A DNA stretch of 64,000 nt from Gemmatimonadota bacterium. Lineage in GTDB: Bacteria > Gemmatimonadota > Gemmatimonadetes > Palauibacterales > KS3-K002. The notes under the pieces were generated by a model. The model was not told where the DNA came from, made no database searches, and worked only from the letters and a program-made list of their open reading frames with translations. Both the position numbers and the translations under genes were made by a program. The DNA lies in assembly GCA_020344375.1 (NCBI GenBank), contig CP070823.1, positions 976,617 to 1,040,616 of the forward strand, in the 5' to 3' direction. The number at the start of each line of letters is the position of its first letter. The stretch's first letter is position 1. Below, piece by piece: positions 1 through 64,000 of the stretch.

Positions 1-222
1 CGGTATCGCTGCCTTGCAGCCCAGGCAGCGGCCACGCAGCGCTAGGAAGCTGAGCACCGGCACGTTCTCGTACCAGCGGAGCTGCCGCCCGCACGCTGGG
101 CAGGCCGAACGCGGACGGAAGATTGACCGGCCCGCAGGGAGACGGACGATGCAGACGTTGAGGAAGGATCCGATCGCCAGTCCGAAGACCGCGACGTAGA
201 TCAGGATGAGCGGCTCGGGCAT
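1..222 (-). CDS. pilD: Prepilin peptidase/N-methyltransferase PilD (A24 family), first 74 codons only; gene continues beyond left edge
   Basis: Not in the ORF track because it is open at the window edge. My reverse-strand translation from ATG at 222-220 gives MPEPLILIYVAVFGLAIGSFLNVCIVRLPAGRSIFRPRSACPACGRQLRWYENVPVLSFLALRGRCLGCKAAIP. This shows the GSFLN...CPxC...WYENxP...RGRCxxC N-terminal domain typical of PilD/GspO. Confidence 0.8.
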   Translation of the reverse strand, partial: MPEPLILIYVAVFGLAIGSFLNVCIVRLPAGRSIFRPRSACPACGRQLRWYENVPVLSFLALRGRCLGCKAAIP

Positions 223-263
223 TCCACGCCTTCGCGTTGAGTCACAGGCTGCGGCCAGGCCGG

Positions 264-1043
264 TCAAGCCGGGCCGGCGAGCAAGCGGTCAAGGAGGAGG
301 GCGCCAGCGATCGCCACGTTAAGTGAGTCCATGTCTCCTGGCAGCTCCACCGCGACGCGTCGATCACTGTCACGTCGAACCTGCTCCGAGAGCCCGGAGG
401 GCTCGTTGCCCAACACCAGAGCGAAGCGCTCTTCCTGAACGCCGCGGCGCGGCAGCGGCTCGCCGCCGGGGTCGGCGCACAAGATGGCGAACCCTCGCTG
501 ACGTAGCCAGGTCACTACTTCCGGCCAAGGCTCCTGCGACACCGGCAAGTGGAACAGCGAGCCAGCAGAGGCACGCACCGCTTTCGGGTTCCACGGGTCC
601 ACGGTGCCGGGAAGGGCAACCGCCCAGGCCACCCTCAACGCGTGCGCCGCTCGCACCAGCGTCCCCAGGTTACCGGGATCGGCGAGCCGGTCGAACACCA
701 GCAAAGCAGCCCTTTCCTGAGGCTCGAAGTCTGCCAATCGCCAGCGCCGTCGCCGAGCCACGGCCAACACCCCTTGCGGCGTCGCCGTGTCCGCCAGGCG
801 CTCGAGCTCGGCGTCGGAGACCTCAGCCTGCGTCCACCCGGTGGCTTTGATCGCCTCGAGCAGCTCTCGGCCCCGAGGTGTCCCAGCGAGGGCGGGCGCC
901 GTGATAGCCAGTTCGACCGGCCAACCGCTCACGAGCAGCTCCTCGACCAGCCGGACACCTTCCAGCAGGAAAGCATCTTCCTGGTCGCGCCGCTTGCGCG
1001 ACCTCAACCTGCGAATCAGCTTGGCCTGGCTACGAGAGATCAT
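264..1043 (-). CDS. TrmH/SpoU-family RNA 2'-O-methyltransferase
   Basis: 259-aa ORF with SpoU-type motifs (LVFDRLADPGNLGTLVRAA, LVLGNEPSGLS, LNVAIAGALLL). It lies directly upstream of pilD on the same strand. Confidence 0.8.
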   Translation of the reverse strand: MISRSQAKLIRRLRSRKRRDQEDAFLLEGVRLVEELLVSGWPVELAITAPALAGTPRGRELLEAIKATGWTQAEVSDAELERLADTATPQGVLAVARRRRWRLADFEPQERAALLVFDRLADPGNLGTLVRAAHALRVAWAVALPGTVDPWNPKAVRASAGSLFHLPVSQEPWPEVVTWLRQRGFAILCADPGGEPLPRRGVQEERFALVLGNEPSGLSEQVRRDSDRRVAVELPGDMDSLNVAIAGALLLDRLLAGPA

Positions 1044-1145
1044 CTAAGAGCCCGTTGCGCCACGATAGTGCGATCAGCGGAGAGTCCCGAGGGCCGGCGC
1101 ACCGACAAGCTGTCGCATCGGGGGCCGGGACGGAAGGGAGGCACC

Positions 1146-1943
1146 ATGACAGTGCGGCAGGTCGCCCTCACGATCGCCGGGAGTGACAGCGGCGGGGGCG
1201 CCGGGATTCAGGCCGACCTGAAGACCTTCCACGCGTTCGGTGCGTTCGGCACCTCGGTGATCACCGCCATCACGGCACAGAACACGTTGGGCGTCCGGGC
1301 GATCCAGAAGATCGACCCGGCGGTGGTCGCGGAGCAGATCCGCGCGGTCGCGGAGGATCTCCGGCCTGCTGCGGTGAAGAGCGGTATGCTCGCCGACGCG
1401 CCGATCATCGAGACCGTCGCAGCCACGATGCAGGAATGCGGCCTCGGGCATTACGTGCTCGATCCTGTGATGGTGGCGAAGAGCGGACAACCGTTGCTCG
1501 AGGAGGACGCCGTGAGCGCTCTGGCCAGCTTGCTGCTCCCCCTCGCTGAGGTTGTGACCCCGAACCTGCCGGAGGCCGCCATCCTCGCAGAACGCCAGGT
1601 CGAGACCTTGGACGACATGAAGGCCGCCGCGGAGACTCTGCTGGGGAAAGGCGTAGAGTCGGTCTTGATCAAAGGTGGCCATCTGCCGGGCGACGTGCTT
1701 GTGGATGTCTACTTCGACGGGCACGAGTGGCGGGAGTGGCGCGACGTACGGCTCGATACACGGCACACACACGGCACCGGCTGCACGCTCTCAGCTGCAA
1801 TCTGCGCCGGACTCGCGCTGGGACAGCCGCGGGTCGCAGCGGTCGAGGCCGCTCGGGCGTTCACTCGCCGCGCTATCGAGACGGCGCCCGGCTTGGGTGC
1901 CGGACATGGACCGCTGAACCACTGGGTCGAAACTGCGCGCTAA
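1146..1943 (+). CDS. thiD: Hydroxymethylpyrimidine/phosphomethylpyrimidine kinase ThiD
   Basis: Internal ATG at 1146 preceded by GGAAGGGAGG. Product starts MTVRQVALTIAGSDSGGGAGIQADLKTF and carries GTGCTLSAA near the C-terminus. The 5' part of the tracked ORF (549-1145) is antisense to trmH and is discounted. Confidence 0.85.
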   Translation: MTVRQVALTIAGSDSGGGAGIQADLKTFHAFGAFGTSVITAITAQNTLGVRAIQKIDPAVVAEQIRAVAEDLRPAAVKSGMLADAPIIETVAATMQECGLGHYVLDPVMVAKSGQPLLEEDAVSALASLLLPLAEVVTPNLPEAAILAERQVETLDDMKAAAETLLGKGVESVLIKGGHLPGDVLVDVYFDGHEWREWRDVRLDTRHTHGTGCTLSAAICAGLALGQPRVAAVEAARAFTRRAIETAPGLGAGHGPLNHWVETAR

Positions 1944-1960
1944 CGCGCGTCGCAGGCTGA

Positions 1961-2743
1961 TCACCACCAGTAGTGGCGCTCGCGGATTTCGCGCCGGTCG
2001 AGACGGCGGCCCTCTCGCTTCGCACCCACCAGCTGGGGCCGCTCGAAGAGCTTGACCAGGACCAGCCCCGCGAAGAAGCCGCCGATGTGTGCCCACACCG
2101 CGATTCCGCTGCCGTAGCGTGCGCCGAGCTGACTCAGCCCCATCAGTATCTGAATCACGATCCAGTAGCCGAGCACGACGTACGCCCGCATGGGGAATAT
2201 CCAGAACGGCGGGAAGAAGACGTGCACGCGAGCCTGCGGATACAACACAATGTAAGCGCCCAAGATACCGCTGATCGCCCCTGAAGCGCCCACCGTGGGA
2301 ACCCCCGAGCTGCTGTTTAGCCCGACATGCGCCCCCGCTGCCGCGAGTCCAGCCAGCAGGTAGAAGATGATAAAGCGGACGTGCCCCATCGAGTCCTCGA
2401 TGTTGTTCCCGAAGACCCACATGAACATCATGTTGGTGAGGAGGTGGATCCAACTGCCGTGCATGAACATCGAGGTGAACAAGGCTCCCCAGGTGAGGCC
2501 GCCCAGCGGGCACACCCAAGGCCCCACGACTCGACGGTCGGTGAGTTCGACGGGGATCAAGCCAAACTCGCAGACCGACGCACGCAGATACTCCGGTACG
2601 CCCATGCCCTGGACCAGAATCCAGACGGCCACATTGGCGATGATCAGGCCCACCGTCAGGATCGGCGTCAGCTCGGTCGGATTCTCGTCCTTGTAGGGGA
2701 TCATGCGAACGGCAACGTAGGGCCGGCTCGCCAGTCCCGTCAA
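1961..2743 (-). CDS. Rhomboid-family intramembrane serine protease
   Basis: 260-aa polytopic protein with the rhomboid catalytic motifs [13 protein letters not shown] and [10 protein letters not shown]. Confidence 0.8.
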
Positions 2744-2841
2744 CAGAGCCTGCCGGCCGGCCTTGGCTCTGCCGCTTTGGCATGGCAGGGCATGAACGCG
2801 CCAGAATGTCGGTATTTCACCGCGCTTTCAGCGCGGGGAAG

Positions 2842-2857
2842 TGGCACGGGGGTTGCA
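2842..2857 (+). promoter_or_regulatory. Sigma-54 (-24/-12) promoter upstream of dnaK
   Basis: TGGCACGGGGGTTGCA is an exact match to TGGCAC-N5-TTGCW with correct GG/GC spacing. It lies 108 nt upstream of the dnaK ATG and is preceded by a 7-3-7 inverted repeat CCGCGCT-TTC-AGCGCGG at 2820-2836. Confidence 0.55.
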
Positions 2858-2964
2858 CCTTCCGCCGACGGCAACAGAATAGTACGTGCGCCCTTGTGAA
2901 CGGGCCCCAGGCGGGGCAGTTTGCTCGGGGGCGCCTCAGTCCATCTCAACAGGCAAGAGAGAGT

Positions 2965-4896
<1,932 letters not shown>

Positions 4897-4931
4897 CAAC
4901 TCTTCACTCCCCGATGCGCGTCTAATACAGC

Positions 4932-4953
4932 CGGGGCCCCACGTGGGGCCCCG
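4932..4953 (+). terminator. GC-rich hairpin downstream of dnaK (possible terminator, no U-tract)
   Basis: CGGGGCCCC-ACGT-GGGGCCCCG, a 9-bp stem 36 nt after the dnaK stop. It lacks a T-run. Confidence 0.35.
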
Positions 4954-5053
4954 CTCGCAACCCCGGCGGCCTGTGGCGCGGGAACGCGTCAGCCGGCCGC
5001 GTGTAGCAGAGTACAAACATTTGCTTGGCAGTTGGCTGTAACGCCAGAGGAAG

Positions 5054-6658
5054 GTGCTCGCAATGAGTGACCCGCTTCGCACTAAGCTCAGAGTCGTCCT
5101 GTTGACCGCGCTCGCACTATTACTGAGCCTGGGACTCGCCTCGGGTTTCAAGTGGGTTCAGGGCGGCCAGGCCACCACACTCGCCGTTGCGCAGACCCCG
5201 GCTTCGCCGGCCGCCACCCTCGAGGAGCCAGATCCTTTGGCGACCGCGAGCCCCGGCAGCTTCCAGACACTTCAGGACGTCAGCCGGGCCTTCGTATCGA
5301 TCGCTGAGACCGTGACACCTGCCGTCGTGTCGATCGATACGCGAGGCACACCACAACGTCCGCGCCTGCCCGAGCGCTTCGAGGAGCTGTTCGGGCCGCT
5401 TCAACGCAACCAGCCTGAGCAGGCTCCGTTCGATGTGCCGCTCGGCCGCGGCTCCGGTTTCGTCGTCTCGGAGGAGGGCTACGTCCTCACGAACAACCAC
5501 GTGGTCGCCAACGCGGAGAGGATCCTGGTCGAGCTCCCCGACGCCCGGCGCTTCACAGCTGAACTCGTGGGGCGTGACCCGACCACCGACGTGGCCGTCC
5601 TCAAGATCGAAGGTGAGGACCTGCCCACCGTCACGCTGGGTGATTCCGAGGCGCTAGCCGTTGGCGAGTTCGTCTTGGCCATTGGGAACCCGGGGACCGA
5701 GTTCGCCTCTGCACTGCCTTTCACGGTCACGGCAGGGATCGTCAGCGCCAAGGGTCGCACCCTCGGCATCATCCGCCAGGCAGCGGCAGGCAGCGAGTAC
5801 GCCATCGAGGACCTGATTCAGACCGACGCGGTCATCAATCCCGGCAACTCGGGCGGCCCGCTCGTCAACTACCACGGTGAGGTCATCGGGGTCAACACCG
5901 CGATACAAAGCCTCACCGGCTACTACCAGGGCTACGGCTTCGCCATCCCCATCGACCTGGCGAAGGAGGTCATGGAGGACCTGATCGAGTACGGCCGCGT
6001 CCGTAGGGCCGCGCTTCGGGTCTACGTGTCAGACGTGAGCCCCGAGGACGCCGTAGCCTACCGGCTACCGGGAGCCAGGGGCGTCGTCATTCAGGACTTT
6101 CCAGACGACAGCCCTGCCGACAAGGCGGGCATCCGCCGCGAGGACGTGGTCGTCGCTATCGACGGGAAGCCAGTTGAACGCGTTGGCCAGTTGCAGCGAA
6201 TGGTCGCCTCCTACGAGCCTGGCGACAGGGTGAACGTCACGGTGATCCGCAGAGGCGAGGAGCTGACCTTCAGGGTGCGGCTCGCTGAAGCCAACGTGCC
6301 ACAGCCCGAGCCAGCGGCCGCGGAGGTCGCCAGCCGCCCGGCGACGATGCTGATCGGGGTTCAGGTCACAGATTTGACCCCGGAGTTGGCCCGGCGGGCC
6401 GGATTCGATCCCAGAACCGAGCTCGAAGGCGTGCTCGTCACCGCGGTGGCCCGCTGGGGACCCGCCTCGAACGCCGGCCTCCGGCCGGGCTGGCTGGTCC
6501 AGCAGGTGAACGGGGAGAAGGTCAGCAGCGTTGCCGAGTTCGACCGCGCATTGAGCGAGATCGAGCCGGGAGACATCGTGTCGATCCAGGCCGTCTCCCC
6601 CCGAGGGGAAGGCCGGCTCATGCGCAACACCTTCAACATGGCCATCCCCGAGGAGTGA
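5054..6658 (+). CDS. htrA: HtrA/DegP-family periplasmic serine protease with two PDZ domains
   Basis: N-terminal signal/anchor, a trypsin-like core with the GNSGGPLVN active-site motif, and two C-terminal PDZ-like repeats. Confidence 0.9.
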   Translation: MLAMSDPLRTKLRVVLLTALALLLSLGLASGFKWVQGGQATTLAVAQTPASPAATLEEPDPLATASPGSFQTLQDVSRAFVSIAETVTPAVVSIDTRGTPQRPRLPERFEELFGPLQRNQPEQAPFDVPLGRGSGFVVSEEGYVLTNNHVVANAERILVELPDARRFTAELVGRDPTTDVAVLKIEGEDLPTVTLGDSEALAVGEFVLAIGNPGTEFASALPFTVTAGIVSAKGRTLGIIRQAAAGSEYAIEDLIQTDAVINPGNSGGPLVNYHGEVIGVNTAIQSLTGYYQGYGFAIPIDLAKEVMEDLIEYGRVRRAALRVYVSDVSPEDAVAYRLPGARGVVIQDFPDDSPADKAGIRREDVVVAIDGKPVERVGQLQRMVASYEPGDRVNVTVIRRGEELTFRVRLAEANVPQPEPAAAEVASRPATMLIGVQVTDLTPELARRAGFDPRTELEGVLVTAVARWGPASNAGLRPGWLVQQVNGEKVSSVAEFDRALSEIEPGDIVSIQAVSPRGEGRLMRNTFNMAIPEE

Positions 6659-6665
6659 CCGTCGC

Positions 6666-6714
6666 GGGTGGTGGCGGGCCGGGCCGCCGGCCCGCCCCCA
6701 CCCGCCTTTTCCTT
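6666..6714 (+). terminator. Intrinsic terminator after htrA
   Basis: 17-bp GC stem (GGGTGGTGGCGGGCCGG / CCGGCCCGCCCCCACCC, one mismatch) with loop GCCG, followed by GCCTTTTCCTT. Confidence 0.7.
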
Positions 6715-6761
6715 GACCGTTTTGGCCTTTCAAGTAAAGTAAAGACAGCCTGACTGCTCCT

Positions 6762-6845
6762 GCGAAAGTGGCGGAATCGGTAGACGCGCCAGCCTTAGGA
6801 GCTGGTGGCCTTGTGGCCGTGGGGGTTCGAGTCCCCCCTTTCGCA
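6762..6845 (+). tRNA. tRNA-Leu (anticodon UAG), CCA not encoded
   Basis: Acceptor stem GCGAAAG/CTTTCGC. Anticodon arm CCAGC-CTTAGGA-GCTGG. Long variable arm, and T-arm GGGGG-TTCGAGT-CCCCC. Near-identical in layout to E. coli tRNA-Leu. Confidence 0.92.
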
Positions 6846-6880
6846 TCGTGCGCTGAAGCACCGGGAGAAGGCGAATTCTC

Positions 6881-8158
6881 GTGTCTGAAACGACCCCTCA
6901 GACCACCACAAATCTCCAGATCTCCGTTGAGGAGCCCGCGGCCTGGAGCCGCAAGCTCGTCATCACCGTCCCGGCAGGGCAGGTGAAGTCGGAACGGGGC
7001 AAGGTCGCCCGCGGCTTGTCCAAGCGCGTGCGGATTCGCGGGTTCCGGAAAGGCAAGGTCCCGCCGGAACGCCTCGAGGCCCAATTCGGCCGCGATATCG
7101 ACCGACAGACGCAGCAGCGGGTCATCGACGCTGCCTTCCGTGAGGCCATACGAGTCAAGAGCCTCGAGCCGATCAGCGAGCCGCGGGTGGCGAACGTGAG
7201 CTACGACCGCGACTCCGAGCTCACCTTCGAGGTGGCCTTCGACATCCGACCCGAGATCAAGCTGGCCCGGATCGGGGACTTCCGGCTGAAGCGCACGGCA
7301 GTGTCGGTCAGCGACGAGGAGATCGAGGCGCGGCTGGCCGAGCTGCGGCAGCAGCAAGCGCTCTGGCGGCCCGTGGAGCGGCGCGCGACAGCTGGGGACA
7401 GCGTGGAGGTCGACATCACTCCGCTGGGCGAGGAGGAGCAAGAGAGTCGAGCCTACCGCTTCGTGCTCGGAGAAGGGCGGGCGATCCCTGACGTCGAGGC
7501 GGCGATCATGACGCTCGATCCAGGGAACTCGAACGAGTTCAGTGTCCGCTTCCCCGACGACTTCGCCGACGAGGAACAGCGGGGCAAGACCCAGCGGCTC
7601 CGCATCGAACTGAAGCAAGCCCTGGAACAGGAGCTGCCGCCGCTGGACGACGAGTTCGCCACGTCGCTCGGCGAGTTCGCCGACCTTGGGGAGCTACGGA
7701 CAGCGCTGGCCGACGATATCCGGCAGCACAAGGAGCAAGAGGTCGAGCTACAGCTCGACCAGCAGATCATCGAGCAGATTATCGCGGCTAACCCGTTCGA
7801 CGTTCCCGACTCGATGGTAGAGCGCTACGTGGACGCTCTGGTCGGGGCGCCGCCGGAGGGAGCGGACCCGGATCTGGTGGCCAGGGCGCGGGAGCAGGCA
7901 CGTCCGGCAGCCGAGTGGGGTATCAAACGCACGCTGATCCTGCAACGGGTCGCAGAGGAGCAGGGTCTCGAGTCGACGAGAGAGGAGATCGCTGAGCGTC
8001 TGCAAGCGCTGGCCAAACGGTTGGGTCGACCGGTCCAGGAACTCCGAGGTCGTCTGGCCAAGAGTGGTGAACTCCGCGATCTGGAGCGCCGCATCACCGA
8101 AGAGAAGGTGTTCAAGTTCTTGAAAGAGCAGTCCGACATCGAGGTCAGCGGACCCTAG
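6881..8158 (+). CDS. tig: Trigger factor
   Basis: 425-aa ORF with a GTG start, containing the ribosome-binding motif GFRKGKVP. Sits in the conserved tig-clpP-clpX order. Confidence 0.9.
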   Translation: MSETTPQTTTNLQISVEEPAAWSRKLVITVPAGQVKSERGKVARGLSKRVRIRGFRKGKVPPERLEAQFGRDIDRQTQQRVIDAAFREAIRVKSLEPISEPRVANVSYDRDSELTFEVAFDIRPEIKLARIGDFRLKRTAVSVSDEEIEARLAELRQQQALWRPVERRATAGDSVEVDITPLGEEEQESRAYRFVLGEGRAIPDVEAAIMTLDPGNSNEFSVRFPDDFADEEQRGKTQRLRIELKQALEQELPPLDDEFATSLGEFADLGELRTALADDIRQHKEQEVELQLDQQIIEQIIAANPFDVPDSMVERYVDALVGAPPEGADPDLVARAREQARPAAEWGIKRTLILQRVAEEQGLESTREEIAERLQALAKRLGRPVQELRGRLAKSGELRDLERRITEEKVFKFLKEQSDIEVSGP

Positions 8159-8202
8159 TAGCTCGATAGACTAGCCCAGTCACCCTAGGCGAAGGCAGAG
8201 TC

Positions 8203-8820
8203 ATGGCCCCCTACTACGCACCGTACGTGATCGAGCGGTCTAGTCGCGGTGAGAAGGTCTACGACATCTTCTCGCGCCTGCTGATGGACCGGATCGTGTT
8301 TCTCGGCACGCCGATCACCGATGACGTCGCTAACATCGTGATCGCACAGCTGCTCTTCCTGCAGGCCGAGAGCCCGGAGAAAGACGTCTACCTCTACATC
8401 AACTGCCCGGGCGGCGCCGTCTACGCTGGCCTGGCCATCTACGACACCATGCAGTTCATGACGGCACCGATATCCACCATCTGCATGGGCATGGCCGCGT
8501 CGATGGGTGCGCTGCTGCTGGCCGCCGGTACGCCGGGCAAGCGTTCGGCCCTGCCCAACTCGCGGATTATGATCCATCAGCCGACCGGTGGCTCTCAGGG
8601 CACTGCCTCGGACATCGAGATCGCGGCCAAGGAGATTCTGTACGCCCGGGAGCGTATCAACAGCATTCTCGCACACCACACCAAGCAGCCGCTCGAGAAG
8701 GTGGCTGAGGATGCAGACCGCGACCGGTTCATGTCGCCCGACGAGGCCGTGGAGTACGGGATCATCGATCAGATCGTCACCAGCAAGACCGACGTCACGG
8801 AAGGCGACGGGAAAGAGTAG
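8203..8820 (+). CDS. clpP: ATP-dependent Clp protease proteolytic subunit ClpP
   Basis: [12 protein letters not shown] and [14 protein letters not shown] (catalytic Ser), plus IMIHQP (catalytic His). Confidence 0.95.
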
Positions 8821-8834
8821 GCGCGGAGGTTCAG

Positions 8835-10100
8835 ATGACGATGCCCGGCGATAGGCACCTGCGTTGCTCGTTCTGCGGGAAGTCGAAGGAGAGTGTCAAG
8901 AAGTTCATCTCGGGCCCAAACGTGTACATCTGCAACGAGTGCATCGCCCTCTGTAACGAGATTCTCGCCGAGGAGGAGGAGCGGTCGGCTGCGGAAAGTA
9001 TCGCGCAGGTCCCTAGGCCCGAGGAAATCAAGGAAACGCTGGACCGATACGTCATCGGCCAGCACAAGGCCAAGAAATCGCTGGCAGTTGCCGTCTACAA
9101 CCACTACAAGCGGATCAACAACCAGGGCCAGGTCGAGGATGTCGAACTCGAGAAATCGAACATCCTGCTGCTCGGCCCCACCGGTGTCGGCAAGACACTG
9201 CTGGCCAGAACGCTGGCTCGCCTCCTTGACGTCCCCTTCACAATCGCCGACGCGACGACCCTGACGGAGGCAGGTTATGTTGGCGAGGATGTCGAGAACA
9301 TCCTCGTCCAGCTGCTGCAGGCTGGCGACTACAACATCGCCGAGTCCGAGCGCGGCATCGTCTATGTCGACGAGCTCGACAAGATCGCGCGCAAGTCCGA
9401 GAACCCGTCGATCACTCGAGACGTCTCGGGCGAAGGTGTCCAGCAGGCACTGCTCAAGATCCTGGAAGGCACGATCGCCAATGTTCCGCCACAGGGCGGT
9501 CGCAAGCATCCGCAGCAGGAGTACATACAGATCGACACGCGGAACATCCTGTTCATCTGTGGCGGCGCCTTCGCCGGCTTAGAGAAGATCATCGAGTCAC
9601 GCATCGGCACCCGGCAGATCGGCTTCGGCCATAGCCCCAAGAGCTTGGAGCAGGCCGGGTTCAAGCTGGAAGGGGAGTCGTACAAGGCGTTCCACTACGT
9701 CGAGCCCGAGGATCTGATTCGCTACGGCCTGATCCCTGAGCTTGTGGGCCGACTCCCGGTGGTCGTCGCCCTGGACGAGCTGGACGAGGGCGCGCTGGTT
9801 GACATATTGCAGGAGCCCAAGAACGCGCTGGTCAAGCAGTACCAGAAGATGGTCGAGCTGGACGACATCAGGCTCAAGTTCGAGCCCGACGCCCTGCGTG
9901 CCATCGCGCGTAAGGCGATCGCGCGCGGCAGCGGCGCAAGGGGCCTGCGCGCTATCATCGAAGACCTGATGCTGGACATAATGTTCGAACTCCCGTCTCG
10001 CGAAGACGTGCGCGAGGTCGTGATCACCGAGGAGTGCGTCGAAGGGAAATCTCCCCCGATGCTCATCCTCGAGCCGGGGAGCCAGAGGAAAGAGGCCTGA
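8835..10100 (+). CDS. clpX: ATP-dependent Clp protease ATP-binding subunit ClpX
   Basis: N-terminal zinc finger CSFCGK...CNEC, Walker A GPTGVGKT, and the IVYVDELDK Walker B. Confidence 0.95.
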
Positions 10101-10150
10101 TGCCGGGAGTGCGGCTACCTTTGTAACCACCGGCTACCAACATCTGCCCT

Positions 10151-10798
10151 ATGATTGCACATCCCGCTCGCGCCGTGTGCGGCCTCTTGGTCGCGACATT
10201 CGTGTGTGCATGCGCCGGAGGGCCCCCAGCCGACGAGGCTGCCGGAGAGGCTCAGCCTGAAGAGGGATGGACCACTGACGTCCTGCCGCCGCCGGGCTAC
10301 GGCACGCTACGACAGGACGACTTCACCGTCCCACTTCAGTCCGGTGACACGCAGGTCAAGGTCACCCCGCTCGACGAGGCGGTGATTCGCCTGGCCGCTC
10401 CTGACACCTATCAGCGACTCCACGGGCTGCTGGCCTCACGGATCGGGCGCATCCGCGAGATGGGTCGCAATGCCGGTCTGCGGGCCGACCCGAGCGTGTT
10501 CCTGGTCTCGTTCTTCACCTACGCACGCCAGGCCGAGTTCGCGCCCACCGAGCTCAGCCTCTTGAGCGAGGGGATGCTGTACCGACCGATCGGCATCATG
10601 CCCCTCACACCGGAGTGGGGGCGCCAGCAACTGAGGCAGCAGGAGACCCAGTCAGCGCTCTACCTCTTCGATCCGGCGATCGATCTGGATGTGACGTTTC
10701 AGGTGGAGTACAGCAGCCAGCGGTCGCTGGACTGGACCCGGATCATCCGGGTGCTGCAGGCGGAACGAGGCAGGGTCCTGAGCCGAGGAAAGCCGTAG
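10151..10798 (+). CDS. Hypothetical lipoprotein
   Basis: 215-aa ORF with a signal peptide and a lipobox-like LVATFVCAC. I recognise no family. Confidence 0.5.
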   Translation: MIAHPARAVCGLLVATFVCACAGGPPADEAAGEAQPEEGWTTDVLPPPGYGTLRQDDFTVPLQSGDTQVKVTPLDEAVIRLAAPDTYQRLHGLLASRIGRIREMGRNAGLRADPSVFLVSFFTYARQAEFAPTELSLLSEGMLYRPIGIMPLTPEWGRQQLRQQETQSALYLFDPAIDLDVTFQVEYSSQRSLDWTRIIRVLQAERGRVLSRGKP

Positions 10799-10805
10799 CC
10801 GGGCC

Positions 10806-12434
<1,629 letters not shown>

Positions 12435-12488
12435 GTCGCGTCGTTAGTGCGACTGATCTCTGCGCAGGCCTGATCTGGCTTAGACTCG

Positions 12489-12968
12489 CTAGTGCTCGGT
12501 TCGGCCGCGCAGCAGCTCAACGGCATGCGATACGACCTGCGCCAGGATCTCCAACCCATCCCCAACCGCCTGCTCGCTGCCCGGCAGGTTGACGATGAGA
12601 GCGCGACCCCGGATGCCGGCCAGGCCTCGGCCCAGCATCGCGAATGGTGTACTCCGCATGCCGCTCGCTCGTAAGGACTCGGCCAGACCCGGCGCGTGCC
12701 GCTCGAGAATCGCTGAAGTGGCTTCCGGCGTAGTATCGCGCGGGCCGAAACCCGTCCCACCGAGCGTAACGATCAGGTCCACCTGGCCGCCGTCCGCCCA
12801 GCGGGCGAGTTGCGCGCTGATCGGCCCGGTCTCGTCGGGAACCACGAGATGCTCCACCAGCGACCAGCCGTTCCGCTCCACCCACTCGCGAGCGGCCTCA
12901 CCCGAGCTGTCGCGTCGCTGCCCGGCGGCCGCCTGGTCGCTGACCGTGAGTATCGCGACCCGGATCAC
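12489..12968 (-). CDS. mogA: Molybdopterin adenylyltransferase MogA/MoaB family
   Basis: 159 aa containing GGTGFGPRDTTPEA. It overlaps the gcvT stop by 4 nt. Confidence 0.8.
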   Translation of the reverse strand: MIRVAILTVSDQAAAGQRRDSSGEAAREWVERNGWSLVEHLVVPDETGPISAQLARWADGGQVDLIVTLGGTGFGPRDTTPEATSAILERHAPGLAESLRASGMRSTPFAMLGRGLAGIRGRALIVNLPGSEQAVGDGLEILAQVVSHAVELLRGRTEH

Positions 12969-14080
12969 CGCCTGACGGAGCCTCCCTTGTAGAACGGCAT
13001 GCGGACCACCTCCGCCGGGACCGCCCGGTCCCTGATCACGATCTCAATCTCCGTGCCCGGTGAGGTCCACTCCGTGGGGAGGTAGCCGGTGCCTATTCCC
13101 TGCCCCACGCTCGGGCCCACCGTGCCGCTGCGAACTACGCCCGCCGGCTTGCCCTGGCAACGGATCTCGTGACCCGGACGTGGAAAGCCCCGCTGCTTCA
13201 GAACGAAGCCGCAAAGCTTCCGCCCTACCCCCTCCTCCTTCTGCTTCAGCAAGGCGGCCTGACCGATGAAGTCGCCCTTATCGAGCTTGACCGTCCAACC
13301 CAGGCCGGCCTCCAGGGGCGTCGTGTCCTCGTCGATGTCGTTTCCGTACAGGGCCAGGCCCACCTCCAGACGGAGCGTATCCCGGGCCCCCAACACGATG
13401 GGCTTGATCCGCTCGGCCCCCGCTTGCATCAACGCTTGCCAGAGCTTCGCTGCCGCCGCCGCCGTGCAATACAGCTCGAATCCATCCTCACCCGTGTAGC
13501 CGGTGCGACTGACTACGCAGGCTACCCCCGCAACCCGGCCCTCGGCGAAGCGGTAGTACTTGATTGCCGATACGTCGAGATCGGTTAGCGGCTCTAGGAT
13601 CGCCTCGCTCTCCGGGCCCTGTAGCGCCAGCAACCCGACCGCGTCACTCTCGTCGACGAGCTCGATACCCGCCTGCCCCCACTCGGCCAGGCAGTGCTGA
13701 ATCCACTTGAAGTCCTTCCCGATGTTCGCCGCGTTCACCACCAGCCGGTAACGGTCCGGGAACCGGTAGACCAGAAAATCGTCGATGATCCCGCCATCCT
13801 CCTGACACATGACGGTGTACTGCGCCCGGCCCGGCTCCAGTCGCGAGACATCGTTCGCCACCACATGGTTGACGAACTCCAGGGCACCGTCGCCCGCCAC
13901 CTTGAACTCCCCCATGTGGGATACATCGAAGAGTCCGGCGTGCTCCCGCACCCAACGGTGCTCGCTCGAGATCCCTGTCGCGTACTGAACCGGCATCTCG
14001 AACCCCGCGAACGGGATCATCTTGGCGCCCAGCTTGACGTGCTCCGCGTGCAGCGGCGTTCTGTTCAGATTCTCGGCCAT
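12965..14080 (-). CDS. gcvT: Glycine cleavage system aminomethyltransferase GcvT
   Basis: TPLHAEHVKLGAKMIPFAGFEMPVQY near the N-terminus; 371 aa. No gcvH or gcvP is adjacent. Confidence 0.9.
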   Translation of the reverse strand: MAENLNRTPLHAEHVKLGAKMIPFAGFEMPVQYATGISSEHRWVREHAGLFDVSHMGEFKVAGDGALEFVNHVVANDVSRLEPGRAQYTVMCQEDGGIIDDFLVYRFPDRYRLVVNAANIGKDFKWIQHCLAEWGQAGIELVDESDAVGLLALQGPESEAILEPLTDLDVSAIKYYRFAEGRVAGVACVVSRTGYTGEDGFELYCTAAAAAKLWQALMQAGAERIKPIVLGARDTLRLEVGLALYGNDIDEDTTPLEAGLGWTVKLDKGDFIGQAALLKQKEEGVGRKLCGFVLKQRGFPRPGHEIRCQGKPAGVVRSGTVGPSVGQGIGTGYLPTEWTSPGTEIEIVIRDRAVPAEVVRMPFYKGGSVRR

Positions 14081-14216
14081 GCGCCACCCCTGTTCTCTAA
14101 ACGAGCCTGACCCTGAAGTCCGTTGACTGCCAATTTAGCAGAGATCCGGGGGGCACGCCAATCGGGTGGCTTAGGAACCGCACGGACGCCAGCGAACTGT
14201 ATCCTAGCTTACGAGA

Positions 14217-15689
14217 CTAGAGGATATAACGGCGCAGATCCTCGTCTTTGACGACTCGGCTTAGACGCTCGCCTACCCGGGCCGCGTCCACCGCGATCCT
14301 TCCAGTGCCGAGTTCGGGCAGATCGAACATGATCTCTTCCAGCAGCGTGGTCAGCACCGTGTGCAGGCGGCGGGCACCGATGTTCTCCATCCGCTGGTTC
14401 ACGTCGGCGGCGATCCGAGCGATCTCCGCGACCCCGCTCTCGTCGAATTCGAGCTCCGCCCCTTCCGTCTCGATCAGTGCGCGGTACTGGGTGAGCAAGG
14501 CGTTCTTCGGCTCAGTGAGGATCCTGACGAAATCCTCTTCGCTCAGCGGCGAGAGCTCGACCCGGATCGGGAAACGGCCCTGAAGCTCGGGGATGAGGTC
14601 GGATGGTTTGGTGGCGTGGAAAGCTCCGGCGGCGATGAACAGGATGTGGTCGGTCCGGACCATTCCGTATTTCGTCTGCACGCTTGAGCCCTCGACGATG
14701 GGCAGCAGATCGCGTTGAACGCCGCCGCGTGAGACATCCGGGCCGCCGATGGGTCCCCGCTCCGCCGCGATCTTGTCGAGCTCATCCAAGAAGATGATGC
14801 CCATCTGCTCGACGCGGTCGAGGGCCTCGTTGACCACATCATCCATGTCAATGAGTCTGTCCAGCTCGTCCGTGAGGAGAATGCGCCGCGCCTCGGACAC
14901 CGACACGACACGCCGCTTAGTGCGCTTCGGCATCATGTCCTGCAGCATTTCGGACAGGTTGTAGTCCACGCCCTCCATGCCGGGGAGCTCGATGGCAGGG
15001 AAGGTCGTCTGGGTGACCTCGATCTCGATCTCCTTGCCTTCGAGTTTGCCGTCTCGCAGCAGCGTACGCAGCTTCTCGCGGGTCCTCTTGCGGCGCTCTT
15101 CCCGCTGCTCTTCGCCGGCTTTCTCCTCCGGAGCACGCTGATCGACGGCTTCCCCGCGTGATGAGACGACGAAGCCAGGTGGGGAGGTCCGTCTCTCTTC
15201 GCCGGCAGGGAGCAGCAGGTCAAGAAGTCGCTCCTCCACCCGCTCCTCAGCCATCTCCTGGACGTCGTCTTCGCGTTCGGAGCGGACCATGTTGACAGCT
15301 ATGTCCACGAGGTCCCGCACCATCGACTCGACGTCGCGGCCGACGTAACCTACTTCGGTGAATTTGGATGCCTCCAACTTGATGAACGGGGCGCCCGCGA
15401 GCCGAGCGAGGCGTCGCGCGATTTCGGTCTTTCCGACTCCCGTGGGACCGATCATGATGATGTTGTTGGGCACGATCTCGTCCCGGAGATCCTCGCCAAC
15501 CTGCTGGCGCCGCCAGCGATTCCTCAGCGCAATCGCGACCGCCCTCTTCGCTGCCTCCTGGCCAACGACGTACTTGTCGAGCTCGGCAACGATCTGTCGC
15601 GGCGTCAGCTCGTCTTGAAGCGGAAATCGGCCAGTCCGCCGCTCGTCAGACGAAGCGTCGAACGAAGGTGAGGGCAACGAATCGTTCAT
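14217..15689 (-). CDS. hslU: ATP-dependent protease ATPase subunit HslU
   Basis: [34 protein letters not shown] and [19 protein letters not shown] overlap with the hslV stop. Confidence 0.95.
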
Positions 15690-16240
15690 GAGCCTCTTGG
15701 CTCCAGCTCCAATACAGTGATCTCTGTGTTCGAGTAGATGGAGATCTCGCCCGCAATCTCAAGGCTGCGGCGCACGATCTCTCCCACGCCAAGGTCCGAA
15801 TGGGCGCACAGCGCCCGTGCCGCCGCCAGTGCCATGGCACCGCCGCTCCCGATCGCTATGATACCATCATCGGGCTCTATCACCTCGCCGCTGCCCGACA
15901 GCAGGTACGAGTGCCGAGCGTCGACAACCGCTAGCAGCGCCTCCAGCCTGCGCAGCACGCGGTCACTCCGCCAGTCCTTCGCCAACTCCACGGCAGCGCG
16001 AGGCAGGTTACCTGGAAATCGATCTAACTTCTCCTCGAACTTCTCGAACAACGTAAGGGCATCGGCCACCGTACCGGCGAAGCCGGCGAGCACCGAACCA
16101 TCTTTCAGCACACGCACCTTCTGTGCCTGCATCTTGACCACGGTGTCACCGACCGTCACCTGCCCGTCGCCACCGAGCGCGACGCGCCCCTTGTGCCGAA
16201 CGGCGAGGATCGTAGTTGCGCGCATTCTCAGGTCCCTCAT
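15686..16240 (-). CDS. hslV: ATP-dependent protease subunit HslV
   Basis: [22 protein letters not shown]. The true start may be the second Met (16225), leaving a short propeptide as in B. subtilis CodW. Confidence 0.9.
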
Positions 16241-16259
16241 AGGCCGATGTGAGCCTCCC

Positions 16260-17171
16260 CTAACTTCTCGGATGCGCGACCCTGTAGACCTGCTTCAGTC
16301 GCTCCCGCGAGGTGTGGGCGTACATCTGGGTCGTCGAGAGCGACGCGTGGCCCAGCAGCTCTTTGATCGCCATCAGATCCGCTCCCTGATCAAGTAGGTG
16401 CGTCGCGAACGAGTGACGAACCGAGTGTGTGCTCAAATCGCTCTCCTCCGCTACCAGCGCGATGAAGTCCGTGACGACGCGCTGGATTTGACGGCGCGAC
16501 AGGCGGCTGCCGCGTTCGGACACGAAGAGCGGATCGCTCGCCGCAGCTACTCCGAAATGTCGCTCGCGCTCGCGCCCATACTCCCTAAGAGCCGAAACGG
16601 CGTGCCGTCCAACCGGGACGATCCGTTCCTTGCGGCCTTTTCCACGAACCTTGACCCGTGCCCCGACGAGGTCGAGATCCGCCGTGTTCAGGCCGTGCGC
16701 CTCCGAGAGGCGGAGTCCTGCCGCGTAAAGAAGCTCGAGAAGGGCGCAATCCCGCAACCCGCGCCAGCCGGCCTGGGCAGCGTGCTGGCCTGCAAGCTCG
16801 AAGAGACGCGACATCTCTCCTTGCGTGAGATATCCGGGCAGCGCACGGCCCTGCCGTGGTGCCCGCACATGCCGCGCCGGGTTAGCACCGACCAACCCCT
16901 CCCGGTGAAGGAAGCGGAAGAAGTTACGCACGCTAGACAGCTTACGCGCGACGGTCCTCCGTTTCAGCGCGCCCATCGCCAGATGGCTCAGAAAAGCCCG
17001 GATCGCCAACCGGTCCACCTCATCCCAGGACCACCTAGACGACCCGTAGTAGCCGTCGAGGAAATCGCTGAGATCCGAAAGGTCGCGCCCGTACGCTTCG
17101 ACGGTGTGACCGGACAGCTGGCGCTCGTCATTCAGATGTCTCAGGTACTCCTGAACCTGCGAATCGGGCAT
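16260..17171 (-). CDS. xerC: Tyrosine recombinase XerC/XerD family
   Basis: Catalytic R...HxxRH...Y signature ([28 protein letters not shown]). Start placed at [10 protein letters not shown] (ATG 17171) to avoid overlapping trmFO. Confidence 0.85.
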
Positions 17172-17200
17172 CGCTACATCACCCCGGCTGGACGGTGCGG

Positions 17201-18559
17201 CTACCGTCCCGCCCTCGCCGCCGCCTGCTCGCAGCCCTCGAACCATGCCCGCATATCCCGGAGCCCCCGCAGCGCCAGCTTCTGCCTCCTCTCCCGCTTG
17301 CCACGCACCTGCCGAGGCAGTGGATCGAGGAGTCCGAAATTCGCATTCATCGGTTGGAAGTTACTTGGATCAGCCTCGCGAAGGTAGCGCATCAGGCCGC
17401 CGAGCATCGTGGTCGGAGGCGGGACCGCCGGCTCCAGGCCCCGAACAAGACGGTCGATGTTGACCGCGGCCAGCAGACCGGTGGCCGCCGACTCGATGTA
17501 GCCCTCGACTCCGGTGAGCTGGCCGGCAAAGACCAGCGCCGGCTCATCGGGCGGCGAACCGTGCGGCGTGAGGAGCGCCGGGAAGTTGATGTAACTGTTC
17601 CGGTGGATCTGGCCATAGCGTAGTATGTCAAGATTACGCAATGCCGGAATCAGCTGTAGAGCCCGTCGCTGCTCCGCATAGCGCAGCCGCGTCTGGAAGC
17701 CTACCAGGCTCCACATCCGGCCCGCACGATCCTCCTGCCGCAGCTGGACAACAGCATAGGGCACCTTGCCTGTACGCGGATCCCGGAGCCCCACGGGCTT
17801 CAACGGGCCGTAGCGGAGCGCATCCCGATCGCGTGCAGCCAGCACCTCGATAGGCAAGCAACCCTCGAAGTAAGGTACCCGATCCCAATCATGGGTCTCG
17901 TAGATCGCACCGCCGATCAGCGCAGCGTAGAACGCCTCGTACTGGTCCCGGTTCAGCGGGCAGTTGATGTAGGCCTCATCCTGGCCTTTCCCATAGCGAG
18001 AAGCGCGGAACGCCAGCGTCTCATCGATCGAATCCGCTGCGACAATCGGCGAAATCGCATCATAGAAATAGAGGTTATCCGAGCCGAGCCGCCGGCGAGT
18101 CGCAGCGAACAGCCTGTCGGATGTCAGGGGACCGGAAGCGACGATCGCGGGGGGCTGCGGCAGCACCCGCACCTCCTCGCGCCTTACCTCGATAGTCGGC
18201 TGAGCCTCGATCGCCCCGCCGATCCGCTGAGTGAAGAGCCGGCGATCAACGGCAAGAGCCGCGCCCGCCGGGACCCGTGTTTCCTCCGCGACGCGCAGGA
18301 GGAGCGAGCCCAGCTCACGCAGCTCCGCCTTCAGCAGGCCATGCGCGTTTGTCGGCTCGTCCGACTTGAAGGAGTTGCTGCAGACAAGCTCCGCCAGCCC
18401 GTCGGTCTGATGCGCCGGCGTGGTTACCACCGGCCGCATCTCATACAGCGAAACGAGGTGGCCTCTTTCGGCCAGCTGCCACGCCGCTTCCGCGCCCGCC
18501 AGGCCGCCACCTACTACCGCTATCTCGGGCATAGAGTGAGGCTCAGTGAGGGGTCGCAC
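17201..18559 (-). CDS. trmFO: Methylenetetrahydrofolate--tRNA-(uracil-5-)-methyltransferase TrmFO
   Basis: IAVVGGGLAGAEAAWQLA FAD-binding fold, about 450 aa. An alternative ATG start lies at 18532. Confidence 0.9.
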   Translation of the reverse strand: MRPLTEPHSMPEIAVVGGGLAGAEAAWQLAERGHLVSLYEMRPVVTTPAHQTDGLAELVCSNSFKSDEPTNAHGLLKAELRELGSLLLRVAEETRVPAGAALAVDRRLFTQRIGGAIEAQPTIEVRREEVRVLPQPPAIVASGPLTSDRLFAATRRRLGSDNLYFYDAISPIVAADSIDETLAFRASRYGKGQDEAYINCPLNRDQYEAFYAALIGGAIYETHDWDRVPYFEGCLPIEVLAARDRDALRYGPLKPVGLRDPRTGKVPYAVVQLRQEDRAGRMWSLVGFQTRLRYAEQRRALQLIPALRNLDILRYGQIHRNSYINFPALLTPHGSPPDEPALVFAGQLTGVEGYIESAATGLLAAVNIDRLVRGLEPAVPPPTTMLGGLMRYLREADPSNFQPMNANFGLLDPLPRQVRGKRERRQKLALRGLRDMRAWFEGCEQAAARAGR

Positions 18560-21034
18560 TCAGACAGACGTCACATCCGCCGTCTCTGGCGTTGTTGCCT
18601 CGAACTCGTGAGCGCAGGCGGCACACCTCAGGTACTCGCCCTTTCGTTTGGAACTCTTCTGAAGGGCCACGCTGGAGCGGCACTCAGGGCAGGTGGCTGC
18701 GGTTGGAGTGTCCCAAGTCGACCACTCGCACTTTGGGTAGCGCGTACAACCGTAGAAGAAGCGACCCCGACGTGTCCGCCGCTTGACGATCTCGCCCTCT
18801 CGGCAAGTCGGACACTTCAGACCCAGGGTGATCGCCTGGGTGTGCTTGCACCGCGGGTAGGCCGTGCAGGCGAGGAACTGCCCGTACTTTCCCGTCTTGA
18901 CCGCCATTGGGCTCCCGCACTTGGGACACTTGGCGTCGCTTGGCACCCCGGCCTGCTCTTTGCCCACCGCGCGTGTGAACCGGCACTCCGGGTAGTTGGA
19001 GCACGCGACGAATGGGCCATAACGGCCGCTCTTCACCAGCAGCTCGCCACCGCATTGCGGGCACTTCTCATCCCCGAGATCCAGCTCCGGCGGCTGGTCG
19101 ATGGATCGAGTGTTATTGCACTCCGGATAGGCTGAGCAGCCGAGGAACCGACCGTAGCGATTCCACCGCACCACCATAGGCTCTCCGCAGAGATTGCAGA
19201 CGGCGTCCTCGGCCTGCACGATCTCGCGGATGATCTCGTCACTGCGCGCCTCTCCTTCCTCCAGCCGTCGTGCGAACCGCGTGTAGAACTTGCCGAGCTC
19301 TTGGCGCCAGTCGAGCTCCCCTTCCTCGATCCGGTCCAGGTTCGCTTCCATGTTGCTGGTGAAGTCCACGTCAAAGGTGTCGGGGAAGACGCGGATGAGG
19401 ACCTGGACCACCGTCTCCCCGAGAGGCGTGGGCACGAAACGCCGCCGGTCCAACTCGACGTATGTCCGTTCGAGCAGCGTGGAGAGGATCTGCGCGTAGG
19501 TCGACGGTCGGCCAATACCCAGCTTCTCCAGCTCCTTCACCAGGCTCGCCTCGCTGAAGCGGGGCGGCGGTTCCGTGAAGTGCTGGCTCTTGCTAAGCTC
19601 GAGCAGCTTGACGCGCTCGCCCTCCGCGAGCTCCGGCAGTGGCTCCAGATCGTCCAGTGTCCGACCTTCTCCCTCTTCGTGCTCGACTCTGTACAAGCGC
19701 GTGAAGCCATCGAACTTCAGCACCGAGCCGGTGGCCCGGAAGACGTAGTCTCGCCCGTCAGCGCCAGTCAGATCGAAATCCACCGTGGTTGTGTCATAGA
19801 CCGCAGGCGACATCTGTGAGGCCACGAAGCGCAGCCAGATCAAGCTGTACAGCGCCAGCTGATCGGGCTCCAACTCGCGCTTCAGGGACTCGGGCGTCCG
19901 ATGGACCGATGTGGGACGAATCGCCTCGTGCGCTTCCTGTGCACCCTTCTGCTGCTTGCCTAGGTACAGCCGGGCCGACTTGGGAAGGTAGCGGCCGCCG
20001 AATTCTCTCTCCACGTAGGACCGGGCCGCATTGGCCGCAGATGCTGCCACGCGTGTCGAGTCGGTCCGCATGTACGTGATCAGACCGATGGCCTTACCGC
20101 CGACCTCCAAGCCCTCATAGAGCTGCTGCGCGATCCGCATCGTGCGCTTCGCCGGGAACCGCAGCCGCTTCGCCGCCTCCTGCTGGAGCGTAGAAGTAGT
20201 GAACGGTGCCGACGGGTTCTTGCGCCGCTCCTTACGGCGAATCCGCGTGATCTGGAAGGGGACGTCCCTGACAGCCTCGACGACAGCCGACGCCGCGGCC
20301 TCGTCGTGCAACTCGGGCCTGTGACCGTCCAGGTGGTGCAGCTTCGCGGTGAAGCGAACGCCGCTCTTCTCGAGCAGCGCCTCGACTCTCCAGTATTCCT
20401 GGGGCTGGAAGTGCCTGATCTCCTCCTCGCGCTCCCAGATCAGGCGCAGTGCAACGGTCTGCACGCGCCCCGCGGAGAGTCCCGGGCGTATGGGCTTCCA
20501 GAGAAAGGGGCTGGCCTTGTAGCCGACCAGCCGGTCGAGGATGCGCCGTGCTTGCTGGGCATCGACCTTCCTGAAATCGATCTGGCCTGGATTCTCGAGC
20601 CCCTGCGCGATTCCCTCCGGTGTGATCTCCTCGAACAGGACCCGCTTGAAGCGCTCGCCGTGCTTGCTGTGATAGCCGAGCTGCTCGGCCACGTGATAAG
20701 CGATCGCCTCACCTTCGCGGTCCGGGTCAGTTCCGAGAAGGATCTGAGCTGCTTCCCTCGCGGCTCGCTTCAGCTCCTGGATGACTTTGCCCTTCCCGCG
20801 AATCGTCACGTAATGGGGCTCGAATCCATTCTCGATATCGACACCCAGGTCACGCTTTGGCAGATCACGGATGTGGCCCACCGATGCCTTGACGACGTAA
20901 CCGTCGCCCAGGTAACGGTGCAGCGTTCGTGCCTTGGCCGGCGACTCCACGATCAGCAGCTTCGAGCCGTCAACCTCGGTCTTCGACCGCTTCGACCGCG
21001 TGCTTCTCGCTTTCTCCGCTCTCCGCGTGGTCAT
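18560..21034 (-). CDS. topA: DNA topoisomerase I
   Basis: TOPRIM N-terminus (LLIVESPAKA) and type IA core. The C-terminus carries four CxxC...CxxC zinc-ribbon repeats. Confidence 0.95.
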   Translation of the reverse strand: MTTRRAEKARSTRSKRSKTEVDGSKLLIVESPAKARTLHRYLGDGYVVKASVGHIRDLPKRDLGVDIENGFEPHYVTIRGKGKVIQELKRAAREAAQILLGTDPDREGEAIAYHVAEQLGYHSKHGERFKRVLFEEITPEGIAQGLENPGQIDFRKVDAQQARRILDRLVGYKASPFLWKPIRPGLSAGRVQTVALRLIWEREEEIRHFQPQEYWRVEALLEKSGVRFTAKLHHLDGHRPELHDEAAASAVVEAVRDVPFQITRIRRKERRKNPSAPFTTSTLQQEAAKRLRFPAKRTMRIAQQLYEGLEVGGKAIGLITYMRTDSTRVAASAANAARSYVEREFGGRYLPKSARLYLGKQQKGAQEAHEAIRPTSVHRTPESLKRELEPDQLALYSLIWLRFVASQMSPAVYDTTTVDFDLTGADGRDYVFRATGSVLKFDGFTRLYRVEHEEGEGRTLDDLEPLPELAEGERVKLLELSKSQHFTEPPPRFSEASLVKELEKLGIGRPSTYAQILSTLLERTYVELDRRRFVPTPLGETVVQVLIRVFPDTFDVDFTSNMEANLDRIEEGELDWRQELGKFYTRFARRLEEGEARSDEIIREIVQAEDAVCNLCGEPMVVRWNRYGRFLGCSAYPECNNTRSIDQPPELDLGDEKCPQCGGELLVKSGRYGPFVACSNYPECRFTRAVGKEQAGVPSDAKCPKCGSPMAVKTGKYGQFLACTAYPRCKHTQAITLGLKCPTCREGEIVKRRTRRGRFFYGCTRYPKCEWSTWDTPTAATCPECRSSVALQKSSKRKGEYLRCAACAHEFEATTPETADVTSV

Positions 21035-21408
21035 CGTACTCTCACCAATCCACCCCTTACCCTTGACCCGGTTCTGCGGGTCCCCGAACGCTCCAGCGCT
21101 GAGGATGGCTAGCAGGAATCAACCGCTTGTCAACAGTGCGAGATAGAAAGCCCTGCCGCTACTGGCCATCTGCACGGTGCGCGACGGGTCGGATACGCCG
21201 CCAGCGCGTTCAGCCCAGCCTGTGCGTACGCGGGGTTCGACCTGGGGTCAAGCGATACGAGAGCCCCGGGCCTCAGCTGGGGCCACTGGTAGCCCAAGCC
21301 AGCTCAGCGACTCTCGACCAAAGACCGGCGCGGTCGCCAGGTCGGGCAACCTACGCCGGGTAGGGTGCGCCTAGCGGCCGCGCACGTGAAGGCGCCAGCC
21401 CGCGCCCG

Positions 21409-24075
21409 TCACGGGAGCGGCTCGACGTCGGTGTCGCGCACGGGGATCACGACCACGCCGTTTTCCGTGACCCCGTACAGCCTCAACACCACGTTTGCCG
21501 CATCCATTGGCAACCGTCCCGTGATCCGCAACGGTCCGACGATCGGATCGCGGATGAAGATCTCACCCCTCGAGAAGTCGAAGAAATACGTGTCGACGAT
21601 CTCGACGCGGGCGTCCCCGGAGCCGAGGAACGACAGGCGCTCCTCATCTGGGCCCAGAATCAGGCCGTTATCGTGATCCGGGTGCAGCGCGGCGCCCACA
21701 CCCTCGGGGTTGATGTCGTTGTTCGTCCCCAGCAAACGCAGCACGTTGGGTTCCCCAGGTACATCCGGGCCGAAGTAGAAGGCGACCTCGCCGCGCCCCA
21801 CGCCCAGGCTGCCGTCCAGGTTCAGCGCCAGACCGTACACGCGCTGGGCAGCGTTGCCCGTGAGGTCTGTGACCTGCAGCGAGTTGGTGATCGTCTGACT
21901 CGCTGACCGATACATCATGATGCGACCCGGCCGATCCGGCGTATCGCCCTCGCCGAAGGCGACATACTCGCGGTCGCCGCTGCGGGCCACGAAGGTCGTG
22001 TCCTGGAGGCCGATGCTCGGGATGACGAGATCGGTCAGCACAGCCACATCCCAGCCGTGACCCGGGCCGATGCCGCCATAGGCGGGATCGTTCATCGTGT
22101 CGACCTGGACCCGGGCATCTCCCACCGAATCATTGGCGATGATGCAGCGGCGATCGGCCCGGTTGGCACGGTCATGATCGCAGATCTTGAACCTGCGGTT
22201 GCCATCCATCCCGAAGACCGAGTCGGCGTTGACGATCTGGATCTGCGGGGTCGTAGACGCCCTTCGCTCCGCGTAGTCGATGAAGAAGCGGAGCTCTTGC
22301 TGGGTCGGATCGTATTCGCGGATCGTCCCGGGCTGCTCGTCCGCCAGCGCGGGCCGAGTCGAGTAGAGTACGAGCCCGTTGGCGGCCTGCGCGATGAACT
22401 GGGGGCGGTCCGAGTAATCGAAAGCCCTGACGGGAAAGACCCTGATTCCGAAAGCGTCCCAATCCTCAACAACCAGGTACACCTGGAGATCCTGCGTCTG
22501 GTAACGATCCACCTCGCCTTGGATATTCGGCGATACGGGATCTCGCGGCCCCAGACTTACGACGGAGATATTCGTGCCGCCGGAGTTCGACACCAGCAGG
22601 TTGTCCTCCGACTGATCGATCTCCAGACCCCAGGGCTCAGAGCCCACGGGAACGCTGGGCAGGAACATCTCCTCGCGCAGGTGGAAAGGCCGGACCGCGC
22701 CGAACTCGAAATCAGAGAGCAGCAGCAGCTCGCGCCAAGTGTCGACGGCAGCATCCGCGATGAGCGCGCCCTGCGGGAAGCCGACGGTGCGCCCGGAAAC
22801 GATCAGGCGTTCCTCCATGCCACCTGAGATGCCTTGCGCGAATCTCGGGTCGCTGCCGGTGCACACTAGGCTGCCCTCCGAGCCCTGTGTGTCGACCGTG
22901 GCGCCGCAATTCGCGGGCGACGCGGCATCGAACGCCCACGCCGTCAGCTCGAAGAACAGGGTGTCCGGGATATCGTTCTCGGTGAACACCGAAGCGAAGC
23001 GCGGATCCGCCGGCATGAAGGCGAAATCGAAGGGCACCGTGCCGCTGATCGGAGTCGCGAACACGTTGTCATCGAACACCGTAACTGTCACCAAGCCGCC
23101 GGTCCTCTGGTTGCCGACCACGACGGTCACGCCCACGCGCGTGATCGCATTCTCCCGATCAAAGGCCACGAGCATGACCAGCAGCGAGTCGTCGGCTTCC
23201 ATGCGCAGCGGTTCGTCCTGACGACGCTGCACGCCGCCGGTTACCACCATGCTCACGACGGGCGGATTGGCGTCATCGGTGACCTGTTGGGCCACGGTCA
23301 CGGTGATCGAGGCGAACCCGCTGATGCTGTTGAGGTTGATCGCCTCAGCCGTAATCGTCAGCTCACCCAAGGCACCGCTTGGGATAAAAAAATCCAGCAG
23401 GGTGTCTACGCTGGTGCGGAATTCAGCGAACCGAATCGTGTCGGCGGCCGGGATAGCCGGCGGATCCACGTCGGGATTGAACAGCAGGACGTTGAGCTGT
23501 GCCAGCCCGGTGGGATCGGTCGCTGTGATGCCGACGCGGATCAGTGTGTTATCGCGAACGGTCTGGCCAGGCATAGGGGAATAGATCGATACGTTCGGTC
23601 CACCCAACCCACCGCCGGGGCCTCCGCCGACTATGACAAACGCAGAACTCTCGGACCGGTTTCCTTGGGAGTCCTCCGCGATGGCACGGATCTGGACCCG
23701 GGTAGGCTGCGTGAACCCGAGGAACCAGGTGGTGTTGACGGTGAACTCGGTCACACGACCGGCCGTGCGAGCCGTATCGGAGCTCAGCAACCTGCCGAGT
23801 GTGATCGTGTCACCCTCTGCGGTGATGATCGTCTCCAACTGATCAGTTCGACGAATCTCGGTCACCACAAGCGACACACTGATGTAGTCTTCCGCCTTCA
23901 CGGATGTCTTCAGCGTGTCGCCCGACTGTGATACGTCAGTGATCGAGATGACTGGCGGGGTCGTATCCACGAGGGGCCCGTAGACGGCGTCATCCTCCTC
24001 GCACGCCGCGATTCCCAACACCGTCACGGCCACTAGGCCTGCCGTCAGTCGCGCCCATCCCCTTGCACCTAGCAT
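21409..24075 (-). CDS. Large predicted lipoprotein, Ig-like repeats plus C-terminal beta-propeller-like region; encoded directly after pilQ
   Basis: 888 aa with signal plus lipobox (VLGIAAC). The N-terminal half consists of beta-rich repeats of about 100 aa. The C-terminal 400 aa are Gly/Asp/Asn-rich, as expected for a beta-propeller. Own SD (GAGGGAG) 76 nt after the pilQ stop, same strand. Confidence 0.6.
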   Translation of the reverse strand: MLGARGWARLTAGLVAVTVLGIAACEEDDAVYGPLVDTTPPVISITDVSQSGDTLKTSVKAEDYISVSLVVTEIRRTDQLETIITAEGDTITLGRLLSSDTARTAGRVTEFTVNTTWFLGFTQPTRVQIRAIAEDSQGNRSESSAFVIVGGGPGGGLGGPNVSIYSPMPGQTVRDNTLIRVGITATDPTGLAQLNVLLFNPDVDPPAIPAADTIRFAEFRTSVDTLLDFFIPSGALGELTITAEAINLNSISGFASITVTVAQQVTDDANPPVVSMVVTGGVQRRQDEPLRMEADDSLLVMLVAFDRENAITRVGVTVVVGNQRTGGLVTVTVFDDNVFATPISGTVPFDFAFMPADPRFASVFTENDIPDTLFFELTAWAFDAASPANCGATVDTQGSEGSLVCTGSDPRFAQGISGGMEERLIVSGRTVGFPQGALIADAAVDTWRELLLLSDFEFGAVRPFHLREEMFLPSVPVGSEPWGLEIDQSEDNLLVSNSGGTNISVVSLGPRDPVSPNIQGEVDRYQTQDLQVYLVVEDWDAFGIRVFPVRAFDYSDRPQFIAQAANGLVLYSTRPALADEQPGTIREYDPTQQELRFFIDYAERRASTTPQIQIVNADSVFGMDGNRRFKICDHDRANRADRRCIIANDSVGDARVQVDTMNDPAYGGIGPGHGWDVAVLTDLVIPSIGLQDTTFVARSGDREYVAFGEGDTPDRPGRIMMYRSASQTITNSLQVTDLTGNAAQRVYGLALNLDGSLGVGRGEVAFYFGPDVPGEPNVLRLLGTNNDINPEGVGAALHPDHDNGLILGPDEERLSFLGSGDARVEIVDTYFFDFSRGEIFIRDPIVGPLRITGRLPMDAANVVLRLYGVTENGVVVIPVRDTDVEPLP

Positions 24076-24151
24076 AAGACTACTCCCTCACGTTGTTACC
24101 AGGCGGAAAGTGGCGCCACGCGCTATCGAAGTCACTGGCGCCATACAGCCC

Positions 24152-25999
24152 CTATCGCGCTGCTATGGCTTCGTCCACGATGTGCGGCGTCACCAGGATC
24201 AGCAGGTCACGCTTGTTGTCGTCGGACCTGATGGTCCTGAAGAGTCCGCCGATGAGGGGGAGGTCCATCAGGATCGGAACACCGCTCTCGCTCTTCGTTA
24301 CCTCTGTGACGGTGAGGCCGCCGATCACACCAGTCTCGCCATCACCCAATATCAGTCGCGTATCACCTTCCTGGGTCTGGAAGGTGAAGCCGATGTCGCC
24401 CGGTGCCAGCGCCACACCAGAGCGCTCGGCGTGCAGGTCGAGGACGACCTGACGGTCGTTCGTGATGTGCGGCGTCACCTCAAGCTTGATGCCCGTTTCC
24501 TCGAACCGTACGGTTGACTGCGGGAACTGGGCCTGCAAGCCACCTTCCTGGACCTGCTGCGCACCGCCGGCCGCGTAGTCGATCACGCGGATCGGAGTCC
24601 GCTCACCAACCAGAATGCTCGCCGGCTGGTTGTCCATGGTCTGTATCGTCGGTGCGGCAACGATGTCAGACAGATCCATCCGCTCCAGCACATCCACGAA
24701 GTTGAACAGCCGGAAGTCACCGACGGCGACCGCGGTGAGCAACTGCAGCGCCGGGGCCGCGATTCGGTCTCTGGCATTCGCCAACGCCGCCACCGATGCG
24801 CCCCTGAACGAAACCTGCGTCGAGGTCGTCAGCGGTTTGACGATCACGTCGGGCACGCCGTCGAAGTCAGAGTCCACGATCTCCCATTCTGTCGGGTCGA
24901 GCGTCGGACCCGGGTAGCTCTCATTGAGCTGATTCCCCGTGGCGTCCTTCAGGTCCCAGCCGATCCCCATCTCCTCGATATCGCTGCGGTCGACGAAGAT
25001 GATCTTGGCGGAGATCGTCACCTGCGGGGTCCTCACGTCGAGGTCCTCGATCAACTGCGCGGCGACCTCGATGTTCTCCTCGAGATCCGTGACGATGATC
25101 GAGTTCGTCGCCTCATTGGCGATCACCTGGCCACGCTCCGATATCGCCGGTTGTAGCGCGTTGGCGAGGTCTTGGACCGGCGCGTAGTTGATCTTGAAGA
25201 TGCGTGTCTGAAGCTGGACCAGCTGCTGCCGCTCCTGAAGGTTCTGCAACTGGTCGACGCGAATGATGCCGGTGGCCGTCTCGACCGCCGTCAGACCCTG
25301 CGCCTCGAGGATCGCTTTGAGGGCGAGGTCCCACGGCTGGTTTCGGATGTTGGCTGTGATGGCGCCTTCAACACCGGCGCCCGGGACGAACGACTTACCC
25401 GTGAAATCGGCAAACGTGTTGAGGACGTCGCGAATGTCCGTGTTCTCAAAAGTGACGGTGATTCTCGGCATCTGGCTGACCGGCGTGGCCTGCTGGCGGA
25501 AGGGGCTCTCCGGCTGCTGGCCCTGCGCGGGCGCCTGCCTCTGCTGCGTCTCGCGCGGCCGCGCCGCGACCGGTGCGGGAGCGGCAGGCTCTGGCGAACC
25601 GCGCCCGCTGGCCCACGAGTCGAATGTCTCGCCCGCCAGATTCGGGAACGAGACTCGGATCTCGCCTCCCTGGCGCGTCAGCGTGTAGCTGGTCGGTGCA
25701 ACCAGCTCCACGACGATGCGAACCACGTCGTCACGGAACTGGCTGGTCCTCACCCGCACGACACCGCCGCGATTGATGTTCTCGAAGTTGTCACTCGGCA
25801 GAGCGTGACGAGCGCTCTTGAGATCGACGATCAGCCGGGGCGGGTCAGTGAGCAGGAAGTCCGAGTAGCTGACCTCGCCGCTCGTGCGAACCACGACCTC
25901 GGTATACCCGGCCGCTGGTTCCACCCTCAGCTCGGTCACGCTTGCAGGGTCGCCACCCCCGGCCGAGACAAAGATCAATAGCAGCGCATGGAGCATCAT
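24152..25999 (-). CDS. pilQ: Type IV pilus secretin PilQ
   Basis: 615 aa with an N-terminal AMIN-like domain and a Pro/Ala/Gln linker. The C-terminal secretin domain ends ...LLILVTPHIV. Last gene of the pilMNOPQ order. Confidence 0.9.
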   Translation of the reverse strand: MMLHALLLIFVSAGGGDPASVTELRVEPAAGYTEVVVRTSGEVSYSDFLLTDPPRLIVDLKSARHALPSDNFENINRGGVVRVRTSQFRDDVVRIVVELVAPTSYTLTRQGGEIRVSFPNLAGETFDSWASGRGSPEPAAPAPVAARPRETQQRQAPAQGQQPESPFRQQATPVSQMPRITVTFENTDIRDVLNTFADFTGKSFVPGAGVEGAITANIRNQPWDLALKAILEAQGLTAVETATGIIRVDQLQNLQERQQLVQLQTRIFKINYAPVQDLANALQPAISERGQVIANEATNSIIVTDLEENIEVAAQLIEDLDVRTPQVTISAKIIFVDRSDIEEMGIGWDLKDATGNQLNESYPGPTLDPTEWEIVDSDFDGVPDVIVKPLTTSTQVSFRGASVAALANARDRIAAPALQLLTAVAVGDFRLFNFVDVLERMDLSDIVAAPTIQTMDNQPASILVGERTPIRVIDYAAGGAQQVQEGGLQAQFPQSTVRFEETGIKLEVTPHITNDRQVVLDLHAERSGVALAPGDIGFTFQTQEGDTRLILGDGETGVIGGLTVTEVTKSESGVPILMDLPLIGGLFRTIRSDDNKRDLLILVTPHIVDEAIAAR

Positions 26000-26439
26000 C
26001 CTTGCTCCTCCTCTTCTCTTCGAATGCGCAGTGTCTCACTACGCGTCACACCGAACTGGCTGACTTGGAAGACCACTGCGTCCGGCCGGATTTCTACCAC
26101 CCGTGCGTTGCCGGCGCTGTCACCACGGCGCAGGCGAAACCGCTTGTTCGTGGCGCGGTCGATCAGCGTGGCCACGCTGCCGTGGGACCCTCCGAAGATG
26201 ATGCCGACAAGATCCAGGTTCTCGAACTGAGGGCCGGCATCTTCGAGCGTAAGCAGACTGATAAAGGGATCACGGCGGTTATCTGTGGGATAGACGAACT
26301 TCTCGCGCCGATATATGACATCGCTTTGCCCAGCCTGCCCGGTAGCCCGTGTGGTGTCTTGCAGGGCCACCGGGTCCGGCGCGGCGCCGAGTCCCAGGCT
26401 GGCACACGCGGTGACCAAGATCAGAGCAGCATTAACCAC
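25996..26439 (-). CDS. pilP: Type IV pilus assembly lipoprotein PilP-like
   Basis: GTG at 26439 gives VVNAALILVTACASLG... (lipobox), 147 aa, in the correct slot between pilO and pilQ. The longer tracked ORF (to 26751) overlaps pilO and is Arg/Ser-rich. Confidence 0.7.
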   Translation of the reverse strand: MVNAALILVTACASLGLGAAPDPVALQDTTRATGQAGQSDVIYRREKFVYPTDNRRDPFISLLTLEDAGPQFENLDLVGIIFGGSHGSVATLIDRATNKRFRLRRGDSAGNARVVEIRPDAVVFQVSQFGVTRSETLRIRREEEEQG

Positions 26440-27052
26440 GGGAAGACGCTCCTTGAGCCTGTGGCGCCTGTGCCTGGCCGACAACGCCGAGAACGAAGGT
26501 CTCGATCCTGAAAGACACCTCCAGCGGAGCCTCCATGTCCCGCGTCGCACGGCTGCGGGGTGCGATGCTGATCTGCACACCAGTGGGCTTGATGATCCGC
26601 GGAAGCGAGGCGATCCGGGCGAGATACCGCCCGATGTTGTGGTACTCGCCGAGCACAGACAGCTCCCACGTCTGCCTCGTGTAGTACTCGCCAACCTCGC
26701 TCGCCTGCGGCCGGAGCCGAGACACGTCCACACCCGTGAGCTGCGCCTCACGCGTGATCGCGTCCAGCAGTTCCGGAACCTCCTCCGAGTCCGGGATGAA
26801 CTCCTCGAAGATCCTGAGCTGACGCTCCTGGATTTCCATTCGTGCGTTCAGGTCATCTCGTCGCGCGGCCAGCGCTCGCGAGCGCCGGTTCTGGCTTTCA
26901 AGCAACTCCAGCCGGCTCTCCATGGCGCTGACGTTCTCCTGCCTCGGGTCGAGCACGTACATCTTCGCGACGTACCAACCGGCCCCGACGAGGGCCAATA
27001 TCAGGATGAGTGCCTGTTTCCGTCCTTTAGGATCAGCCGGTAACACAGCCAC
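26432..27052 (-). CDS. pilO: Type IV pilus assembly protein PilO
   Basis: 206 aa with a single TM, a coiled-coil, and a ferredoxin-like C-terminus. Position in the operon fits. Confidence 0.8.
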   Translation of the reverse strand: MAVLPADPKGRKQALILILALVGAGWYVAKMYVLDPRQENVSAMESRLELLESQNRRSRALAARRDDLNARMEIQERQLRIFEEFIPDSEEVPELLDAITREAQLTGVDVSRLRPQASEVGEYYTRQTWELSVLGEYHNIGRYLARIASLPRIIKPTGVQISIAPRSRATRDMEAPLEVSFRIETFVLGVVGQAQAPQAQGASSRG

Positions 27053-27057
27053 AGATC

Positions 27058-27726
27058 TTACTCCCCTGCCAGGATGATGGGCTCGGTGACGATCGCCGAG
27101 GAATCCGGGGGCTGGTACCGAGCCATCAGAACGAAATTGTGCACCAATCTCTGACCCTGCTGTATCTGCTCCTGCGAGACCAGCCGAACGTCGCGTATAA
27201 ACGGCGAGTCCTCAAGGTCGCGCATGAAACGCGTTAGCGCGTAGGTCGCGCCCGTCATCCCGTCGATCCGGAACTCGATGCTGCTGCCACTCCCTGACGT
27301 CTGCTGCACCCCCATCAGCCAGGTGAAGTCCGGCAGCGCGGCACTCACATCGTCCATGATGTGTGCCCAAACGAAGCGATCCGAATCGATCTCGCGGATG
27401 ATCCGCATCTTCTGCTCCAGCGTGTCGCGCCGCGCTTCGAGGCTGTCAGCCGCCGCGATCGCTTCGGCGTAGCGGATGGAGTCCTGACGCTGGATCGTCA
27501 GCTCGCCGTCAATCCGACTGATCGAGAGGCCCTGTGTGAAGAACGTGAAGCCGATGTGCAGGACGGCCAACACCGCGAGGGCGACCACACCGATCACCCA
27601 CGGATCGCCCCTGATCATCTCGCGCAGGCCCTCGAACTTCGGTACCGACGGTTTCCTCGGCCCCTTCGCCCGCGCCACTCCCCGCTTTCCGCCGGGGAGC
27701 AGGTTCATCTCAATCAGCGCCAGCAT
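27058..27726 (-). CDS. pilN: Type IV pilus assembly protein PilN
   Basis: N-terminal MNLLPGGKR motif (INLLP-type PilM-binding peptide) and a single TM. The true start may be Met7 (27708). Confidence 0.8.
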   Translation of the reverse strand: MLALIEMNLLPGGKRGVARAKGPRKPSVPKFEGLREMIRGDPWVIGVVALAVLAVLHIGFTFFTQGLSISRIDGELTIQRQDSIRYAEAIAAADSLEARRDTLEQKMRIIREIDSDRFVWAHIMDDVSAALPDFTWLMGVQQTSGSGSSIEFRIDGMTGATYALTRFMRDLEDSPFIRDVRLVSQEQIQQGQRLVHNFVLMARYQPPDSSAIVTEPIILAGE

Positions 27727-27770
27727 TGCAAGATCCGTTCGACCATAGGTTCAGAAGCCGGTAACGTGCC

Positions 27771-28817
27771 TCAGGCTGCACGTCGCAGCGCGAGCCCAAC
27801 CGGAAGCATCAACATCGGACCCATGTCCGCGATCGAGATGAGGTCGAACGCACCTGGGTCCACGTCCACCCGCTGCACCGGGTTGGCGATCTCAGCCGGT
27901 ACCTGCAGACGGTCGGCCAACGCTTCCGCCATACGGAGTACGCGGGCACCCCCGCCGCAGACGTAGATCCTAGACAGGCCCGCGTGTGAGCTGCCCGCGT
28001 GCAGAAATGCAGCAGCCCGCTCCACGCCGAGGGCAACCTCCTCGGCGCGCTGGCCGATGAAATCCTCGAGCTCCGGATCGCTGCTTCGTCCCTCGAGCAC
28101 GTCCTCCGCCGTCTCGGCCGTGAGGCCGCGTTCCCTCTGCAGGCTCTCACGCAGCCGTCGGGTTCCGAAGGCGAGATCCCGGGTGAGCACCGGCACGCCA
28201 TTTTCGAGCAGATTCACGTTCGTCGTCTCGTGACCGATGTTCACAAATCCGACTACGCCGGTCATCGCCTCCGGATAGTTCAACTCGAAGGCGTTGTGCA
28301 GCGCGAACGCGTCGATATCGATGATCTCGGGCTCCAACCCCGCATCGAGCAGCAAAGCCACCTTGTTCTCGATCAGCTCACGCTTCGCCGCCACGAGCAG
28401 CACGCTCATTTGCAGACCCTCTTCCAACGGATCGAGAATCTGGAAATCGAGTTCGACGCTCTCCATGTCGAACGGAACGTGCTGCTCGGCTTCCCAGCGG
28501 ATCACTTCCCGGGCATCGGATTCCTTCATCCGATCCATCTGGATCCGCTTGATGATGACGTCGCGGCCGCCCACCGCCGTCACCACCTTCTTCTCCCTCA
28601 CTCCCCCCGTCTCGAACAGCGAGCGAATGGTGCTGGCGACCAAGGTCGGGTCCATCACCTCGCCCTCCACGATCGCATCGGCCACCAACGGCGCGGCAGC
28701 GGCACTCACGATGCGCGGCCGCCCCTTCCCGTGCTGCATGACGACCAGCTTGATGTAGCCGCTGCCGATGTCGAGTCCTACGGTCCGCTTGCTGCGGCCC
28801 AGTCCGAAGAGAGCCAT
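27771..28817 (-). CDS. pilM: Type IV pilus assembly ATPase-fold protein PilM
   Basis: 348 aa, actin-like, with VGLDIGSGYIKLVVM at the N-terminus. Confidence 0.9.
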   Translation of the reverse strand: MALFGLGRSKRTVGLDIGSGYIKLVVMQHGKGRPRIVSAAAAPLVADAIVEGEVMDPTLVASTIRSLFETGGVREKKVVTAVGGRDVIIKRIQMDRMKESDAREVIRWEAEQHVPFDMESVELDFQILDPLEEGLQMSVLLVAAKRELIENKVALLLDAGLEPEIIDIDAFALHNAFELNYPEAMTGVVGFVNIGHETTNVNLLENGVPVLTRDLAFGTRRLRESLQRERGLTAETAEDVLEGRSSDPELEDFIGQRAEEVALGVERAAAFLHAGSSHAGLSRIYVCGGGARVLRMAEALADRLQVPAEIANPVQRVDVDPGAFDLISIADMGPMLMLPVGLALRRAA

Positions 28818-28993
28818 GGCTGTGAAAGGTCTAGGTTCCTAGGGTGAAAGCTCGCTCGACCTCATGTGACGGTGAAAGCGAAGGTGACTAAGCTGTAGTG
28901 GGACCTAGGGGTAGGGCTCTGTATGATAGCCCCCCATGGTCACTTTGTCAACCATAGGCGGGGGAGACAACACGGGCCCGCCCTGGGGCAGCC

Positions 28994-30175
28994 CTACTCC
29001 AATATCTCCAGCCAGGCGAATTGCGCAAGGGGGTGCGGGACATGGAGTTTCGAGCCCTGCACGGCCCGTCGAATCGCGCAGCGGCTGTAGCTGATTCCCG
29101 CCCCTCCGCCGACCAGGTTGGACTCGCGGTCCTCGTTGTCAACCCACGCCGCCCCATACACCTGGCTACCGTGGTCGATCAGCGTGAGCCTTCCCTTCAC
29201 GATCAGCACACCGTAGAACTCGAACCCACCCGAGAGCGTCAAGTCTCCATCAACCAGGAGGATACCCTGCCCGCTGCCCGGGGACTCGATCGTCAGGTCG
29301 CCCGCTGCGTAGATAATCGGGAAGTAGTCGAAGCACGGGTGGCCCGGTAGACCCGGGGCGCCCCAGTTCTCTATCGCCGAGCGGGCACAGTCACCAGGTG
29401 GGCGCACGCGCGCCCGGATCTCCCTGAGCCTTGCATCCCCCGCGTGCACGATGTCGGCCAGTTCGGCCCGTTCCCGGAATAGCCGATCCAAGTCGGTCCG
29501 GACACCTCCTTCCGGGCTCGGTCGCTGGGCGACGGGAGGCCTGCCGTCGACGACCGCGCTCGGTTCCAGCCGCACCAGGTGGGCATCGTCGGTCACGACA
29601 CCCGTCCGCCCGCCAGGGGCAACAGATGCGCAGATCACCGAATCCGCCGCCCAGGAACTCGGTACGAAATCGATGCCCCGGATCACGCCTCCATCCGTCA
29701 CCTGCAGCTCCCCCCGCGTCGTCAGCGCGGCGTCACAGCAGAGGTCGTCGCTGGGACTTGCACGCAACAGCAAGGCAACCTGGCGACGGCCGCCCCAAGC
29801 ACCGTGGGCTCGGCCCGTCGACAGAGCGAGATAGTAGGCTTGGCCCGCGTGTTGCCCAGAATCCAGCCGCGTGACCCGTACCGCATAACGCTCGCCGGAG
29901 ACCAGCTGCCCGGACGCCATCAACACCGTGGCGCCGTGGGGCAGCGAATCCACCGCAGCCACATCCCAGTTAGCCAGCGCGACGCGGAGGCCGGCCTCGG
30001 CGGCGTAGAAGGCGGCGCTCGCTCGTGACCCGGCGACCCCGACACGCAACTGCTGCATCGCGACGTACAGACCGCCGCTCGCCAGAGCCGCGATGATCAC
30101 GACGGCGAGGATCGCCATAGTGAGGGCAAACCCGCCGCGGTGTATGGTCACGCTGGGCTGGGTCATCCGGGTCAC
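28994..30175 (-). CDS. PilX/GspK-like minor pilin (PilX_N-type hydrophobic N-terminus, no Glu5)
   Basis: RGGFALTMAILAVVIIAALASGGLYV N-terminus; 393 aa. Last gene of the fimT-pilV-pilW-pilX-like operon. Confidence 0.65.
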   Translation of the reverse strand: MTRMTQPSVTIHRGGFALTMAILAVVIIAALASGGLYVAMQQLRVGVAGSRASAAFYAAEAGLRVALANWDVAAVDSLPHGATVLMASGQLVSGERYAVRVTRLDSGQHAGQAYYLALSTGRAHGAWGGRRQVALLLRASPSDDLCCDAALTTRGELQVTDGGVIRGIDFVPSSWAADSVICASVAPGGRTGVVTDDAHLVRLEPSAVVDGRPPVAQRPSPEGGVRTDLDRLFRERAELADIVHAGDARLREIRARVRPPGDCARSAIENWGAPGLPGHPCFDYFPIIYAAGDLTIESPGSGQGILLVDGDLTLSGGFEFYGVLIVKGRLTLIDHGSQVYGAAWVDNEDRESNLVGGGAGISYSRCAIRRAVQGSKLHVPHPLAQFAWLEILE

Positions 30176-30178
30176 GAC

Positions 30179-31081
30179 CTACTCCACAGCGGACGCCTCT
30201 TCGCCGCGACTCATGTCCTCGGCTCGCGAGTTCCTCAGATGAACGCTGACCGACAGAGACTCGTGGAGGAAATCAGCTCCGCGGGTGCCCGGAATAGGCA
30301 GGGAGCTTTGCGTCTTGATGGAGATGTGGACCTGAACGACCTCACGTGGGTTCCGGGTCGGCACGCCGGCGGCACTCAAGTATTCGAGGCGCAGACCACC
30401 GCTGTCCGGCGCCGCGAACGGACCGGCCAAAGGCTGCACCCGCCCGCCGCGGAGCCGCTGGCCCAACCACCATCTCCCATCCCCTCCCAGGTACAGCTTG
30501 TACACGTAGGGCCGGAAGCCACGCACCGGGGCTCCAACGGTGACGCCTACCAGCGAGCCGCCTACGGCCAGTCCAAGCTCGGGCGTTCTACCGTCTGGAC
30601 ACCGACCCGCACCAGCTCTCAGCAACCTCCGTGTGTCCAGTGCCGCCCAGCGGTCATCGCGCGCGGTACCGGGGTCGCCGTCGCGGAAGATGAGCACACT
30701 GTCGGACTCCGTGTCTCCGAAGCTGCCCGTGACACGGCGCAAACTGATGTGATCCCCTGCGACACTACACGTGACGCCGAGGCCGGTGGTTGACCTCAGC
30801 GCGACGCTGTCACCTGACATGGCATAGAGGTCGCCGGCCGCCGTGCTCAGCGCCCGAAGCTCTGCGCCGAGGACCTCGGCTGCGATTCTGGCCGCATCAC
30901 GCGTCGCGGCGAGCTGAGCGTGTGCCGCGTAGTAGCGCTGCTGGCGGAGGAGCACAGCAGCGAGGGAACCCAAAATGACGGTGGCAACGGAGAGCGCGAG
31001 AACCACCTCGATGAACGAGTGCCCGGGGGGAAGTGATGCTCTCGCACGCCTATCCGCTTCCGAAGGCGCTCGCCTGCTCAC
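30179..31081 (-). CDS. PilW/GspJ-like minor pilin
   Basis: GTG at 31081 overlaps the pilV-like stop (GTGA). The prepilin motif G/HSFIEVVLAL has Glu at +5 after a leader of about 20 aa. The upstream 170 codons of the tracked ORF overlap the pilV-like gene and are discounted. Confidence 0.7.
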   Translation of the reverse strand: MSRRAPSEADRRARASLPPGHSFIEVVLALSVATVILGSLAAVLLRQQRYYAAHAQLAATRDAARIAAEVLGAELRALSTAAGDLYAMSGDSVALRSTTGLGVTCSVAGDHISLRRVTGSFGDTESDSVLIFRDGDPGTARDDRWAALDTRRLLRAGAGRCPDGRTPELGLAVGGSLVGVTVGAPVRGFRPYVYKLYLGGDGRWWLGQRLRGGRVQPLAGPFAAPDSGGLRLEYLSAAGVPTRNPREVVQVHISIKTQSSLPIPGTRGADFLHESLSVSVHLRNSRAEDMSRGEEASAVE

Positions 31082-31437
31082 GGATCCGCTGATCGGGCAG
31101 CGACGAACGTCACCAGGGTATCCGCGGCCTCCCAGCGGCCCAGACGCTGTCGTGCGACGAGGAGGATCTGCTTCGGGCTCACTCCACTCACCTCCCACTG
31201 CACGTGAAGATCTCCTTGCACGACCGCACCTGATCCCAGCCGATCGGGCCCTGAGGCCAAGAGTCGCTCCATCTCGGCCTGCGCCCGCACACTCACCTTT
31301 GTCCGCAGGTGTGAGATCTTCGTATTGGAAGAGACCACACTCACCGCGGCGCTCAGCCCGAGAACGCTGACCGCCAGCACCACGAGTGCCACCATCACCT
31401 CGACCAGGGTGAATCCGGACCCCAGCCCCTTGCTCAT
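31078..31437 (-). CDS. PilV/GspI-like minor pilin
   Basis: [23 protein letters not shown] class III signal peptide; 119 aa. Confidence 0.75.
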
Positions 31438-31922
31438 CGTTTACGCAGACGCCCGAGTCTCGATATGGTGACCGTGTCGGCGACGCCTCCCCGTCTGAAG
31501 ACCAGCGTGGCGTTCGGCAGATCGCAGTCACCACGGGCGGTGGCCAGTCCCCGTGGATCGAAACAGAAGGTTCGGGAACCCCCCTCGACCGTGACACCGC
31601 CGAACCACTCGCCGACGTGAACCAGCGGCTGGATCGTGTCCAATCGCTCCACCCCCGGGATCGAGCTCGTGTCAGCCGTCACCCAGAAGCGGTTGCCTGC
31701 GGGATCGAGGTGAAGTCGGCACAGACGACCGTACTGGGCGGCGACTTGGCGGGCCAGCGAATGGCTCGCGGCGAACGCGTCGCGCGCTGCCGCCACGTTG
31801 ACCCTGGCACGAGCCTTCGCCAGCCTCGGCAGGGCAATCGCAGCGAGGACCCCGAGAAGCCCGATCACCAAGGCAGCCTCAGCCAACGAGAATCCGCCGG
31901 TACCCCTGAACCGCGAACGCAC
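31434..31922 (-). CDS. FimT/FimU (GspH)-like minor pilin
   Basis: GTG start after GGGGAGGGGGG. Leader [32 protein letters not shown]; 162 aa. Confidence 0.75.
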
Positions 31923-32145
31923 CCCCCTCCCCAGAAGTCATTTCCCGTGGATCTTTGCCCCCGCGACCGGCGGCGAAGCACAACTGCACGGTCGCCCCTG
32001 TAGAGCAGGCCTCGGCTGGCGAATCGGACCCAGGGCTAAAGCCGAACCGCTCTGTGCTGGGATCCTAGCGAACGGGTATCAAAGGATGGTCAAAACCGGC
32101 GCGGGCTGTCCGCCGGTCGTCGCTCGCCGGCGCGGGTTGCGCCGT

Positions 32146-33510
32146 TCAGTCCAGGCCGTAGTCGCGGATCTTGTAGAGGAGGGCCCGGTAACTGAGGTCC
32201 AGGAGCTCCGCGGCCTTGGTGCGGTTGCCGTCGGTGACCTGCAGAGCCCGACCGATCAGCCGGCGCTCGAGTTCCGCGGTCTGCTTCTTGATCGAGAGCT
32301 CATCGGCCGGCAACGTCTCCTGCGGCCCTTCGACGGAGGCCGCCGGATGGCAGATGAAATCCGGCAGGTCCTGCGGCCTGATGGTCGGCTCTTCGGCGAG
32401 GACCATCGCGCGCTCAACGACGTTCTCCAGCTGACGCACATTGCCGTACCAGGGGTGGGAAAGCAGGAGCTTCATCGCCGCGGGCTCGAAGCCCGTGACG
32501 TTGATGCCCAGCTGTTTCGAGAAACGCTCCAGAAAACACCGGGTAAGCGGTGGGACGTCCTCGGTCCGCTGCCGCAAGGGTGGGAGGTGGATGCGCACCA
32601 CGTTGATCCGGTAGTAGAGATCGGAGCGGAAATTCGCTTCCCTGACCTCCTGCTCCAGGTCACGCGCCGTCGCGGTGATGATGCGGACGTCCACCTTGCG
32701 CGACGAGCTGTCGCCGACACGGCGGATCTCGCCCTCCTGCAGAGCTCGGAGGAGCTTGACCTGCAGTTGGGAAGGCAGCTCGCCGATCTCGTCCAGAAAC
32801 AGCGTGCCCCCATCCGCCTCCTCGAACAGCCCGGCCCGGTCGGCATGCGCGCCCGTGAATGCGCCTTTCGCGTGCCCGAACAGCTCGGACTCGAGCAGGT
32901 TCTCGGGTATGGCGCCGCAGTTGATGGGGACGAACGGCCGCGAAGCGCGCGGGCTGCTCGTGTGGATGAGCCGCGCGATCAGTTCCTTGCCGGTGCCGCT
33001 CTCTCCCGTGATGAGCACGGTCGAGGGGTGCTGCGCCACTTTCGTCGCCAGCTCGACTGCCTCGCGCATCCCGGCGCTCTTGGCGACGATCTCTGGAAAC
33101 CGCTGGTCTGCCTTGACCCGCTGGCGGAGCCGCGTCACCTCGCGCCGCAGCTTCTCGCGCTCTTCAGCTTTCTTCAGCGTCAGTACCACCTCGGCGGTGG
33201 TGAACGGCTTGGGCAGGTAGTCGTAGGCGCCTTTCTTCATCGCCTCCACGGCCAGCTCGGTGCTACCGTAGGCGGTGATGGTGATGACCAGGGCCTGGCC
33301 GTTCTTCTTGCGGTACTGCTCCAGGAACTCCAGCCCGTCCAGGCGCGGCATGCGGATATCGCAGAGGATGAGGTCGGGCTCCTCCTTCAAGGCGCGCTCC
33401 AACCCCTCCTTGCCGTCCGAGGCGCTGATGACCTGATACCCTTCGTCCTCCAGGATCATCGACAGGGTGCGGCGCACCCCGGCTTCGTCGTCTATGACCA
33501 GAACTTTCAC
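32146..33510 (-). CDS. NtrC-family sigma-54-dependent response regulator (PilR2-like)
   Basis: Intact receiver (MKVLVIDDE..., LILCDIRMPRLDG), an AAA+ core with [14 protein letters not shown], and a Fis HTH at the C-terminus. Confidence 0.9.
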   Translation of the reverse strand: MKVLVIDDEAGVRRTLSMILEDEGYQVISASDGKEGLERALKEEPDLILCDIRMPRLDGLEFLEQYRKKNGQALVITITAYGSTELAVEAMKKGAYDYLPKPFTTAEVVLTLKKAEEREKLRREVTRLRQRVKADQRFPEIVAKSAGMREAVELATKVAQHPSTVLITGESGTGKELIARLIHTSSPRASRPFVPINCGAIPENLLESELFGHAKGAFTGAHADRAGLFEEADGGTLFLDEIGELPSQLQVKLLRALQEGEIRRVGDSSSRKVDVRIITATARDLEQEVREANFRSDLYYRINVVRIHLPPLRQRTEDVPPLTRCFLERFSKQLGINVTGFEPAAMKLLLSHPWYGNVRQLENVVERAMVLAEEPTIRPQDLPDFICHPAASVEGPQETLPADELSIKKQTAELERRLIGRALQVTDGNRTKAAELLDLSYRALLYKIRDYGLD

Positions 33511-34761
33511 TTACTCTTCCTCGGTCTCGCTTTCCTCGATCCGTGCAGCTGGCAGAAGCACCGAGAAGCACGCTCCGCCGCCCTCGGGACTATCGACCCG
33601 AATCGTACCACCCATACCCTCGATCAGACGGGCCGAGACCGCCAGCCCCAGACCCGTACCCTGACCCGTCTCCTTCGTACTGAAGAACGGATCGAACACA
33701 CGATCCATGATCTCCGCCGGGATGCCTGCGCCGTTATCAGCCACGCTGATCCTCACAACCTGCTCCCCGATCGTGAATGGCGGCGGTGTCAAACCGTCGC
33801 GCCGCGCTTGCAGGCGCCGCAGGTGCGAGTAGTCAATGCCCGGCGGGTCGTCGCGGCGTCGGCTCGGTGGAATACTGGCCTCGTAGGCGGCCGCTTCGGT
33901 GCACACCCTGATCCAGCGACCCTCCCCACCGTCGACGGCCTGCGCAGCGTTCAGCAACAGGTTTACCATGATCTGCTCGAGCTGGTGAGGATCCGCGTGC
34001 ACCGTGGGCATCTCGTCACCCAGGTCCAGTTTGACCTCGATCTCCTTAAAGTGACCCTGGGCCTCGACCAACTCGAACGCGCCCGTCACGACCCTGTTGA
34101 CCTCGATCGGACGTGGAGCAGGCTGCCGCGGCCGGGCGTAGTCGAGCAGGCCCTTGACGATTCGGTCTATGCGCCGCGCCTCGCGGCGCATGTCGTCCAC
34201 AAGATCCCGCCCGATCTCGGGCCGCCGTTCCGCGACCTCCAGGTAGCCGAGTACCGCACCGAGCGGGTTGCCGATCTCGTGAGCGATGCCCGTTGCCAGC
34301 TGTCCCGCCGACGCCAGCTTCTCAGCACGGACCAGCTCGTCACGCGCCTCGGTGAGCGCCCGGTTTACCTCGTTGAGCGACTGGATGTTGTCGCTCAGCC
34401 GCCTCTGGTTCTGAATCAGCTTGTCCGCCAACTCGTTCACACTGGCAGCCAGCCGCTGCAACTCGTGGGCACCATCGACGCGGATGCGGCGCGAATAGTC
34501 CTCCCGAGCTATCGCCTCGGCCCCCTGAACAACGTTCTTCACCGGCCTGAGCACCATCTGGCGCAGCAGGTAATCGCCGAAGAGAAGGAACACCACCGCG
34601 TCCAGGGCGATCACCACCAGCAAGAACACCACGAGGCCGCCGAACGACCTGCCGACGGGTAGCCACAGTAACACCGCCACAGCCGCGAGGCCCAGCGCAG
34701 CGACAAGCAGCAGGGCCAGCGCGAGGTTCAGTTCACGACGCAGCGACGCAACCGCTCTCAC
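33511..34761 (-). CDS. Sensor histidine kinase, two TM with minimal loop plus HAMP (PilS2-like)
   Basis: H-box HEIGNPLGAV and G-boxes DNGAGIP, GTGLGLAVS. Directly downstream of pilA and upstream of the response regulator. Confidence 0.85.
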   Translation of the reverse strand: MRAVASLRRELNLALALLLVAALGLAAVAVLLWLPVGRSFGGLVVFLLVVIALDAVVFLLFGDYLLRQMVLRPVKNVVQGAEAIAREDYSRRIRVDGAHELQRLAASVNELADKLIQNQRRLSDNIQSLNEVNRALTEARDELVRAEKLASAGQLATGIAHEIGNPLGAVLGYLEVAERRPEIGRDLVDDMRREARRIDRIVKGLLDYARPRQPAPRPIEVNRVVTGAFELVEAQGHFKEIEVKLDLGDEMPTVHADPHQLEQIMVNLLLNAAQAVDGGEGRWIRVCTEAAAYEASIPPSRRRDDPPGIDYSHLRRLQARRDGLTPPPFTIGEQVVRISVADNGAGIPAEIMDRVFDPFFSTKETGQGTGLGLAVSARLIEGMGGTIRVDSPEGGGACFSVLLPAARIEESETEEE

Positions 34762-34837
34762 CGTAACCAGGGACCCGAATCGCGTGGTCTGTTGGGGGAA
34801 CCTTACAGCCGGAATCGTCCTCGAAGGCGGGGGTACC

Positions 34838-34872
34838 CCTAAAAGAATAGCGCGGAGGATACCCTCCGCGCT
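34838..34872 (-). terminator. Intrinsic terminator after pilA
   Basis: 10-bp perfect stem AGCGCGGAGG/CCTCCGCGCT with a 4-nt loop, 35 nt after the pilA stop. On the minus strand it is followed by ATTCTTTTA. Confidence 0.7.
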
Positions 34873-34906
34873 ACCCTTTCAGCCTAACGCCGCTTGGACG
34901 GCAACG

Positions 34907-35284
34907 TTAGCCGGCGCAGGCAACCACACCTTCGGTCGTCGCCGTCGACATTCCGGAGACCTCACCGTAGTAGATCTCACAGTCGGTGTCGGTACCCGTG
35001 TGAACGGCGCTCGCCCTCCAGCCGGTCCCGCTGGCCGTCCCGACAGTCACCGTCACGCCCTGGCTCTGGTTGAAGTCGAGGTTGGCCGTCGTGGTCGCGT
35101 ACGTCAGGTAGTCGGCGAAGTACGCCTCCTCCGCCGCCGCGAGGTTGCGCAGGTCGGACTTCATGGCCGACACGTACGCCTTCTCCTTGGTGTTGGCGAA
35201 CTTCGGAATCGCGATCGCGGCCAGAATGCCGATGATCACGACCACGATCAGAAGCTCGATCAACGTGAAGCCCTTCCGGTTCAT
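34907..35284 (-). CDS. pilA: Type IVa major pilin PilA
   Basis: MNRKG/FTLIELLIVVVIIGILAAIAIPKF, 125 aa, with a C-terminal Cys...Cys loop. Strong SD AAGGAGG. Confidence 0.95.
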   Translation of the reverse strand: MNRKGFTLIELLIVVVIIGILAAIAIPKFANTKEKAYVSAMKSDLRNLAAAEEAYFADYLTYATTTANLDFNQSQGVTVTVGTASGTGWRASAVHTGTDTDCEIYYGEVSGMSTATTEGVVACAG

Positions 35285-35347
35285 GCTCTAACCTCCTTCC
35301 GTCGTATTCACCGCGGTGATCCCGCAAAGGTCCGGCTAGCCAATGTG

Positions 35348-35362
35348 GCAAGCTTGGGGCCA
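35348..35362 (-). promoter_or_regulatory. Sigma-54 promoter of pilA
   Basis: The minus strand reads TGGCCCCAAGCTTGC, with GG and GC in exactly the -24/-12 spacing. It lies about 64 nt upstream of the pilA ATG. Confidence 0.6.
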
Positions 35363-35451
35363 ACCTGGCCCCTTGGCGCCTAAGTTCAATCAGAAGAAAG
35401 AGTTACACTAGAGACCGCCACCTCGCCTACCCGTAGGCGCGGTCCGCTTCC

Positions 35452-35466
35452 CCTGCATTCTGCAAG
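35452..35466 (-). promoter_or_regulatory. Inverted repeat CTTGCA-GAA-TGCAGG about 100 nt upstream of the pilA sigma-54 promoter (candidate enhancer/UAS)
   Basis: 6-3-6 inverted repeat with one mismatch, 13/15 identical to the repeat at 46673-46687. The distance fits a bEBP upstream activating sequence. Confidence 0.4.
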
Positions 35467-35525
35467 GGCGCTGGCATCCCGCAACCATCCCACACCCTTT
35501 TTCTCGGCCGACCGAGCCCCGTAAC

Positions 35526-37370
35526 CTATTGCTGTGCCCTGCGATAGGCCCGCAAGCCCCGCTCCAGCGAATCCACCTTCACGTCCGGAGCCCCCGCCGC
35601 CGCTGCCGAGTCCAGCGCCGCCCAGGCTGCCGCAGTGTCGCTGGCCGCGACCTGTAACTCCGCCAACTCGAGCCAGTCTTCCCAGGTCGCCGCCGTGCCC
35701 CCCAGGCGTATACGCGAAAGCTGGGCGCGGGCCGCTCGTGCGAACTCACCCTGGTTGGCGTAGGCGTCCGCCTCCAGGCCGTAAAAGACAGCGCGTTCCC
35801 CCACCGCGTCCCGACCCCGCGCCAGCACTCGCAGCGCGCCCTCGTTGTCCCCCAGTCGGAGTCGGATGACGGCCAGCAAGCTGTGGTGGTCGGCATAATT
35901 GGGACCGATCTCCACGGCGCGGGCCGCCATTGCCTCCGCCTCCACAAGCTCACCATGATCCTTCAATAGCACGGCGAAGGCCGAGAGGTAGGCGGGGCTG
36001 TATGGCCATACCTCGAGCGACCTTCGAAACCATTCCCGGGCGCCTACCCAGTCTCCACGACCGAGCTGACGGTAGCCGAGCCACCAGAGGACGCGTGACG
36101 ACTCCGGATGTTGGCGCTGCAGCTCGGTGAAGACCGTTTCTGAATCCTGCCACACAGGGTTCCTTCGAACGGTCACCACCGAGAAGCCGATGACCCAAAC
36201 GGCAAGGCCGAGCGCCACCCAGCGACGCTGCGCGCGCCGGGCGCGCACAAGCAGCAGGGCGCCGATAACCGAGACGGCCAGCGAAGGCAAGTAGAGTGTG
36301 CGCTCCGCCAACACGATCTCCGCCGCGATGATCAGGTTCGACACCGGCAGCAACGTCACGGCAGCCCATCCGACGGCCATGCTGAACTCCGGCGCCCGCC
36401 GGTACAGAACCAGGGCGAGGATCACCGTCGCTAAGACCAGAGCAAAGCCCATCGCACCCAGCAGGGTAAGCTGGCTTGCCGGCAAGATGACCGCAGGGGA
36501 GTAGTCAGCCGACAGTTCGGCAGGAAACAGCAACAGCTCGTAGTAGCGTGGCCAGACGCGCGCCATCGTGAAAAGGCGGGTCGAGAAGCCGGCGTCAGGT
36601 GCGAAGGTGCCCTTTGCGAGACTCGAGACCGGTTCACCCAGTACCGCCCAGCGGAGCACGAGATACGCGAGAAGCACGGTGGCCAGGCTGGCGAACAGAG
36701 GTAGCCGCGTCCGCAGATAGGCTTTGCCGTCACCGATACGCCCGCTGGCGGCGAGCGGGAGATCCAGCAGCAGCAACAAGGCGGGAAGAACAACACCGAC
36801 TTCCTTGGAGAGCACAGCAAGCGCATAGCTGGCGCTGATGATGACCAGCGCCACCCACGAGAGGCGACCGCGCCGAGCCGCGTCCACGTAGGCCAGGCAC
36901 GCCAGTAGCACGAAGGCGGCTGCAAGAAGCTCCGCTCGCCCCACGACGTTGGCCACGGCTTCCGTGTGGACCGGGTGCACCGCGAACACGACGCCACCCG
37001 CGAGAGCGGCCCACCAGGGAAAGAACCGCAACAGCAGCACGGCGAGCAGGGCTGTGACGGCCGCGTGCAGCAAGAGGTTTGTCAGGTGAAAGCCGAAAGG
37101 CCTGCCACCCCAGGCGCTCCAGTCCAGGGCGAAGCTGAGCATCGTCAGCGGCCGGTACAGACCGCTCCCAAAGCGCGCGGGCCAGTACTCGGCCGTCAGC
37201 AGCTCGGGGATTCGACCGAGTCCGTGCACGAGATCACGGCTCACTACAACGGAAACGTCATCATAGGCGAAGCCGTTGGCGAGCGAGTTCGCGTAGACCA
37301 GGACAGACAACAGCGCCACGCCGCCGGCCACGATGATCCGCAGGCGTCTGCGATCCGTCACAGCGTGCAT
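35526..37370 (-). CDS. TMTC-like GT-C membrane glycosyltransferase homolog with C-terminal TPR repeats
   Basis: 614 aa. The N-terminal polytopic domain carries ANGFAYDD...LYRPLTMLSFALDW...FHLTNLLLH, the pattern of TMTC/DUF1736-type protein O-mannosyltransferases. The C-terminal 200 aa are TPR-like. Confidence 0.7.
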   Translation of the reverse strand: MHAVTDRRRLRIIVAGGVALLSVLVYANSLANGFAYDDVSVVVSRDLVHGLGRIPELLTAEYWPARFGSGLYRPLTMLSFALDWSAWGGRPFGFHLTNLLLHAAVTALLAVLLLRFFPWWAALAGGVVFAVHPVHTEAVANVVGRAELLAAAFVLLACLAYVDAARRGRLSWVALVIISASYALAVLSKEVGVVLPALLLLLDLPLAASGRIGDGKAYLRTRLPLFASLATVLLAYLVLRWAVLGEPVSSLAKGTFAPDAGFSTRLFTMARVWPRYYELLLFPAELSADYSPAVILPASQLTLLGAMGFALVLATVILALVLYRRAPEFSMAVGWAAVTLLPVSNLIIAAEIVLAERTLYLPSLAVSVIGALLLVRARRAQRRWVALGLAVWVIGFSVVTVRRNPVWQDSETVFTELQRQHPESSRVLWWLGYRQLGRGDWVGAREWFRRSLEVWPYSPAYLSAFAVLLKDHGELVEAEAMAARAVEIGPNYADHHSLLAVIRLRLGDNEGALRVLARGRDAVGERAVFYGLEADAYANQGEFARAARAQLSRIRLGGTAATWEDWLELAELQVAASDTAAAWAALDSAAAAGAPDVKVDSLERGLRAYRRAQQ

Positions 37371-37381
37371 CGCCTCACCGC

Positions 37382-39031
37382 CTAGTTCGCCCCGCCTCTC
37401 GGCAGCACACCCCCTGACGTGGCTTCTCCAACTCGTCGCTCGCGCTCCAGTGCATCCAGATCTGCCCTGAAGATGAGAGCTCCCGCAGAGGTGACGTAGA
37501 TCAGCTCGAGGCTTCCCGGGAACCGTGCGATCAGCGCATCGATTGGAGCTGCTGCCATTGGGATGTCCCGACGCACTGCGAGGTACTGCACACCCATGTC
37601 GTGCAACAACTCCGCAAGATGCTCGACCGCCGGCGTGCCCCTACGGTACCAGACATGGACCGGCTGGTAGTTGTTGGGGACGGCGTGCCGGCCGGCATGC
37701 AGGGCGATCAGCGGATCGAACTCATAGGCGACGACAGCCCGCTGATCAGTGTTCTCACGCACCCAAGCGATCACCTCAGCGCCCACGGCCGACTTCTGTA
37801 GCTCCGCGCCGTCCCAAACGCGACGGCTGACCGCTCGCAGCTCGCTGTACGCCAGGTTCGCGAACACCACCAGCCCGACACCGACGATAGCATACCGTAC
37901 CAGGGAGCCCCGCGCCCGCGCCGGGGCCCCGCGCCCAAAGCCAACTGCGACTCGTTGGGCGAGCCCGAGGGTGCCTACCGCTGCCAGCGCCAGCAGCAGC
38001 GGGACCAGGATGAAGACGAAGCGGAAAGGCGGGAAGGACCACACGGATGTCAGGGCAAGATACGCCCAGGGGTACACAGCCGTCGCGGGCGCGAGTCGGA
38101 AGATGCGGACGGATCCCAACAGGGCGAGCGCGATGAACAGCATTCCCACCAACGAGGCGGCCAGCGGCCCGAACTGCGGGCTCAGCTTCGTGCCCAGGGT
38201 CTGGAGAATCGCCCCCACGTTGGTGGCGAAAATATCGAAAGCCGCCCACGGCGAGTCTTTGATGTTGGCCAAGTAGAGTTGAACGTAAGAGCCGTAACGC
38301 GGTACCAGGACGTCCGGGATGACCCTTGCGTTCACCAGTGTGAACAACAGCCACGGCACCAGGAGGACGGCTGCGCCCAGCGCGGCTATCAGCGCCGGCC
38401 GGCGCCCGCAGCGCGACCACAGCCCGATCGTCACGGCCGCGAACAGCACGATTCCCACCGCGCGGGTCAGCACCACCAAGCCAACGAGGACGCCGGCGAT
38501 CAGAAGCCTTCGTACGGAGGGACGCACCGATACCGAGTCGGCAGTCCACAAAGCCGCGAAGAGGAGGGCGAGATAGAGCGGCTCTGAGAGTACGCTGGCC
38601 GTCACCAGCATCATCGAGCCGGACGCGAAACCGACAATCGCCAATGCAGCCGCCAGGACAATTGGCAGGATGCGCAGATCGGACAGCAAGAAGACGAAGA
38701 GCCCAGCAGCCAGCCCAATGTGGACGCCGTTGGCCAGCTTCATTCCGAAGAGAGCCGCCTCTGGCGAACTCGCGAGCACCCAAAAGGGCACGAGGCTGAG
38801 TGGATAGACCGGTGGATACTTGATCGCGGGCAGACTGGTCGGCAAGAAGGTCAGCCGGTAGCCCTCGCCCTCGGCCAAAGCTCTTGCCAGGAGCGCGTAA
38901 ATGCCGTCGTCGTAATTCACCCCGACGAGAGCCGCGTTCTGGGCCCACACGCCGAGAACGGCGATGACGGCACCCACAGCCGCCGCCACGGCGAACCTGA
39001 CAGTCCGCTCCGATAGCCGTACCCTGCTCAT
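37382..39031 (-). CDS. Polytopic membrane protein, GT-C-fold glycosyltransferase-like
   Basis: 549 aa with more than 10 predicted TM segments. Acidic first-loop motif VNYDDGIY. 4-nt overlap with the upstream gene. Confidence 0.55.
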   Translation of the reverse strand: MSRVRLSERTVRFAVAAAVGAVIAVLGVWAQNAALVGVNYDDGIYALLARALAEGEGYRLTFLPTSLPAIKYPPVYPLSLVPFWVLASSPEAALFGMKLANGVHIGLAAGLFVFLLSDLRILPIVLAAALAIVGFASGSMMLVTASVLSEPLYLALLFAALWTADSVSVRPSVRRLLIAGVLVGLVVLTRAVGIVLFAAVTIGLWSRCGRRPALIAALGAAVLLVPWLLFTLVNARVIPDVLVPRYGSYVQLYLANIKDSPWAAFDIFATNVGAILQTLGTKLSPQFGPLAASLVGMLFIALALLGSVRIFRLAPATAVYPWAYLALTSVWSFPPFRFVFILVPLLLALAAVGTLGLAQRVAVGFGRGAPARARGSLVRYAIVGVGLVVFANLAYSELRAVSRRVWDGAELQKSAVGAEVIAWVRENTDQRAVVAYEFDPLIALHAGRHAVPNNYQPVHVWYRRGTPAVEHLAELLHDMGVQYLAVRRDIPMAAAPIDALIARFPGSLELIYVTSAGALIFRADLDALERERRVGEATSGGVLPRGGAN

Positions 39032-41118
39032 CCTTCGTCTTCAGCGTTGGGCGCACCCGATCCCCGCGGCACGGGAGACCTCACCGCTCCGTACTCAATG
39101 CGCCGGAGTACAGGAGGCGCTCCGGCAGCTGCCGAGAGAGGAGCGTAAACGTAGTACTGACAATCCGGATAGCGCGCCATCAATCGGCGGTTGCGGACGG
39201 GCCCGACAGCCCGCGCGTAAACGATCCCTCCTCGCAACCACGGATCGTTTCGCCAGACAAGCGTTCCGTACAGGGTGAAGCCGGTCCCGTCCCATACGGT
39301 CTCTTGATAGCAACAGTCCGCGATCGCGCTGGCCGTATCCACGCGAACCGTCGGATCTGGCAGCAATCCCTGTACTACGGGCAGCTGCATGTCCCGCCAT
39401 GTTCGCAGTCGTATGCGCAAGAGGCGCTGCGCCTCAGCCGAATCCCGGCCCGCAGCAACAAGGGAGTCGGTCTCGTCGAGCGCGCGCTGCAGACGGCAAC
39501 CGTCGACCACACGGTAAGTCCGCTCAGCCTCAGAAGCCGAGACCCCCCAGCCCCACATGCGGGCCACCAACCGGTTGCCCCATCCCACCTTGACGAACAC
39601 GAGCGCCTCACTCATTCCCAGACGCTGCGCCTCGACCTCGGGGTGCAACTTCATGCCTGGCATCCGCCCCGCTACAACGCCCGCGCTCCGCGGCAGGTTC
39701 AAGGCGACGCCGGCCGCGAGGCCAGCCAAGAGCGTGAGCCGGAACGCGCTCCGCCAGCGGCCCACGCGCGCGTCCAGCCCGGCGATACCGCCCACCGTGA
39801 GTAGCAGTGCCGGGATCAGCGAAGGATAAAGGAACCGGGGACCGAGGTAGTTGTCCCGGTGCCAGTAGAAGAAGTAGGCCACAGGAGCAGCAACCAGCAG
39901 CGCGGCCAGCAAGCCGCTGGTCGATCGTACGCGGCGGTCTGCGGCTGCAAGGGCCAGCGCGGCAAACAGAAAGATGAGCGACGGAAACGGCCAACCGAAC
40001 AGAAACACGTTCAGTCTCTGCAGATCGAGGGCCGTGTTGGCAAACGACTTGACCGGTGTGAAGGGCTCGCCCCAAGGATCGCTGTGAAAACCCAGTCCGT
40101 GACCCGGCCCCCAGAGCAAGGTGTACCCGAAGCGCAGCGGATGGCCGGTCGTGAGATCGTTGTAGATGAACAGCACCGCCACGCTGATCAGGCACGCACC
40201 ACCGGCTATGAATGCGGCTCGCCAACCCCGGCGCACCAGTATCCAAAGGCCCAAAGCCCCGGCCCACGCCGCGGACTCCAGCGGCCGTATCGTGGCCGCA
40301 GCGCCCAGCGCCAGGCCAAGCGTCACCGGCCAGCCAACACCCCCGGCGCCGTCCACGCGCAGGGCCGCGTACATAGCCAGCCCCAGGAAGAAGCCTGTCG
40401 TCACGTGGTTCATGTAGCTGGCGCTCATGAACAGCACGAACGGCGAGAACAGATACAACAGCGCTGCGAGTTTGGCACTCCCTTCCCCCAGCAGCCGACG
40501 CGCGATGGCGTAGACCAGCACAAGGGTGCCCGCTGAGAACAGCGGGTTCACTATCCAGGGGGCGCCGACGAGCAAACCCAACGTCAGCAGCGCAGGATGT
40601 CCCGGCGGATACTGAGAGAACCAGCGACCGTTGTGCTCAACGAGATGACTGGCGCCAAAGAACTCCCTCTCGTGAGGTGCAGGAGCCGTCAAGCCGCCCT
40701 TCCCGATGATGCGTGCCTGGAACAGCTGCGCGATCGAGTCGACGAGATGAGGGTTATGTGAGAAGAGTACACCGGAGAGCACCATCGTCACGCCGGCGAG
40801 GAGCAAGGCCAAGCCGAGCACAAAGACTCGACTCGGCAGATCGGCTATCTGGCAGCGAGATCTCTCGAGAAACGCATCCACGGTCGCGCCCCGGACCAGC
40901 GCCACCAGCACAGCTACTGGCACGGCGATAGCCAGCCACCAAGCCCAGTCCCGCGCGGTATCCGCATAGGCCGTCACCTCATCGGCCCGCGCCGTACCCA
41001 ACCAGGCCGCCCACGGCAGGAAGACGATGAGGATCAGAAAGACGGTCAGCGCTGCGAAGCCTCGCGCTCCCCAATCCCGAAACGGGCTATCGACCTCGTC
41101 AGCGGCTGGTCCGGGCAT
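39028..41118 (-). CDS. Polytopic membrane protein, ArnT/PMT_2-like GT-C glycosyltransferase with C-terminal soluble domain
   Basis: 696 aa. The multi-TM N-terminal 500 aa resemble the ArnT/PMT family layout. A 190-aa soluble C-terminal domain contains Cys residues. Confidence 0.55.
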   Translation of the reverse strand: MPGPAADEVDSPFRDWGARGFAALTVFLILIVFLPWAAWLGTARADEVTAYADTARDWAWWLAIAVPVAVLVALVRGATVDAFLERSRCQIADLPSRVFVLGLALLLAGVTMVLSGVLFSHNPHLVDSIAQLFQARIIGKGGLTAPAPHEREFFGASHLVEHNGRWFSQYPPGHPALLTLGLLVGAPWIVNPLFSAGTLVLVYAIARRLLGEGSAKLAALLYLFSPFVLFMSASYMNHVTTGFFLGLAMYAALRVDGAGGVGWPVTLGLALGAAATIRPLESAAWAGALGLWILVRRGWRAAFIAGGACLISVAVLFIYNDLTTGHPLRFGYTLLWGPGHGLGFHSDPWGEPFTPVKSFANTALDLQRLNVFLFGWPFPSLIFLFAALALAAADRRVRSTSGLLAALLVAAPVAYFFYWHRDNYLGPRFLYPSLIPALLLTVGGIAGLDARVGRWRSAFRLTLLAGLAAGVALNLPRSAGVVAGRMPGMKLHPEVEAQRLGMSEALVFVKVGWGNRLVARMWGWGVSASEAERTYRVVDGCRLQRALDETDSLVAAGRDSAEAQRLLRIRLRTWRDMQLPVVQGLLPDPTVRVDTASAIADCCYQETVWDGTGFTLYGTLVWRNDPWLRGGIVYARAVGPVRNRRLMARYPDCQYYVYAPLSAAAGAPPVLRRIEYGAVRSPVPRGSGAPNAEDEG

Positions 41119-41255
41119 TGCCTATTCTCACTGGACCCCTATCTTGTGGATTCCGTCCCCGCCGCTCATCCGCTCTGCCGAAACCTCACGGTGCCAACGC
41201 AGTGCGCGAACAGGTGCCTCACGAGAGCTTGCCTCACGATCGAGCGGAGGTTCCC

Positions 41256-43322
41256 GTGCCCAGAGTCGACCGCACAAGATTCGGCCGTCTCTTCCGCTGG
41301 TTGGCCGGGACCGTTCTGCTTCTCGGGGTGACGCTCGCGCACATACATGTGGTCTCACAGCCTGCCTCTTACCACGGGCCACTGCTCATAGCGGACCATC
41401 TCTTTGCCATCGCCCTCGCCGCCGCGATCGTGGTCGTCTCTGCAAGCCTCGGGCGCTTCACGCTCAGTCGCCTGCAGCTAGAGTTCGAGCATCCTCTGGA
41501 ATCGCTGTTGTTCTCTATCGTCAGCGGGGCCGCGATCGTGTCGATCGGCATCTTGCTTATCGGGTTCTTCTCGTTGCTGAAGACACCGATCATCGTACTC
41601 CTGCTGCTACTCGCGGGCCTCGTCGCCCGCAGTGAACTCACCGACTTGCCCCGCCTCTGCTCGGAAAGCATCGCGTACCTGAAAAAGCACAGAGGCCACA
41701 TCGCATTGGGCGTCGCGGGCAGCTTGGTCCTCGGGCTCGTGGCCGCGGTCCTGCTCGTCCAGGCCGTTGCCCCACCGACCGACTGGGACAGCTTGATGTA
41801 CCATCTCCACATACCGCGGCAGTTTCTCGACGCGGGGCGCATTCTGGTTCCCGAGGACAACCTCCATGTCGCCTTCGTGGGGCTCGTGCACATGCTGTAC
41901 GTGCCGGCTCTCGCGCTGCAAAGCCCCGCTGCGGCAGCGGTTCTCAGCGTCCTCTTCGCGCTGCTCCTCGGTCTCGCGACGTTCTCGCTGGCCGCCAGGT
42001 TCCTCAACGATGCGACGGCGAGCTTCAGTCTCTCGATCCTCTGGGCCACCACGAGCATCCTGCTGGTGGCAATAACCCCGAGGGTTGACATCGCACTTGC
42101 GTTGTACCTCCTTCTCGCGCACTACGCACTGCTGATCGCGCTCTCCGATACCGGGCGCACAGCCCATCTCTATCTCGCGGCCGTGCTCCTAGGGTTCGCC
42201 GTCGGGATCAAGTACCACGCGCTCGCTTACGCGCTGGCCCTGGCGCCGCTCATCGCCTGGGTTGCGCAAAGGAGGGGCAACACGTTGACGGGCTCGCTGC
42301 GGCCGCTCGCTCTCTTCGGGCTGCTTCTTTCGGCGGCTGCCGCGCCCTGGCTGATCAAGAATGGGCTCCTCCTCAAAGCACCCCTGTATCCCTTCTTCAG
42401 CGAAACGCTGCTCGAACCCTGGCTCGCTTCCCTGTACGGAAGCTCGACTGTCCCATCGACCGTTGACCCGGAGATCTTCAGGGCGCTCGCGGAGGCCCGT
42501 TTCCGATTCAACCTCGTCGATCTCTTCACGGCCCCCGGCCGATTGACGGTGGAGCAAGAAGGCCGTTACTACCACATGAATTTCCTATTCCTGCTCCTCC
42601 CGCTGTGGGTACTGTATCTGCGCAACAGACGGCTCAACTGGCTGCTGATTCCGCCCGCCACCTATCTGCTGCTGATCGTGGCTCCGTTCCCGCTGACGAA
42701 CCTCCGCTACCTGATACCGGCCGTTGCGCCGCTGACCGTCGTCACCGCCTACGTCATCGTTCAGCTGTCCCATCGTCTACTGTCAGCAGGAGCGGCCAGG
42801 CTCCTCGTCATCTCTCTCGCCGCTCTGGCGCTCTATCCCTCCGCGAGGGCGATGCATTTCTGGCTAGGCAAGAGCAAAGTGCTCGGTCACTTCGCCGGCG
42901 TGACGTCGGAGCGAGAGTACTTGGATACCGGCTACTCTTACTACAGCCAGCTGACCGAGGCGGTGAACCAGCGGGTCCCCGGTGACGCCAAGGTCCTCCT
43001 GCTCTTTGAGGCGCGCGGCTACTACTTCGAGCCGGCAGTGATCCAGGACAACATGCTGACGAACTGGCCACTTCTCGCTCCCAAGGCCATCGGTAGTGAA
43101 GACTGTCTGAGCTCGACGGGAATCACCCACATCCTCGTCAGCGACCTTGCCGTACGCTACTACGTGCGCCGCGGAACCGACCCGCAGGTTCTCGGTTCGG
43201 ATCTCTTCCCCGTCTTTGCCACACAATGCCTCGCGCCGTTCTATCAGGGGCGTGGCTTCAGGATTCTGGAACTGCGGGCCGGACCGGAGGTTGAGGCCCT
43301 GCCTTCCCCGACGCGCGGATGA
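41256..43322 (+). CDS. Polytopic membrane protein, GT-C-like; paralog of 60081-62150
   Basis: GTG at 41256 sits 5 nt after GGAGG; 688 aa. Colinear over its whole length with the 689-aa product of 60081-62150, roughly half the residues identical by eye. Shared blocks include APPxDWDxLxYHL, VGLVHMLY, LLVAITPR and NLRYLIPA. Confidence 0.6.
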   Translation: MPRVDRTRFGRLFRWLAGTVLLLGVTLAHIHVVSQPASYHGPLLIADHLFAIALAAAIVVVSASLGRFTLSRLQLEFEHPLESLLFSIVSGAAIVSIGILLIGFFSLLKTPIIVLLLLLAGLVARSELTDLPRLCSESIAYLKKHRGHIALGVAGSLVLGLVAAVLLVQAVAPPTDWDSLMYHLHIPRQFLDAGRILVPEDNLHVAFVGLVHMLYVPALALQSPAAAAVLSVLFALLLGLATFSLAARFLNDATASFSLSILWATTSILLVAITPRVDIALALYLLLAHYALLIALSDTGRTAHLYLAAVLLGFAVGIKYHALAYALALAPLIAWVAQRRGNTLTGSLRPLALFGLLLSAAAAPWLIKNGLLLKAPLYPFFSETLLEPWLASLYGSSTVPSTVDPEIFRALAEARFRFNLVDLFTAPGRLTVEQEGRYYHMNFLFLLLPLWVLYLRNRRLNWLLIPPATYLLLIVAPFPLTNLRYLIPAVAPLTVVTAYVIVQLSHRLLSAGAARLLVISLAALALYPSARAMHFWLGKSKVLGHFAGVTSEREYLDTGYSYYSQLTEAVNQRVPGDAKVLLLFEARGYYFEPAVIQDNMLTNWPLLAPKAIGSEDCLSSTGITHILVSDLAVRYYVRRGTDPQVLGSDLFPVFATQCLAPFYQGRGFRILELRAGPEVEALPSPTRG

Positions 43323-43392
43323 TCAGGATCACGAGACTCCGAATCGTCGTCACGCAACTCCGCCTTCTCGCGCGCCAAGCGGGCCCGCAGCT

Positions 43393-44760
43393 CTAGTCTT
43401 CAGATTCGAAGCGAGCAAGTTTACGGTAGAGGGTCGACGGGTCGATCCCCAGCACCTCGGCGGCTCGGGTCTTGTTGCCGCCTTCCGCCCTGAGCACCCA
43501 TTCGATATATGCTCGCTCGACGATCTCCAGCGGAGGGTTAGCCGGCCGCTGGCCACTTACCAGAGGCACCGGCTGTCGCTCCGTGACCCGGCTCGGGAGA
43601 ACGTCCGCGGTGATGGCCGCGCCCTGGGTCATCGCCACGGCACGCTCCAGGGCGTTCTCCAATTCGCGAACGTTGCCGGGCCAGTCGTATTCACACAGCG
43701 CCTGCAAGGCGTCCTCGGACAGCCCCTTGGGCTCAGCGTTCCGCCGCTTGGCAAACTCGTTCAGGAAGTTCTCGGCAAGGAGCGGAATGTCATCACGGCG
43801 TTCCCGCAGCGTGGGCAGGTGTATGGCGATGACATTGAGCCTGTAGAACAGGTCGGTCCGGAAGGATCCATGGCGAATCTTCTCCTCCAGATCCGCATTG
43901 GTCGCGGCCACGATCCGTACGTCGACCTGCACAGGCTCCGTGGCACCGACCGGGATCACCTCATGCTGTTGCAGGACGTGCAGCAGCCTCACCTGAGTGG
44001 CGGGGACCATCTCGCCCACCTCGTCCAGGAACAGGGTCCCTGCGTTCGCTGCTACGAACAGCCCTTGCTTGTCCCGTACCGCGCCGGTGAAGCTCCCCTT
44101 CACGTGGCCGAACAGCTCGGACTCGAGAAGACTCTCAGGTAGCGCGCCGCAATTGATGCTGAGGAATGAATTGTCGTTGCGGTCGGACAGCTCGTGGATG
44201 TAGCGCGCCAGCACCTCTTTGCCCGTACCGCTCTCGCCCTGTATCAGGACCGTTGATTCGGTGGGCGCTACGGTCTCGGCGACGTTGAGCGCTTCCAGGA
44301 AATTGCGGCACTTGCCAATAGGCTTCGACCTGGCGGATTGATCGCGCCTGCGGATCTCGCGTTTCAGCGTCCTGTTCTCGGAGGTGACGCGCCCGTAATC
44401 GACAGCCTTCCAGAGAATGGCGAGTAGCTCCTCGTTGGTGAAGGGCTTCTGTACGTAGTAGAAGGCGCCCTGGTTCACCGCCTGGATGGCCGACTGCAGT
44501 GATGCCTGCGCCGTCATCAGCACGACAGGCACGTCGGGAAGGCGATTTCGCGTCTCGGACAGAACGTCGATCCCTGTCACCTTGGGCATCCGTATGTCGG
44601 CAAGAACGACGTCGGGAGTGTCGTCCAGTCTCTCGATAGCTTCACGGCCTGACAGCGCGGAGATCACAGCGAATCCCTCGCGCTTCAGCAGAACCGTCAA
44701 TGTCTCGACGAGACTCTCCTCGTCATCGACGATCAGGATTCTCGGCTCAACCTTTTCCAC
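43393..44760 (-). CDS. pilR: NtrC-family sigma-54-dependent response regulator PilR
   Basis: Receiver (ILIVDDEES..., [13 protein letters not shown]), [17 protein letters not shown]+ core, and Fis HTH. Overlaps the upstream kinase gene. Confidence 0.85.
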
Positions 44761-46501
44761 AACGTTCCTCCCCTACCGCTGTACTTGCCGGCGGGGGTTT
44801 GCCCGGTAGGCAGACTGTGAACCGGGTGCCGGTTCGCTCGTCGGACGTGACCAGGACAGCTCCCCGATGTTCCCGCACGGCCCGGTGCACAATCGCCAGG
44901 CCCAAGCCGGAACCGCCTGGACGCGTGCTGAAGAACGGATCGAAGACGCGCGTGAGGTCACGTTCGGGAATTCCCGAACCGTTGTCTGAGACGCGCATGA
45001 ACACCGGGTCTGCTATGTCGAACTGCTCGGGCAGGCTCTCCATCTTGCCGCTGAATATCTCGACCTCCACCTTCGTCGTCCTTCCCGGGACCGCGGCCTG
45101 CACAGCATTGAGGACGAGGTTCGTGACCACACGGTGCATCAGATCCTCGTCCCCCTCGAACAATACCGGATCCGTGTCAAGCTTCGTCTCCAGCTTGACA
45201 TCTCCGCTGCAGGCAGGGTGCTGGCGCACGACATTCAGCGCGTGCATCGCGACCTCACGCAGGTCGAGTTGCTTCCGCCGCCCGATTCGCACGCGAGCGA
45301 ACTCGATGAAGTCGCTGAGCAAACGCGACAAGCGATCGGACTCCTTCAAGATGAGGCGCGACAGCAGTCGATCGTCATCGTCAACATCTTCCTTCAGCTT
45401 CAGCTGTTGGACAGAGCTGCTGATGGAGGCCAAGGGGTTCTTGATCTCATGGGCCAGCGAGGCGGACAGCTCGGCCACTGCCTCCAAGCGCTCCGTCCGC
45501 TGGCGCAGTTGTTCCACTCGCTTGACGTCTGAGATGTCTCGCATGATTGCCGTTACCGACGGCGGGCCTTCTCTACGCTCGAGCACGGCTGTGCTGATGC
45601 CGACGGGGATGACCTCGCCGTCACGCCTCACCTCGATCTCCGCACTGGCGACAGGCATGCGAAAATCGCGAGTACGCTCCAGCGCCCTATGCAGACCGAC
45701 CGAGCGGCTCGCGAGCTTATCGAGAACGGGCCGTTCCATCCAAACACCGGCTTCGATCCCCAGCAGGCGCTCCGCGGCCGGGTTCGCGTAGGCCAGGCAA
45801 CCATCACCGTCGACCGTGAGCACGGCGGTTGGGATGTTGCTGAGGATGTCGCCGGTGTCGAGGCGCAGCTGCTCGAGGGCATGCTCCACCGATGTCAGCA
45901 CCGTACCGGTCTCCAGAAGCTTGTGGCTGACCAGGCCGACGACCAATGCAACTCCGACGAAGATCCCCAGCTGCAGCGCTACGACGGTATCCACCGATGT
46001 GCCCTGACCCCACACGACCTCAGCGATATACGCGATGCACGCCAACCCGGTGACGAGTAACCCGCCGCGGAGCGGAAATATCAGCGTATAGGCGCTGATC
46101 AGCAGGATATAGAACGGCGCGATCACGCTCTCACGCCCACCAGTCAGGTGGACGACCAGGGTTATCAGCAGCACATCGAAGATCGCCTGGGCATACACGA
46201 AGCTCGACCCGGCCAGCTGTTGGCGGACATGGGTGAACCAGTAGGAGATCGGTGTGAGGATCAGAGTCAGGACCAGGGCCAGCGATGCGGCCAGGGTCTG
46301 GCCCGGCGAAGCCGCTGACCAGGCAATGGCCGCGCCCGCGAACAGGCCCCCGGCGAGCCCGATTCTGACGAGATAGACCCAGCGGAGGATATCGCGATGC
46401 GGGAACGCACGCTCACCCACCTCCGGGACTACCCCCTCCCTCGCCCCGTTCACCGCGGTGTCGTTAGCCGTCTTCAGCGGAGCAGCCGTGCTGCCGTTCA
46501 C
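44747..46501 (-). CDS. pilS: Sensor histidine kinase PilS-type (about six N-terminal TM segments, PAS, HisKA, HATPase)
   Basis: Multi-TM N-terminus, then PAS, an H-box LAHEIKNPLASI and G-boxes DNGSGIP/GSGLGLAIV. Start placed provisionally at GTG 46501. The tracked ORF extends to 46705 through a low-complexity region. Confidence 0.75.
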   Translation of the reverse strand: MNGSTAAPLKTANDTAVNGAREGVVPEVGERAFPHRDILRWVYLVRIGLAGGLFAGAAIAWSAASPGQTLAASLALVLTLILTPISYWFTHVRQQLAGSSFVYAQAIFDVLLITLVVHLTGGRESVIAPFYILLISAYTLIFPLRGGLLVTGLACIAYIAEVVWGQGTSVDTVVALQLGIFVGVALVVGLVSHKLLETGTVLTSVEHALEQLRLDTGDILSNIPTAVLTVDGDGCLAYANPAAERLLGIEAGVWMERPVLDKLASRSVGLHRALERTRDFRMPVASAEIEVRRDGEVIPVGISTAVLERREGPPSVTAIMRDISDVKRVEQLRQRTERLEAVAELSASLAHEIKNPLASISSSVQQLKLKEDVDDDDRLLSRLILKESDRLSRLLSDFIEFARVRIGRRKQLDLREVAMHALNVVRQHPACSGDVKLETKLDTDPVLFEGDEDLMHRVVTNLVLNAVQAAVPGRTTKVEVEIFSGKMESLPEQFDIADPVFMRVSDNGSGIPERDLTRVFDPFFSTRPGGSGLGLAIVHRAVREHRGAVLVTSDERTGTRFTVCLPGKPPPASTAVGEERCGKG

Positions 46502-46672
46502 GCTGTTAATCGTCCGTCCTCCTAGACCGCAAGACCTCGGTTCCAGTCGCGAGCACCCGGACCGCCAAAGAATCGAAGCCAGTGAGGGTGAAACGGGGGA
46601 GGATTCGTCGAAAGGCACTCCTTCCGGCCGCCGGCATGCTGCGACCCAGACTCCGCAACGATAATCTCGACT

Positions 46673-46687
46673 CTTGCAAAATGCAAG
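46673..46687. promoter_or_regulatory. Perfect 6-3-6 inverted repeat CTTGCA-AAA-TGCAAG in the pilS / glycosylation-operon divergent region
   Basis: Sits in a locally AT-richer stretch between divergent genes. It is 13/15 identical to the repeat upstream of pilA. Confidence 0.4.
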
Positions 46688-46821
46688 ACCCCGGGGGCCG
46701 GGCACCCTCGCGCCGCCCGGGACCTCCGCCCATTGAGTCCGACCCCGACTCGCTGCATCTTTGGGGGGGTGAGCTCCCCTGCCCTACGGCTCCCTCCCAT
46801 CACCGCGTACCTCGACCTGAG

Positions 46822-47817
46822 ATGACCAAGCTGATCATCCAGATTCCTTGTTACAACGAGGAAAAGACGCTGCCGGTGGCCCTCGCGGCCCTGCCGCGGG
46901 ACGTGTCGGGTGCGGATCGAGTGGAATGGCTCGTCATCGATGACGGGAGCGGCGACGCCACGGCCGAGGTCGCCAGGCAGGCGGGGGTTGATCACGTCGT
47001 GCGCCTGCCACGCCACCAAGGGCTGGCACGGGCGTTCGTGGCGGGTCTGGAGGCGTCGCTGCGGGCGGGCGCCGATATCATCGTGAACACCGACGCCGAC
47101 AACCAGTACTGCGCGGACGACATCCCCAAGCTGATCGAGCCCATCCTGCGCGGCGAGGCCGAGATCGTGGTGGGCGCGCGGCCCATCAATGAGATCAAGC
47201 ATTTCTCGCCGATCAAGAAGTTGCTGCAGCGGGCCGGGAGCGGGGTCACGCGGCTGATTAGCCAGGCCGATGTACAGGATGCGCCGAGCGGCTTCCGCGC
47301 GTTCAGCCGCGAGGCCGCCATGAAGCTGCACGTATTCAACGAGTACACGTACACGATCGAGACCGTCATCCAGGCCGGGCAGAAGGGGATGGCCATCACA
47401 TCCGTCCCGATCCGGATCAACGAAGACCTGCGTCCCTCCCGGCTGGTGAAGAACTTGCCCAGCTACCTGTACCGGCAGCTGCTGACCATGATGCGGATCT
47501 TCGTCACGTACAAGCCCTTCAGGTTCTTTGCCACCGCCGGTGTACTCGTGTTTCTCGCCGGCCTGTTGATCAGCGTTCGCTTCCTGTACTTCTACTTCAC
47601 CGGCAACGGAGCCGGGCACGTTCAGTCTCTCATCCTGTCAGCCCTGCTGATGGGCGCGGGGTTCTTCCTGGCTGTGATTGGCCTCGTCGTAGACCTGATC
47701 TCGGTCAACCGTCAGCTCCTCGAGATCCTGGACTGGCGCATGCAGAAGATCGAGGAGCGCATGAGCGATCAGAGCACGGTGATGACGGAATCGAGGTCGC
47801 GCGATGAGGCACAATGA
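46822..47817 (+). CDS. GT2-family polyprenyl-phosphate glycosyltransferase (GtrB/ArnC/DPM1-like)
   Basis: ATG at 46822 gives MTKLIIQIPCYNEE..., with DDGSGD and TDADNQ (DxD) motifs plus two C-terminal TM helices. This is the architecture of lipid-phosphate sugar synthases. Confidence 0.8.
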   Translation: MTKLIIQIPCYNEEKTLPVALAALPRDVSGADRVEWLVIDDGSGDATAEVARQAGVDHVVRLPRHQGLARAFVAGLEASLRAGADIIVNTDADNQYCADDIPKLIEPILRGEAEIVVGARPINEIKHFSPIKKLLQRAGSGVTRLISQADVQDAPSGFRAFSREAAMKLHVFNEYTYTIETVIQAGQKGMAITSVPIRINEDLRPSRLVKNLPSYLYRQLLTMMRIFVTYKPFRFFATAGVLVFLAGLLISVRFLYFYFTGNGAGHVQSLILSALLMGAGFFLAVIGLVVDLISVNRQLLEILDWRMQKIEERMSDQSTVMTESRSRDEAQ

Positions 47818-49099
47818 ACCGGCCTTCGACACGACAGGCCGGTCGCGGTCAGGCAGCGCTTCCGACCCTACGGCTCCGGCCATGAGCCCCACGCAGAACG
47901 TAGCGCGAGAGCCCGGCCGGCTGGCCGCCGTCCAGGGAAGGCTCCTCGCTGTGGCCGAGAGCAGCGACTACGAGGGGTACTCGAAGCACGATGCGCTGAA
48001 CTCTCCCTGGCTGGCAGCCGCGGCAGGCGAATCCAAGTGGTTGCGGCTCGCGATCACTCAGGCGGTCATGCGTTCTCCGCTGCACGTCCGGCCGCTGCTC
48101 GGCGTGCGCACGGCACGCAACGCCAAGGGGATTTCGCTTTTCGCGCGGGCCCTGCTGGCGCGGTATCGAGTCTATGGCCAGCAGGGCAGCGCCGAGGCTG
48201 CGCGGCGCCTCCTGGCCTGGCTCGCCGATCCTCCCGCCTCAGAATTCCCCTGGCCGGCGTGGGGGTATCCGTATCCGTGGCAGGACGTGGGCTTCTTCGC
48301 GCCCCGCGATTTCCCGAACCGCGTGGTCACCTCCTTCGTGGTTCAGGCCCTGCTGGACGGCTACGATGTGCTCGGCGAGAAGAAGCTCCTCGATGTCGCC
48401 CGTGAGATGGTGGACTTCCTGTTGCAGGCGCCCAGGACCCTCTACGAGGACGATCGGCACCGCTGCGTCAGCTACGTGCCAAGCGATACCGTCGACTGGA
48501 TCGTCCTGGACGTCCCAGCTCTGACCGGCGCGGTGGCGGCCCGACTCGCAGCGATTCGGCAGGACACGGAGCTCATGCGTGAAGCGGGCCGACTTCTACG
48601 CTACGTCGTCTCCAAGCAGACCGACTACGCCGCGTGGTACTACGCAGACCCGCCCTCTGCCAGTCACATCACGCACGACAACTACCACACAGGTTTCATC
48701 CTCGACGCCCTCCTCGAATACGGCCGCTGGGCCGAGAGCGACGAGTTCGAGGCTGCCTATCGCCGAGGGCTGCGGTTCTACCGGGAACGCCTATTCGAGT
48801 CCGACGGGGCGCCCCGCTTCATGCACGATCGAAAGTACCCGCTGGACATCCACGGGGCAGCCCAGGGGATCATCACGTTCGCCAAAGCGCAGCAGGCTCT
48901 AGGCGAGGGCTGCGACTTCTCGCGGCGCGTGCTGGGCTGGGCACTCCGAAACATGTACGATTCGCGCACAGGCTGGTTCTACTATCAGAGGCGACATTTC
49001 TTCCGTACCCCCATCCGTCTCCTGCGTTGGTGCCAGGCGTGGATGGCCTGGGCCATCGGCTGTCACGTCGAGTGCTGTGGGGAGTTGCCGTGCGAGTGA
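47804..49099 (+). CDS. Conserved hypothetical soluble protein (possibly alpha/alpha-toroid fold)
   Basis: 431-aa ORF translationally coupled on both sides. Helical, Trp/Tyr-rich blocks (WGYPYPWQ, DNYHTGFILDALLEY). The family is not recognised with confidence. Confidence 0.5.
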   Translation: MRHNEPAFDTTGRSRSGSASDPTAPAMSPTQNVAREPGRLAAVQGRLLAVAESSDYEGYSKHDALNSPWLAAAAGESKWLRLAITQAVMRSPLHVRPLLGVRTARNAKGISLFARALLARYRVYGQQGSAEAARRLLAWLADPPASEFPWPAWGYPYPWQDVGFFAPRDFPNRVVTSFVVQALLDGYDVLGEKKLLDVAREMVDFLLQAPRTLYEDDRHRCVSYVPSDTVDWIVLDVPALTGAVAARLAAIRQDTELMREAGRLLRYVVSKQTDYAAWYYADPPSASHITHDNYHTGFILDALLEYGRWAESDEFEAAYRRGLRFYRERLFESDGAPRFMHDRKYPLDIHGAAQGIITFAKAQQALGEGCDFSRRVLGWALRNMYDSRTGWFYYQRRHFFRTPIRLLRWCQAWMAWAIGCHVECCGELPCE

Positions 49100-50094
49100 A
49101 GCGCAGTCGAAGACGCTTGGTCTTCTGGCTGGGAACGGTTCTCGGGCTTCTGCTCATCCTAGTACTGCTGCTACGCTACGACCCGGCGGCTGTACTTCCT
49201 CCCATCCTTCAGAGCAAGATCCACCTGTTGGTGGCCGTGGCCGTCATCCAAGCCGCCATCCAGGTACTCAATGCCATGACCCCCGTCGTGCTGCTCGGCC
49301 CGCCGGAGCATGGGCATCTGTCTCGCTTGACTCAAACAAAGATCTTCCTGGCCCTCCAACCGCTCGCCCAGTTCGCTCCCGGTCGTCTGACCGACTTCGC
49401 CGCCGTTCCGCTCCTCATGAGGCACCATCGGACCGGTGCGCTGGCCAGCTCCATCGTGCTTGACCGACTGATTACCCTCTTCCTGCTGCTGCTCCTGACA
49501 CCCGTCGCCGTACGCTTCGTCTGGCCCTCAGCCTCGCCAACCGCAATGAACTTCGCCGTGATCGCCGGCCTGCTGGTCGTCGGCTCCACACCGTTTCTCC
49601 TGGCCAACCGCAAGTTTCGTGAGCTGGTCAATCGCTCGCTCCTGCGCTTCGCGCCGCGTCTCTTGGAGGGCTTCGGCAAACACACGGAGTCTTTGTTGCA
49701 CACATCGCGGGCGCGTCTGCTGGTCAACTTCTCCCTCACGGCACTGAAGATCCTGTTGGCGGGAATCTCGATAAGTCTTCTGGCTGCCAATGTCGGCCTG
49801 TCCCTGAACGTCTTCACGGCGACCTGTATGTCGGTCCTCATTCAGCTGGTGACCGCCGTGCCGCTGGCCCCTCAAGGTCTCGGCGTAGCTGAGGGATCGC
49901 TCGTCCTACTGTTCACGGTGAACGGGCTACCAGGAGCACTGGCGTTATCTATGGGTCTGATCGCGCGGATCCTTTTCATCCCAGTGATCGCGGTCATATA
50001 TATGACGACAACGGTCCCGCTCATCGCCGAGCGAATCGGCCACGAGCGTGAGGACTCTGACGACGTGAGTCATCGATCCGAAGACAGCTACTAG
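49096..50094 (+). CDS. Polytopic membrane protein, flippase-like (LPG_synthase_TM/UPF0104-like)
   Basis: GTG at 49096 overlaps the preceding stop (GTGA). About 8 TM segments after the basic N-terminus KRSRRRLVFWLG. This type is commonly found beside GtrB-like GT2 genes. Confidence 0.5.
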   Translation: MKRSRRRLVFWLGTVLGLLLILVLLLRYDPAAVLPPILQSKIHLLVAVAVIQAAIQVLNAMTPVVLLGPPEHGHLSRLTQTKIFLALQPLAQFAPGRLTDFAAVPLLMRHHRTGALASSIVLDRLITLFLLLLLTPVAVRFVWPSASPTAMNFAVIAGLLVVGSTPFLLANRKFRELVNRSLLRFAPRLLEGFGKHTESLLHTSRARLLVNFSLTALKILLAGISISLLAANVGLSLNVFTATCMSVLIQLVTAVPLAPQGLGVAEGSLVLLFTVNGLPGALALSMGLIARILFIPVIAVIYMTTTVPLIAERIGHEREDSDDVSHRSEDSY

Positions 50095-50106
50095 GCGGGG
50101 GCTGGA

Positions 50107-51327
50107 TTGAGACTCTGCATCTTGGGTAACGCGCAGAACTCCCACGTGATACGCTGGGCAGAGTTCTTCAGCTCGCGTGGCCACGAGGTCACCATCGTCT
50201 CCGCCAGACCGCACGAGCTGCCGGGCATCCAGGTCTATGCGCCCAAGCTGCCGTTCGAGGACTTCCTGAGGCGCCGTGAGATCTACGACCAGAACCGCGC
50301 GCCGAACTTCGCTGTCTACCTCAGCTACATTCTGCTCGCACTGACGGTTCGCAGGACCGTGCGGCGACTTTCGCCCGACATCGTCATGGCGATGACGTTG
50401 GAGACGAACGGCATACTCGCCATGATCGCGGGTCATCACCCTACCGCGCTGTACCATCTCGGCAACAAGGCGCTGTCCGTGATGAGCGAGACCTCTCTGG
50501 TCATGCGCTTGCTTGTCAAGGCGATGCTGCGGTTCTCGGACATGCTGCACACGGGCGATAGTGCAGGCGCGGCTCGGCTGAGACAGCTCGGCGCGCCTGC
50601 GGACAAGATCTTCATCAACCCATGGGGCGTGGACCTCAAACAGCTTCACGCAGAAGCTGGGGTAGCTGAGGTGCAAGAGCACCTAGGTGCTTCGGGCAAG
50701 AAGCTCTTCGCCTGTATACGGGCATTCATGCCCGAGTATGATATCGCTACCTTCCTACGTGCCATTCCTGACATCGTATACGCATACCCAGATACCGCAT
50801 ACGCGGTTATCGGAGACGGTCCGGAACGCGACAAGCTAACGAAGCTGGCGGAGGAGCTGGATATCCGCGACTATGTGACGTTCGTCGGCTACGTGCCCTA
50901 CGACACGTTGCCCGCCTACACACTGGCCGCTGACTTCTACGTCGATCCCATCAACTTTCGCTTGCCTGTCGGGAGGACGTGGTGGGGGCACCGAATGCGC
51001 TGCAGCATGGATGGAATCGGCTACTCCATAACACTTATGTTAGGCCTCGCTAGCGGCTGCATACCTTTGGTCACACGCCGCGCAGGACTATCAGATATCT
51101 TCTCCGAGGAACAACAACGCCTTCTCTTGTGGGAGCCTGGCAATCCGACCGACCTTGCCCAGAAAGCGAAGGGCCTCCTCGCCTCTCACGTAGATTGTCA
51201 AGCACTTCGGGCAAGCCTGACCCAGATGGCCGAAGAGCGATTTGACTGGCAACTCAACGCCGATCGAATTGAACGGGAGTACCTTGATAAGATACGGGAG
51301 CACGCAGGCAGCGTCTTAGAGCCATGA
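50107..51327 (+). CDS. GT-B fold glycosyltransferase (GT4/GT1-like)
   Basis: 406 aa with a TTG start. MRLCILGNAQNSHVIRWAEFF N-terminus and a C-terminal Rossmann half with IGDGPERDKL...FVGYVPYD. Confidence 0.7.
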   Translation: MRLCILGNAQNSHVIRWAEFFSSRGHEVTIVSARPHELPGIQVYAPKLPFEDFLRRREIYDQNRAPNFAVYLSYILLALTVRRTVRRLSPDIVMAMTLETNGILAMIAGHHPTALYHLGNKALSVMSETSLVMRLLVKAMLRFSDMLHTGDSAGAARLRQLGAPADKIFINPWGVDLKQLHAEAGVAEVQEHLGASGKKLFACIRAFMPEYDIATFLRAIPDIVYAYPDTAYAVIGDGPERDKLTKLAEELDIRDYVTFVGYVPYDTLPAYTLAADFYVDPINFRLPVGRTWWGHRMRCSMDGIGYSITLMLGLASGCIPLVTRRAGLSDIFSEEQQRLLLWEPGNPTDLAQKAKGLLASHVDCQALRASLTQMAEERFDWQLNADRIEREYLDKIREHAGSVLEP

Positions 51328-52004
51328 AGCATCCGGAAAGCGTTGTCCCAACGCCTTGGGACGCCAAGATCTTCGGCATGGACACGTACGAGATACTCTC
51401 CCTCGATGAGGCGACTTTGCAAAGCATCTCATCGCTGCATGGCCACTTCACGATCAAAGTGGACCCTCTGCTCTCTACTGAACTGCTGCACCGCTACGAC
51501 TTCTATTACTGTGACACGCAGATAGATCCGTTCTGTCTAGAAGAAGACTTCGTCGCATACAACAGCGACAGCGTTTCGGTTCTCCATGACATCGACATCG
51601 AAGAGCTGGTGAAGCTATCACAAGGAGCCTACTCTCACGGCCGGTTCCATCGCGACTTCAACATACGCAATGAGCTTGCCGACCTCAGATACGACTCGTG
51701 GTTGGGGCAATTGCATCAAACCGGTCGGGTTATCGGGCTTGCCTACAAGAACGCTCTGGCTGCGTACTTTGCATGCGAGAATAGCAAGGTCCTTCTTCAC
51801 GCCATTGACCGAAAGCTACAAGGCAAAGGTTTGGCTAAGTACCTCTGGACAGCTGGATACAGAGAGCTTTTCAACGCAGGACACCGGGAAGTCTCTTCGT
51901 GTATCTCGGTCGCGAACATGCCAGTCCTGAATCTCTATCGGGCGCTGGGGTTCAAGTTCAGGAATCCGGTGGACGTGTACCACAAGTTCAATCCGCCGAA
52001 GTAG
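51324..52004 (+). CDS. GNAT N-acetyltransferase, WecD-like (dTDP-4-amino-4,6-dideoxyhexose N-acetyltransferase)
   Basis: 226 aa with the same two-part layout as E. coli WecD (N-terminal PWDAKIFG, then GRFHRD). GNAT motif A is QGKGLAKYL. Immediately precedes the wecE-like gene. Confidence 0.65.
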   Translation: MKHPESVVPTPWDAKIFGMDTYEILSLDEATLQSISSLHGHFTIKVDPLLSTELLHRYDFYYCDTQIDPFCLEEDFVAYNSDSVSVLHDIDIEELVKLSQGAYSHGRFHRDFNIRNELADLRYDSWLGQLHQTGRVIGLAYKNALAAYFACENSKVLLHAIDRKLQGKGLAKYLWTAGYRELFNAGHREVSSCISVANMPVLNLYRALGFKFRNPVDVYHKFNPPK

Positions 52005-52038
52005 GCACGATCCTTTCGGACCCTGAGGTTGATCGGCC

Positions 52039-53172
52039 ATGAGCATCAGATTCAACGTGCCATATCTCACCGGGCGCGAACTGGAATATCTCCAGCGCGT
52101 GATCGACAACCGGACGTTCGCCGGCAACGGACCGTTCACGGCCGAGGTCTCAAGGAAGCTCGAAGAGCGTTATGACGTGCCGCGTGTGCTGCTGACTCAC
52201 GGTTGCACCGCCGCACTCGAAATGGCGGCTCTCTTGCTCGATCTCGGCCCCAACGACGAAGTCATCGTACCCTCCTACACCTTTCCAAGCACGGCGGCCG
52301 CCTTCGTGCGAGTGGGGGCGAAGGTCGTCTTCTGCGAGATCGATCCCGCGACGATGATGATCGATCCCGCCGACGCTGCCCGTCGGGTCACCTTGGCTAC
52401 GCGGGCCATCGTCCCGGTCCACTACGGAGGCATAGCCTGCGACATGGACGCCATCATGTCGCTGGCGAAGAAGCACGAGCTGACGGTGGTCGAGGACGCC
52501 GCCCAGGGCCTCGAAGCCAGCCTGAACGGCAGATGGCTGGGCACGATCGCACCGCTCGGCTGCCTATCCTTCCACGAGACGAAGAACCTGCACGCCGGAC
52601 TCGCCGGAGCGCTCTTCCTCAATGACCTCTCCTACGCCGAACGCGCGGAGGCCATCTGGGAGCGCGGCACGGACCGCCAGAAGGTGCTCAGGGGTCTGAT
52701 CGATAAGTACACCTGGGTCGAGGTCGGCTCGAGCTTCTACCCCTCGGAATTGCAGGCTGCTTTCCTCGCCGCGCAGCTGGAGTCGATCCAGACGAATCTT
52801 GCTGAGCGTCGAGCGCTCTACGACGCTTATCAGCAAGGCCTGGCCCCGTTGGCAAACGCTGGCCATTTGCGCTTACCGCGTGTCGACCCGGGCCGACAGC
52901 TCAACTACCACGCGTGCTATGTGATCTTCAACAGCGCCGCCGATTGCGATGCCGTGCGCGAGCACCTGAAGTCGAAGGACATCTGGGCGTACATTGGATA
53001 CGTTCCGCTCCACTCATCGCCTGTGGGGCGGCGACTGGGTTACCAGCCCGACGATCTCCCGATAACCGAGGAACACGCGCCGCGCGTACTGCGACTGCCG
53101 CTGCACAACGAGCTCAGCACGGCCGACGTGCGACGCGTCTGCGACGCAGTCAGGGAGTACTTCGAGGGGTGA
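52039..53172 (+). CDS. dTDP-4-keto-6-deoxyhexose aminotransferase, WecE-like (DegT/DnrJ/EryC1 family)
   Basis: Colinear with E. coli WecE as I recall it: NVPYLTGRELEYL, TAALEMAALLLDL, VPSYTF, VPVHYGG, SFHETKN (PLP Lys), DKYTWVEVGSS, VLRLPLH. Confidence 0.85.
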   Translation: MSIRFNVPYLTGRELEYLQRVIDNRTFAGNGPFTAEVSRKLEERYDVPRVLLTHGCTAALEMAALLLDLGPNDEVIVPSYTFPSTAAAFVRVGAKVVFCEIDPATMMIDPADAARRVTLATRAIVPVHYGGIACDMDAIMSLAKKHELTVVEDAAQGLEASLNGRWLGTIAPLGCLSFHETKNLHAGLAGALFLNDLSYAERAEAIWERGTDRQKVLRGLIDKYTWVEVGSSFYPSELQAAFLAAQLESIQTNLAERRALYDAYQQGLAPLANAGHLRLPRVDPGRQLNYHACYVIFNSAADCDAVREHLKSKDIWAYIGYVPLHSSPVGRRLGYQPDDLPITEEHAPRVLRLPLHNELSTADVRRVCDAVREYFEG

Positions 53173-53174
53173 CC

Positions 53175-53969
53175 ATGAGCGGAGCCGGGCCAACTTCCCA
53201 GGAATATCGCGACGGACTGGCCGCCTACTGCGCCGCCGTCCGCGACACAGCAGCAGGCCGAGACACCGACGAGCTGCGTCTGGAGATCCAGTTCGAGTGT
53301 CTGCGCGACTGGTCTCAGCTGCACAGCCTCGAGGAAGTGAAAGCCTGGTTTCTGGAACAGCGCAGACTGTGCAAGATGACGCTGGAGGACATACCGCTCG
53401 CGGAATGCCGGGGATGGTACTTCGACTCAGAGAGTGGCTGGCTTCGGCATGAGAGCGGCGAGTTCTTCTTCGTCCAGGGTCTGCGCGTACGACAGACAGA
53501 GACACGAGAGATCGGCGAGAAGGGCTGGGACCAGCCGATTCTCACACAGGTCGGCTATGATGGTGGAATACTCGGGATCCTGCGCAAGCGATTCGACGGT
53601 GTACCTCACTACCTCATCGAGGCGAAAGCGGAACCGGGCAACTACGAGCGGGTTCAGCTGAGCCCTACCGTCCAAGCGACCTTCAGCAACCTCAGGCGCG
53701 CGCATGGCGGTCGCAAGCCGATTTTCGCGGAGTTTTTCGAGCAACCGGAGGCGAACGGCGCGACTGTGCTCTACCGGCAGTGGCTGTCCGAGGATGGGGG
53801 CAGGTTACACCGCAAACGCAATCTCGGCATGCTGGTCGAGGTGCCTGAGGAGATCCAGGTCGATCTGCCTGCGACCTTCATCTGGTTGAGCCTGTGGCAG
53901 ATCAAGGCGTGCCTCGGCGAGAACGCGTGGGTTAATCCACACGTTCGAGGAATCATCGCTCACTTGTGA
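53175..53969 (+). CDS. NDP-hexose 2,3-dehydratase-like protein, single-domain (half-size)
   Basis: 264 aa from ATG 53175. Carries GWLRHESGEFFFVQGLRV...WDQPIL...GILGIL...HYLIEAKAEPGN...QLSPTVQATFSN, the signature I associate with the EvaA/TylX3-type Hexose_dehydrat domain. Only one copy is present. Confidence 0.65.
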   Translation: MSGAGPTSQEYRDGLAAYCAAVRDTAAGRDTDELRLEIQFECLRDWSQLHSLEEVKAWFLEQRRLCKMTLEDIPLAECRGWYFDSESGWLRHESGEFFFVQGLRVRQTETREIGEKGWDQPILTQVGYDGGILGILRKRFDGVPHYLIEAKAEPGNYERVQLSPTVQATFSNLRRAHGGRKPIFAEFFEQPEANGATVLYRQWLSEDGGRLHRKRNLGMLVEVPEEIQVDLPATFIWLSLWQIKACLGENAWVNPHVRGIIAHL

Positions 53970-53970
53970 G

Positions 53971-54975
53971 ATGAATCCGCTGGCACAACACGAGAAGCTC
54001 GCGCCCGGCGTCGGGGTCTGGGGCGTGGGGAACCACGCGCAGCGTAGCACGCTGCCGGCGCTGTCCGAATGCCCGGCCGTACGGCTGGTCGGTCTGACCA
54101 CACGAAGCGAGAAGGTGCGCGAGGAGCAGGCGCGAAAGTGGAACTGCAAGGCCTGGAAGACTCCGCGGGACATGCTTCAGGACCCGGAGGTCGAAGTCGT
54201 GTACCTCGCCACTCCCGTAGGCCTGCATCACGAGCACGGGCTACTCGCGTTACAGGCCGGTCGGCACCTGTGGTGTGAGAAATCGCTGACCGCCTCGCTC
54301 GACACGTCTCAGGAACTGGTCGAGGTTTCCACGGAGCTGGACGTCGCTCTCTGCGAGGCTTTCATGTACCAGCATCACCCACAGTTCCGGCAGGTTCTTC
54401 AATGGATCGTGGACGGGCAGATTGGCCAGATCCGCAGCATCAGTAGCCGCTTCGGGTTCCCCCACCTGGGGCCGGACGACATACGTTACGTTCGCGAGCT
54501 GGGCGGCGGCGCCCTGCTGGATGTCGGCTGCTATCCCCTCTCGGCGGCGCTCGCGATCGCCGGCGAGGAGCCGGACGGCGTTCATGCCGTGCTCGGCCGG
54601 GATGAAGGCTACGCGGTGGACACCGCTGGCTCGGCGCTGTTGCGATTCCCGTCCGGGATCAGCGCCCTCCTGGAATGGGGCTTCGGCCGTGCCTATCGAA
54701 ACGAATTGGAGGTTTGGGGAGAGGACGGAACGATCATCGCCGAGCGTGCGTTTTCGAAACCGCCCGACCTCAGTCCCAGAACCGTCTTGAGGCGGCAAGA
54801 TGGCACTGTTGTAGATAGCGATATACCGCCAGCCAACCAATTCGTGCACATGTTCGCGACATTCGCCGGCGTTCTGGAGGCTGACGCGGCCCGCGAAGAA
54901 CATCGGAGGCGCGCACTGCGACAGGCACGTACGGTTGCGGCTGTTCTCGAGTCTGCACATTTGACTGGTATCTAG
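53971..54975 (+). CDS. Gfo/Idh/MocA-family NAD(P)-dependent oxidoreductase (candidate NDP-hexose 3-ketoreductase)
   Basis: 334 aa with an N-terminal Rossmann motif [13 protein letters not shown] and CEKSL. The start follows the dehydratase-like gene's stop after a single intervening base. Confidence 0.7.
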
Positions 54976-55025
54976 CCCACAACGGGCTTGATACATTCGA
55001 TGCCAACTGCGATCTTAGGGTGCGT

Positions 55026-55922
55026 ATGCGGAAGGGAATTATCTTGGCGGGCGGAGCGGGCAGCAGGCTGTTCCCACTGACCATCGTCACCAGCAAGCAA
55101 CTCCTCCCGGTCTACGACAAGCCGATGGTCTACTACCCCCTGTCGGCGCTCATGCTGGCGGGGATTCGGGAGATCTTGGTCATAGCGACACCGGAGGCGC
55201 TTCCCTCCTATCAGCAGCTTCTCGCTGACGGCTCGCACCTGGGACTCACGATCTCGTACGCCGAACAGGCGCGGCCTGAGGGCCTCGCCCACGCGTTCAT
55301 CATCGGTCGAGAGTTCGTCGGTCGAGACCACGTCGCGCTCGTTCTCGGGGACAACGTCTTCTACGGCGGCGGTCTGATGGAGCCGCTCAGAAACGCCTCG
55401 GCGGACTTCAGGCCGGGAGCCACGATCTTCGCGTACTACGTCTCGGACCCGGAACGCTACGGGGTGGTGGAGTTCGACAACGCCGGCCAGCCAGTCGGTA
55501 TCGAGGAGAAGCCCCAGAAACCCAAGTCGCACTTCGCCGTCACCGGCCTCTACTTCTACGACAACCGGGTGCTCGATATCGCCGCCGGCTTGAAGCCGTC
55601 GCCACGTGGCGAGCTCGAGATCACGGATGTCAACCTCATTTATCTCAAAGAGGGAACCCTGCGTGTCACGTTCCTCAGCCGCGGCATAGCCTGGCTCGAC
55701 ACGGGAACGCCGGACGCTCTGCTGCAGGCCGCCAACTTCGTCGCCGCGCTCGAGCAGCGCCAGGGACTCAAGATCGGCGCGGTGGAAGAGGTCGCCTATC
55801 GCATGGGTTATATCGACGCCGCACAGGTTGAGCGCTTGGCGGATTCGCTGAAAGGAACCGATTACGCGAAGTACCTGCTGGGAATCCTACACGATCGCCG
55901 CCCCTTCGAGCCTGTGCGCTAG
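55026..55922 (+). CDS. rmlA: Glucose-1-phosphate thymidylyltransferase RmlA
   Basis: [19 protein letters not shown]...[18 protein letters not shown], canonical. Confidence 0.93.
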
Positions 55923-55995
55923 CCGGTCCAGGCGTTCTTCGCAGCGCCTGCCAGGGCGTCGGGTTCGGCGAGCACGGAGCTTTCCAGGGTAGCCG

Positions 55996-57114
55996 ATGAC
56001 GGAAGCCGAGTCATTCACACCCTCGTGCCTGCTGGTCAGCGGTGGAGCCGGGTTTATCGGCTCCAACTTCATCCGCTGGGTACTCGAGGAACACCCCGAT
56101 CTGTCCGTGGTGAACCTCGACCTCCTGACCTACGCCGGAAACCTCGAGAGCCTGGAGGACGTCGACGTACGGCACGGCCCGGCGGGAGACGGAAGGTACT
56201 ACTTCGTCCACGGCGACATCCGCGACTTCGAGACCATCGCGCGCCTACTCCGTGGTGAAGCCAGTGAAACCGTCCCCCAGGCGCAAGAAGCCCGCACGCC
56301 CCCACCCATAGACGCCATCATCCACATGGCCGCCGAGTCGCACGTGGACCGCTCAATCATGGGGCCAGCGATCTTCGTGGACACGAACGTGAAAGGCACC
56401 TTGACCCTGCTCGAAGCGTGCACAGCAGAGCTGGACCGAAGACCGCGACCTTTCCGCTTCCTGCACGTCGGCACCGACGAAGTATACGGCAGCCTCGACC
56501 TGGACGATCCCGCTTTCACCGAGACGACACGGCTTGCCCCGAACAGCCCGTACTCGGCCAGCAAAGCGGGGGCCGACTTGCTGGTACGGGCCTACGTCGA
56601 AACGTTCGAGCTGCCGGCAATCACCACCCGTTGCTCGAATAACTACGGTCCCTACCAGTTCCCTGAGAAGCTGATCCCGCTCATGATCACACGCGCGCTC
56701 CGCGATGAACCACTGCCCCTCTATGGCGACGGGCTGAACGTTCGGGACTGGCTGCACGTGGAGGATCACGCGAAGGGTCTCTGGACGGTGCTCGCCCACG
56801 GCCGGGTCGGCGAGATCTACAACATCGGCGGCGAGTGTGAGCTCCAGAACATCGAAATCGTCAGGAGCATCCTACGATTGCTCGAGAAGCCCGAGTCGCT
56901 GATCCGCTATGTCGATGATCGCCGGGGACACGACCGACGCTACGCCATGGACATCACGAAGATGCGTAGCGAGTTGAGCTGGCAGCCCGCACATACGCTG
57001 GACAAGGGACTGGCGGAGACGGTCGAGTGGTATCTCTCGCATCAGACGTGGTGGGAGCGCGTCCTCAACGAGGCGTACCTCGCGACCCGCGCCCTCTACC
57101 TGACGGAGGGCTAG
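55996..57114 (+). CDS. rmlB: dTDP-glucose 4,6-dehydratase RmlB
   Basis: GGAGFIGSNF and YSASKAGADLLVRAY (YxxxK). About 25 aa are inserted after the HGDIRD block. Confidence 0.92.
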   Translation: MTEAESFTPSCLLVSGGAGFIGSNFIRWVLEEHPDLSVVNLDLLTYAGNLESLEDVDVRHGPAGDGRYYFVHGDIRDFETIARLLRGEASETVPQAQEARTPPPIDAIIHMAAESHVDRSIMGPAIFVDTNVKGTLTLLEACTAELDRRPRPFRFLHVGTDEVYGSLDLDDPAFTETTRLAPNSPYSASKAGADLLVRAYVETFELPAITTRCSNNYGPYQFPEKLIPLMITRALRDEPLPLYGDGLNVRDWLHVEDHAKGLWTVLAHGRVGEIYNIGGECELQNIEIVRSILRLLEKPESLIRYVDDRRGHDRRYAMDITKMRSELSWQPAHTLDKGLAETVEWYLSHQTWWERVLNEAYLATRALYLTEG

Positions 57115-57138
57115 TGTGCCCATCAGCGAGGTAGAGCG

Positions 57139-58176
57139 GTGAAGATCCTCATCGACATCCTTCACCCGGCTCATGTACACTTCTTCAAGAACTTCTACGC
57201 CGAGATGAAGGGGCGTGGCCACGATCTTCGTATCACTGCCCGTGCTAAGGAGTGCTCGATCGATCTGCTGGAACGCTACGGGCTTCCTTACCGCCTGATC
57301 TCGGAACAGCGGACGGGCACGCTCGGGCTCGCCACCGAGATGCTTCGAAGGACGTACCGTCTCACTCGTGTTATGCGAGAATTCCAGCCGGACGTGATGA
57401 CCGGCATCATGGGACCGAGCATCGCGCTCGCAGGTGCGCTGTACCGGGTCCCCGCGGTCATCTTCTACGACACCGAATTCGCCACTCAGACGAACTGGTT
57501 CGCTTACCCTCTGGCTCACAGCGTGTGCACCCCCGATTGCTACCAGGGGGTGGTCCGCGGCACGCATCGCACCTACGCTGGCTATCACGAACTGGCCTAC
57601 CTCCACCCCAAGCGCTTCAACCCGGATCCGGCAAAGCTGGCCTCGTTCGGGCTGAGCGAGGACGAGCCTTATTCCCTTGTCCGTTTCGTCTTCTTGCAGG
57701 CCGTTCATGACCGCAGCCAGCGTGGCCTCTCCCTGCAGCAGAAGCTGCAGATCGTTGATCTCCTCGAGCGGCACGGTCGTGTTCTGATATCCTCGGAGGG
57801 CCCAATACCCGACGAGCTCGCAGCTCGGCGCGTGCAGGGACCGGTCGAAGACATACACCATTTGCTCGCCTACGCCCAGGTGATCGTGGGAGAGTCAGCC
57901 ACGATGTCTTCGGAGGCGGCCGTACTCGGCGTACTGGCCATCGTCATCGCGACCACCGGCCGCGGCTATACCGATGACCAGGAAGCGCGGTACGGCCTGG
58001 TGCGGCACTTCACAGAGGACGAGTACGACGACGCCGCGCGCACCATCGAGCAGCTGTTTGCGGGTGAATCACCTCGCAGCTTCGGAGCCCAAGCTCGCCT
58101 GCGACTGCTCGACGAGAAGATCGACGTGACCGACTGGATGGTGCGCTACTTCGAGAGCCAGTTCGGAGGAACCTGA
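57139..58176 (+). CDS. DUF354-family protein (GT-B/epimerase-like fold, function unknown)
   Basis: 345 aa with a GTG start. The KILIDILHPAHVHFFKNF N-terminus is characteristic of DUF354. Confidence 0.6.
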   Translation: MKILIDILHPAHVHFFKNFYAEMKGRGHDLRITARAKECSIDLLERYGLPYRLISEQRTGTLGLATEMLRRTYRLTRVMREFQPDVMTGIMGPSIALAGALYRVPAVIFYDTEFATQTNWFAYPLAHSVCTPDCYQGVVRGTHRTYAGYHELAYLHPKRFNPDPAKLASFGLSEDEPYSLVRFVFLQAVHDRSQRGLSLQQKLQIVDLLERHGRVLISSEGPIPDELAARRVQGPVEDIHHLLAYAQVIVGESATMSSEAAVLGVLAIVIATTGRGYTDDQEARYGLVRHFTEDEYDDAARTIEQLFAGESPRSFGAQARLRLLDEKIDVTDWMVRYFESQFGGT

Positions 58177-58182
58177 CCTCCC

Positions 58183-60084
58183 GTGTGCGGGATCACGGGC
58201 ACCTTCAACTTCGGCGACGTGGGGCTGCTCCGCGCGATGACCCAGTCTATCGCGCACCGCGGTCCCGACGGCGAGTACCTGTATGGGGACGGGCCGGTGC
58301 ACCTCGGGAACCGACGCCTGGCGATCCTGGACCCGGAGCATGGGGCGCAGCCCATGTTCAACGAGTCCGGGTCGGTCGCGGTGATCTACAACGGCGAGAT
58401 CTACAACTATCCCGAACTGAGGCAGCACCTTCTCTCCAGCGGCCACACACTCAAGACACGTTGTGATACGGAGCTACTTCCTCACCTCTACGAAGAAGAG
58501 GGGATCGATTTCGTCCAGCGGCTCAATGGGATCTTCGCCTTTGCCTTGTGGGATCGCGACCTGAACAAGCTCTTCCTGGTGCGCGACCCGCTGGGAGTCA
58601 AACCGCTGGTCTTCGCGCAGGTTGGCGACAGACTCGCCTTCGGCTCGGAAGCGAAGGCTGTGCTGGCCAGCCGCCTGGTCGCCGCCGAACTGGACGAGGT
58701 CAGCCTGCACCTGACCATGAACCTGCGCTATATCCCCGGGGAACGAACGCTCTTTCGCGGTATCCGGCGGCTCCCGCCGGGCACTATTCTCGAGGTGGAC
58801 CGGGCCGGCCTGCGCAGCCGCGAGTACGGAACGATCGATTGGAGTCCCCGGACGCGCTCGCTTGGAGACTGGATCGAGGCGATCCGGGCGCATGTCGAGC
58901 AGGCAGTCCACCGCCAGCTCCTCTCAGACGTGCCCCTGGGCGTTTCACTATCCGGTGGCATCGACTCCAGCGGTCTGGTCGCGATGATCCGCAAACGCTA
59001 CTCCGGGCCGCTGAAGACCTTCACGCTCGGGTTCAACGAACCATGGGATGAGAACGAAGATGCCCGCTTCGTCGCCGAGCGATTCGGAACGGAGCACCAC
59101 GAGATCGTTCTGCACGAGCCGGCGATGGGCTACCTGAAAGAGGCGATCTACTTCACTGAAGAGCCCAAGGTAAACTGTCTTCAGCTGTTTCTCCTCCACC
59201 GGTTCGTCAGCGAGCACGTCAAGGTGGCTCTGTCGGGCCTCGGGGGAGACGAACTCTTTGGCGGCTACGACTTCTACACGTACCTCGGTCGTCTGCGCTG
59301 GCTGCGAGAGGTCCTGCCACGAGGGTTCTCGCGCCGCGTGCTGGGGCCAGCTCTCGACCGCTTGGCGCGGATGACGGCACGACTCGACCGACCCTCGCTG
59401 GACCTCTACGTGCGCGGGCTGGAGTGGGTCGGCTGCCTGCACGATGGGGCGCGCCACTACTTGCTTCTACGTAACGCCTGGGACTTCAATCCTGTCCTGC
59501 TTCAGCGAGTCTATACGCGAGATTTTCTCGACCGGCTCGAGGTTCGCTGCCGCGACGGCTTTGACGGCTTCTTCCCAGCCGAACGCGCCGTGGAAAGTGA
59601 GGCCTTACGCGCCGAATTCCGGACCAAGCTGGTCAACGACCTGCTGCATAACGAAGACACGATGTCGATGGCGCACTCCGTTGAATCGAGAGTGCCACTG
59701 CTGGATCTGGAGCTGGTCCGCTTCGCTGCCCATATCCCGGATGAGCTCCGCTTTCGAGGCGGATTGAAATGGCTGCTCAAGAGAGCGTTCAAGGGAATCG
59801 TCCCGGACGAGACGCTGGCGAAGAAGAAGTGGGGCTTCACGGTCGACCCGGTCGAGCAGTACAAGAAGGACCTGCGGGCTATGGCCGCAGAACTGCTGAC
59901 GCCCGACCGACTGCGCCGTACCGGGATCTTCAACCCACGTTTCGTGACCAGCCTTCTCAGCTCGCGCCCACATCCGCGTCTGCGCTGGCACTACTTCATG
60001 CTGTGGCAGATGATCGGGGTGGAACTCTGGCATGAGCTGTTTCTCGAGCATGATCCGGCTGGCGTCGATGGGACCGGGCCATGA
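58183..60084 (+). CDS. Asparagine synthase (glutamine-hydrolysing)-like amidotransferase
   Basis: (M)CGITG with an N-terminal nucleophile Cys2. Carries the SGGIDSS PP-loop; 633 aa. Confidence 0.85.
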   Translation: MCGITGTFNFGDVGLLRAMTQSIAHRGPDGEYLYGDGPVHLGNRRLAILDPEHGAQPMFNESGSVAVIYNGEIYNYPELRQHLLSSGHTLKTRCDTELLPHLYEEEGIDFVQRLNGIFAFALWDRDLNKLFLVRDPLGVKPLVFAQVGDRLAFGSEAKAVLASRLVAAELDEVSLHLTMNLRYIPGERTLFRGIRRLPPGTILEVDRAGLRSREYGTIDWSPRTRSLGDWIEAIRAHVEQAVHRQLLSDVPLGVSLSGGIDSSGLVAMIRKRYSGPLKTFTLGFNEPWDENEDARFVAERFGTEHHEIVLHEPAMGYLKEAIYFTEEPKVNCLQLFLLHRFVSEHVKVALSGLGGDELFGGYDFYTYLGRLRWLREVLPRGFSRRVLGPALDRLARMTARLDRPSLDLYVRGLEWVGCLHDGARHYLLLRNAWDFNPVLLQRVYTRDFLDRLEVRCRDGFDGFFPAERAVESEALRAEFRTKLVNDLLHNEDTMSMAHSVESRVPLLDLELVRFAAHIPDELRFRGGLKWLLKRAFKGIVPDETLAKKKWGFTVDPVEQYKKDLRAMAAELLTPDRLRRTGIFNPRFVTSLLSSRPHPRLRWHYFMLWQMIGVELWHELFLEHDPAGVDGTGP

Positions 60085-62150
60085 AAGAGTCCGCGGCCCG
60101 CCCGAGAAAGACGCTGAAATCCGCCAAGATCTCTCGACACAGACCAATCCTCGGCGGCCTGCTCGCGGCGCCGTCGCTTTGCGCCGTGGTCGCCGCCCAT
60201 CTCTACGTCTACCCCCGCGGCTTGGCCTACGCGGGCCCGCTCCTCATACTCGACCATCTGTTCGATCTGCTGGCCGTGACGGCCCTGATCGCCATAGCCA
60301 TCGCCGTCGGCAACTACGCACTGTCAAAGGTCGGCCTTGATCTTGTACACCCCATCGAGGCCCTTGCCTTCGGCGCCGCCGTTGGTGTTGGCCTCATCTC
60401 GACGTCCTTCCTCGTCCTCGGCTTCCTCTCCGGATTGCACGCACCGATCCTGGCGGCCGCCCTTGGCCTCTGGGCGTTGTTGGCTCGGCGGGAGCTCGGC
60501 GAGCTGCCGCGAATCCTGCGGCAGGCTCGCAGCGAGCTGATCGCAAGCGCTGGCGATCGGGCACTGCTCCTCATCGGTATCCTGGTCGTCGCAGCGGCGA
60601 CGGCCTTCATCCTGATCATGGCCCTTGCACCGCCTGTCGACTGGGACGCCCTCACGTACCACCTACAGGTACCGGCTCATTTTCTAGCGGAGGGCCGCAT
60701 CTATCTGCCGGACGACAACCTGCACACGGCCTACGTCGGGCTCGTCCACATGCTGTATCTGCCTTTGCTGGCGCTGGGCAGTACCTCGGGACCGGCACTC
60801 TTCAGCGCGGTCATGGCCCTACTGCTGGGCCTCACGGCCTTCTCGCTCGCAGCCCGCTTGCTCGACGGCCGAACCGCGAGCCTTGCCCTCGGCCTGGTGT
60901 GGGGAACGACGACCTTGCTGCTGGTAGCGATCACTCCGCGGATCGACGTCACGCTCGCTCTCTATCTTCTACTCGCCCATTACGCTCTGCTGCTCGCCGC
61001 ATCCTCTCCCTCTCAACGCGACTATTTCTACCTGGCAGCGCTTCTACTCGGATTCGCCTTTGCATCCAAGTACCACGCCGTCCCCTACATCGTGGGCCTG
61101 ACGCCCTTGATTCTCTGGCTTTCGGTATCTGGTTGGGAGCGGCGAGCCGCGTCCGCTCGCGCCCTGTCCCTCTTCAGTCTGATCCTCCTCTCAGCCGCGG
61201 TTCCCTGGCTGCTGAAGAACTGGGTTCTCCTCGGCGCGCCGCTCTATCCGCTCCTGGCCGACAACAGGTTAGAGCCGTGGCTCGTGACGTTCTACGGCAC
61301 CGCCACGCTCCCCTCCTCGGTCAGCCCCGAGATCTATCATCTGCTCGATGCCGCCCGATTGCCCTTTAACCTTCCAGCTGCTTTCTTCTCGCCCGGTCGG
61401 TTGACGATCGAATTCGAGGGGGCCTTTCACTACGCCAACCCTGTCCTGCTGCTGCTGCCGCTCTGGCTGTTCTTCCTGCGGAAGAGGACGATCAACTGGT
61501 TGATCATCCCCGCCATCGGGTACCTGCTCGTGCTGATCTTACCTTTCGGGACGACCAACCTCCGTTACCTGATCCCGGCGAGCGTGCCTCTGACGTTGGC
61601 CGCAGTGCACATGCTCGTGCGGACGAGCGAGCGCCATCTGTCAATCGCGATGGGCCGGCTCCTTCTCGTCGCGCTGGCGGCTATTGCCCTAGTGCCGTCG
61701 GCCCGGACCGCGTACGTGTGGCTCCGTCACACCGAGGCGCTCCCCTATCTGATCGGCGCGACCTCAGGCGAAGAGTACATGGCCACGCACCTTGATCCCG
61801 GCGTCCGTACTCTCGTCCCGGTCGTGAGGTTCGTGAATCAGCGCCTGCCCGAGGGCAGTCGCATCTTGATGCTCTATGAGGCCCGGGGCTTCTACTTCCG
61901 AAGGCCGGTGATCGAGGACACCTGGGTCACGAACTGGCCACTGCTCGCCCATCGTCTGCCTCGTGACCGGTGCCTGGAGCAGGCCGGCATCAGCCACTTG
62001 CTCGTGAACTACGGAGCCGTCAGCTACTACCTACGGCGCGGAGTTGATCCCCGGCTGTTCCAGTGGCAGGCTTTCACGGACTTCGCCGACAGGTGCCTGG
62101 GCGAGCCGGTCTTTCAGGACCCGGCCTTCCTCGTCTTCCAGAGCCGCTAG
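60081..62150 (+). CDS. Polytopic membrane protein, GT-C-like; paralog of 41256-43322
   Basis: 689 aa with an ATGA overlap to the AsnB-like gene. See 41256-43322 for the shared blocks. Confidence 0.6.
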   Translation: MKESAARPRKTLKSAKISRHRPILGGLLAAPSLCAVVAAHLYVYPRGLAYAGPLLILDHLFDLLAVTALIAIAIAVGNYALSKVGLDLVHPIEALAFGAAVGVGLISTSFLVLGFLSGLHAPILAAALGLWALLARRELGELPRILRQARSELIASAGDRALLLIGILVVAAATAFILIMALAPPVDWDALTYHLQVPAHFLAEGRIYLPDDNLHTAYVGLVHMLYLPLLALGSTSGPALFSAVMALLLGLTAFSLAARLLDGRTASLALGLVWGTTTLLLVAITPRIDVTLALYLLLAHYALLLAASSPSQRDYFYLAALLLGFAFASKYHAVPYIVGLTPLILWLSVSGWERRAASARALSLFSLILLSAAVPWLLKNWVLLGAPLYPLLADNRLEPWLVTFYGTATLPSSVSPEIYHLLDAARLPFNLPAAFFSPGRLTIEFEGAFHYANPVLLLLPLWLFFLRKRTINWLIIPAIGYLLVLILPFGTTNLRYLIPASVPLTLAAVHMLVRTSERHLSIAMGRLLLVALAAIALVPSARTAYVWLRHTEALPYLIGATSGEEYMATHLDPGVRTLVPVVRFVNQRLPEGSRILMLYEARGFYFRRPVIEDTWVTNWPLLAHRLPRDRCLEQAGISHLLVNYGAVSYYLRRGVDPRLFQWQAFTDFADRCLGEPVFQDPAFLVFQSR

Positions 62151-62215
62151 CGCGCCTCTCCTCATTCACCGCCTGGCCAGGCAAGCCCGCCGCTCTGCCG
62201 AGCAGGCAGCCTGCA

Positions 62216-62252
62216 GCAAAAAAAGAAGCCGGCCCGCGCGAAGCGGGCCGGC
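62216..62252. terminator. Bidirectional intrinsic terminator between convergent genes (GT-C paralog and pilC)
   Basis: Perfect 10-bp stem GCCGGCCCGC/GCGGGCCGGC with loop GCGAA. It is flanked by an AAAAAAAGAA tract that reads as TTCTTTTTTT after the hairpin on the pilC strand. Confidence 0.75.
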
Positions 62253-62280
62253 CTCTACAACGCAGGTGTCGGCGCTCAGA

Positions 62281-63483
62281 TCACTGGCCGACCACGTTGA
62301 TCATGTCGAAGATCGGCAAGTACATCGAGACGATCATGCCGCCCACGACCACACCCAGGAACACGATCAGCATGGGCTCCATAGCCGCAAGCAGCGCTTC
62401 AACCGCGGTATCGACCTCGTCGTCGTAGAAATCGGCGATCTTATCGAGCATCTCGTCGATCGTACCCGTCTGCTCGCCCACGTTGATCATCTGGGTGACC
62501 ATCGGCGGGAAGACACCCGATTGCTTCAGCGGCTCGGCGATCGTCTCACCGCCGGCAATCGACGAGCGGCTCCGCATCACCGCGTCATGGATCACGCGAT
62601 TGCCCGCGGTCCGGGCCGTGATCTCCAAGCCATCCAGGATCGAGACGCCCGAGGAGAGCAGCGTGCCCAGCGTCCGCGTGAACCTGGCGACCGCGCTCTT
62701 GCGCAGCAGGTCTCCGATGATCGGGACACGCAAAAGCAGCTTGTCCAGCGCGAGTCGCCCCGCGGATGTCTTGTAGTACATGCGGATGCTCCAGACACCT
62801 GCGGCGATCAGACCCAACATCAGCCACCAGTAGGTCTGCAGCATCTCGGACAGCCAGATGACGAATCGCGTCGGTGCAGGAAGCGCCAGGTCGACGCTGG
62901 AGAACATGCTCTCGAACGTGGGGATCACGAACACGAGCAGCACGGTAACGGCGACGACCGCGACAGCCAGAATCACTGCCGGGTAGATCATCGCGCCCTT
63001 CACCTTGCGGACCAGCGCCTCGTTCTTCTCGAGGAACACCGAGAGACGCAGTAGTACGGTGTCCAGAATACCGCCGGCCTCACCCGCCGCGACCATGTTC
63101 ACGTACAGGTCACTGAACACCTTGGGGTGGTTGCGCAGCGCGTCGGCGAGCGTCGCGCCGGACTCCACGTCCGCCTGGACCTCCTTGATCGTCGTCGCCA
63201 GAAACTTGTTGTCCGTCTGCTGAGCGAGGATGTCGAGGCACTGAACCAGGGGCAGACCCGAGTTGACCATCGTCGCGAACTGCCGCGTGAAGTGCACGGT
63301 CTCCTTCATCTTCACGCGACGGCCGAAGCTGATCGTAATGTCCTTCGGCTTCTCCCTGACCGTCACCGGGATCAGCCGCTGCCGGCGCAAGTAGCCGATG
63401 ACGGCTTCACGGTTCGGCAGATCGACGTTACCGGTCTGTATGTCCCCAGTTACTGTCTTAGCGCTATAGATGAAGATCGGCAT
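62281..63483 (-). CDS. pilC: Type IV pilus platform protein PilC (GspF family)
   Basis: 400 aa with two GspF repeats and three TM blocks. Ends ...MYLPIFDMINVV. Confidence 0.92.
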   Translation of the reverse strand: MPIFIYSAKTVTGDIQTGNVDLPNREAVIGYLRRQRLIPVTVREKPKDITISFGRRVKMKETVHFTRQFATMVNSGLPLVQCLDILAQQTDNKFLATTIKEVQADVESGATLADALRNHPKVFSDLYVNMVAAGEAGGILDTVLLRLSVFLEKNEALVRKVKGAMIYPAVILAVAVVAVTVLLVFVIPTFESMFSSVDLALPAPTRFVIWLSEMLQTYWWLMLGLIAAGVWSIRMYYKTSAGRLALDKLLLRVPIIGDLLRKSAVARFTRTLGTLLSSGVSILDGLEITARTAGNRVIHDAVMRSRSSIAGGETIAEPLKQSGVFPPMVTQMINVGEQTGTIDEMLDKIADFYDDEVDTAVEALLAAMEPMLIVFLGVVVGGMIVSMYLPIFDMINVVGQ

Positions 63484-63559
63484 CTCTCGTTCCCTGCCTG
63501 GTTACTGTGGTATCGGGCGGCCACCGGAACCCGGCGGTCCCCCGCCAACTATCCTTAAG

Positions 63560-64000
63560 CTACGCCGGGACGGGCTCGCCTGCCAAGCGCAGGAGCTCGT
63601 TCGGGTCGGATGAGCGTTTCAAGGCCTCCTCTAGCTTGATCTCTCCGGTGAGATACAACTGATAGAGGGCGTCGTTGAGCGTCTGCATCCCGTGTTTCTT
63701 TCCGGCCTGCATCAGCCCATAGATCTGCTGGACCTTATTGTCACGAATCACGGATCGAATCGCCGGGGTCGCGATCATTATCTCGCACGCCACAACGCGG
63801 CCGCGCCCTCTCGACTTCGGAAGCAGGGTCTGTGTAATGACACCCTCCAGTACGAACGACAGCTGCGCCCGGACCTGCGACTGCTGGTGCGACGGGAAGA
63901 CGTCTATGATCCGGTTGATGCTTTCAGCGGCCGAGTTCGTGTGGAGCGTTGCCAGGCACAGGTGGCCGGTCTCGGCCGCGGTCAGTGTCATCGCGACGGT
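63560..64000 (-). CDS. pilT: Twitching-motility retraction ATPase PilT, C-terminal part; gene continues beyond right edge
   Basis: GHLCLATLHTNSAAESINRIIDVFP and the TPAIRSVIRDNK (AIRNLIRE-type) PilT signature. The reading frame is open to position 64000. Confidence 0.9.
   Translation of the reverse strand, partial: TVAMTLTAAETGHLCLATLHTNSAAESINRIIDVFPSHQQSQVRAQLSFVLEGVITQTLLPKSRGRGRVVACEIMIATPAIRSVIRDNKVQQIYGLMQAGKKHGMQTLNDALYQLYLTGEIKLEEALKRSSDPNELLRLAGEPVPA

Follow-up and report, generated by a model that had tools for sequence, protein, structure and literature searches.

TfpW, the pilin arabinosyltransferase of Pseudomonas aeruginosa group IV strains, is described as a GT-C enzyme modelled on ArnT, with approximately 11 transmembrane (TM) helices, a DDx motif in its first periplasmic loop and a C-terminal TPR region, also periplasmic, that best matches OGT (bioRxiv 10.1101/2020.04.19.049825). 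Its gene adjoins pilA in the same orientation, and its donor is made on polyprenyl phosphate in the cytoplasm and then flipped. The eukaryotic TMTC1-4 (and PMT) O-mannosyltransferases share the order of an 11-TM GT-C part followed by a lumenal TPR region, and their donor is made by a DPMS-type GT2. A triad of synthase, flippase and a single GT-C also serves the GtrA/GtrB/GtrV, ArnC/ArnEF/ArnT and Citrobacter GT136 (PMC11127046) systems, which act on O antigen or lipid A, and archaeal neighbourhoods combine AglD/AglJ-type GT2s, MprF-like flippases and PMT/STT3-like GT-Cs (PMC5898192) in systems that feed AglB-transferred N-glycans. In PglL/TfpO systems, pilin is O-glycosylated en bloc by an oligosaccharyltransferase, and the TfpO gene also adjoins pilA. 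Here, these systems are compared with a locus of a Gemmatimonadota bacterium from soil or sediment that we consider reasonably likely to encode a periplasmic O-glycosylation system for type IV pilin, with polyprenyl-monophosphate sugars as donors.

The locus lies in a 64,000-nucleotide stretch of DNA (the window) as an island between pilA (34907-35284, minus strand) and pilC/pilT (62281-end), and comprises genes for five polytopic GT-C-type proteins (GTC1 to GTC5, in four families unrelated to each other), pilR-pilS and an operon of 13 genes on the plus strand. All ORFs of a preliminary description were found where it had placed them, and it was right that pilS-pilR are the sole pilus genes from pilA to pilC, that all the membrane proteins are polytopic (5/5 by TM analysis), that GTC4 and GTC5 are paralogues (47% identity) and that the operon consists of 13 co-directional genes (intergenic gaps of -14 to +73 nt). 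The three tandem genes upstream of pilA are GT-C-type as it proposed, but are not paralogues of one another. Similarly, the operon does open with a GT2 gene, but the flippase-like protein is encoded third, after a soluble (alpha/alpha)6-barrel protein, and nucleotide-sugar genes are indeed present, although the 2,3-dehydratase is only half-size. Pfam scans of the island ORFs and of large ORFs elsewhere in the window agreed with the reported absence of Wzx/Wzy/Wzz, an initiating phosphoglycosyltransferase (PGT) and Wza: they gave no domain of the PGT, Wzx, Wzy, Wzz, Wza or Wzy_C type. The window differs from PglL/TfpO systems in having no Wzy_C-type enzyme, initiating PGT or Wzx gene.

The major type IV pilin encoded by pilA (125 aa) carries an N_methyl prepilin motif (38 bits) with the leader MNRKG followed by F; the mature protein (120 aa) has 23 Ser/Thr residues and a C102-C123 pair, and its best NCBIfam match is Myxococcus-type PilA. 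A candidate sigma54 -24/-12 element (TGGCCCcaagcTTGC, 35348-35362, minus strand) has one mismatch to the consensus, and since such matches occur in chance number across the window, only its position, 64 nt upstream of the pilA ATG, is suggestive. Downstream of pilA lies a second two-component pair resembling pilS2/pilR2 (32146-34761, minus strand), composed by Pfam of a HAMP/HisKA kinase (33511-34761) and a sigma54-activator response regulator (32146-33510), and kept beside pilA in all related loci. Genes pilR (43393-44760) and pilS (44747-46705; both minus strand) were assigned by ORF translation and the Pfam domains of orthologues in L001, L003, L004, L008 and L009, which are 65-97% identical and contain 6TM_PilS and Sigma54_activat domains; the true start of pilS probably lies further downstream than this ORF suggests. 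At the other border, an intrinsic-terminator-like hairpin (62224-62256, minus strand; 14 bp, 11 GC pairs) separates the convergent GTC5 and pilC genes. Both pilC (62281-63483, minus strand; T2SSF, 230 bits) and the C-terminal part of pilT (63560-63991, minus strand; T2SSE match), which runs off the window, are close to their CP070812 counterparts, at 93% identity for pilC and 91% for the pilT fragment against the 359-aa PilT.

GTC1 (35526-37370, minus strand), encoded beside pilA, was recognised as a TMTC/TfpW-like GT-C glycosyltransferase from its TPR repeats and a weak TMTC_DUF1736 Pfam match. Its GT-C part (residues 1-405, approximately 11 TM helices) is followed by a C-terminal TPR region (407-614) with OGT as best match, and the loop-1 DD pair (D37, D38) is invariant in 60 homologues. 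The DUF1736 score of 17 bits is below the Pfam cutoff of 27, and 39 of 60 family members match this domain. As in the TMTCs, a DUF1736-type loop lies between TM7 and TM8, and a FAVHPxHTE motif is present (residues 127-137, VVFAVHPVHTE; LLFAVHPIHT in human TMTC3). The AlphaFold 2 (AF2) model had a pLDDT of 92.6, and hhalign linked GTC1 to GTC2 (88%). However, the best 50 Foldseek matches of the whole model were all TPR proteins, so that support for the membrane fold is indirect only; the same repeats explain why some database records label GTC1 homologues PilF or TadD. GTC1 differs from TfpW in lacking the Yx6PFx7P motif and in being encoded upstream rather than downstream of pilA, and from the TMTCs in being bacterial, in its sub-cutoff DUF1736 score, in a sugar that is probably not mannose and in an acceptor that would be pilin. 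We propose that GTC1 is a pilin O-glycosyltransferase.

The remaining membrane proteins were likewise GT-C-type when profiles, structure prediction with Foldseek and first-loop acids were checked, and the loop that follows the first core helix contains invariant acidic residues in every GT-C family of the island. GTC2 (37382-39031, minus strand) is an orphan with a small C-terminal alpha/beta domain and no match in Pfam or NCBIfam; just 92 homologues were found among 5.8 billion proteins, only in Gemmatimonadota-type sequences, with D41 and D42 invariant across the family alignment. Its AF2 model (pLDDT 93.1) matched STT3, ArnT, DPY19, PglB, AftD and ALG9 (Foldseek probability 1.0, TMq 0.5-0.6). 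GTC3 (39028-41118, minus strand) is PMT_2-type, at exactly the cutoff of 26.1 bits, with three extra N-terminal TM helices, an invariant D127, a match to the LA_3751/3752 family of putative glycosyltransferases and an hhalign link to GTC2 (95.7%). The PMT_2/DUF8201-type pair consists of GTC4 (41256-43322, plus strand), which is transcribed away from GTC3 and scores 21.6 bits for PMT_2, below the same cutoff, and GTC5 (60081-62150, plus strand), the last product of the operon, which scores 39.1 bits. GTC5 carries a D187-W-D189 motif, belongs to a family of 229 members and was linked to GTC2 by hhalign (87%).

The operon (46822-62150) begins with a GT2 (46822-47817; Glycos_transf_2, 82 bits) of the polyprenyl-phosphate sugar synthase class (DPMS/ArnC/GtrB/AglJ type) with two C-terminal TM helices at 232-300. 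Among solved structures, only polyprenyl-phosphate glycosyltransferases were matched (Pyrococcus DPMS 5mlz, 6e-15; ArnC), and the best NCBIfam matches, all below cutoff, were AglJ, PpgS, Dol-P-hexose transferase and ArnC. For most known members of the DPMS/ArnC class the donor is a UDP- or GDP-sugar and not a dTDP-sugar, which counts against the pilin reading. The second product (47804-49099), an unannotated (alpha/alpha)6-barrel protein found by profile search, had no match in Pfam or NCBIfam; its family comprises 2172 cluster representatives, its profile matches cellobiose 2-epimerase (2.5e-7) as well as GH76 and AGE, and relatives in other organisms are fused to GT2, GT4, AsnB or FrhB. A function as epimerase or isomerase of a sugar is possible. 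The third (49096-50094) is a homologue of the MprF flippase domain (LPG_synthase_TM, PF03706, 72.9 bits; TIGR00374, 42 bits, cutoff 43.2), and we propose that it flips a polyprenyl-phosphate sugar, members of this family having been predicted to be glycosylation flippases (PMC5898192).

Next in the operon are a cytoplasmic GT4 with GT-B fold (50107-51327; Pfam) and, from domain searches, a weakly WecD-like GNAT N-acetyltransferase (51324-52004), whose gene has the lowest GC content of the island (53-55%, surroundings ~64%). A WecE-type dTDP-4-keto-6-deoxyhexose 4-aminotransferase (52039-53172; NF008687, 491 bits, cutoff 375; DegT Pfam, 276 bits) precedes the half-size homologue (264 aa) of the NDP-hexose 2,3-dehydratase EvaA (53175-53969; Hexose_dehydrat, 203 bits), which covers residues 33-244 of the 471 of EvaA (4j7g, 3.4e-64). 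They are followed by a GFO/IDH/MocA oxidoreductase whose closest match is KijD10, a sugar 3-ketoreductase (53971-54975; 3rbv, 7.3e-46), RmlA (55020-55922; TIGR01207, 444 bits, cutoff 360), RmlB (55996-57114; TIGR01181, 458 bits, cutoff 365), a GT-B-like DUF354 protein with a weak N-terminal MurG match (57139-58176) and an AsnB-like glutamine amidotransferase (58183-60084; Pfam/NCBIfam). The DUF354 protein, which we take to be possibly of an archaeal-type family, is 71% identical in L001 and L002, despite otherwise different cassettes. Polysaccharide loci, too, typically encode cytoplasmic GT-B enzymes and an AsnB-like amidotransferase, a point against the pilin reading.

In comparison to the TfpW system, DprE1, DprE2 and PRPP-transferase genes are absent and a GT2 synthase with a dTDP-aminodeoxysugar pathway is present instead; the flippase candidate is MprF-type rather than GtrA-type, and four further GT-Cs are encoded. 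The three-component systems share the triad, and ArnB/ArnA/ArnC are mirrored by the aminotransferase, an N-acyl/formyl transferase and the GT2, whereas the island has another flippase family, five GT-Cs, extra cytoplasmic GT-B enzymes and a presumed protein acceptor. The archaeal neighbourhoods unite the same three families, with AglJ the best NCBIfam match of the GT2, but the island is bacterial and linked to a type IV pilus.

Gene order in relatives strongly bore out the idea that the island belongs to the pilus locus: in distant Gemmatimonadota, the pilR-pilA interval contains GT-C genes, and pilS and pilC flank a cassette of GT-C and GT2 genes. In CP070722, CP070815, a Longimicrobiales MAG and two JGI contigs, pilA is directly preceded by a GTC1 homologue (40-81% identity) in the same orientation. 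Across 80 metagenome loci (51 informative downstream, 50 upstream), a co-oriented pilin gene starts ≤1.2 kb downstream of the GTC1 homologue in 21/51 and within 1.2 kb upstream in 0/50; in approximately 10 more, pilin follows a second tandem GTC1 copy. Conversely, ~20 of the 51 have no pilin in the available sequence, which counts against pilin as acceptor. A compact string, pilS-pilR-GT2-GTC1(x1-4)-pilA(x1-2), recurs in ~20 loci, and up to six GT-Cs occur per locus. The pilS-pilC sugar cassette differs even among close relatives: L001 has a different one beside a left side that is 91-97% identical, L009 has a formyltransferase at the GNAT position, and that of CP070812 has GT-C, GT2, sulfotransferase and methyltransferase genes and nothing else.

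Taken together, periplasmic protein glycosylation as first suggested is supported, with linkage and architecture pointing to pilin as the acceptor; the co-encoded triad of GT2 synthase, flippase-like protein and GT-Cs with acidic motifs also favours this reading, as do the variability of the cassette between conserved pil genes, with its low-GC GNAT gene, and the lack of PGT, Wzx, Wzy and Wzy_C domains. In the proposed route, RmlA and RmlB (homology above curated cutoffs) would produce dTDP-4-keto-6-deoxyglucose in the cytoplasm, the EvaA-like dehydratase and KijD10-like 3-ketoreductase would remove the 2-hydroxyl, and the WecE-like enzyme would aminate C4 ahead of acetylation by the GNAT protein, presumably giving dTDP-4-acetamido-(2,)4,6-(tri/di)deoxyhexose. 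The GT2 would place a sugar on polyprenyl phosphate, where the GT4, DUF354, AsnB-like and (alpha/alpha)6 proteins may extend or modify it, and the MprF-type protein would move the donor to the periplasmic face for use by the GT-C enzymes. Modelled on TfpW in Pseudomonas and the TMTC/PMT enzymes of eukaryotes, GTC1 would hold pilin through its periplasmic TPR region and add the first sugar to Ser/Thr, while GTC2-5 may lengthen the glycan or act on additional sites or acceptors.

As the preliminary description allowed, some of the island genes may act on other acceptors, because a Binatia contig carries a module of GTC4/5-like, GT2 (69% identical) and LPG_synthase_TM genes with no pilus gene within 12 kb. 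The broader version of this idea, that proteins other than the major pilin are the main acceptors (i.e., general O-glycosylation, or modification of minor pilins, PilY1-like tip proteins, secretin or other envelope proteins) and that the pilus locus provides only co-regulation, draws on the same module, on TPR-GT-C enzymes such as the TMTCs acting on defined sets of secreted proteins, and on five GT-Cs of four families here and up to six in relatives, more than one acceptor seems to need. We nevertheless regard it as quite improbable, as the gene right after GTC1 homologues is specifically of major-pilin type and GTC1 and pilin copy numbers rise together in L007 (where GTC1 duplication accompanies pilin duplication), L017, L022 and L049.

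Pilus and polysaccharide can be coupled, as in the pilus-dependent EPS of Myxococcus and the Xap polysaccharide genes adjoining pilus genes in Geobacter. Accordingly, the island could build or decorate LPS, exopolysaccharide or a glycolipid, with co-location reflecting co-regulation instead of pilin modification. Enzymes of the GT4, DUF354 and AsnB-like kinds and dTDP-aminosugar pathways typify polysaccharide loci, the Longimicrobiales locus encodes a Wzx-type Polysacc_synt protein along with several GT2 enzymes, and classical three-component systems modify O antigens. Yet the window has no polymerase, ligase, chain-length regulator, export or initiating PGT gene, the compact pilR-GT2-GTC1-pilA strings leave little space for a polysaccharide pathway, and a TPR region on a GT-C is a hallmark of the protein-directed TfpW and TMTC, making this alternative unlikely. 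That the membrane/TPR proteins are instead non-catalytic assembly or scaffold factors of GT-C ancestry, similar to the TPR pilotin PilF/Tgl, would fit the PilF or TadD names of some database records and the presence of PilF among weak TPR matches, but is hard to credit when catalytic-type acids and many polar membrane residues are invariant at 40-95% identity and the locus also encodes a dedicated donor synthase and flippase.

Literature searches gave no description of multiple GT-Cs at one pilus locus, in line with the preliminary description, which was not aware of any. The same arrangement is kept by relatives across the phylum, and the pilus subunit is therefore probably sugar-coated. Under the pilin O-glycosylation reading, swapping of the pilS-pilC cassette between strains would vary the pilus surface, plausibly against pilus-specific phages, and these bacteria would use a route of coating pilin with sugar that is otherwise known in bacteria from a single Pseudomonas enzyme.

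The type IV pilus supercluster fills the right-hand two thirds of the window (GC ~64%), the first 21 kb of which carry the housekeeping genes dnaK, htrA, tig, clpPX, gcvT, hslUV, xerC, trmFO and topA. On the minus strand, pilQ, a pilO-like gene, pilN and pilM are followed by minor pilins, by genes for a HAMP kinase and a sigma54 response regulator, and by pilA (34907-35284), which encodes a 125-aa prepilin with the leader MNRKG/FTLIELL. pilA is preceded, on its own strand, by three genes for large polytopic membrane proteins, GTC1 (35526-37370), GTC2 (37382-39031) and GTC3 (39028-41118), while GTC4 (41256-43322) is transcribed divergently from them. After GTC4 come pilR and pilS on the minus strand and then a plus-strand operon of 13 genes (46822-62150) with intergenic gaps of -14 to +73 nt. 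GTC5 (60081-62150) is its last gene, and between it and the convergent pilC/pilT stands a strong hairpin terminator (62224-62256). Phosphoglycosyltransferase, Wzx, Wzy, Wzz, Wza and Wzy_C ligase domains were absent from all scanned ORFs of the window (Pfam). The preliminary description of the locus was thus correct overall, with three small corrections concerning gene order in the operon, the size of a dehydratase and the kinship of the tandem membrane genes, which are present upstream of pilA as described but are not paralogues of one another.

The pilus backbone (24152-63991) is ordered pilT-pilC ... pilS-pilR ... pilA-kinase/sigma54 regulator-minor pilins-pilMNOPQ, which we take to be the gene order of Myxococcus as well; on that view, glycosylation genes would have been inserted at two places into a cluster that is otherwise Myxococcus-like. 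The top NCBIfam match of the window pilin is Myxococcus-type PilA. A mobile-element origin of the island was rejected, as no tRNA, integrase or repeat boundary was found there, and the XerC-like gene at 16.3 kb is part of the xerC-hslVU housekeeping group. Matches to the sigma54 consensus occur across the window about as often as expected by chance (59 observed versus 58 expected), so that position alone makes the sigma54-type site upstream of pilA notable; pilA may have a sigma54 promoter of its own. Several other ORFs deserve mention. A 660-aa minus-strand ORF (2740-4722) antisense to dnaK matches Pfam NAD-GH (PF10712) at 539 bits; since the true gene here is dnaK (2782-4896, plus strand; HSP70, 859 bits), the match looks like a shadow-ORF family. 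An 888-aa ORF beside pilQ (21409-24075, minus strand) has no Pfam or NCBIfam match. Among the minor pilins, a 472-aa ORF (30179-31597, minus strand) overlaps a GspH-like gene by 164 nt, and as the same position in relatives is occupied by separate genes for 119-aa and 289-aa proteins, its N-terminal part is probably non-coding.

At least eight hydrophobic segments were identified in each of GTC1-GTC5 by hydropathy scan, and the helices in the AF2 models of GTC1 and GTC2 are consistent with this. The five proteins constitute four families without pairwise BLAST similarity, the exception being GTC4 and GTC5 (47% identity). Tandem duplication was rejected as the origin of GTC1, GTC2 and GTC3, because pairwise similarity among the three is undetectable. 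When GTC1, GTC2 and GTC5 were searched against PDB chains with single sequences and profiles, no GT-C match was returned, only TPR or chance ones, and the fold was therefore assessed by predicting structures and comparing profile with profile. For GTC2, neither Pfam nor NCBIfam gives a match; its AlphaFold model (pLDDT 93.1) is a GT-C fold, as judged by Foldseek matches to STT3, ArnT, DPY19, PglB, AftD, ALG9, Emb and AftB (probability 1.0, TMq 0.5-0.6). Its homologues number 92 among 5.8 billion proteins, and all of those with a source name are from Gemmatimonadota. With GTC2 as reference, hhalign linked GTC1 (88%), GTC3 (95.7%), GTC4 (87%) and GTC5 (87%). PMT_2 was matched exactly at the cutoff by GTC3, below it by GTC4, and at 39 bits versus a cutoff of 26 by GTC5, and the assignment of GTC3-5 as putative GT-C proteins rests on these matches together with the hhalign links of 87-96% to GTC2. 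All families conserve catalytic-type acidic residues in the core's first extracytoplasmic loop: D37 and D38 of GTC1, D41 and D42 of GTC2 and D127 of GTC3 are invariant, and GTC4 and GTC5 share a D-W-D motif (D187-W-D189 in GTC5) in which D189 is invariant across their family and D187 is kept in at least 90% of sequences. These acidic loop motifs were superposed in every hhalign comparison.

GTC1 carries a TPR domain, which swamped the Foldseek results for the whole AF2 model (pLDDT 92.6) such that only TPR proteins were returned. Its membrane fold therefore rests on hhalign, on TMTC_DUF1736 matches and on a VVFAVHPVHTE motif, the counterpart of LLFAVHPIHT in human TMTC3 (PMC7801869). In GTC1 itself the TMTC_DUF1736 match is weak, reaching 17.2 bits for a cutoff of 27, and 39 of 60 family members match at E<0.01 (best E 7.9e-6).

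The operon opens with a GT2 (46822-47817) bearing two C-terminal TM helices. Among solved structures it matched polyprenyl-phosphate glycosyltransferases only (Pyrococcus Dol-P-Man synthase, 6e-15, and three ArnC entries), and its top NCBIfam matches, all under their respective cutoffs, were AglJ, PpgS, Dol-P-hexose transferase and ArnC. This co-encoded DPMS/ArnC-like enzyme is the one piece of evidence from which we infer that the GT-C enzymes would use a polyprenyl-phosphate sugar donor. The second gene (47804-49099) encodes a soluble protein, the flippase-like gene (49096-50094) being third; the latter matches LPG_synthase_TM at 72.9 bits. LPG_synthase_TM is the flippase domain of MprF. The family has been predicted as the source of archaeal glycosylation flippases and occurs in conserved neighbourhoods with AglD-like GT2 and PMT/STT3-like GT-C proteins (PMC5898192). 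The soluble second protein belongs to an unannotated family of 2172 cluster representatives without a Pfam or NCBIfam model, the profile of which matches (alpha/alpha)6 barrels (cellobiose 2-epimerase, 2.5e-7; also GH76 and N-acylglucosamine 2-epimerase). In other organisms the family is fused to GT2, GT4, AsnB or FrhB (F420-dehydrogenase beta-subunit) domains, and these fusions point to an uncharacterised role in glycan biosynthesis. The remaining operon genes encode a GT4, a DUF354 protein (weakly MurG-like), an AsnB-like amidotransferase and a dTDP-sugar pathway. In this pathway, RmlA (TIGR01207, 444 bits, equivalog cutoff 360.65), RmlB (TIGR01181, 458 bits, equivalog cutoff 365.1) and a WecE-type 4-aminotransferase (491 bits versus a cutoff of 375) are accompanied by a GNAT protein weakly similar to WecD, and the product would be a dTDP-4-acetamido-4,6-dideoxyhexose. 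The 2,3-dehydratase (53175-53969) is half-size: this 264-aa homologue corresponds to the N-terminal half of the 471-aa EvaA (3.4e-64). It is followed by an oxidoreductase (53971-54975) whose closest match is the sugar 3-ketoreductase KijD10 (7e-46), and provided that these two enzymes are active, the 2,4,6-trideoxy form would result. As 2-deoxygenation is typical of antibiotic sugars, its presence in an apparent surface-glycan locus is unusual.

Synteny was assessed by protein look-ups and one metagenome scan, because a reference-genome scan for GTC5 yielded two loci only. The window is of Gemmatimonadota, and in a MAG of this phylum (L001) GTC1-4, pilR and pilS are 91-97% identical to those of the window. 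GTC1 homologues number in the thousands, and those with a named source among the best 120 are all from Gemmatimonadota or Longimicrobiales. In CP070722 and CP070815, where GTC1 is 52-56% identical, the order is pilS, pilR, an additional GT-C-like gene of what we call, after its loop motif, the GDYLDWDE family, GTC3, GTC2, GTC1 and pilA, followed by kinase, sigma54 regulator, minor pilins and pilMNOPQ. CP070812 (L008) has two GDYLDWDE-family copies and, beyond pilS, a GTC4/5-like gene, GT2, sulfotransferase and methyltransferase, then pilC-pilT-pilB. In a Longimicrobiales MAG, the neighbours of pilA to one side are a GTC1 homologue and a PMT_2 protein, the latter with Wzx, AsnB, GT4 and GT2 genes beyond it, and to the other side RmlA, RmlC, an RmlB-like epimerase/dehydratase and a YfhO-type protein. 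The GDYLDWDE family comprises 576-607-aa polytopic proteins encoded between pilR and GTC3 in other Gemmatimonadota (L003, 4421-6244; L004, 4584-6314; L008, 2934-6438, two copies); it has no Pfam match in those genomes and is missing from the window, and a Longimicrobiales relative, 29-30% identical, matches PMT_2.

A metagenome profile scan for GTC1 recovered 80 loci, 51 of which have at least 1.2 kb of sequence after the gene. A co-oriented pilin gene starts within 1.2 kb after the GTC1 homologue in 21 of these 51, and in about ten further loci a pilin lies behind a second tandem GTC1 copy; on the other side of GTC1, no pilin-like ORF was found within 1.2 kb (0/50 loci). The compact string pilS-pilR-GT2-GTC1(x1-4)-pilA(x1-2)-kinase-regulator recurs in about 20 metagenome loci. 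This pattern identifies a conserved core of GT2, then TPR-GT-C, then pilin, in which adjacency, co-orientation and the order GTC1 to pilA are all conserved. The copy number of both genes varies. A 338-kb metagenome contig (L007) has two tandem GTC1 homologues and then two pilin genes, two GTC1 copies are paired with two pilin genes in L017, L022, L049 and L051, and tandem arrays of up to four GTC1-like genes occur in L028, L044, L048 and L052, with one of four copies on the opposite strand in L048 and L052 and a pilin gene after the array in L028, L044 and L048. Of the 120 residues of the mature window pilin, 23 are Ser/Thr; these cluster at 61-66, 74-100 and 110-117, and T116 is invariant in an alignment of six pilins.

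The region between pilS and pilC is variable. L001 and a second relative (L002) retain GTC5, GT2, (alpha/alpha)6, DUF354 and flippase-like genes at 58-84% identity, while all dTDP-sugar genes are replaced by methyltransferases, a fused dehydrogenase and another GT4. At the position of the window GNAT (51324-52004), L009 has a formyltransferase; the GNAT gene has the lowest GC (53-55% versus ~64%; minimum at 51200-51800), and both observations suggest that a gene of the sugar cassette was replaced recently. Surface-glycan loci typically vary in this way when under diversifying selection. Directly upstream of the GTC5-like gene of L001, a short stretch (9792-9941) resembles the first 50 residues of GT2 (48% identity) and may be the scar of a rearrangement that reordered the cassette. 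Pairing of GT2 with GTC4/5 recurs in L001, L002, L008 and L010, the last a contig from another phylum (Binatia; JBOHVS010000339.1, 806-4776) where GT2 is 69% identical to that of the window and the adjoining GT-C only 44% identical to GTC5, an unevenness which suggests that the donor synthase, or the module as a whole, was transferred horizontally. In L010, GTC4/5-like, GT2 and LPG_synthase_TM genes occur together and pilus genes are absent within 12 kb, so the module has no intrinsic tie to pili.

In architecture and proposed function, GTC1 resembles TfpW of Pseudomonas. By its published description (bioRxiv 10.1101/2020.04.19.049825), TfpW likewise has a GT-C domain with a loop-1 DDx motif and a C-terminal periplasmic TPR domain, and GTC1 also adjoins pilA in the same orientation, although it precedes pilA whereas the Pseudomonas order is pilA-tfpW. 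The proline-rich Yx6PFx7P motif in periplasmic loop 4 of TfpW is absent from all five window GT-Cs, and domains of its D-arabinofuranose pathway (PRPP transferase, DprE1/DprE2) were not found in the window; GTC1 was therefore not classed as a TfpW family member. [quoted passage not shown] The logic of GT2, flippase and GT-C matches that of three-component systems (PMC11127046) and the Arn pathway, including a polyprenyl-phosphate GT2 with C-terminal TM helices and GTC5 in the same operon. The flippase family differs: no small GtrA-, SMR- or MATE-type flippase was found in the window, and an LPG_synthase_TM protein takes its position. Unlike PglL/TfpO systems, the window lacks a Wzy_C transferase, an initiating phosphoglycosyltransferase and Wzx among its scanned ORFs. 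Literature searches turned up no account of multiple GT-C genes at a pilus locus or of pilin glycosylation in Gemmatimonadota.

The model we favour, and consider reasonably probable, has three stages. A nucleotide sugar would be made in the cytoplasm and moved by GT2 onto polyprenyl phosphate, and its modification or extension may fall to the GT-B enzymes, the amidotransferase and the (alpha/alpha)6 protein; the MprF-type protein would flip this donor; and the GT-C enzymes would transfer the sugar in the periplasm to pilin. GTC1 may bind pilin through its TPR domain and initiate on Ser/Thr, with the other GT-Cs elongating the glycan or acting at other sites. An elaboration that we regard as unlikely is a stepwise periplasmic GT-C relay in Gemmatimonadota, which would build a multi-sugar pilin O-glycan without en bloc transfer and with polyprenyl-monophosphate donors throughout. 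It would employ four to six dedicated GT-Cs of at least five families, among them a phylum-confined orphan family and a TMTC-like initiator, and in the window strain a 2-deoxy-4-acetamido sugar otherwise typical of antibiotics.

For the right-hand operon, the L010 module without nearby pilus genes keeps two other readings alive. Modification of a pilus-coupled polysaccharide, LPS or lipid is an outside possibility, and O-glycosylation of proteins in general, or of acceptors other than the pilin, we hold to be slightly more doubtful. That the membrane proteins are non-catalytic assembly factors is very improbable, the acidic loop residues being conserved in all families.

To our knowledge, GT-C pilin glycosylation is known experimentally from one system only, TfpW of Pseudomonas. 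The periplasmic pilin glycosylation favoured here would involve no new principle, rather a phylum-wide and unusually elaborate version of one known from a single enzyme, and the data suggest that a TfpW-like principle is the rule across the Gemmatimonadota, a phylum that has received little study. Bacterial TMTC-like TPR-GT-C enzymes gain a concrete candidate substrate, and the locus offers a tractable bacterial model for TMTC-class protein O-glycosyltransferases. Two new families emerge from it as well, an orphan one of GT-C proteins and an unannotated one of (alpha/alpha)6 proteins with a link to the metabolism of lipid-linked sugars. The relay, if true, would give bacteria an equivalent of the ALG/PMT/TMTC logic found in the lumen of the eukaryotic ER. 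Finally, the hypervariable sugar cassette, with conserved pilus genes on both flanks, suggests that the pilus surface differs from strain to strain, which bears on how phages and their hosts interact in soils and sediments.

Follow-up and report, generated by a model that had tools for sequence, protein, structure and literature searches.

What sugar is made by a set of nucleotide-sugar genes lying inside the type IV pilus gene region of an uncultured sediment bacterium, and where might that sugar be delivered? The genes occupy positions 51324-57114 of the window, by which we mean the whole 64,000-nucleotide stretch of Gemmatimonadota DNA that was analysed (GCA_020344375.1 CP070823.1:976617-1040616). 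They form the nucleotide-sugar core of a 13-gene + strand array (46822-62150) bordered by pilSR on the left and pilC on the right. Six genes make up the core, and all six, which the initial annotation had placed at these positions, were found there on the + strand:

51324-52004, + strand: GNAT N-acyltransferase, predicted N-acetylase of a dTDP-4-amino sugar (Pfam Acetyltransf_1, E = 3.6e-6)
52039-53172, + strand: WecE-type PLP-dependent dTDP-4-keto sugar C4 aminotransferase (DegT_DnrJ_EryC1, E = 7.6e-82)
53175-53969, + strand: short single-domain EvaA-like NDP-hexose 2,3-dehydratase, 264 aa (PF03559, Hexose_dehydrat, E = 4.4e-60)
53971-54975, + strand: KijD10-like Gfo/Idh/MocA dTDP-3,4-diketo-2,6-dideoxyhexose 3-ketoreductase (KijD10, 3rbv, E = 7.3e-46)
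55020/55026-55922, + strand: RmlA, glucose-1-phosphate thymidylyltransferase (TIGR01207, 444 bits against a cut-off of 361; refined start 55026)
55996-57114, + strand: RmlB, dTDP-glucose 4,6-dehydratase (TIGR01181, 458 bits against a cut-off of 365)

RmlA and RmlB exceed their equivalog cut-offs and are canonical, as had been claimed. The aminotransferase is WecE-like and colinear with E. coli WecE, again as described: it scores 491 bits against the NCBIfam model for dTDP-4-amino-4,6-dideoxygalactose transaminase (NF008687, cut-off 375), falls slightly under the cut-off of TIGR02379 (421.7 against 434.85), and aligns over its full length with the solved E. coli enzyme (4piw, E = 3.3e-105, residues 3-375, HETK lysine motif included). 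WecE is about 60 orders of magnitude nearer to it than any other solved sugar aminotransferase. The statement that rmlC and rmlD are missing also holds for the window, where HMMs built locally from the neighbours of homologues found no RmlC- or RmlD-like ORF in six-frame translation; this is moderate evidence because the locally built RmlD model is narrow. The same search found no FdtA-like or C-methyltransferase-like ORF in the window.

Central to the predicted pathway is the dehydratase. The initial annotation called it 2,3-dehydratase-like and of antibiotic type; the first part stands, with a clear match to the Hexose_dehydrat profile, and the second does not. The protein is half-size, with one Hexose_dehydrat domain in place of the two found in EvaA and TylX3 (~470 aa), and a six-frame search found no second Hexose_dehydrat ORF in the window. 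EvaA, a two-domain protein and the family's sole member of solved structure, is the best solved-structure match both to the sequence (4j7g, E = 3.4e-64) and to the structure model, which is of moderate quality (mean pLDDT 77, with low-confidence loops at 98-116 and 171-178). Its N-domain aligns at 138.6 bits and its C-domain at 79.6 bits. In EvaA, mutation of E139 and E190 in pocket A abolishes activity (review PMC8987622). These residues align to E153 and E206 of the short protein, which are invariant throughout the short clade. Ten further residues are invariant in N-domains and not in C-domains (K151, N156, Q161, A168, T169, N172, H177, G179, K214 and R215), and the short clade keeps every one of them with little or no variation. 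The short forms are monophyletic and branch apart from the two-domain enzymes, from their N-domains as well as their C-domains. Judged by sequence, then, the short dehydratase is a distinct, strongly conserved clade and not the two-domain actinomycete antibiotic type. In the literature we came across no biochemical work on a single-domain dehydratase.

The reductase follows after a single base (dehydratase TGA at 53967-53969, reductase ATG at 53971), as reported earlier, and its assignment as a Gfo/Idh/MocA oxidoreductase is confirmed and narrowed: KijD10 is by far its nearest solved relative, the next family member (E = 3.5e-23) being 23 orders of magnitude weaker, and the lysine of the EK motif and the tyrosine of the G-x-Y-P motif align between the two.

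Is this pair peculiar to the locus? We compared 67 short-form loci from species-level genomes, of which 63 were informative and 4 lay at contig ends. A KijD10-like Gfo gene was present in every informative locus (63/63): in 54 it directly follows the dehydratase, and in 9 it stands at another place in the locus. RmlA was found in 51 of the 67 loci and RmlB in 45. In 26 related loci the gene directly before the dehydratase encodes a WecE-like aminotransferase, and 26 other genomes repeat the order aminotransferase-dehydratase-reductase, the genes being 1-2 bases apart. This co-occurrence and recurring order support a functional module. Hosts include Acidimicrobiia, Proteobacteria, SAR11 and Flavobacterium as well as Poseidoniales and Woesearchaeota archaea, and in SAR11 and Glaciecola KijD10 is again the best match of the Gfo partner. 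Tailoring genes differ between loci: RmlC, RmlD and a TylC3/KijD1-type C-methyltransferase in SAR11, and FdtA, formyltransferases or GNATs elsewhere. As read from gene content, the predicted pair occurs widely, in archaea as well as in many phyla, at loci of the surface-glycan type, and the window is therefore one instance of a common module. The earlier view that 2-deoxygenation is essentially a secondary-metabolite trait is contradicted at the genomic level. The aminotransferase is part of this deoxygenation module, not of an ECA set.

The gene at the acylation position is more variable. It had been described as a WecD-like GNAT; a GNAT it is, and the likeness to WecD is remote, with 21 bits against the WecD model NF008212 (cut-off 219) and no WecD chain in a PDB search at E <= 1. 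Because of that low score its assignment is a weak, positional one. Compared with the GNAT of other short-dehydratase loci it shows 18% identity, colinearity over its full length and a common N-terminal PWD..FG motif. In the closest relative (L081), whose locus is fully syntenic and whose dehydratase is 86% identical, an N-formyltransferase stands at exactly this site, and Formyl_trans_N/C domains take the position in L081-L083. The swap argues for an acylation step at this point in the pathway, and the GNAT is a swappable cassette. The label "ECA-type Fuc4NAc" is misleading: no ECA assembly genes were found among the cluster genes scanned (Pfam, NCBIfam), the GNAT resembles WecD only remotely, and the closest relative carries a formyltransferase.

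Given that the catalytic residues of the dehydratase are kept, that KijD10 is the best match of the reductase and that the gene order recurs in 26 other genomes, the product proposed in the initial annotation, dTDP-4-acetamido-2,4,6-trideoxyhexose, is supported bioinformatically. Homology makes synthesis of this sugar by the core, and its delivery by the array, the best explanation of the locus and, we think, a fairly probable one. RmlA and RmlB would convert glucose-1-phosphate to dTDP-4-keto-6-deoxy-D-glucose, from which the short EvaA-like protein, probably a homo-oligomer, would remove the 2-OH to give the unstable dTDP-3,4-diketo-2,6-dideoxyhexose. The KijD10-like reductase would then reduce C3 with NAD(P)H, yielding dTDP-4-keto-2,6-dideoxyhexose; the WecE-type enzyme would aminate C4, and the GNAT would N-acetylate the amine. 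The closest relative, with its formyltransferase, would produce the N-formyl version. The stereochemistry of the product (3-OH, 4-NHAc) and the site of amination are not readable from sequence. A bacterial locus beside pilus genes would thus hold a predicted full enzyme set for an N-acetylated 4-amino-2,4,6-trideoxy sugar.

The remaining genes of the array and its surroundings bear on delivery:

34907-35284, - strand: pilA, type IVa major pilin and candidate glycan acceptor (N-terminus MNRKGFTLIELLIVVVIIGILAAIAIPKF)
35526-37370, - strand: GT-C-like polytopic protein, TPR-bearing, TMTC-like, between pilA and pilR
37382-39031, - strand: GT-C-like polytopic protein between pilA and pilR
39028-41118, - strand: GT-C-like polytopic protein between pilA and pilR
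41118-43322, + strand: GT-C-like polytopic protein between pilA and pilR (PMT_2 below the Pfam cut-off)
43393-46501, - strand: pilS and pilR two-component pair, left flank (6TM_PilS, HisKA, HATPase_c; Response_reg, Sigma54_activat, HTH_8; refined pilS start)
46822-47817, + strand: GT2 of polyprenyl-phosphate sugar synthase type, first gene of the array (Glycos_transf_2, E = 1e-22; start refined against L081)
47804-49099, + strand: conserved soluble protein, 431 aa (no hit in Pfam or NCBIfam; syntenic in L081 at 82% identity)
49090-50094, + strand: LPG_synthase_TM/flippase-like membrane protein, 8 TM-like segments (PF03706, E = 4e-20; TIGR00374, E = 2.4e-10)
50107-51327, + strand: GT4 glycosyltransferase (Pfam Glycos_transf_1 and Glyco_trans_4 families)
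57139-58176, + strand: DUF354 protein (E = 4.5e-12; syntenic in L036 and L081)
58183-60084, + strand: AsnB-type glutamine-dependent amidotransferase (Asn_synthase, E = 2.5e-77; TIGR01536, 407 bits)
60081-62150, + strand: GT-C-type (PMT_2) membrane glycosyltransferase, 12 TM-like segments (PMT_2, E = 1.1e-9)
62281-63483, - strand: pilC, T2SSF platform protein, right flank (T2SSF, E = 7e-69)

A cluster that combines a GT2 with a flippase-like protein and a GT-C enzyme suggests periplasmic glycosylation in the manner of the Arn and Gtr systems, perhaps with pilin as the target. The GT2 has two C-terminal TM helices, and its best NCBIfam matches (AglJ, PpgS, dolichyl-phosphate hexose transferase and ArnC) are all under their cut-offs; the same GT2 family occurs in 30 related loci, which also hold GtrA, an EamA-like small flippase or a GT-C-like protein. 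The GT2 would place the sugar on polyprenyl phosphate, the LPG_synthase_TM-type protein would flip the lipid-linked sugar across the membrane, and a GT-C enzyme (candidate 60081-62150) would transfer it to a periplasmic or surface acceptor, for which the position of the cluster makes the type IV pilin a candidate. That GT-C gene and the GT4 gene, each 75% identical to its counterpart in L081, are the two least conserved of the array, and no GT-C gene lies between AsnB and pilC in the Gemmatimonadota relative L036. The four proteins between pilA and pilR have PMT_2 hits, a weak TMTC_DUF1736 hit, N-terminal DD motifs and 9-13 TM-like segments. Drawn from gene context, this delivery scheme is a weaker inference than the pathway, and the GT4, DUF354 and AsnB genes leave room for a glycan of more than one sugar.

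It is quite possible, if short of probable, that the sugar is as predicted and enters an LPS O-chain, capsule or exopolysaccharide instead, its place among pilus genes then reflecting no more than where an insertion hot-spot happens to be. In every other taxon the module sits in a locus of the ordinary polysaccharide type, no other short-form locus besides this lineage has pilus genes, and the pilus link is accordingly positional and lineage-specific. The more elaborate glycan that GT4, DUF354 and AsnB suggest would also suit an envelope polymer, and a drop in GC to 0.57 over 50-52 kb, together with the acyltransferase swap, marks the region as recombinationally active. However, the pilSR-cluster-pilC-pilB arrangement is conserved in L081-L083 (in L081 pilC is 97% identical and is followed by pilB, T2SSE), and five GT-C-like proteins stand around pilA, one of them directly upstream of it. 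Nor did an initiating phosphoglycosyltransferase, Wzx, Wzy or ABC exporter match among the cluster genes put through general Pfam and NCBIfam scans.

A pathway ending in an ordinary dTDP-4-acetamido-4,6-dideoxyhexose of the Fuc4NAc or Qui4NAc type, with the dehydratase and the Gfo protein serving elsewhere, is unlikely. RmlA, RmlB, a WecE-type aminotransferase and an acyltransferase suffice for a 4-acylamino-4,6-dideoxyhexose, as the established ECA pathway shows, and the short protein has no counterpart of the second domain that all characterised 2,3-dehydratases possess; it could instead act in nucleotide-sugar hydrolysis of the Nudix type or in editing, and the Gfo protein could be a dehydrogenase of another sugar. 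Such separate roles fit poorly with the constant pairing of the two genes and their order behind the aminotransferase, with the invariant glutamates and N-domain signature of the short clade, with the wide margin by which KijD10 is nearest to the reductase among solved structures, and with SAR11, where the pair is joined to mycarose-type tailoring genes.

Quite improbable is a 3-amino-2,3,6-trideoxyhexose, formed by C3 amination of the 3,4-diketo intermediate (as by EvaB), C4 reduction by the Gfo protein and acetylation of the 3-amine: pathways through EvaA classically lead to such sugars, sequence does not always reveal which position a DegT-family aminotransferase will aminate, and in some short-form loci a distant aminotransferase (25-27% identity to that of the window), which could be of a different class, lies 3' of the Gfo gene, but the aminotransferase here exceeds the C4-specific WecE equivalog cut-off and lies far nearer WecE than any other solved sugar aminotransferase, the best match of the reductase is the C3-specific KijD10, and known C4 ketoreductases of such deoxysugar pathways are SDR enzymes, not GFO.

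The trideoxyhexose pathway shares parts with several known systems. From E. coli ECA dTDP-Fuc4NAc synthesis (RmlA, RmlB, WecE, WecD) it has RmlA, RmlB, a WecE-type aminotransferase and an N-acyltransferase of WecD size; here, unlike in E. coli, the dehydratase and reductase stand between aminotransferase and RmlA. Arn (ArnB, ArnA, ArnC, ArnE/F, ArnT), Gtr (GtrA, GtrB, Gtr*) and TfpW-dependent pilin arabinosylation in Pseudomonas aeruginosa Pa5196 are three-component systems of the lipid-carrier type. The array resembles them in that it encodes a polyprenyl-phosphate-type GT2, a flippase-like protein and a PMT_2/GT-C enzyme beside a DegT aminotransferase and a transferase for N-acyl or N-formyl groups; ArnC is among the best four NCBIfam matches of the GT2, and related loci hold GtrA or EamA-type flippases. 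They differ from it in that the array would use a dTDP nucleotide and a 2-deoxy-6-deoxyhexose, with a flippase candidate of LPG_synthase_TM type.

Another such system is the actinomycete 2-deoxygenation pair. Its two-domain dehydratases (EvaA, TylX3, Gra-orf27, KijB1, SpnO) belong to the same PF03559 family with the same catalytic glutamates; Gra-orf26, OleW and SpnN are, like KijD10, its GFO-family 3-ketoreductases, and there too RmlA and RmlB supply the substrate and the genes are adjacent. That pair serves secondary-metabolite clusters, whereas the one described here lies in a chromosomal surface-glycan/pilus locus with no polyketide or aglycone genes near it. Synthesis of dTDP-D-forosamine in Saccharopolyspora spinosa (SpnO, SpnN, SpnQ, SpnR, SpnS) proceeds by 2,3-dehydration, C3 ketoreduction and C4 transamination of a 2-deoxy-4-keto sugar. 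Forosamine is also 3-deoxygenated (SpnQ) and N,N-dimethylated, whereas here a 3-dehydrase and an N-methyltransferase are lacking and the amine would be acylated, but the order of its chemistry equals that predicted for the cluster.

Six plus-strand genes at 51324-57114 carry the predicted sugar pathway, and the open reading frames with their Pfam and NCBIfam matches agree with how the initial annotation had described them:

51324-52004, + strand, GNAT (generic GNAT domain)
52039-53172, + strand, DegT-family aminotransferase (NF008687, above cut-off)
53175-53969, + strand, Hexose_dehydrat protein of 264 aa (PF03559)
53971-54975, + strand, Gfo/Idh/MocA oxidoreductase (PF01408 and PF22725)
55026-55922, + strand, RmlA (TIGR01207)
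55996-57114, + strand, RmlB (TIGR01181)

The window has a GC content of about 64% and belongs to the chromosome; genes for DnaK, HtrA, trigger factor, ClpX, TopA and PilQ stand upstream. RmlA (444 bits against TIGR01207, equivalog cut-off 360.65) and RmlB (458.4 bits against TIGR01181, equivalog cut-off 365.1) both pass their NCBIfam models. The dehydratase ATG lies two bases past the aminotransferase stop codon, and the next junction is as first read: TGA at 53967-53969 and ATG at 53971, leaving one base between the dehydratase and oxidoreductase genes. Locally built HMMs found no RmlC or RmlD ORF in the window, in line with the absence of rmlC and rmlD claimed earlier, and no FdtA or C-methyltransferase ORF either. 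The pathway prediction, drawn from sequence, is sound, and the product class is on balance probably a dTDP-4-acetamido-2,4,6-trideoxyhexose; the accompanying descriptions of the cluster as "antibiotic-type", "ECA-type" and "unusual" need correcting.

The textbook place of hexose 2-deoxygenation is in actinomycete antibiotic pathways, and the dehydratase had been assigned to that type. Its family membership holds: PF03559 matches the ORF at 53175-53969 with E 4.4e-60 (203 bits, cut-off 25), and the whole profile is covered. The ATG at 53175 is taken as the start because homologues begin there and because the alternative 351-aa reading in the ORF list, from GTG 52914, overlaps the aminotransferase gene. 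The resulting 264-aa protein shares PF03559 with the characterised members but lacks the two-domain architecture that all of them have: it contains one Hexose_dehydrat domain, whereas EvaA (4j7g, 471 aa) contains two, and the tandem arrangement of about 470 aa with an active pocket A and a remnant pocket B is absent from it. EvaA is the only well-characterised 2,3-dehydratase; its pocket A is the active site, where E139 and E190 are essential, whereas pocket B, left over from a gene duplication, is inactive, and enzyme mutated there at E352 or D353 stays active (PMC8987622). With the window protein as query, the alignment to the EvaA N-domain scores 138.6 bits and that to the C-domain 79.6 bits, and E139 and E190, counted along the alignment, fall on window E153 and E206. 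In an alignment that also took in 45 C-domains, both catalytic glutamates are kept by every short form (21/21) and every N-domain (45/45). A further ten positions (K151, N156, Q161, A168, T169, N172, H177, G179, K214 and R215) are invariant in N-domains and variable in C-domains, and the short forms again show little or no variation at them. EvaA is the best Foldseek match (E 1e-16) of an AlphaFold model of the short dehydratase (pLDDT 77), followed by generic Nudix hydrolases; a structure search found no solved structure of any single-domain member.

A partner gene of half size, whose product could form a heterodimer with the window dehydratase, was looked for, and the locally built HMMs found no second Hexose_dehydrat ORF in the window. 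That a two-domain gene was recently truncated, or wrongly assembled, is rejected. When 1.84 billion cluster representatives were searched exhaustively, 1,475 family members emerged at E <= 1e-3; among the best 150, about 17 are short and the others two-domain. A word-indexed search gave 2,614 relatives, the best 120 of which are 57-86% identical to the window dehydratase and 253-281 aa long, the only exceptions in length being a 197-aa fragment and a 307-aa protein. In a neighbour-joining tree, which has no outgroup and whose midpoint rooting is not evidence on ancestry, short forms, N-domains and C-domains are each monophyletic, with the short forms closer to N-domains (0.695) than to C-domains (0.787). 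The uniform length of the best relatives, and a short-form clade that is not nested within the N-domains, show that the short form is no recent truncation. They also tell against calling the window enzyme antibiotic-type.

The Gfo/Idh/MocA oxidoreductase, with N- and C-terminal domains both present (PF01408, PF22725), is closest to the 3-ketoreductase KijD10 (3rbv, E 7.3e-46), well ahead of the next family member (3.5e-23). In KijD10 the catalytic lysine of the EKP motif is Lys102 (PMC11167396). The corresponding stretch of the window protein aligns as CEKSL against AEKPL of KijD10. The conserved tyrosine that neighbours the EKP lysine is likewise aligned (GCYPLSAA in the window, GVYPIRAA in KijD10). 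The genes for the dehydratase and this reductase (hereafter Gfo) are coupled. A scan of one genome per species (GTDB) yielded 80 gene loci around dehydratase homologues, 67 of them short-form and 13 two-domain. Coupling holds in 63/63 informative short-form loci: Gfo stands directly 3' of the short dehydratase in 54 and at some other place within the locus in 9, and the remaining 4/67 are at contig ends, so that Gfo is never demonstrably absent. Even for the Gfo partners in SAR11 and Glaciecola, KijD10 is still the best match.

The short-form loci come from Acidimicrobiia, Pelagibacteraceae (SAR11), Actinomarina, Flavobacterium, Myxococcales, a spirochaete, Alpha- and Gammaproteobacteria (including Glaciecola, Brumicola, Pseudaeromonas, Ferrimonas, Sphingopyxis and Phenylobacterium) and, among archaea, Poseidoniales and Woesearchaeota. 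A 2-deoxy surface sugar had been thought unusual; with the dehydratase-Gfo pair spread over bacteria and archaea in 63 loci, that view needs correcting at the genomic level. The genes around the pair vary. RmlA is encoded in 51 and RmlB in 45 of the 67 loci, and a WecE-like aminotransferase lies directly 5' of the short dehydratase in 26. In three loci (L010-L012) a GNAT precedes the aminotransferase, like in the window, and in L022 a formyltransferase does; the same formyltransferase family occurs elsewhere in the locus in L025 and L027, and a distant aminotransferase is found 3' of Gfo in four loci. A constant core with varied tailoring genes is the pattern to be expected of a functional 2-deoxygenation cassette feeding different products, and this is the main argument for predicting that the short enzyme is active.

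A tentative joint reading, somewhat more doubtful than probable, is that the short EvaA-like protein is a functional homo-oligomeric 2,3-dehydratase, possibly the form that preceded domain duplication, and that with the KijD10-like reductase it defines a primary-metabolism route, found widely, by which abundant environmental microbes make acid-labile 2-deoxy surface sugars (both SAR11 and Poseidoniales archaea carry the pair). The oligomer is predicted to be a homodimer whose two copies imitate the N/C domain pair of EvaA, so that both pockets would be active and equivalent. In the window's own lineage such sugars might also decorate type IV pili by a polyprenyl-phosphate/GT-C route. 2-deoxyglycosides do not survive standard acid hydrolysis, so such glycans could have been missed. 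Should the short enzyme be active, studies of structure and mechanism would gain a minimal single-domain 2,3-dehydratase, and the view of the EvaA second pocket as a duplication remnant could be tested directly. If the joint reading is true, 2-deoxy sugars would be common on microbial surfaces, those of very abundant marine lineages included, with consequences for phage recognition, glycan analytics and carbon cycling. The bacterium of the window has not been cultured, but the pathway is testable because the module also occurs in strains that have: Brumicola pallidula DSM 14239 (L022, with formyltransferase, aminotransferase, dehydratase and reductase), Glaciecola punicea ACAM 611 (L046), Pseudaeromonas paramecii JCM 32226 (L045), Ferrimonas aestuarii (L056) and Catenovulum sediminis (P0078).

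Several variant loci stand out. In Pelagibacteraceae SAGs and MAGs (L050-L055, L057, L058, L062 and L063; about 3700-9700 in each locus, adjoining lepA) the short dehydratase and the KijD10-like reductase come after genes for RmlB and RmlA, an epimerase like RmlC, a reductase like RmlD and a C-methyltransferase of the TylC3/KijD1 type. The mycarose pathway uses these enzyme types, and the set is a mycarose-like one, predicted to make a branched 2,6-dideoxy sugar. In L035, L037 and L042-L047 (Alteromonadaceae, Flavobacterium, Sphingopyxis and Pseudaeromonas) an FdtA-like cupin (PF05523, sugar 3,4-ketoisomerase family) adjoins the short dehydratase, mostly upstream, and no WecE-like aminotransferase is present in these loci. 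Two Nitrospirota MAGs, which are independent assemblies, carry N-like and C-like dehydratase halves as separate ORFs that overlap slightly in different frames (L067 7797-9412, 279 + 269 aa; L068 7920-9406, 257 + 267 aa); such a split pair may stand, as a two-gene stage, between the single-domain form and the two-domain fusion. Homologues of EvaA with both domains are not limited to actinomycetes: Geobacter and other Proteobacteria (L070-L073, L076, L079 and L080) have them, with a recurring order of GT2, EvaA, Gfo, aminotransferase and methyltransferase, which points to N- or O-methylated 2-deoxy amino sugars there as well.

The remaining correction concerns the supposed kinship with enterobacterial common antigen (ECA). 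The aminotransferase is WecE-like as proposed: it scores 491 bits against NF008687 (cut-off 375), narrowly misses TIGR02379 (421.7, cut-off 434.85) and can be aligned from end to end with E. coli WecE (4piw, E 3.3e-105; next solved aminotransferase 1.7e-41). WecE in the ECA cluster acts on a 2-hydroxylated substrate; the window aminotransferase is instead of the kind that has a fixed place 5' of the dehydratase, as seen in 26 loci. An ECA cluster is rejected: a scan of the cluster genes turned up no wec assembly genes, and the genome nearest to the window is that of a Gemmatimonadota MAG. The GNAT had been called WecD-like, and as a WecD orthologue it is ruled out: the WecD model NF008212 gives 21.3 bits (cut-off 219), and no WecD chain is among its PDB matches at E <= 1. 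To the GNATs of other short-form loci it is only remotely akin. Its place at the amine-acylation step is nevertheless supported by the closest relatives, three metagenomic contigs (L081-L083) that are syntenic from pilR to pilB and encode a dehydratase 86% identical to that of the window. All three carry a 305-aa N-formyltransferase in the GNAT slot (L081 7905-8822). Identity with L081 in the flanking genes is 75-97%, lowest for the GT4 and the distal GT-C gene (75%) and 82-97% for the rest, and the GC content of the window is down to 0.57 across 50-52 kb. The nearest species-level genome, the Gemmatimonadota MAG (L036), shares 75-78% protein identity for the short dehydratase, RmlA, RmlB, DUF354 and AsnB, 61% for Gfo and 91% for PilC. 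Near-identical copies of the region are confined to sediment, mangrove and estuary metagenomes, and no RNA runs containing it were found.

The predicted chemistry of the cluster is that of the actinomycete 2-deoxygenation pair, C4 amination would follow 2-deoxygenation as in forosamine biosynthesis, and N-acylation would come next, as it does in the ECA Fuc4NAc pathway. In the open literature, with subscription journals largely outside the search, the NDP-hexose 2,3-dehydratase appeared beyond Streptomyces-type biosynthetic clusters only in two genome or microbiome surveys, and no 4-acetamido-2,4,6-trideoxyhexose without a 2-amino group was found; KijD10 is named there in three papers, each of them on natural products. 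The window is an ordinary member of a widespread module that is unstudied in the open literature searched, and its local points of interest are the acyl-cassette swap and the placement among pilus genes.

The six genes belong to a 13-gene array (46822-62150) in which genes overlap or stand with short gaps, flanked by pilS-pilR and pilC. Further members are a GT2 with two C-terminal TM helices, a flippase-like LPG_synthase_TM protein, a GT4, DUF354, AsnB and a 12-TM PMT_2 (GT-C) protein. The best four NCBIfam matches of the GT2 (AglJ, PpgS, dolichyl-phosphate hexose transferase and ArnC) are polyprenyl-phosphate sugar synthases, all below cut-off. In the predicted route, polyprenyl phosphate would receive the sugar, the lipid-linked form would be flipped to the other side of the membrane, and a GT-C enzyme would pass the sugar to an acceptor. 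Delivery would then resemble the Arn/Gtr systems: candidates for GT2, flippase and GT-C are encoded together, the flippase candidate being of a different type (LPG_synthase_TM). The same GT2 family occurs in 30 short-form loci, where GtrA, an EamA-type small flippase or a weak PMT_2 protein is also seen. The terminal transferase is variable within the lineage, since in L036 (about 6700-8000) AsnB leads straight to pilC, without the PMT_2 GT-C gene of the window (60081-62150) and L081. Another array member, a conserved 431-aa soluble protein (47804-49099), matches nothing in Pfam or NCBIfam; its counterpart in L081 is syntenic and shares 82% identity.

The major pilin gene lies some distance from the array:

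34907-35284, - strand, pilA (about 8 kb beyond pilR)

Its position is all that suggests the pilin as sugar acceptor, a role that is rather unlikely. No pilus genes were found in short-form loci of other taxa, which rules out pilus linkage as a general trait of the module. Around pilA, pilSR and pilC are five GT-C-like polytopic membrane proteins, four between pilA and pilR (35526-43322) and one at 60081-62150; a TPR-bearing, TMTC-like one is directly upstream of pilA, and one of the set, of 549 aa, has no family match and an N-terminal NYDD motif. A second prepilin-like N-terminus near 31416 on the - strand (31300-31420) probably belongs to a minor pilin downstream of pilA.
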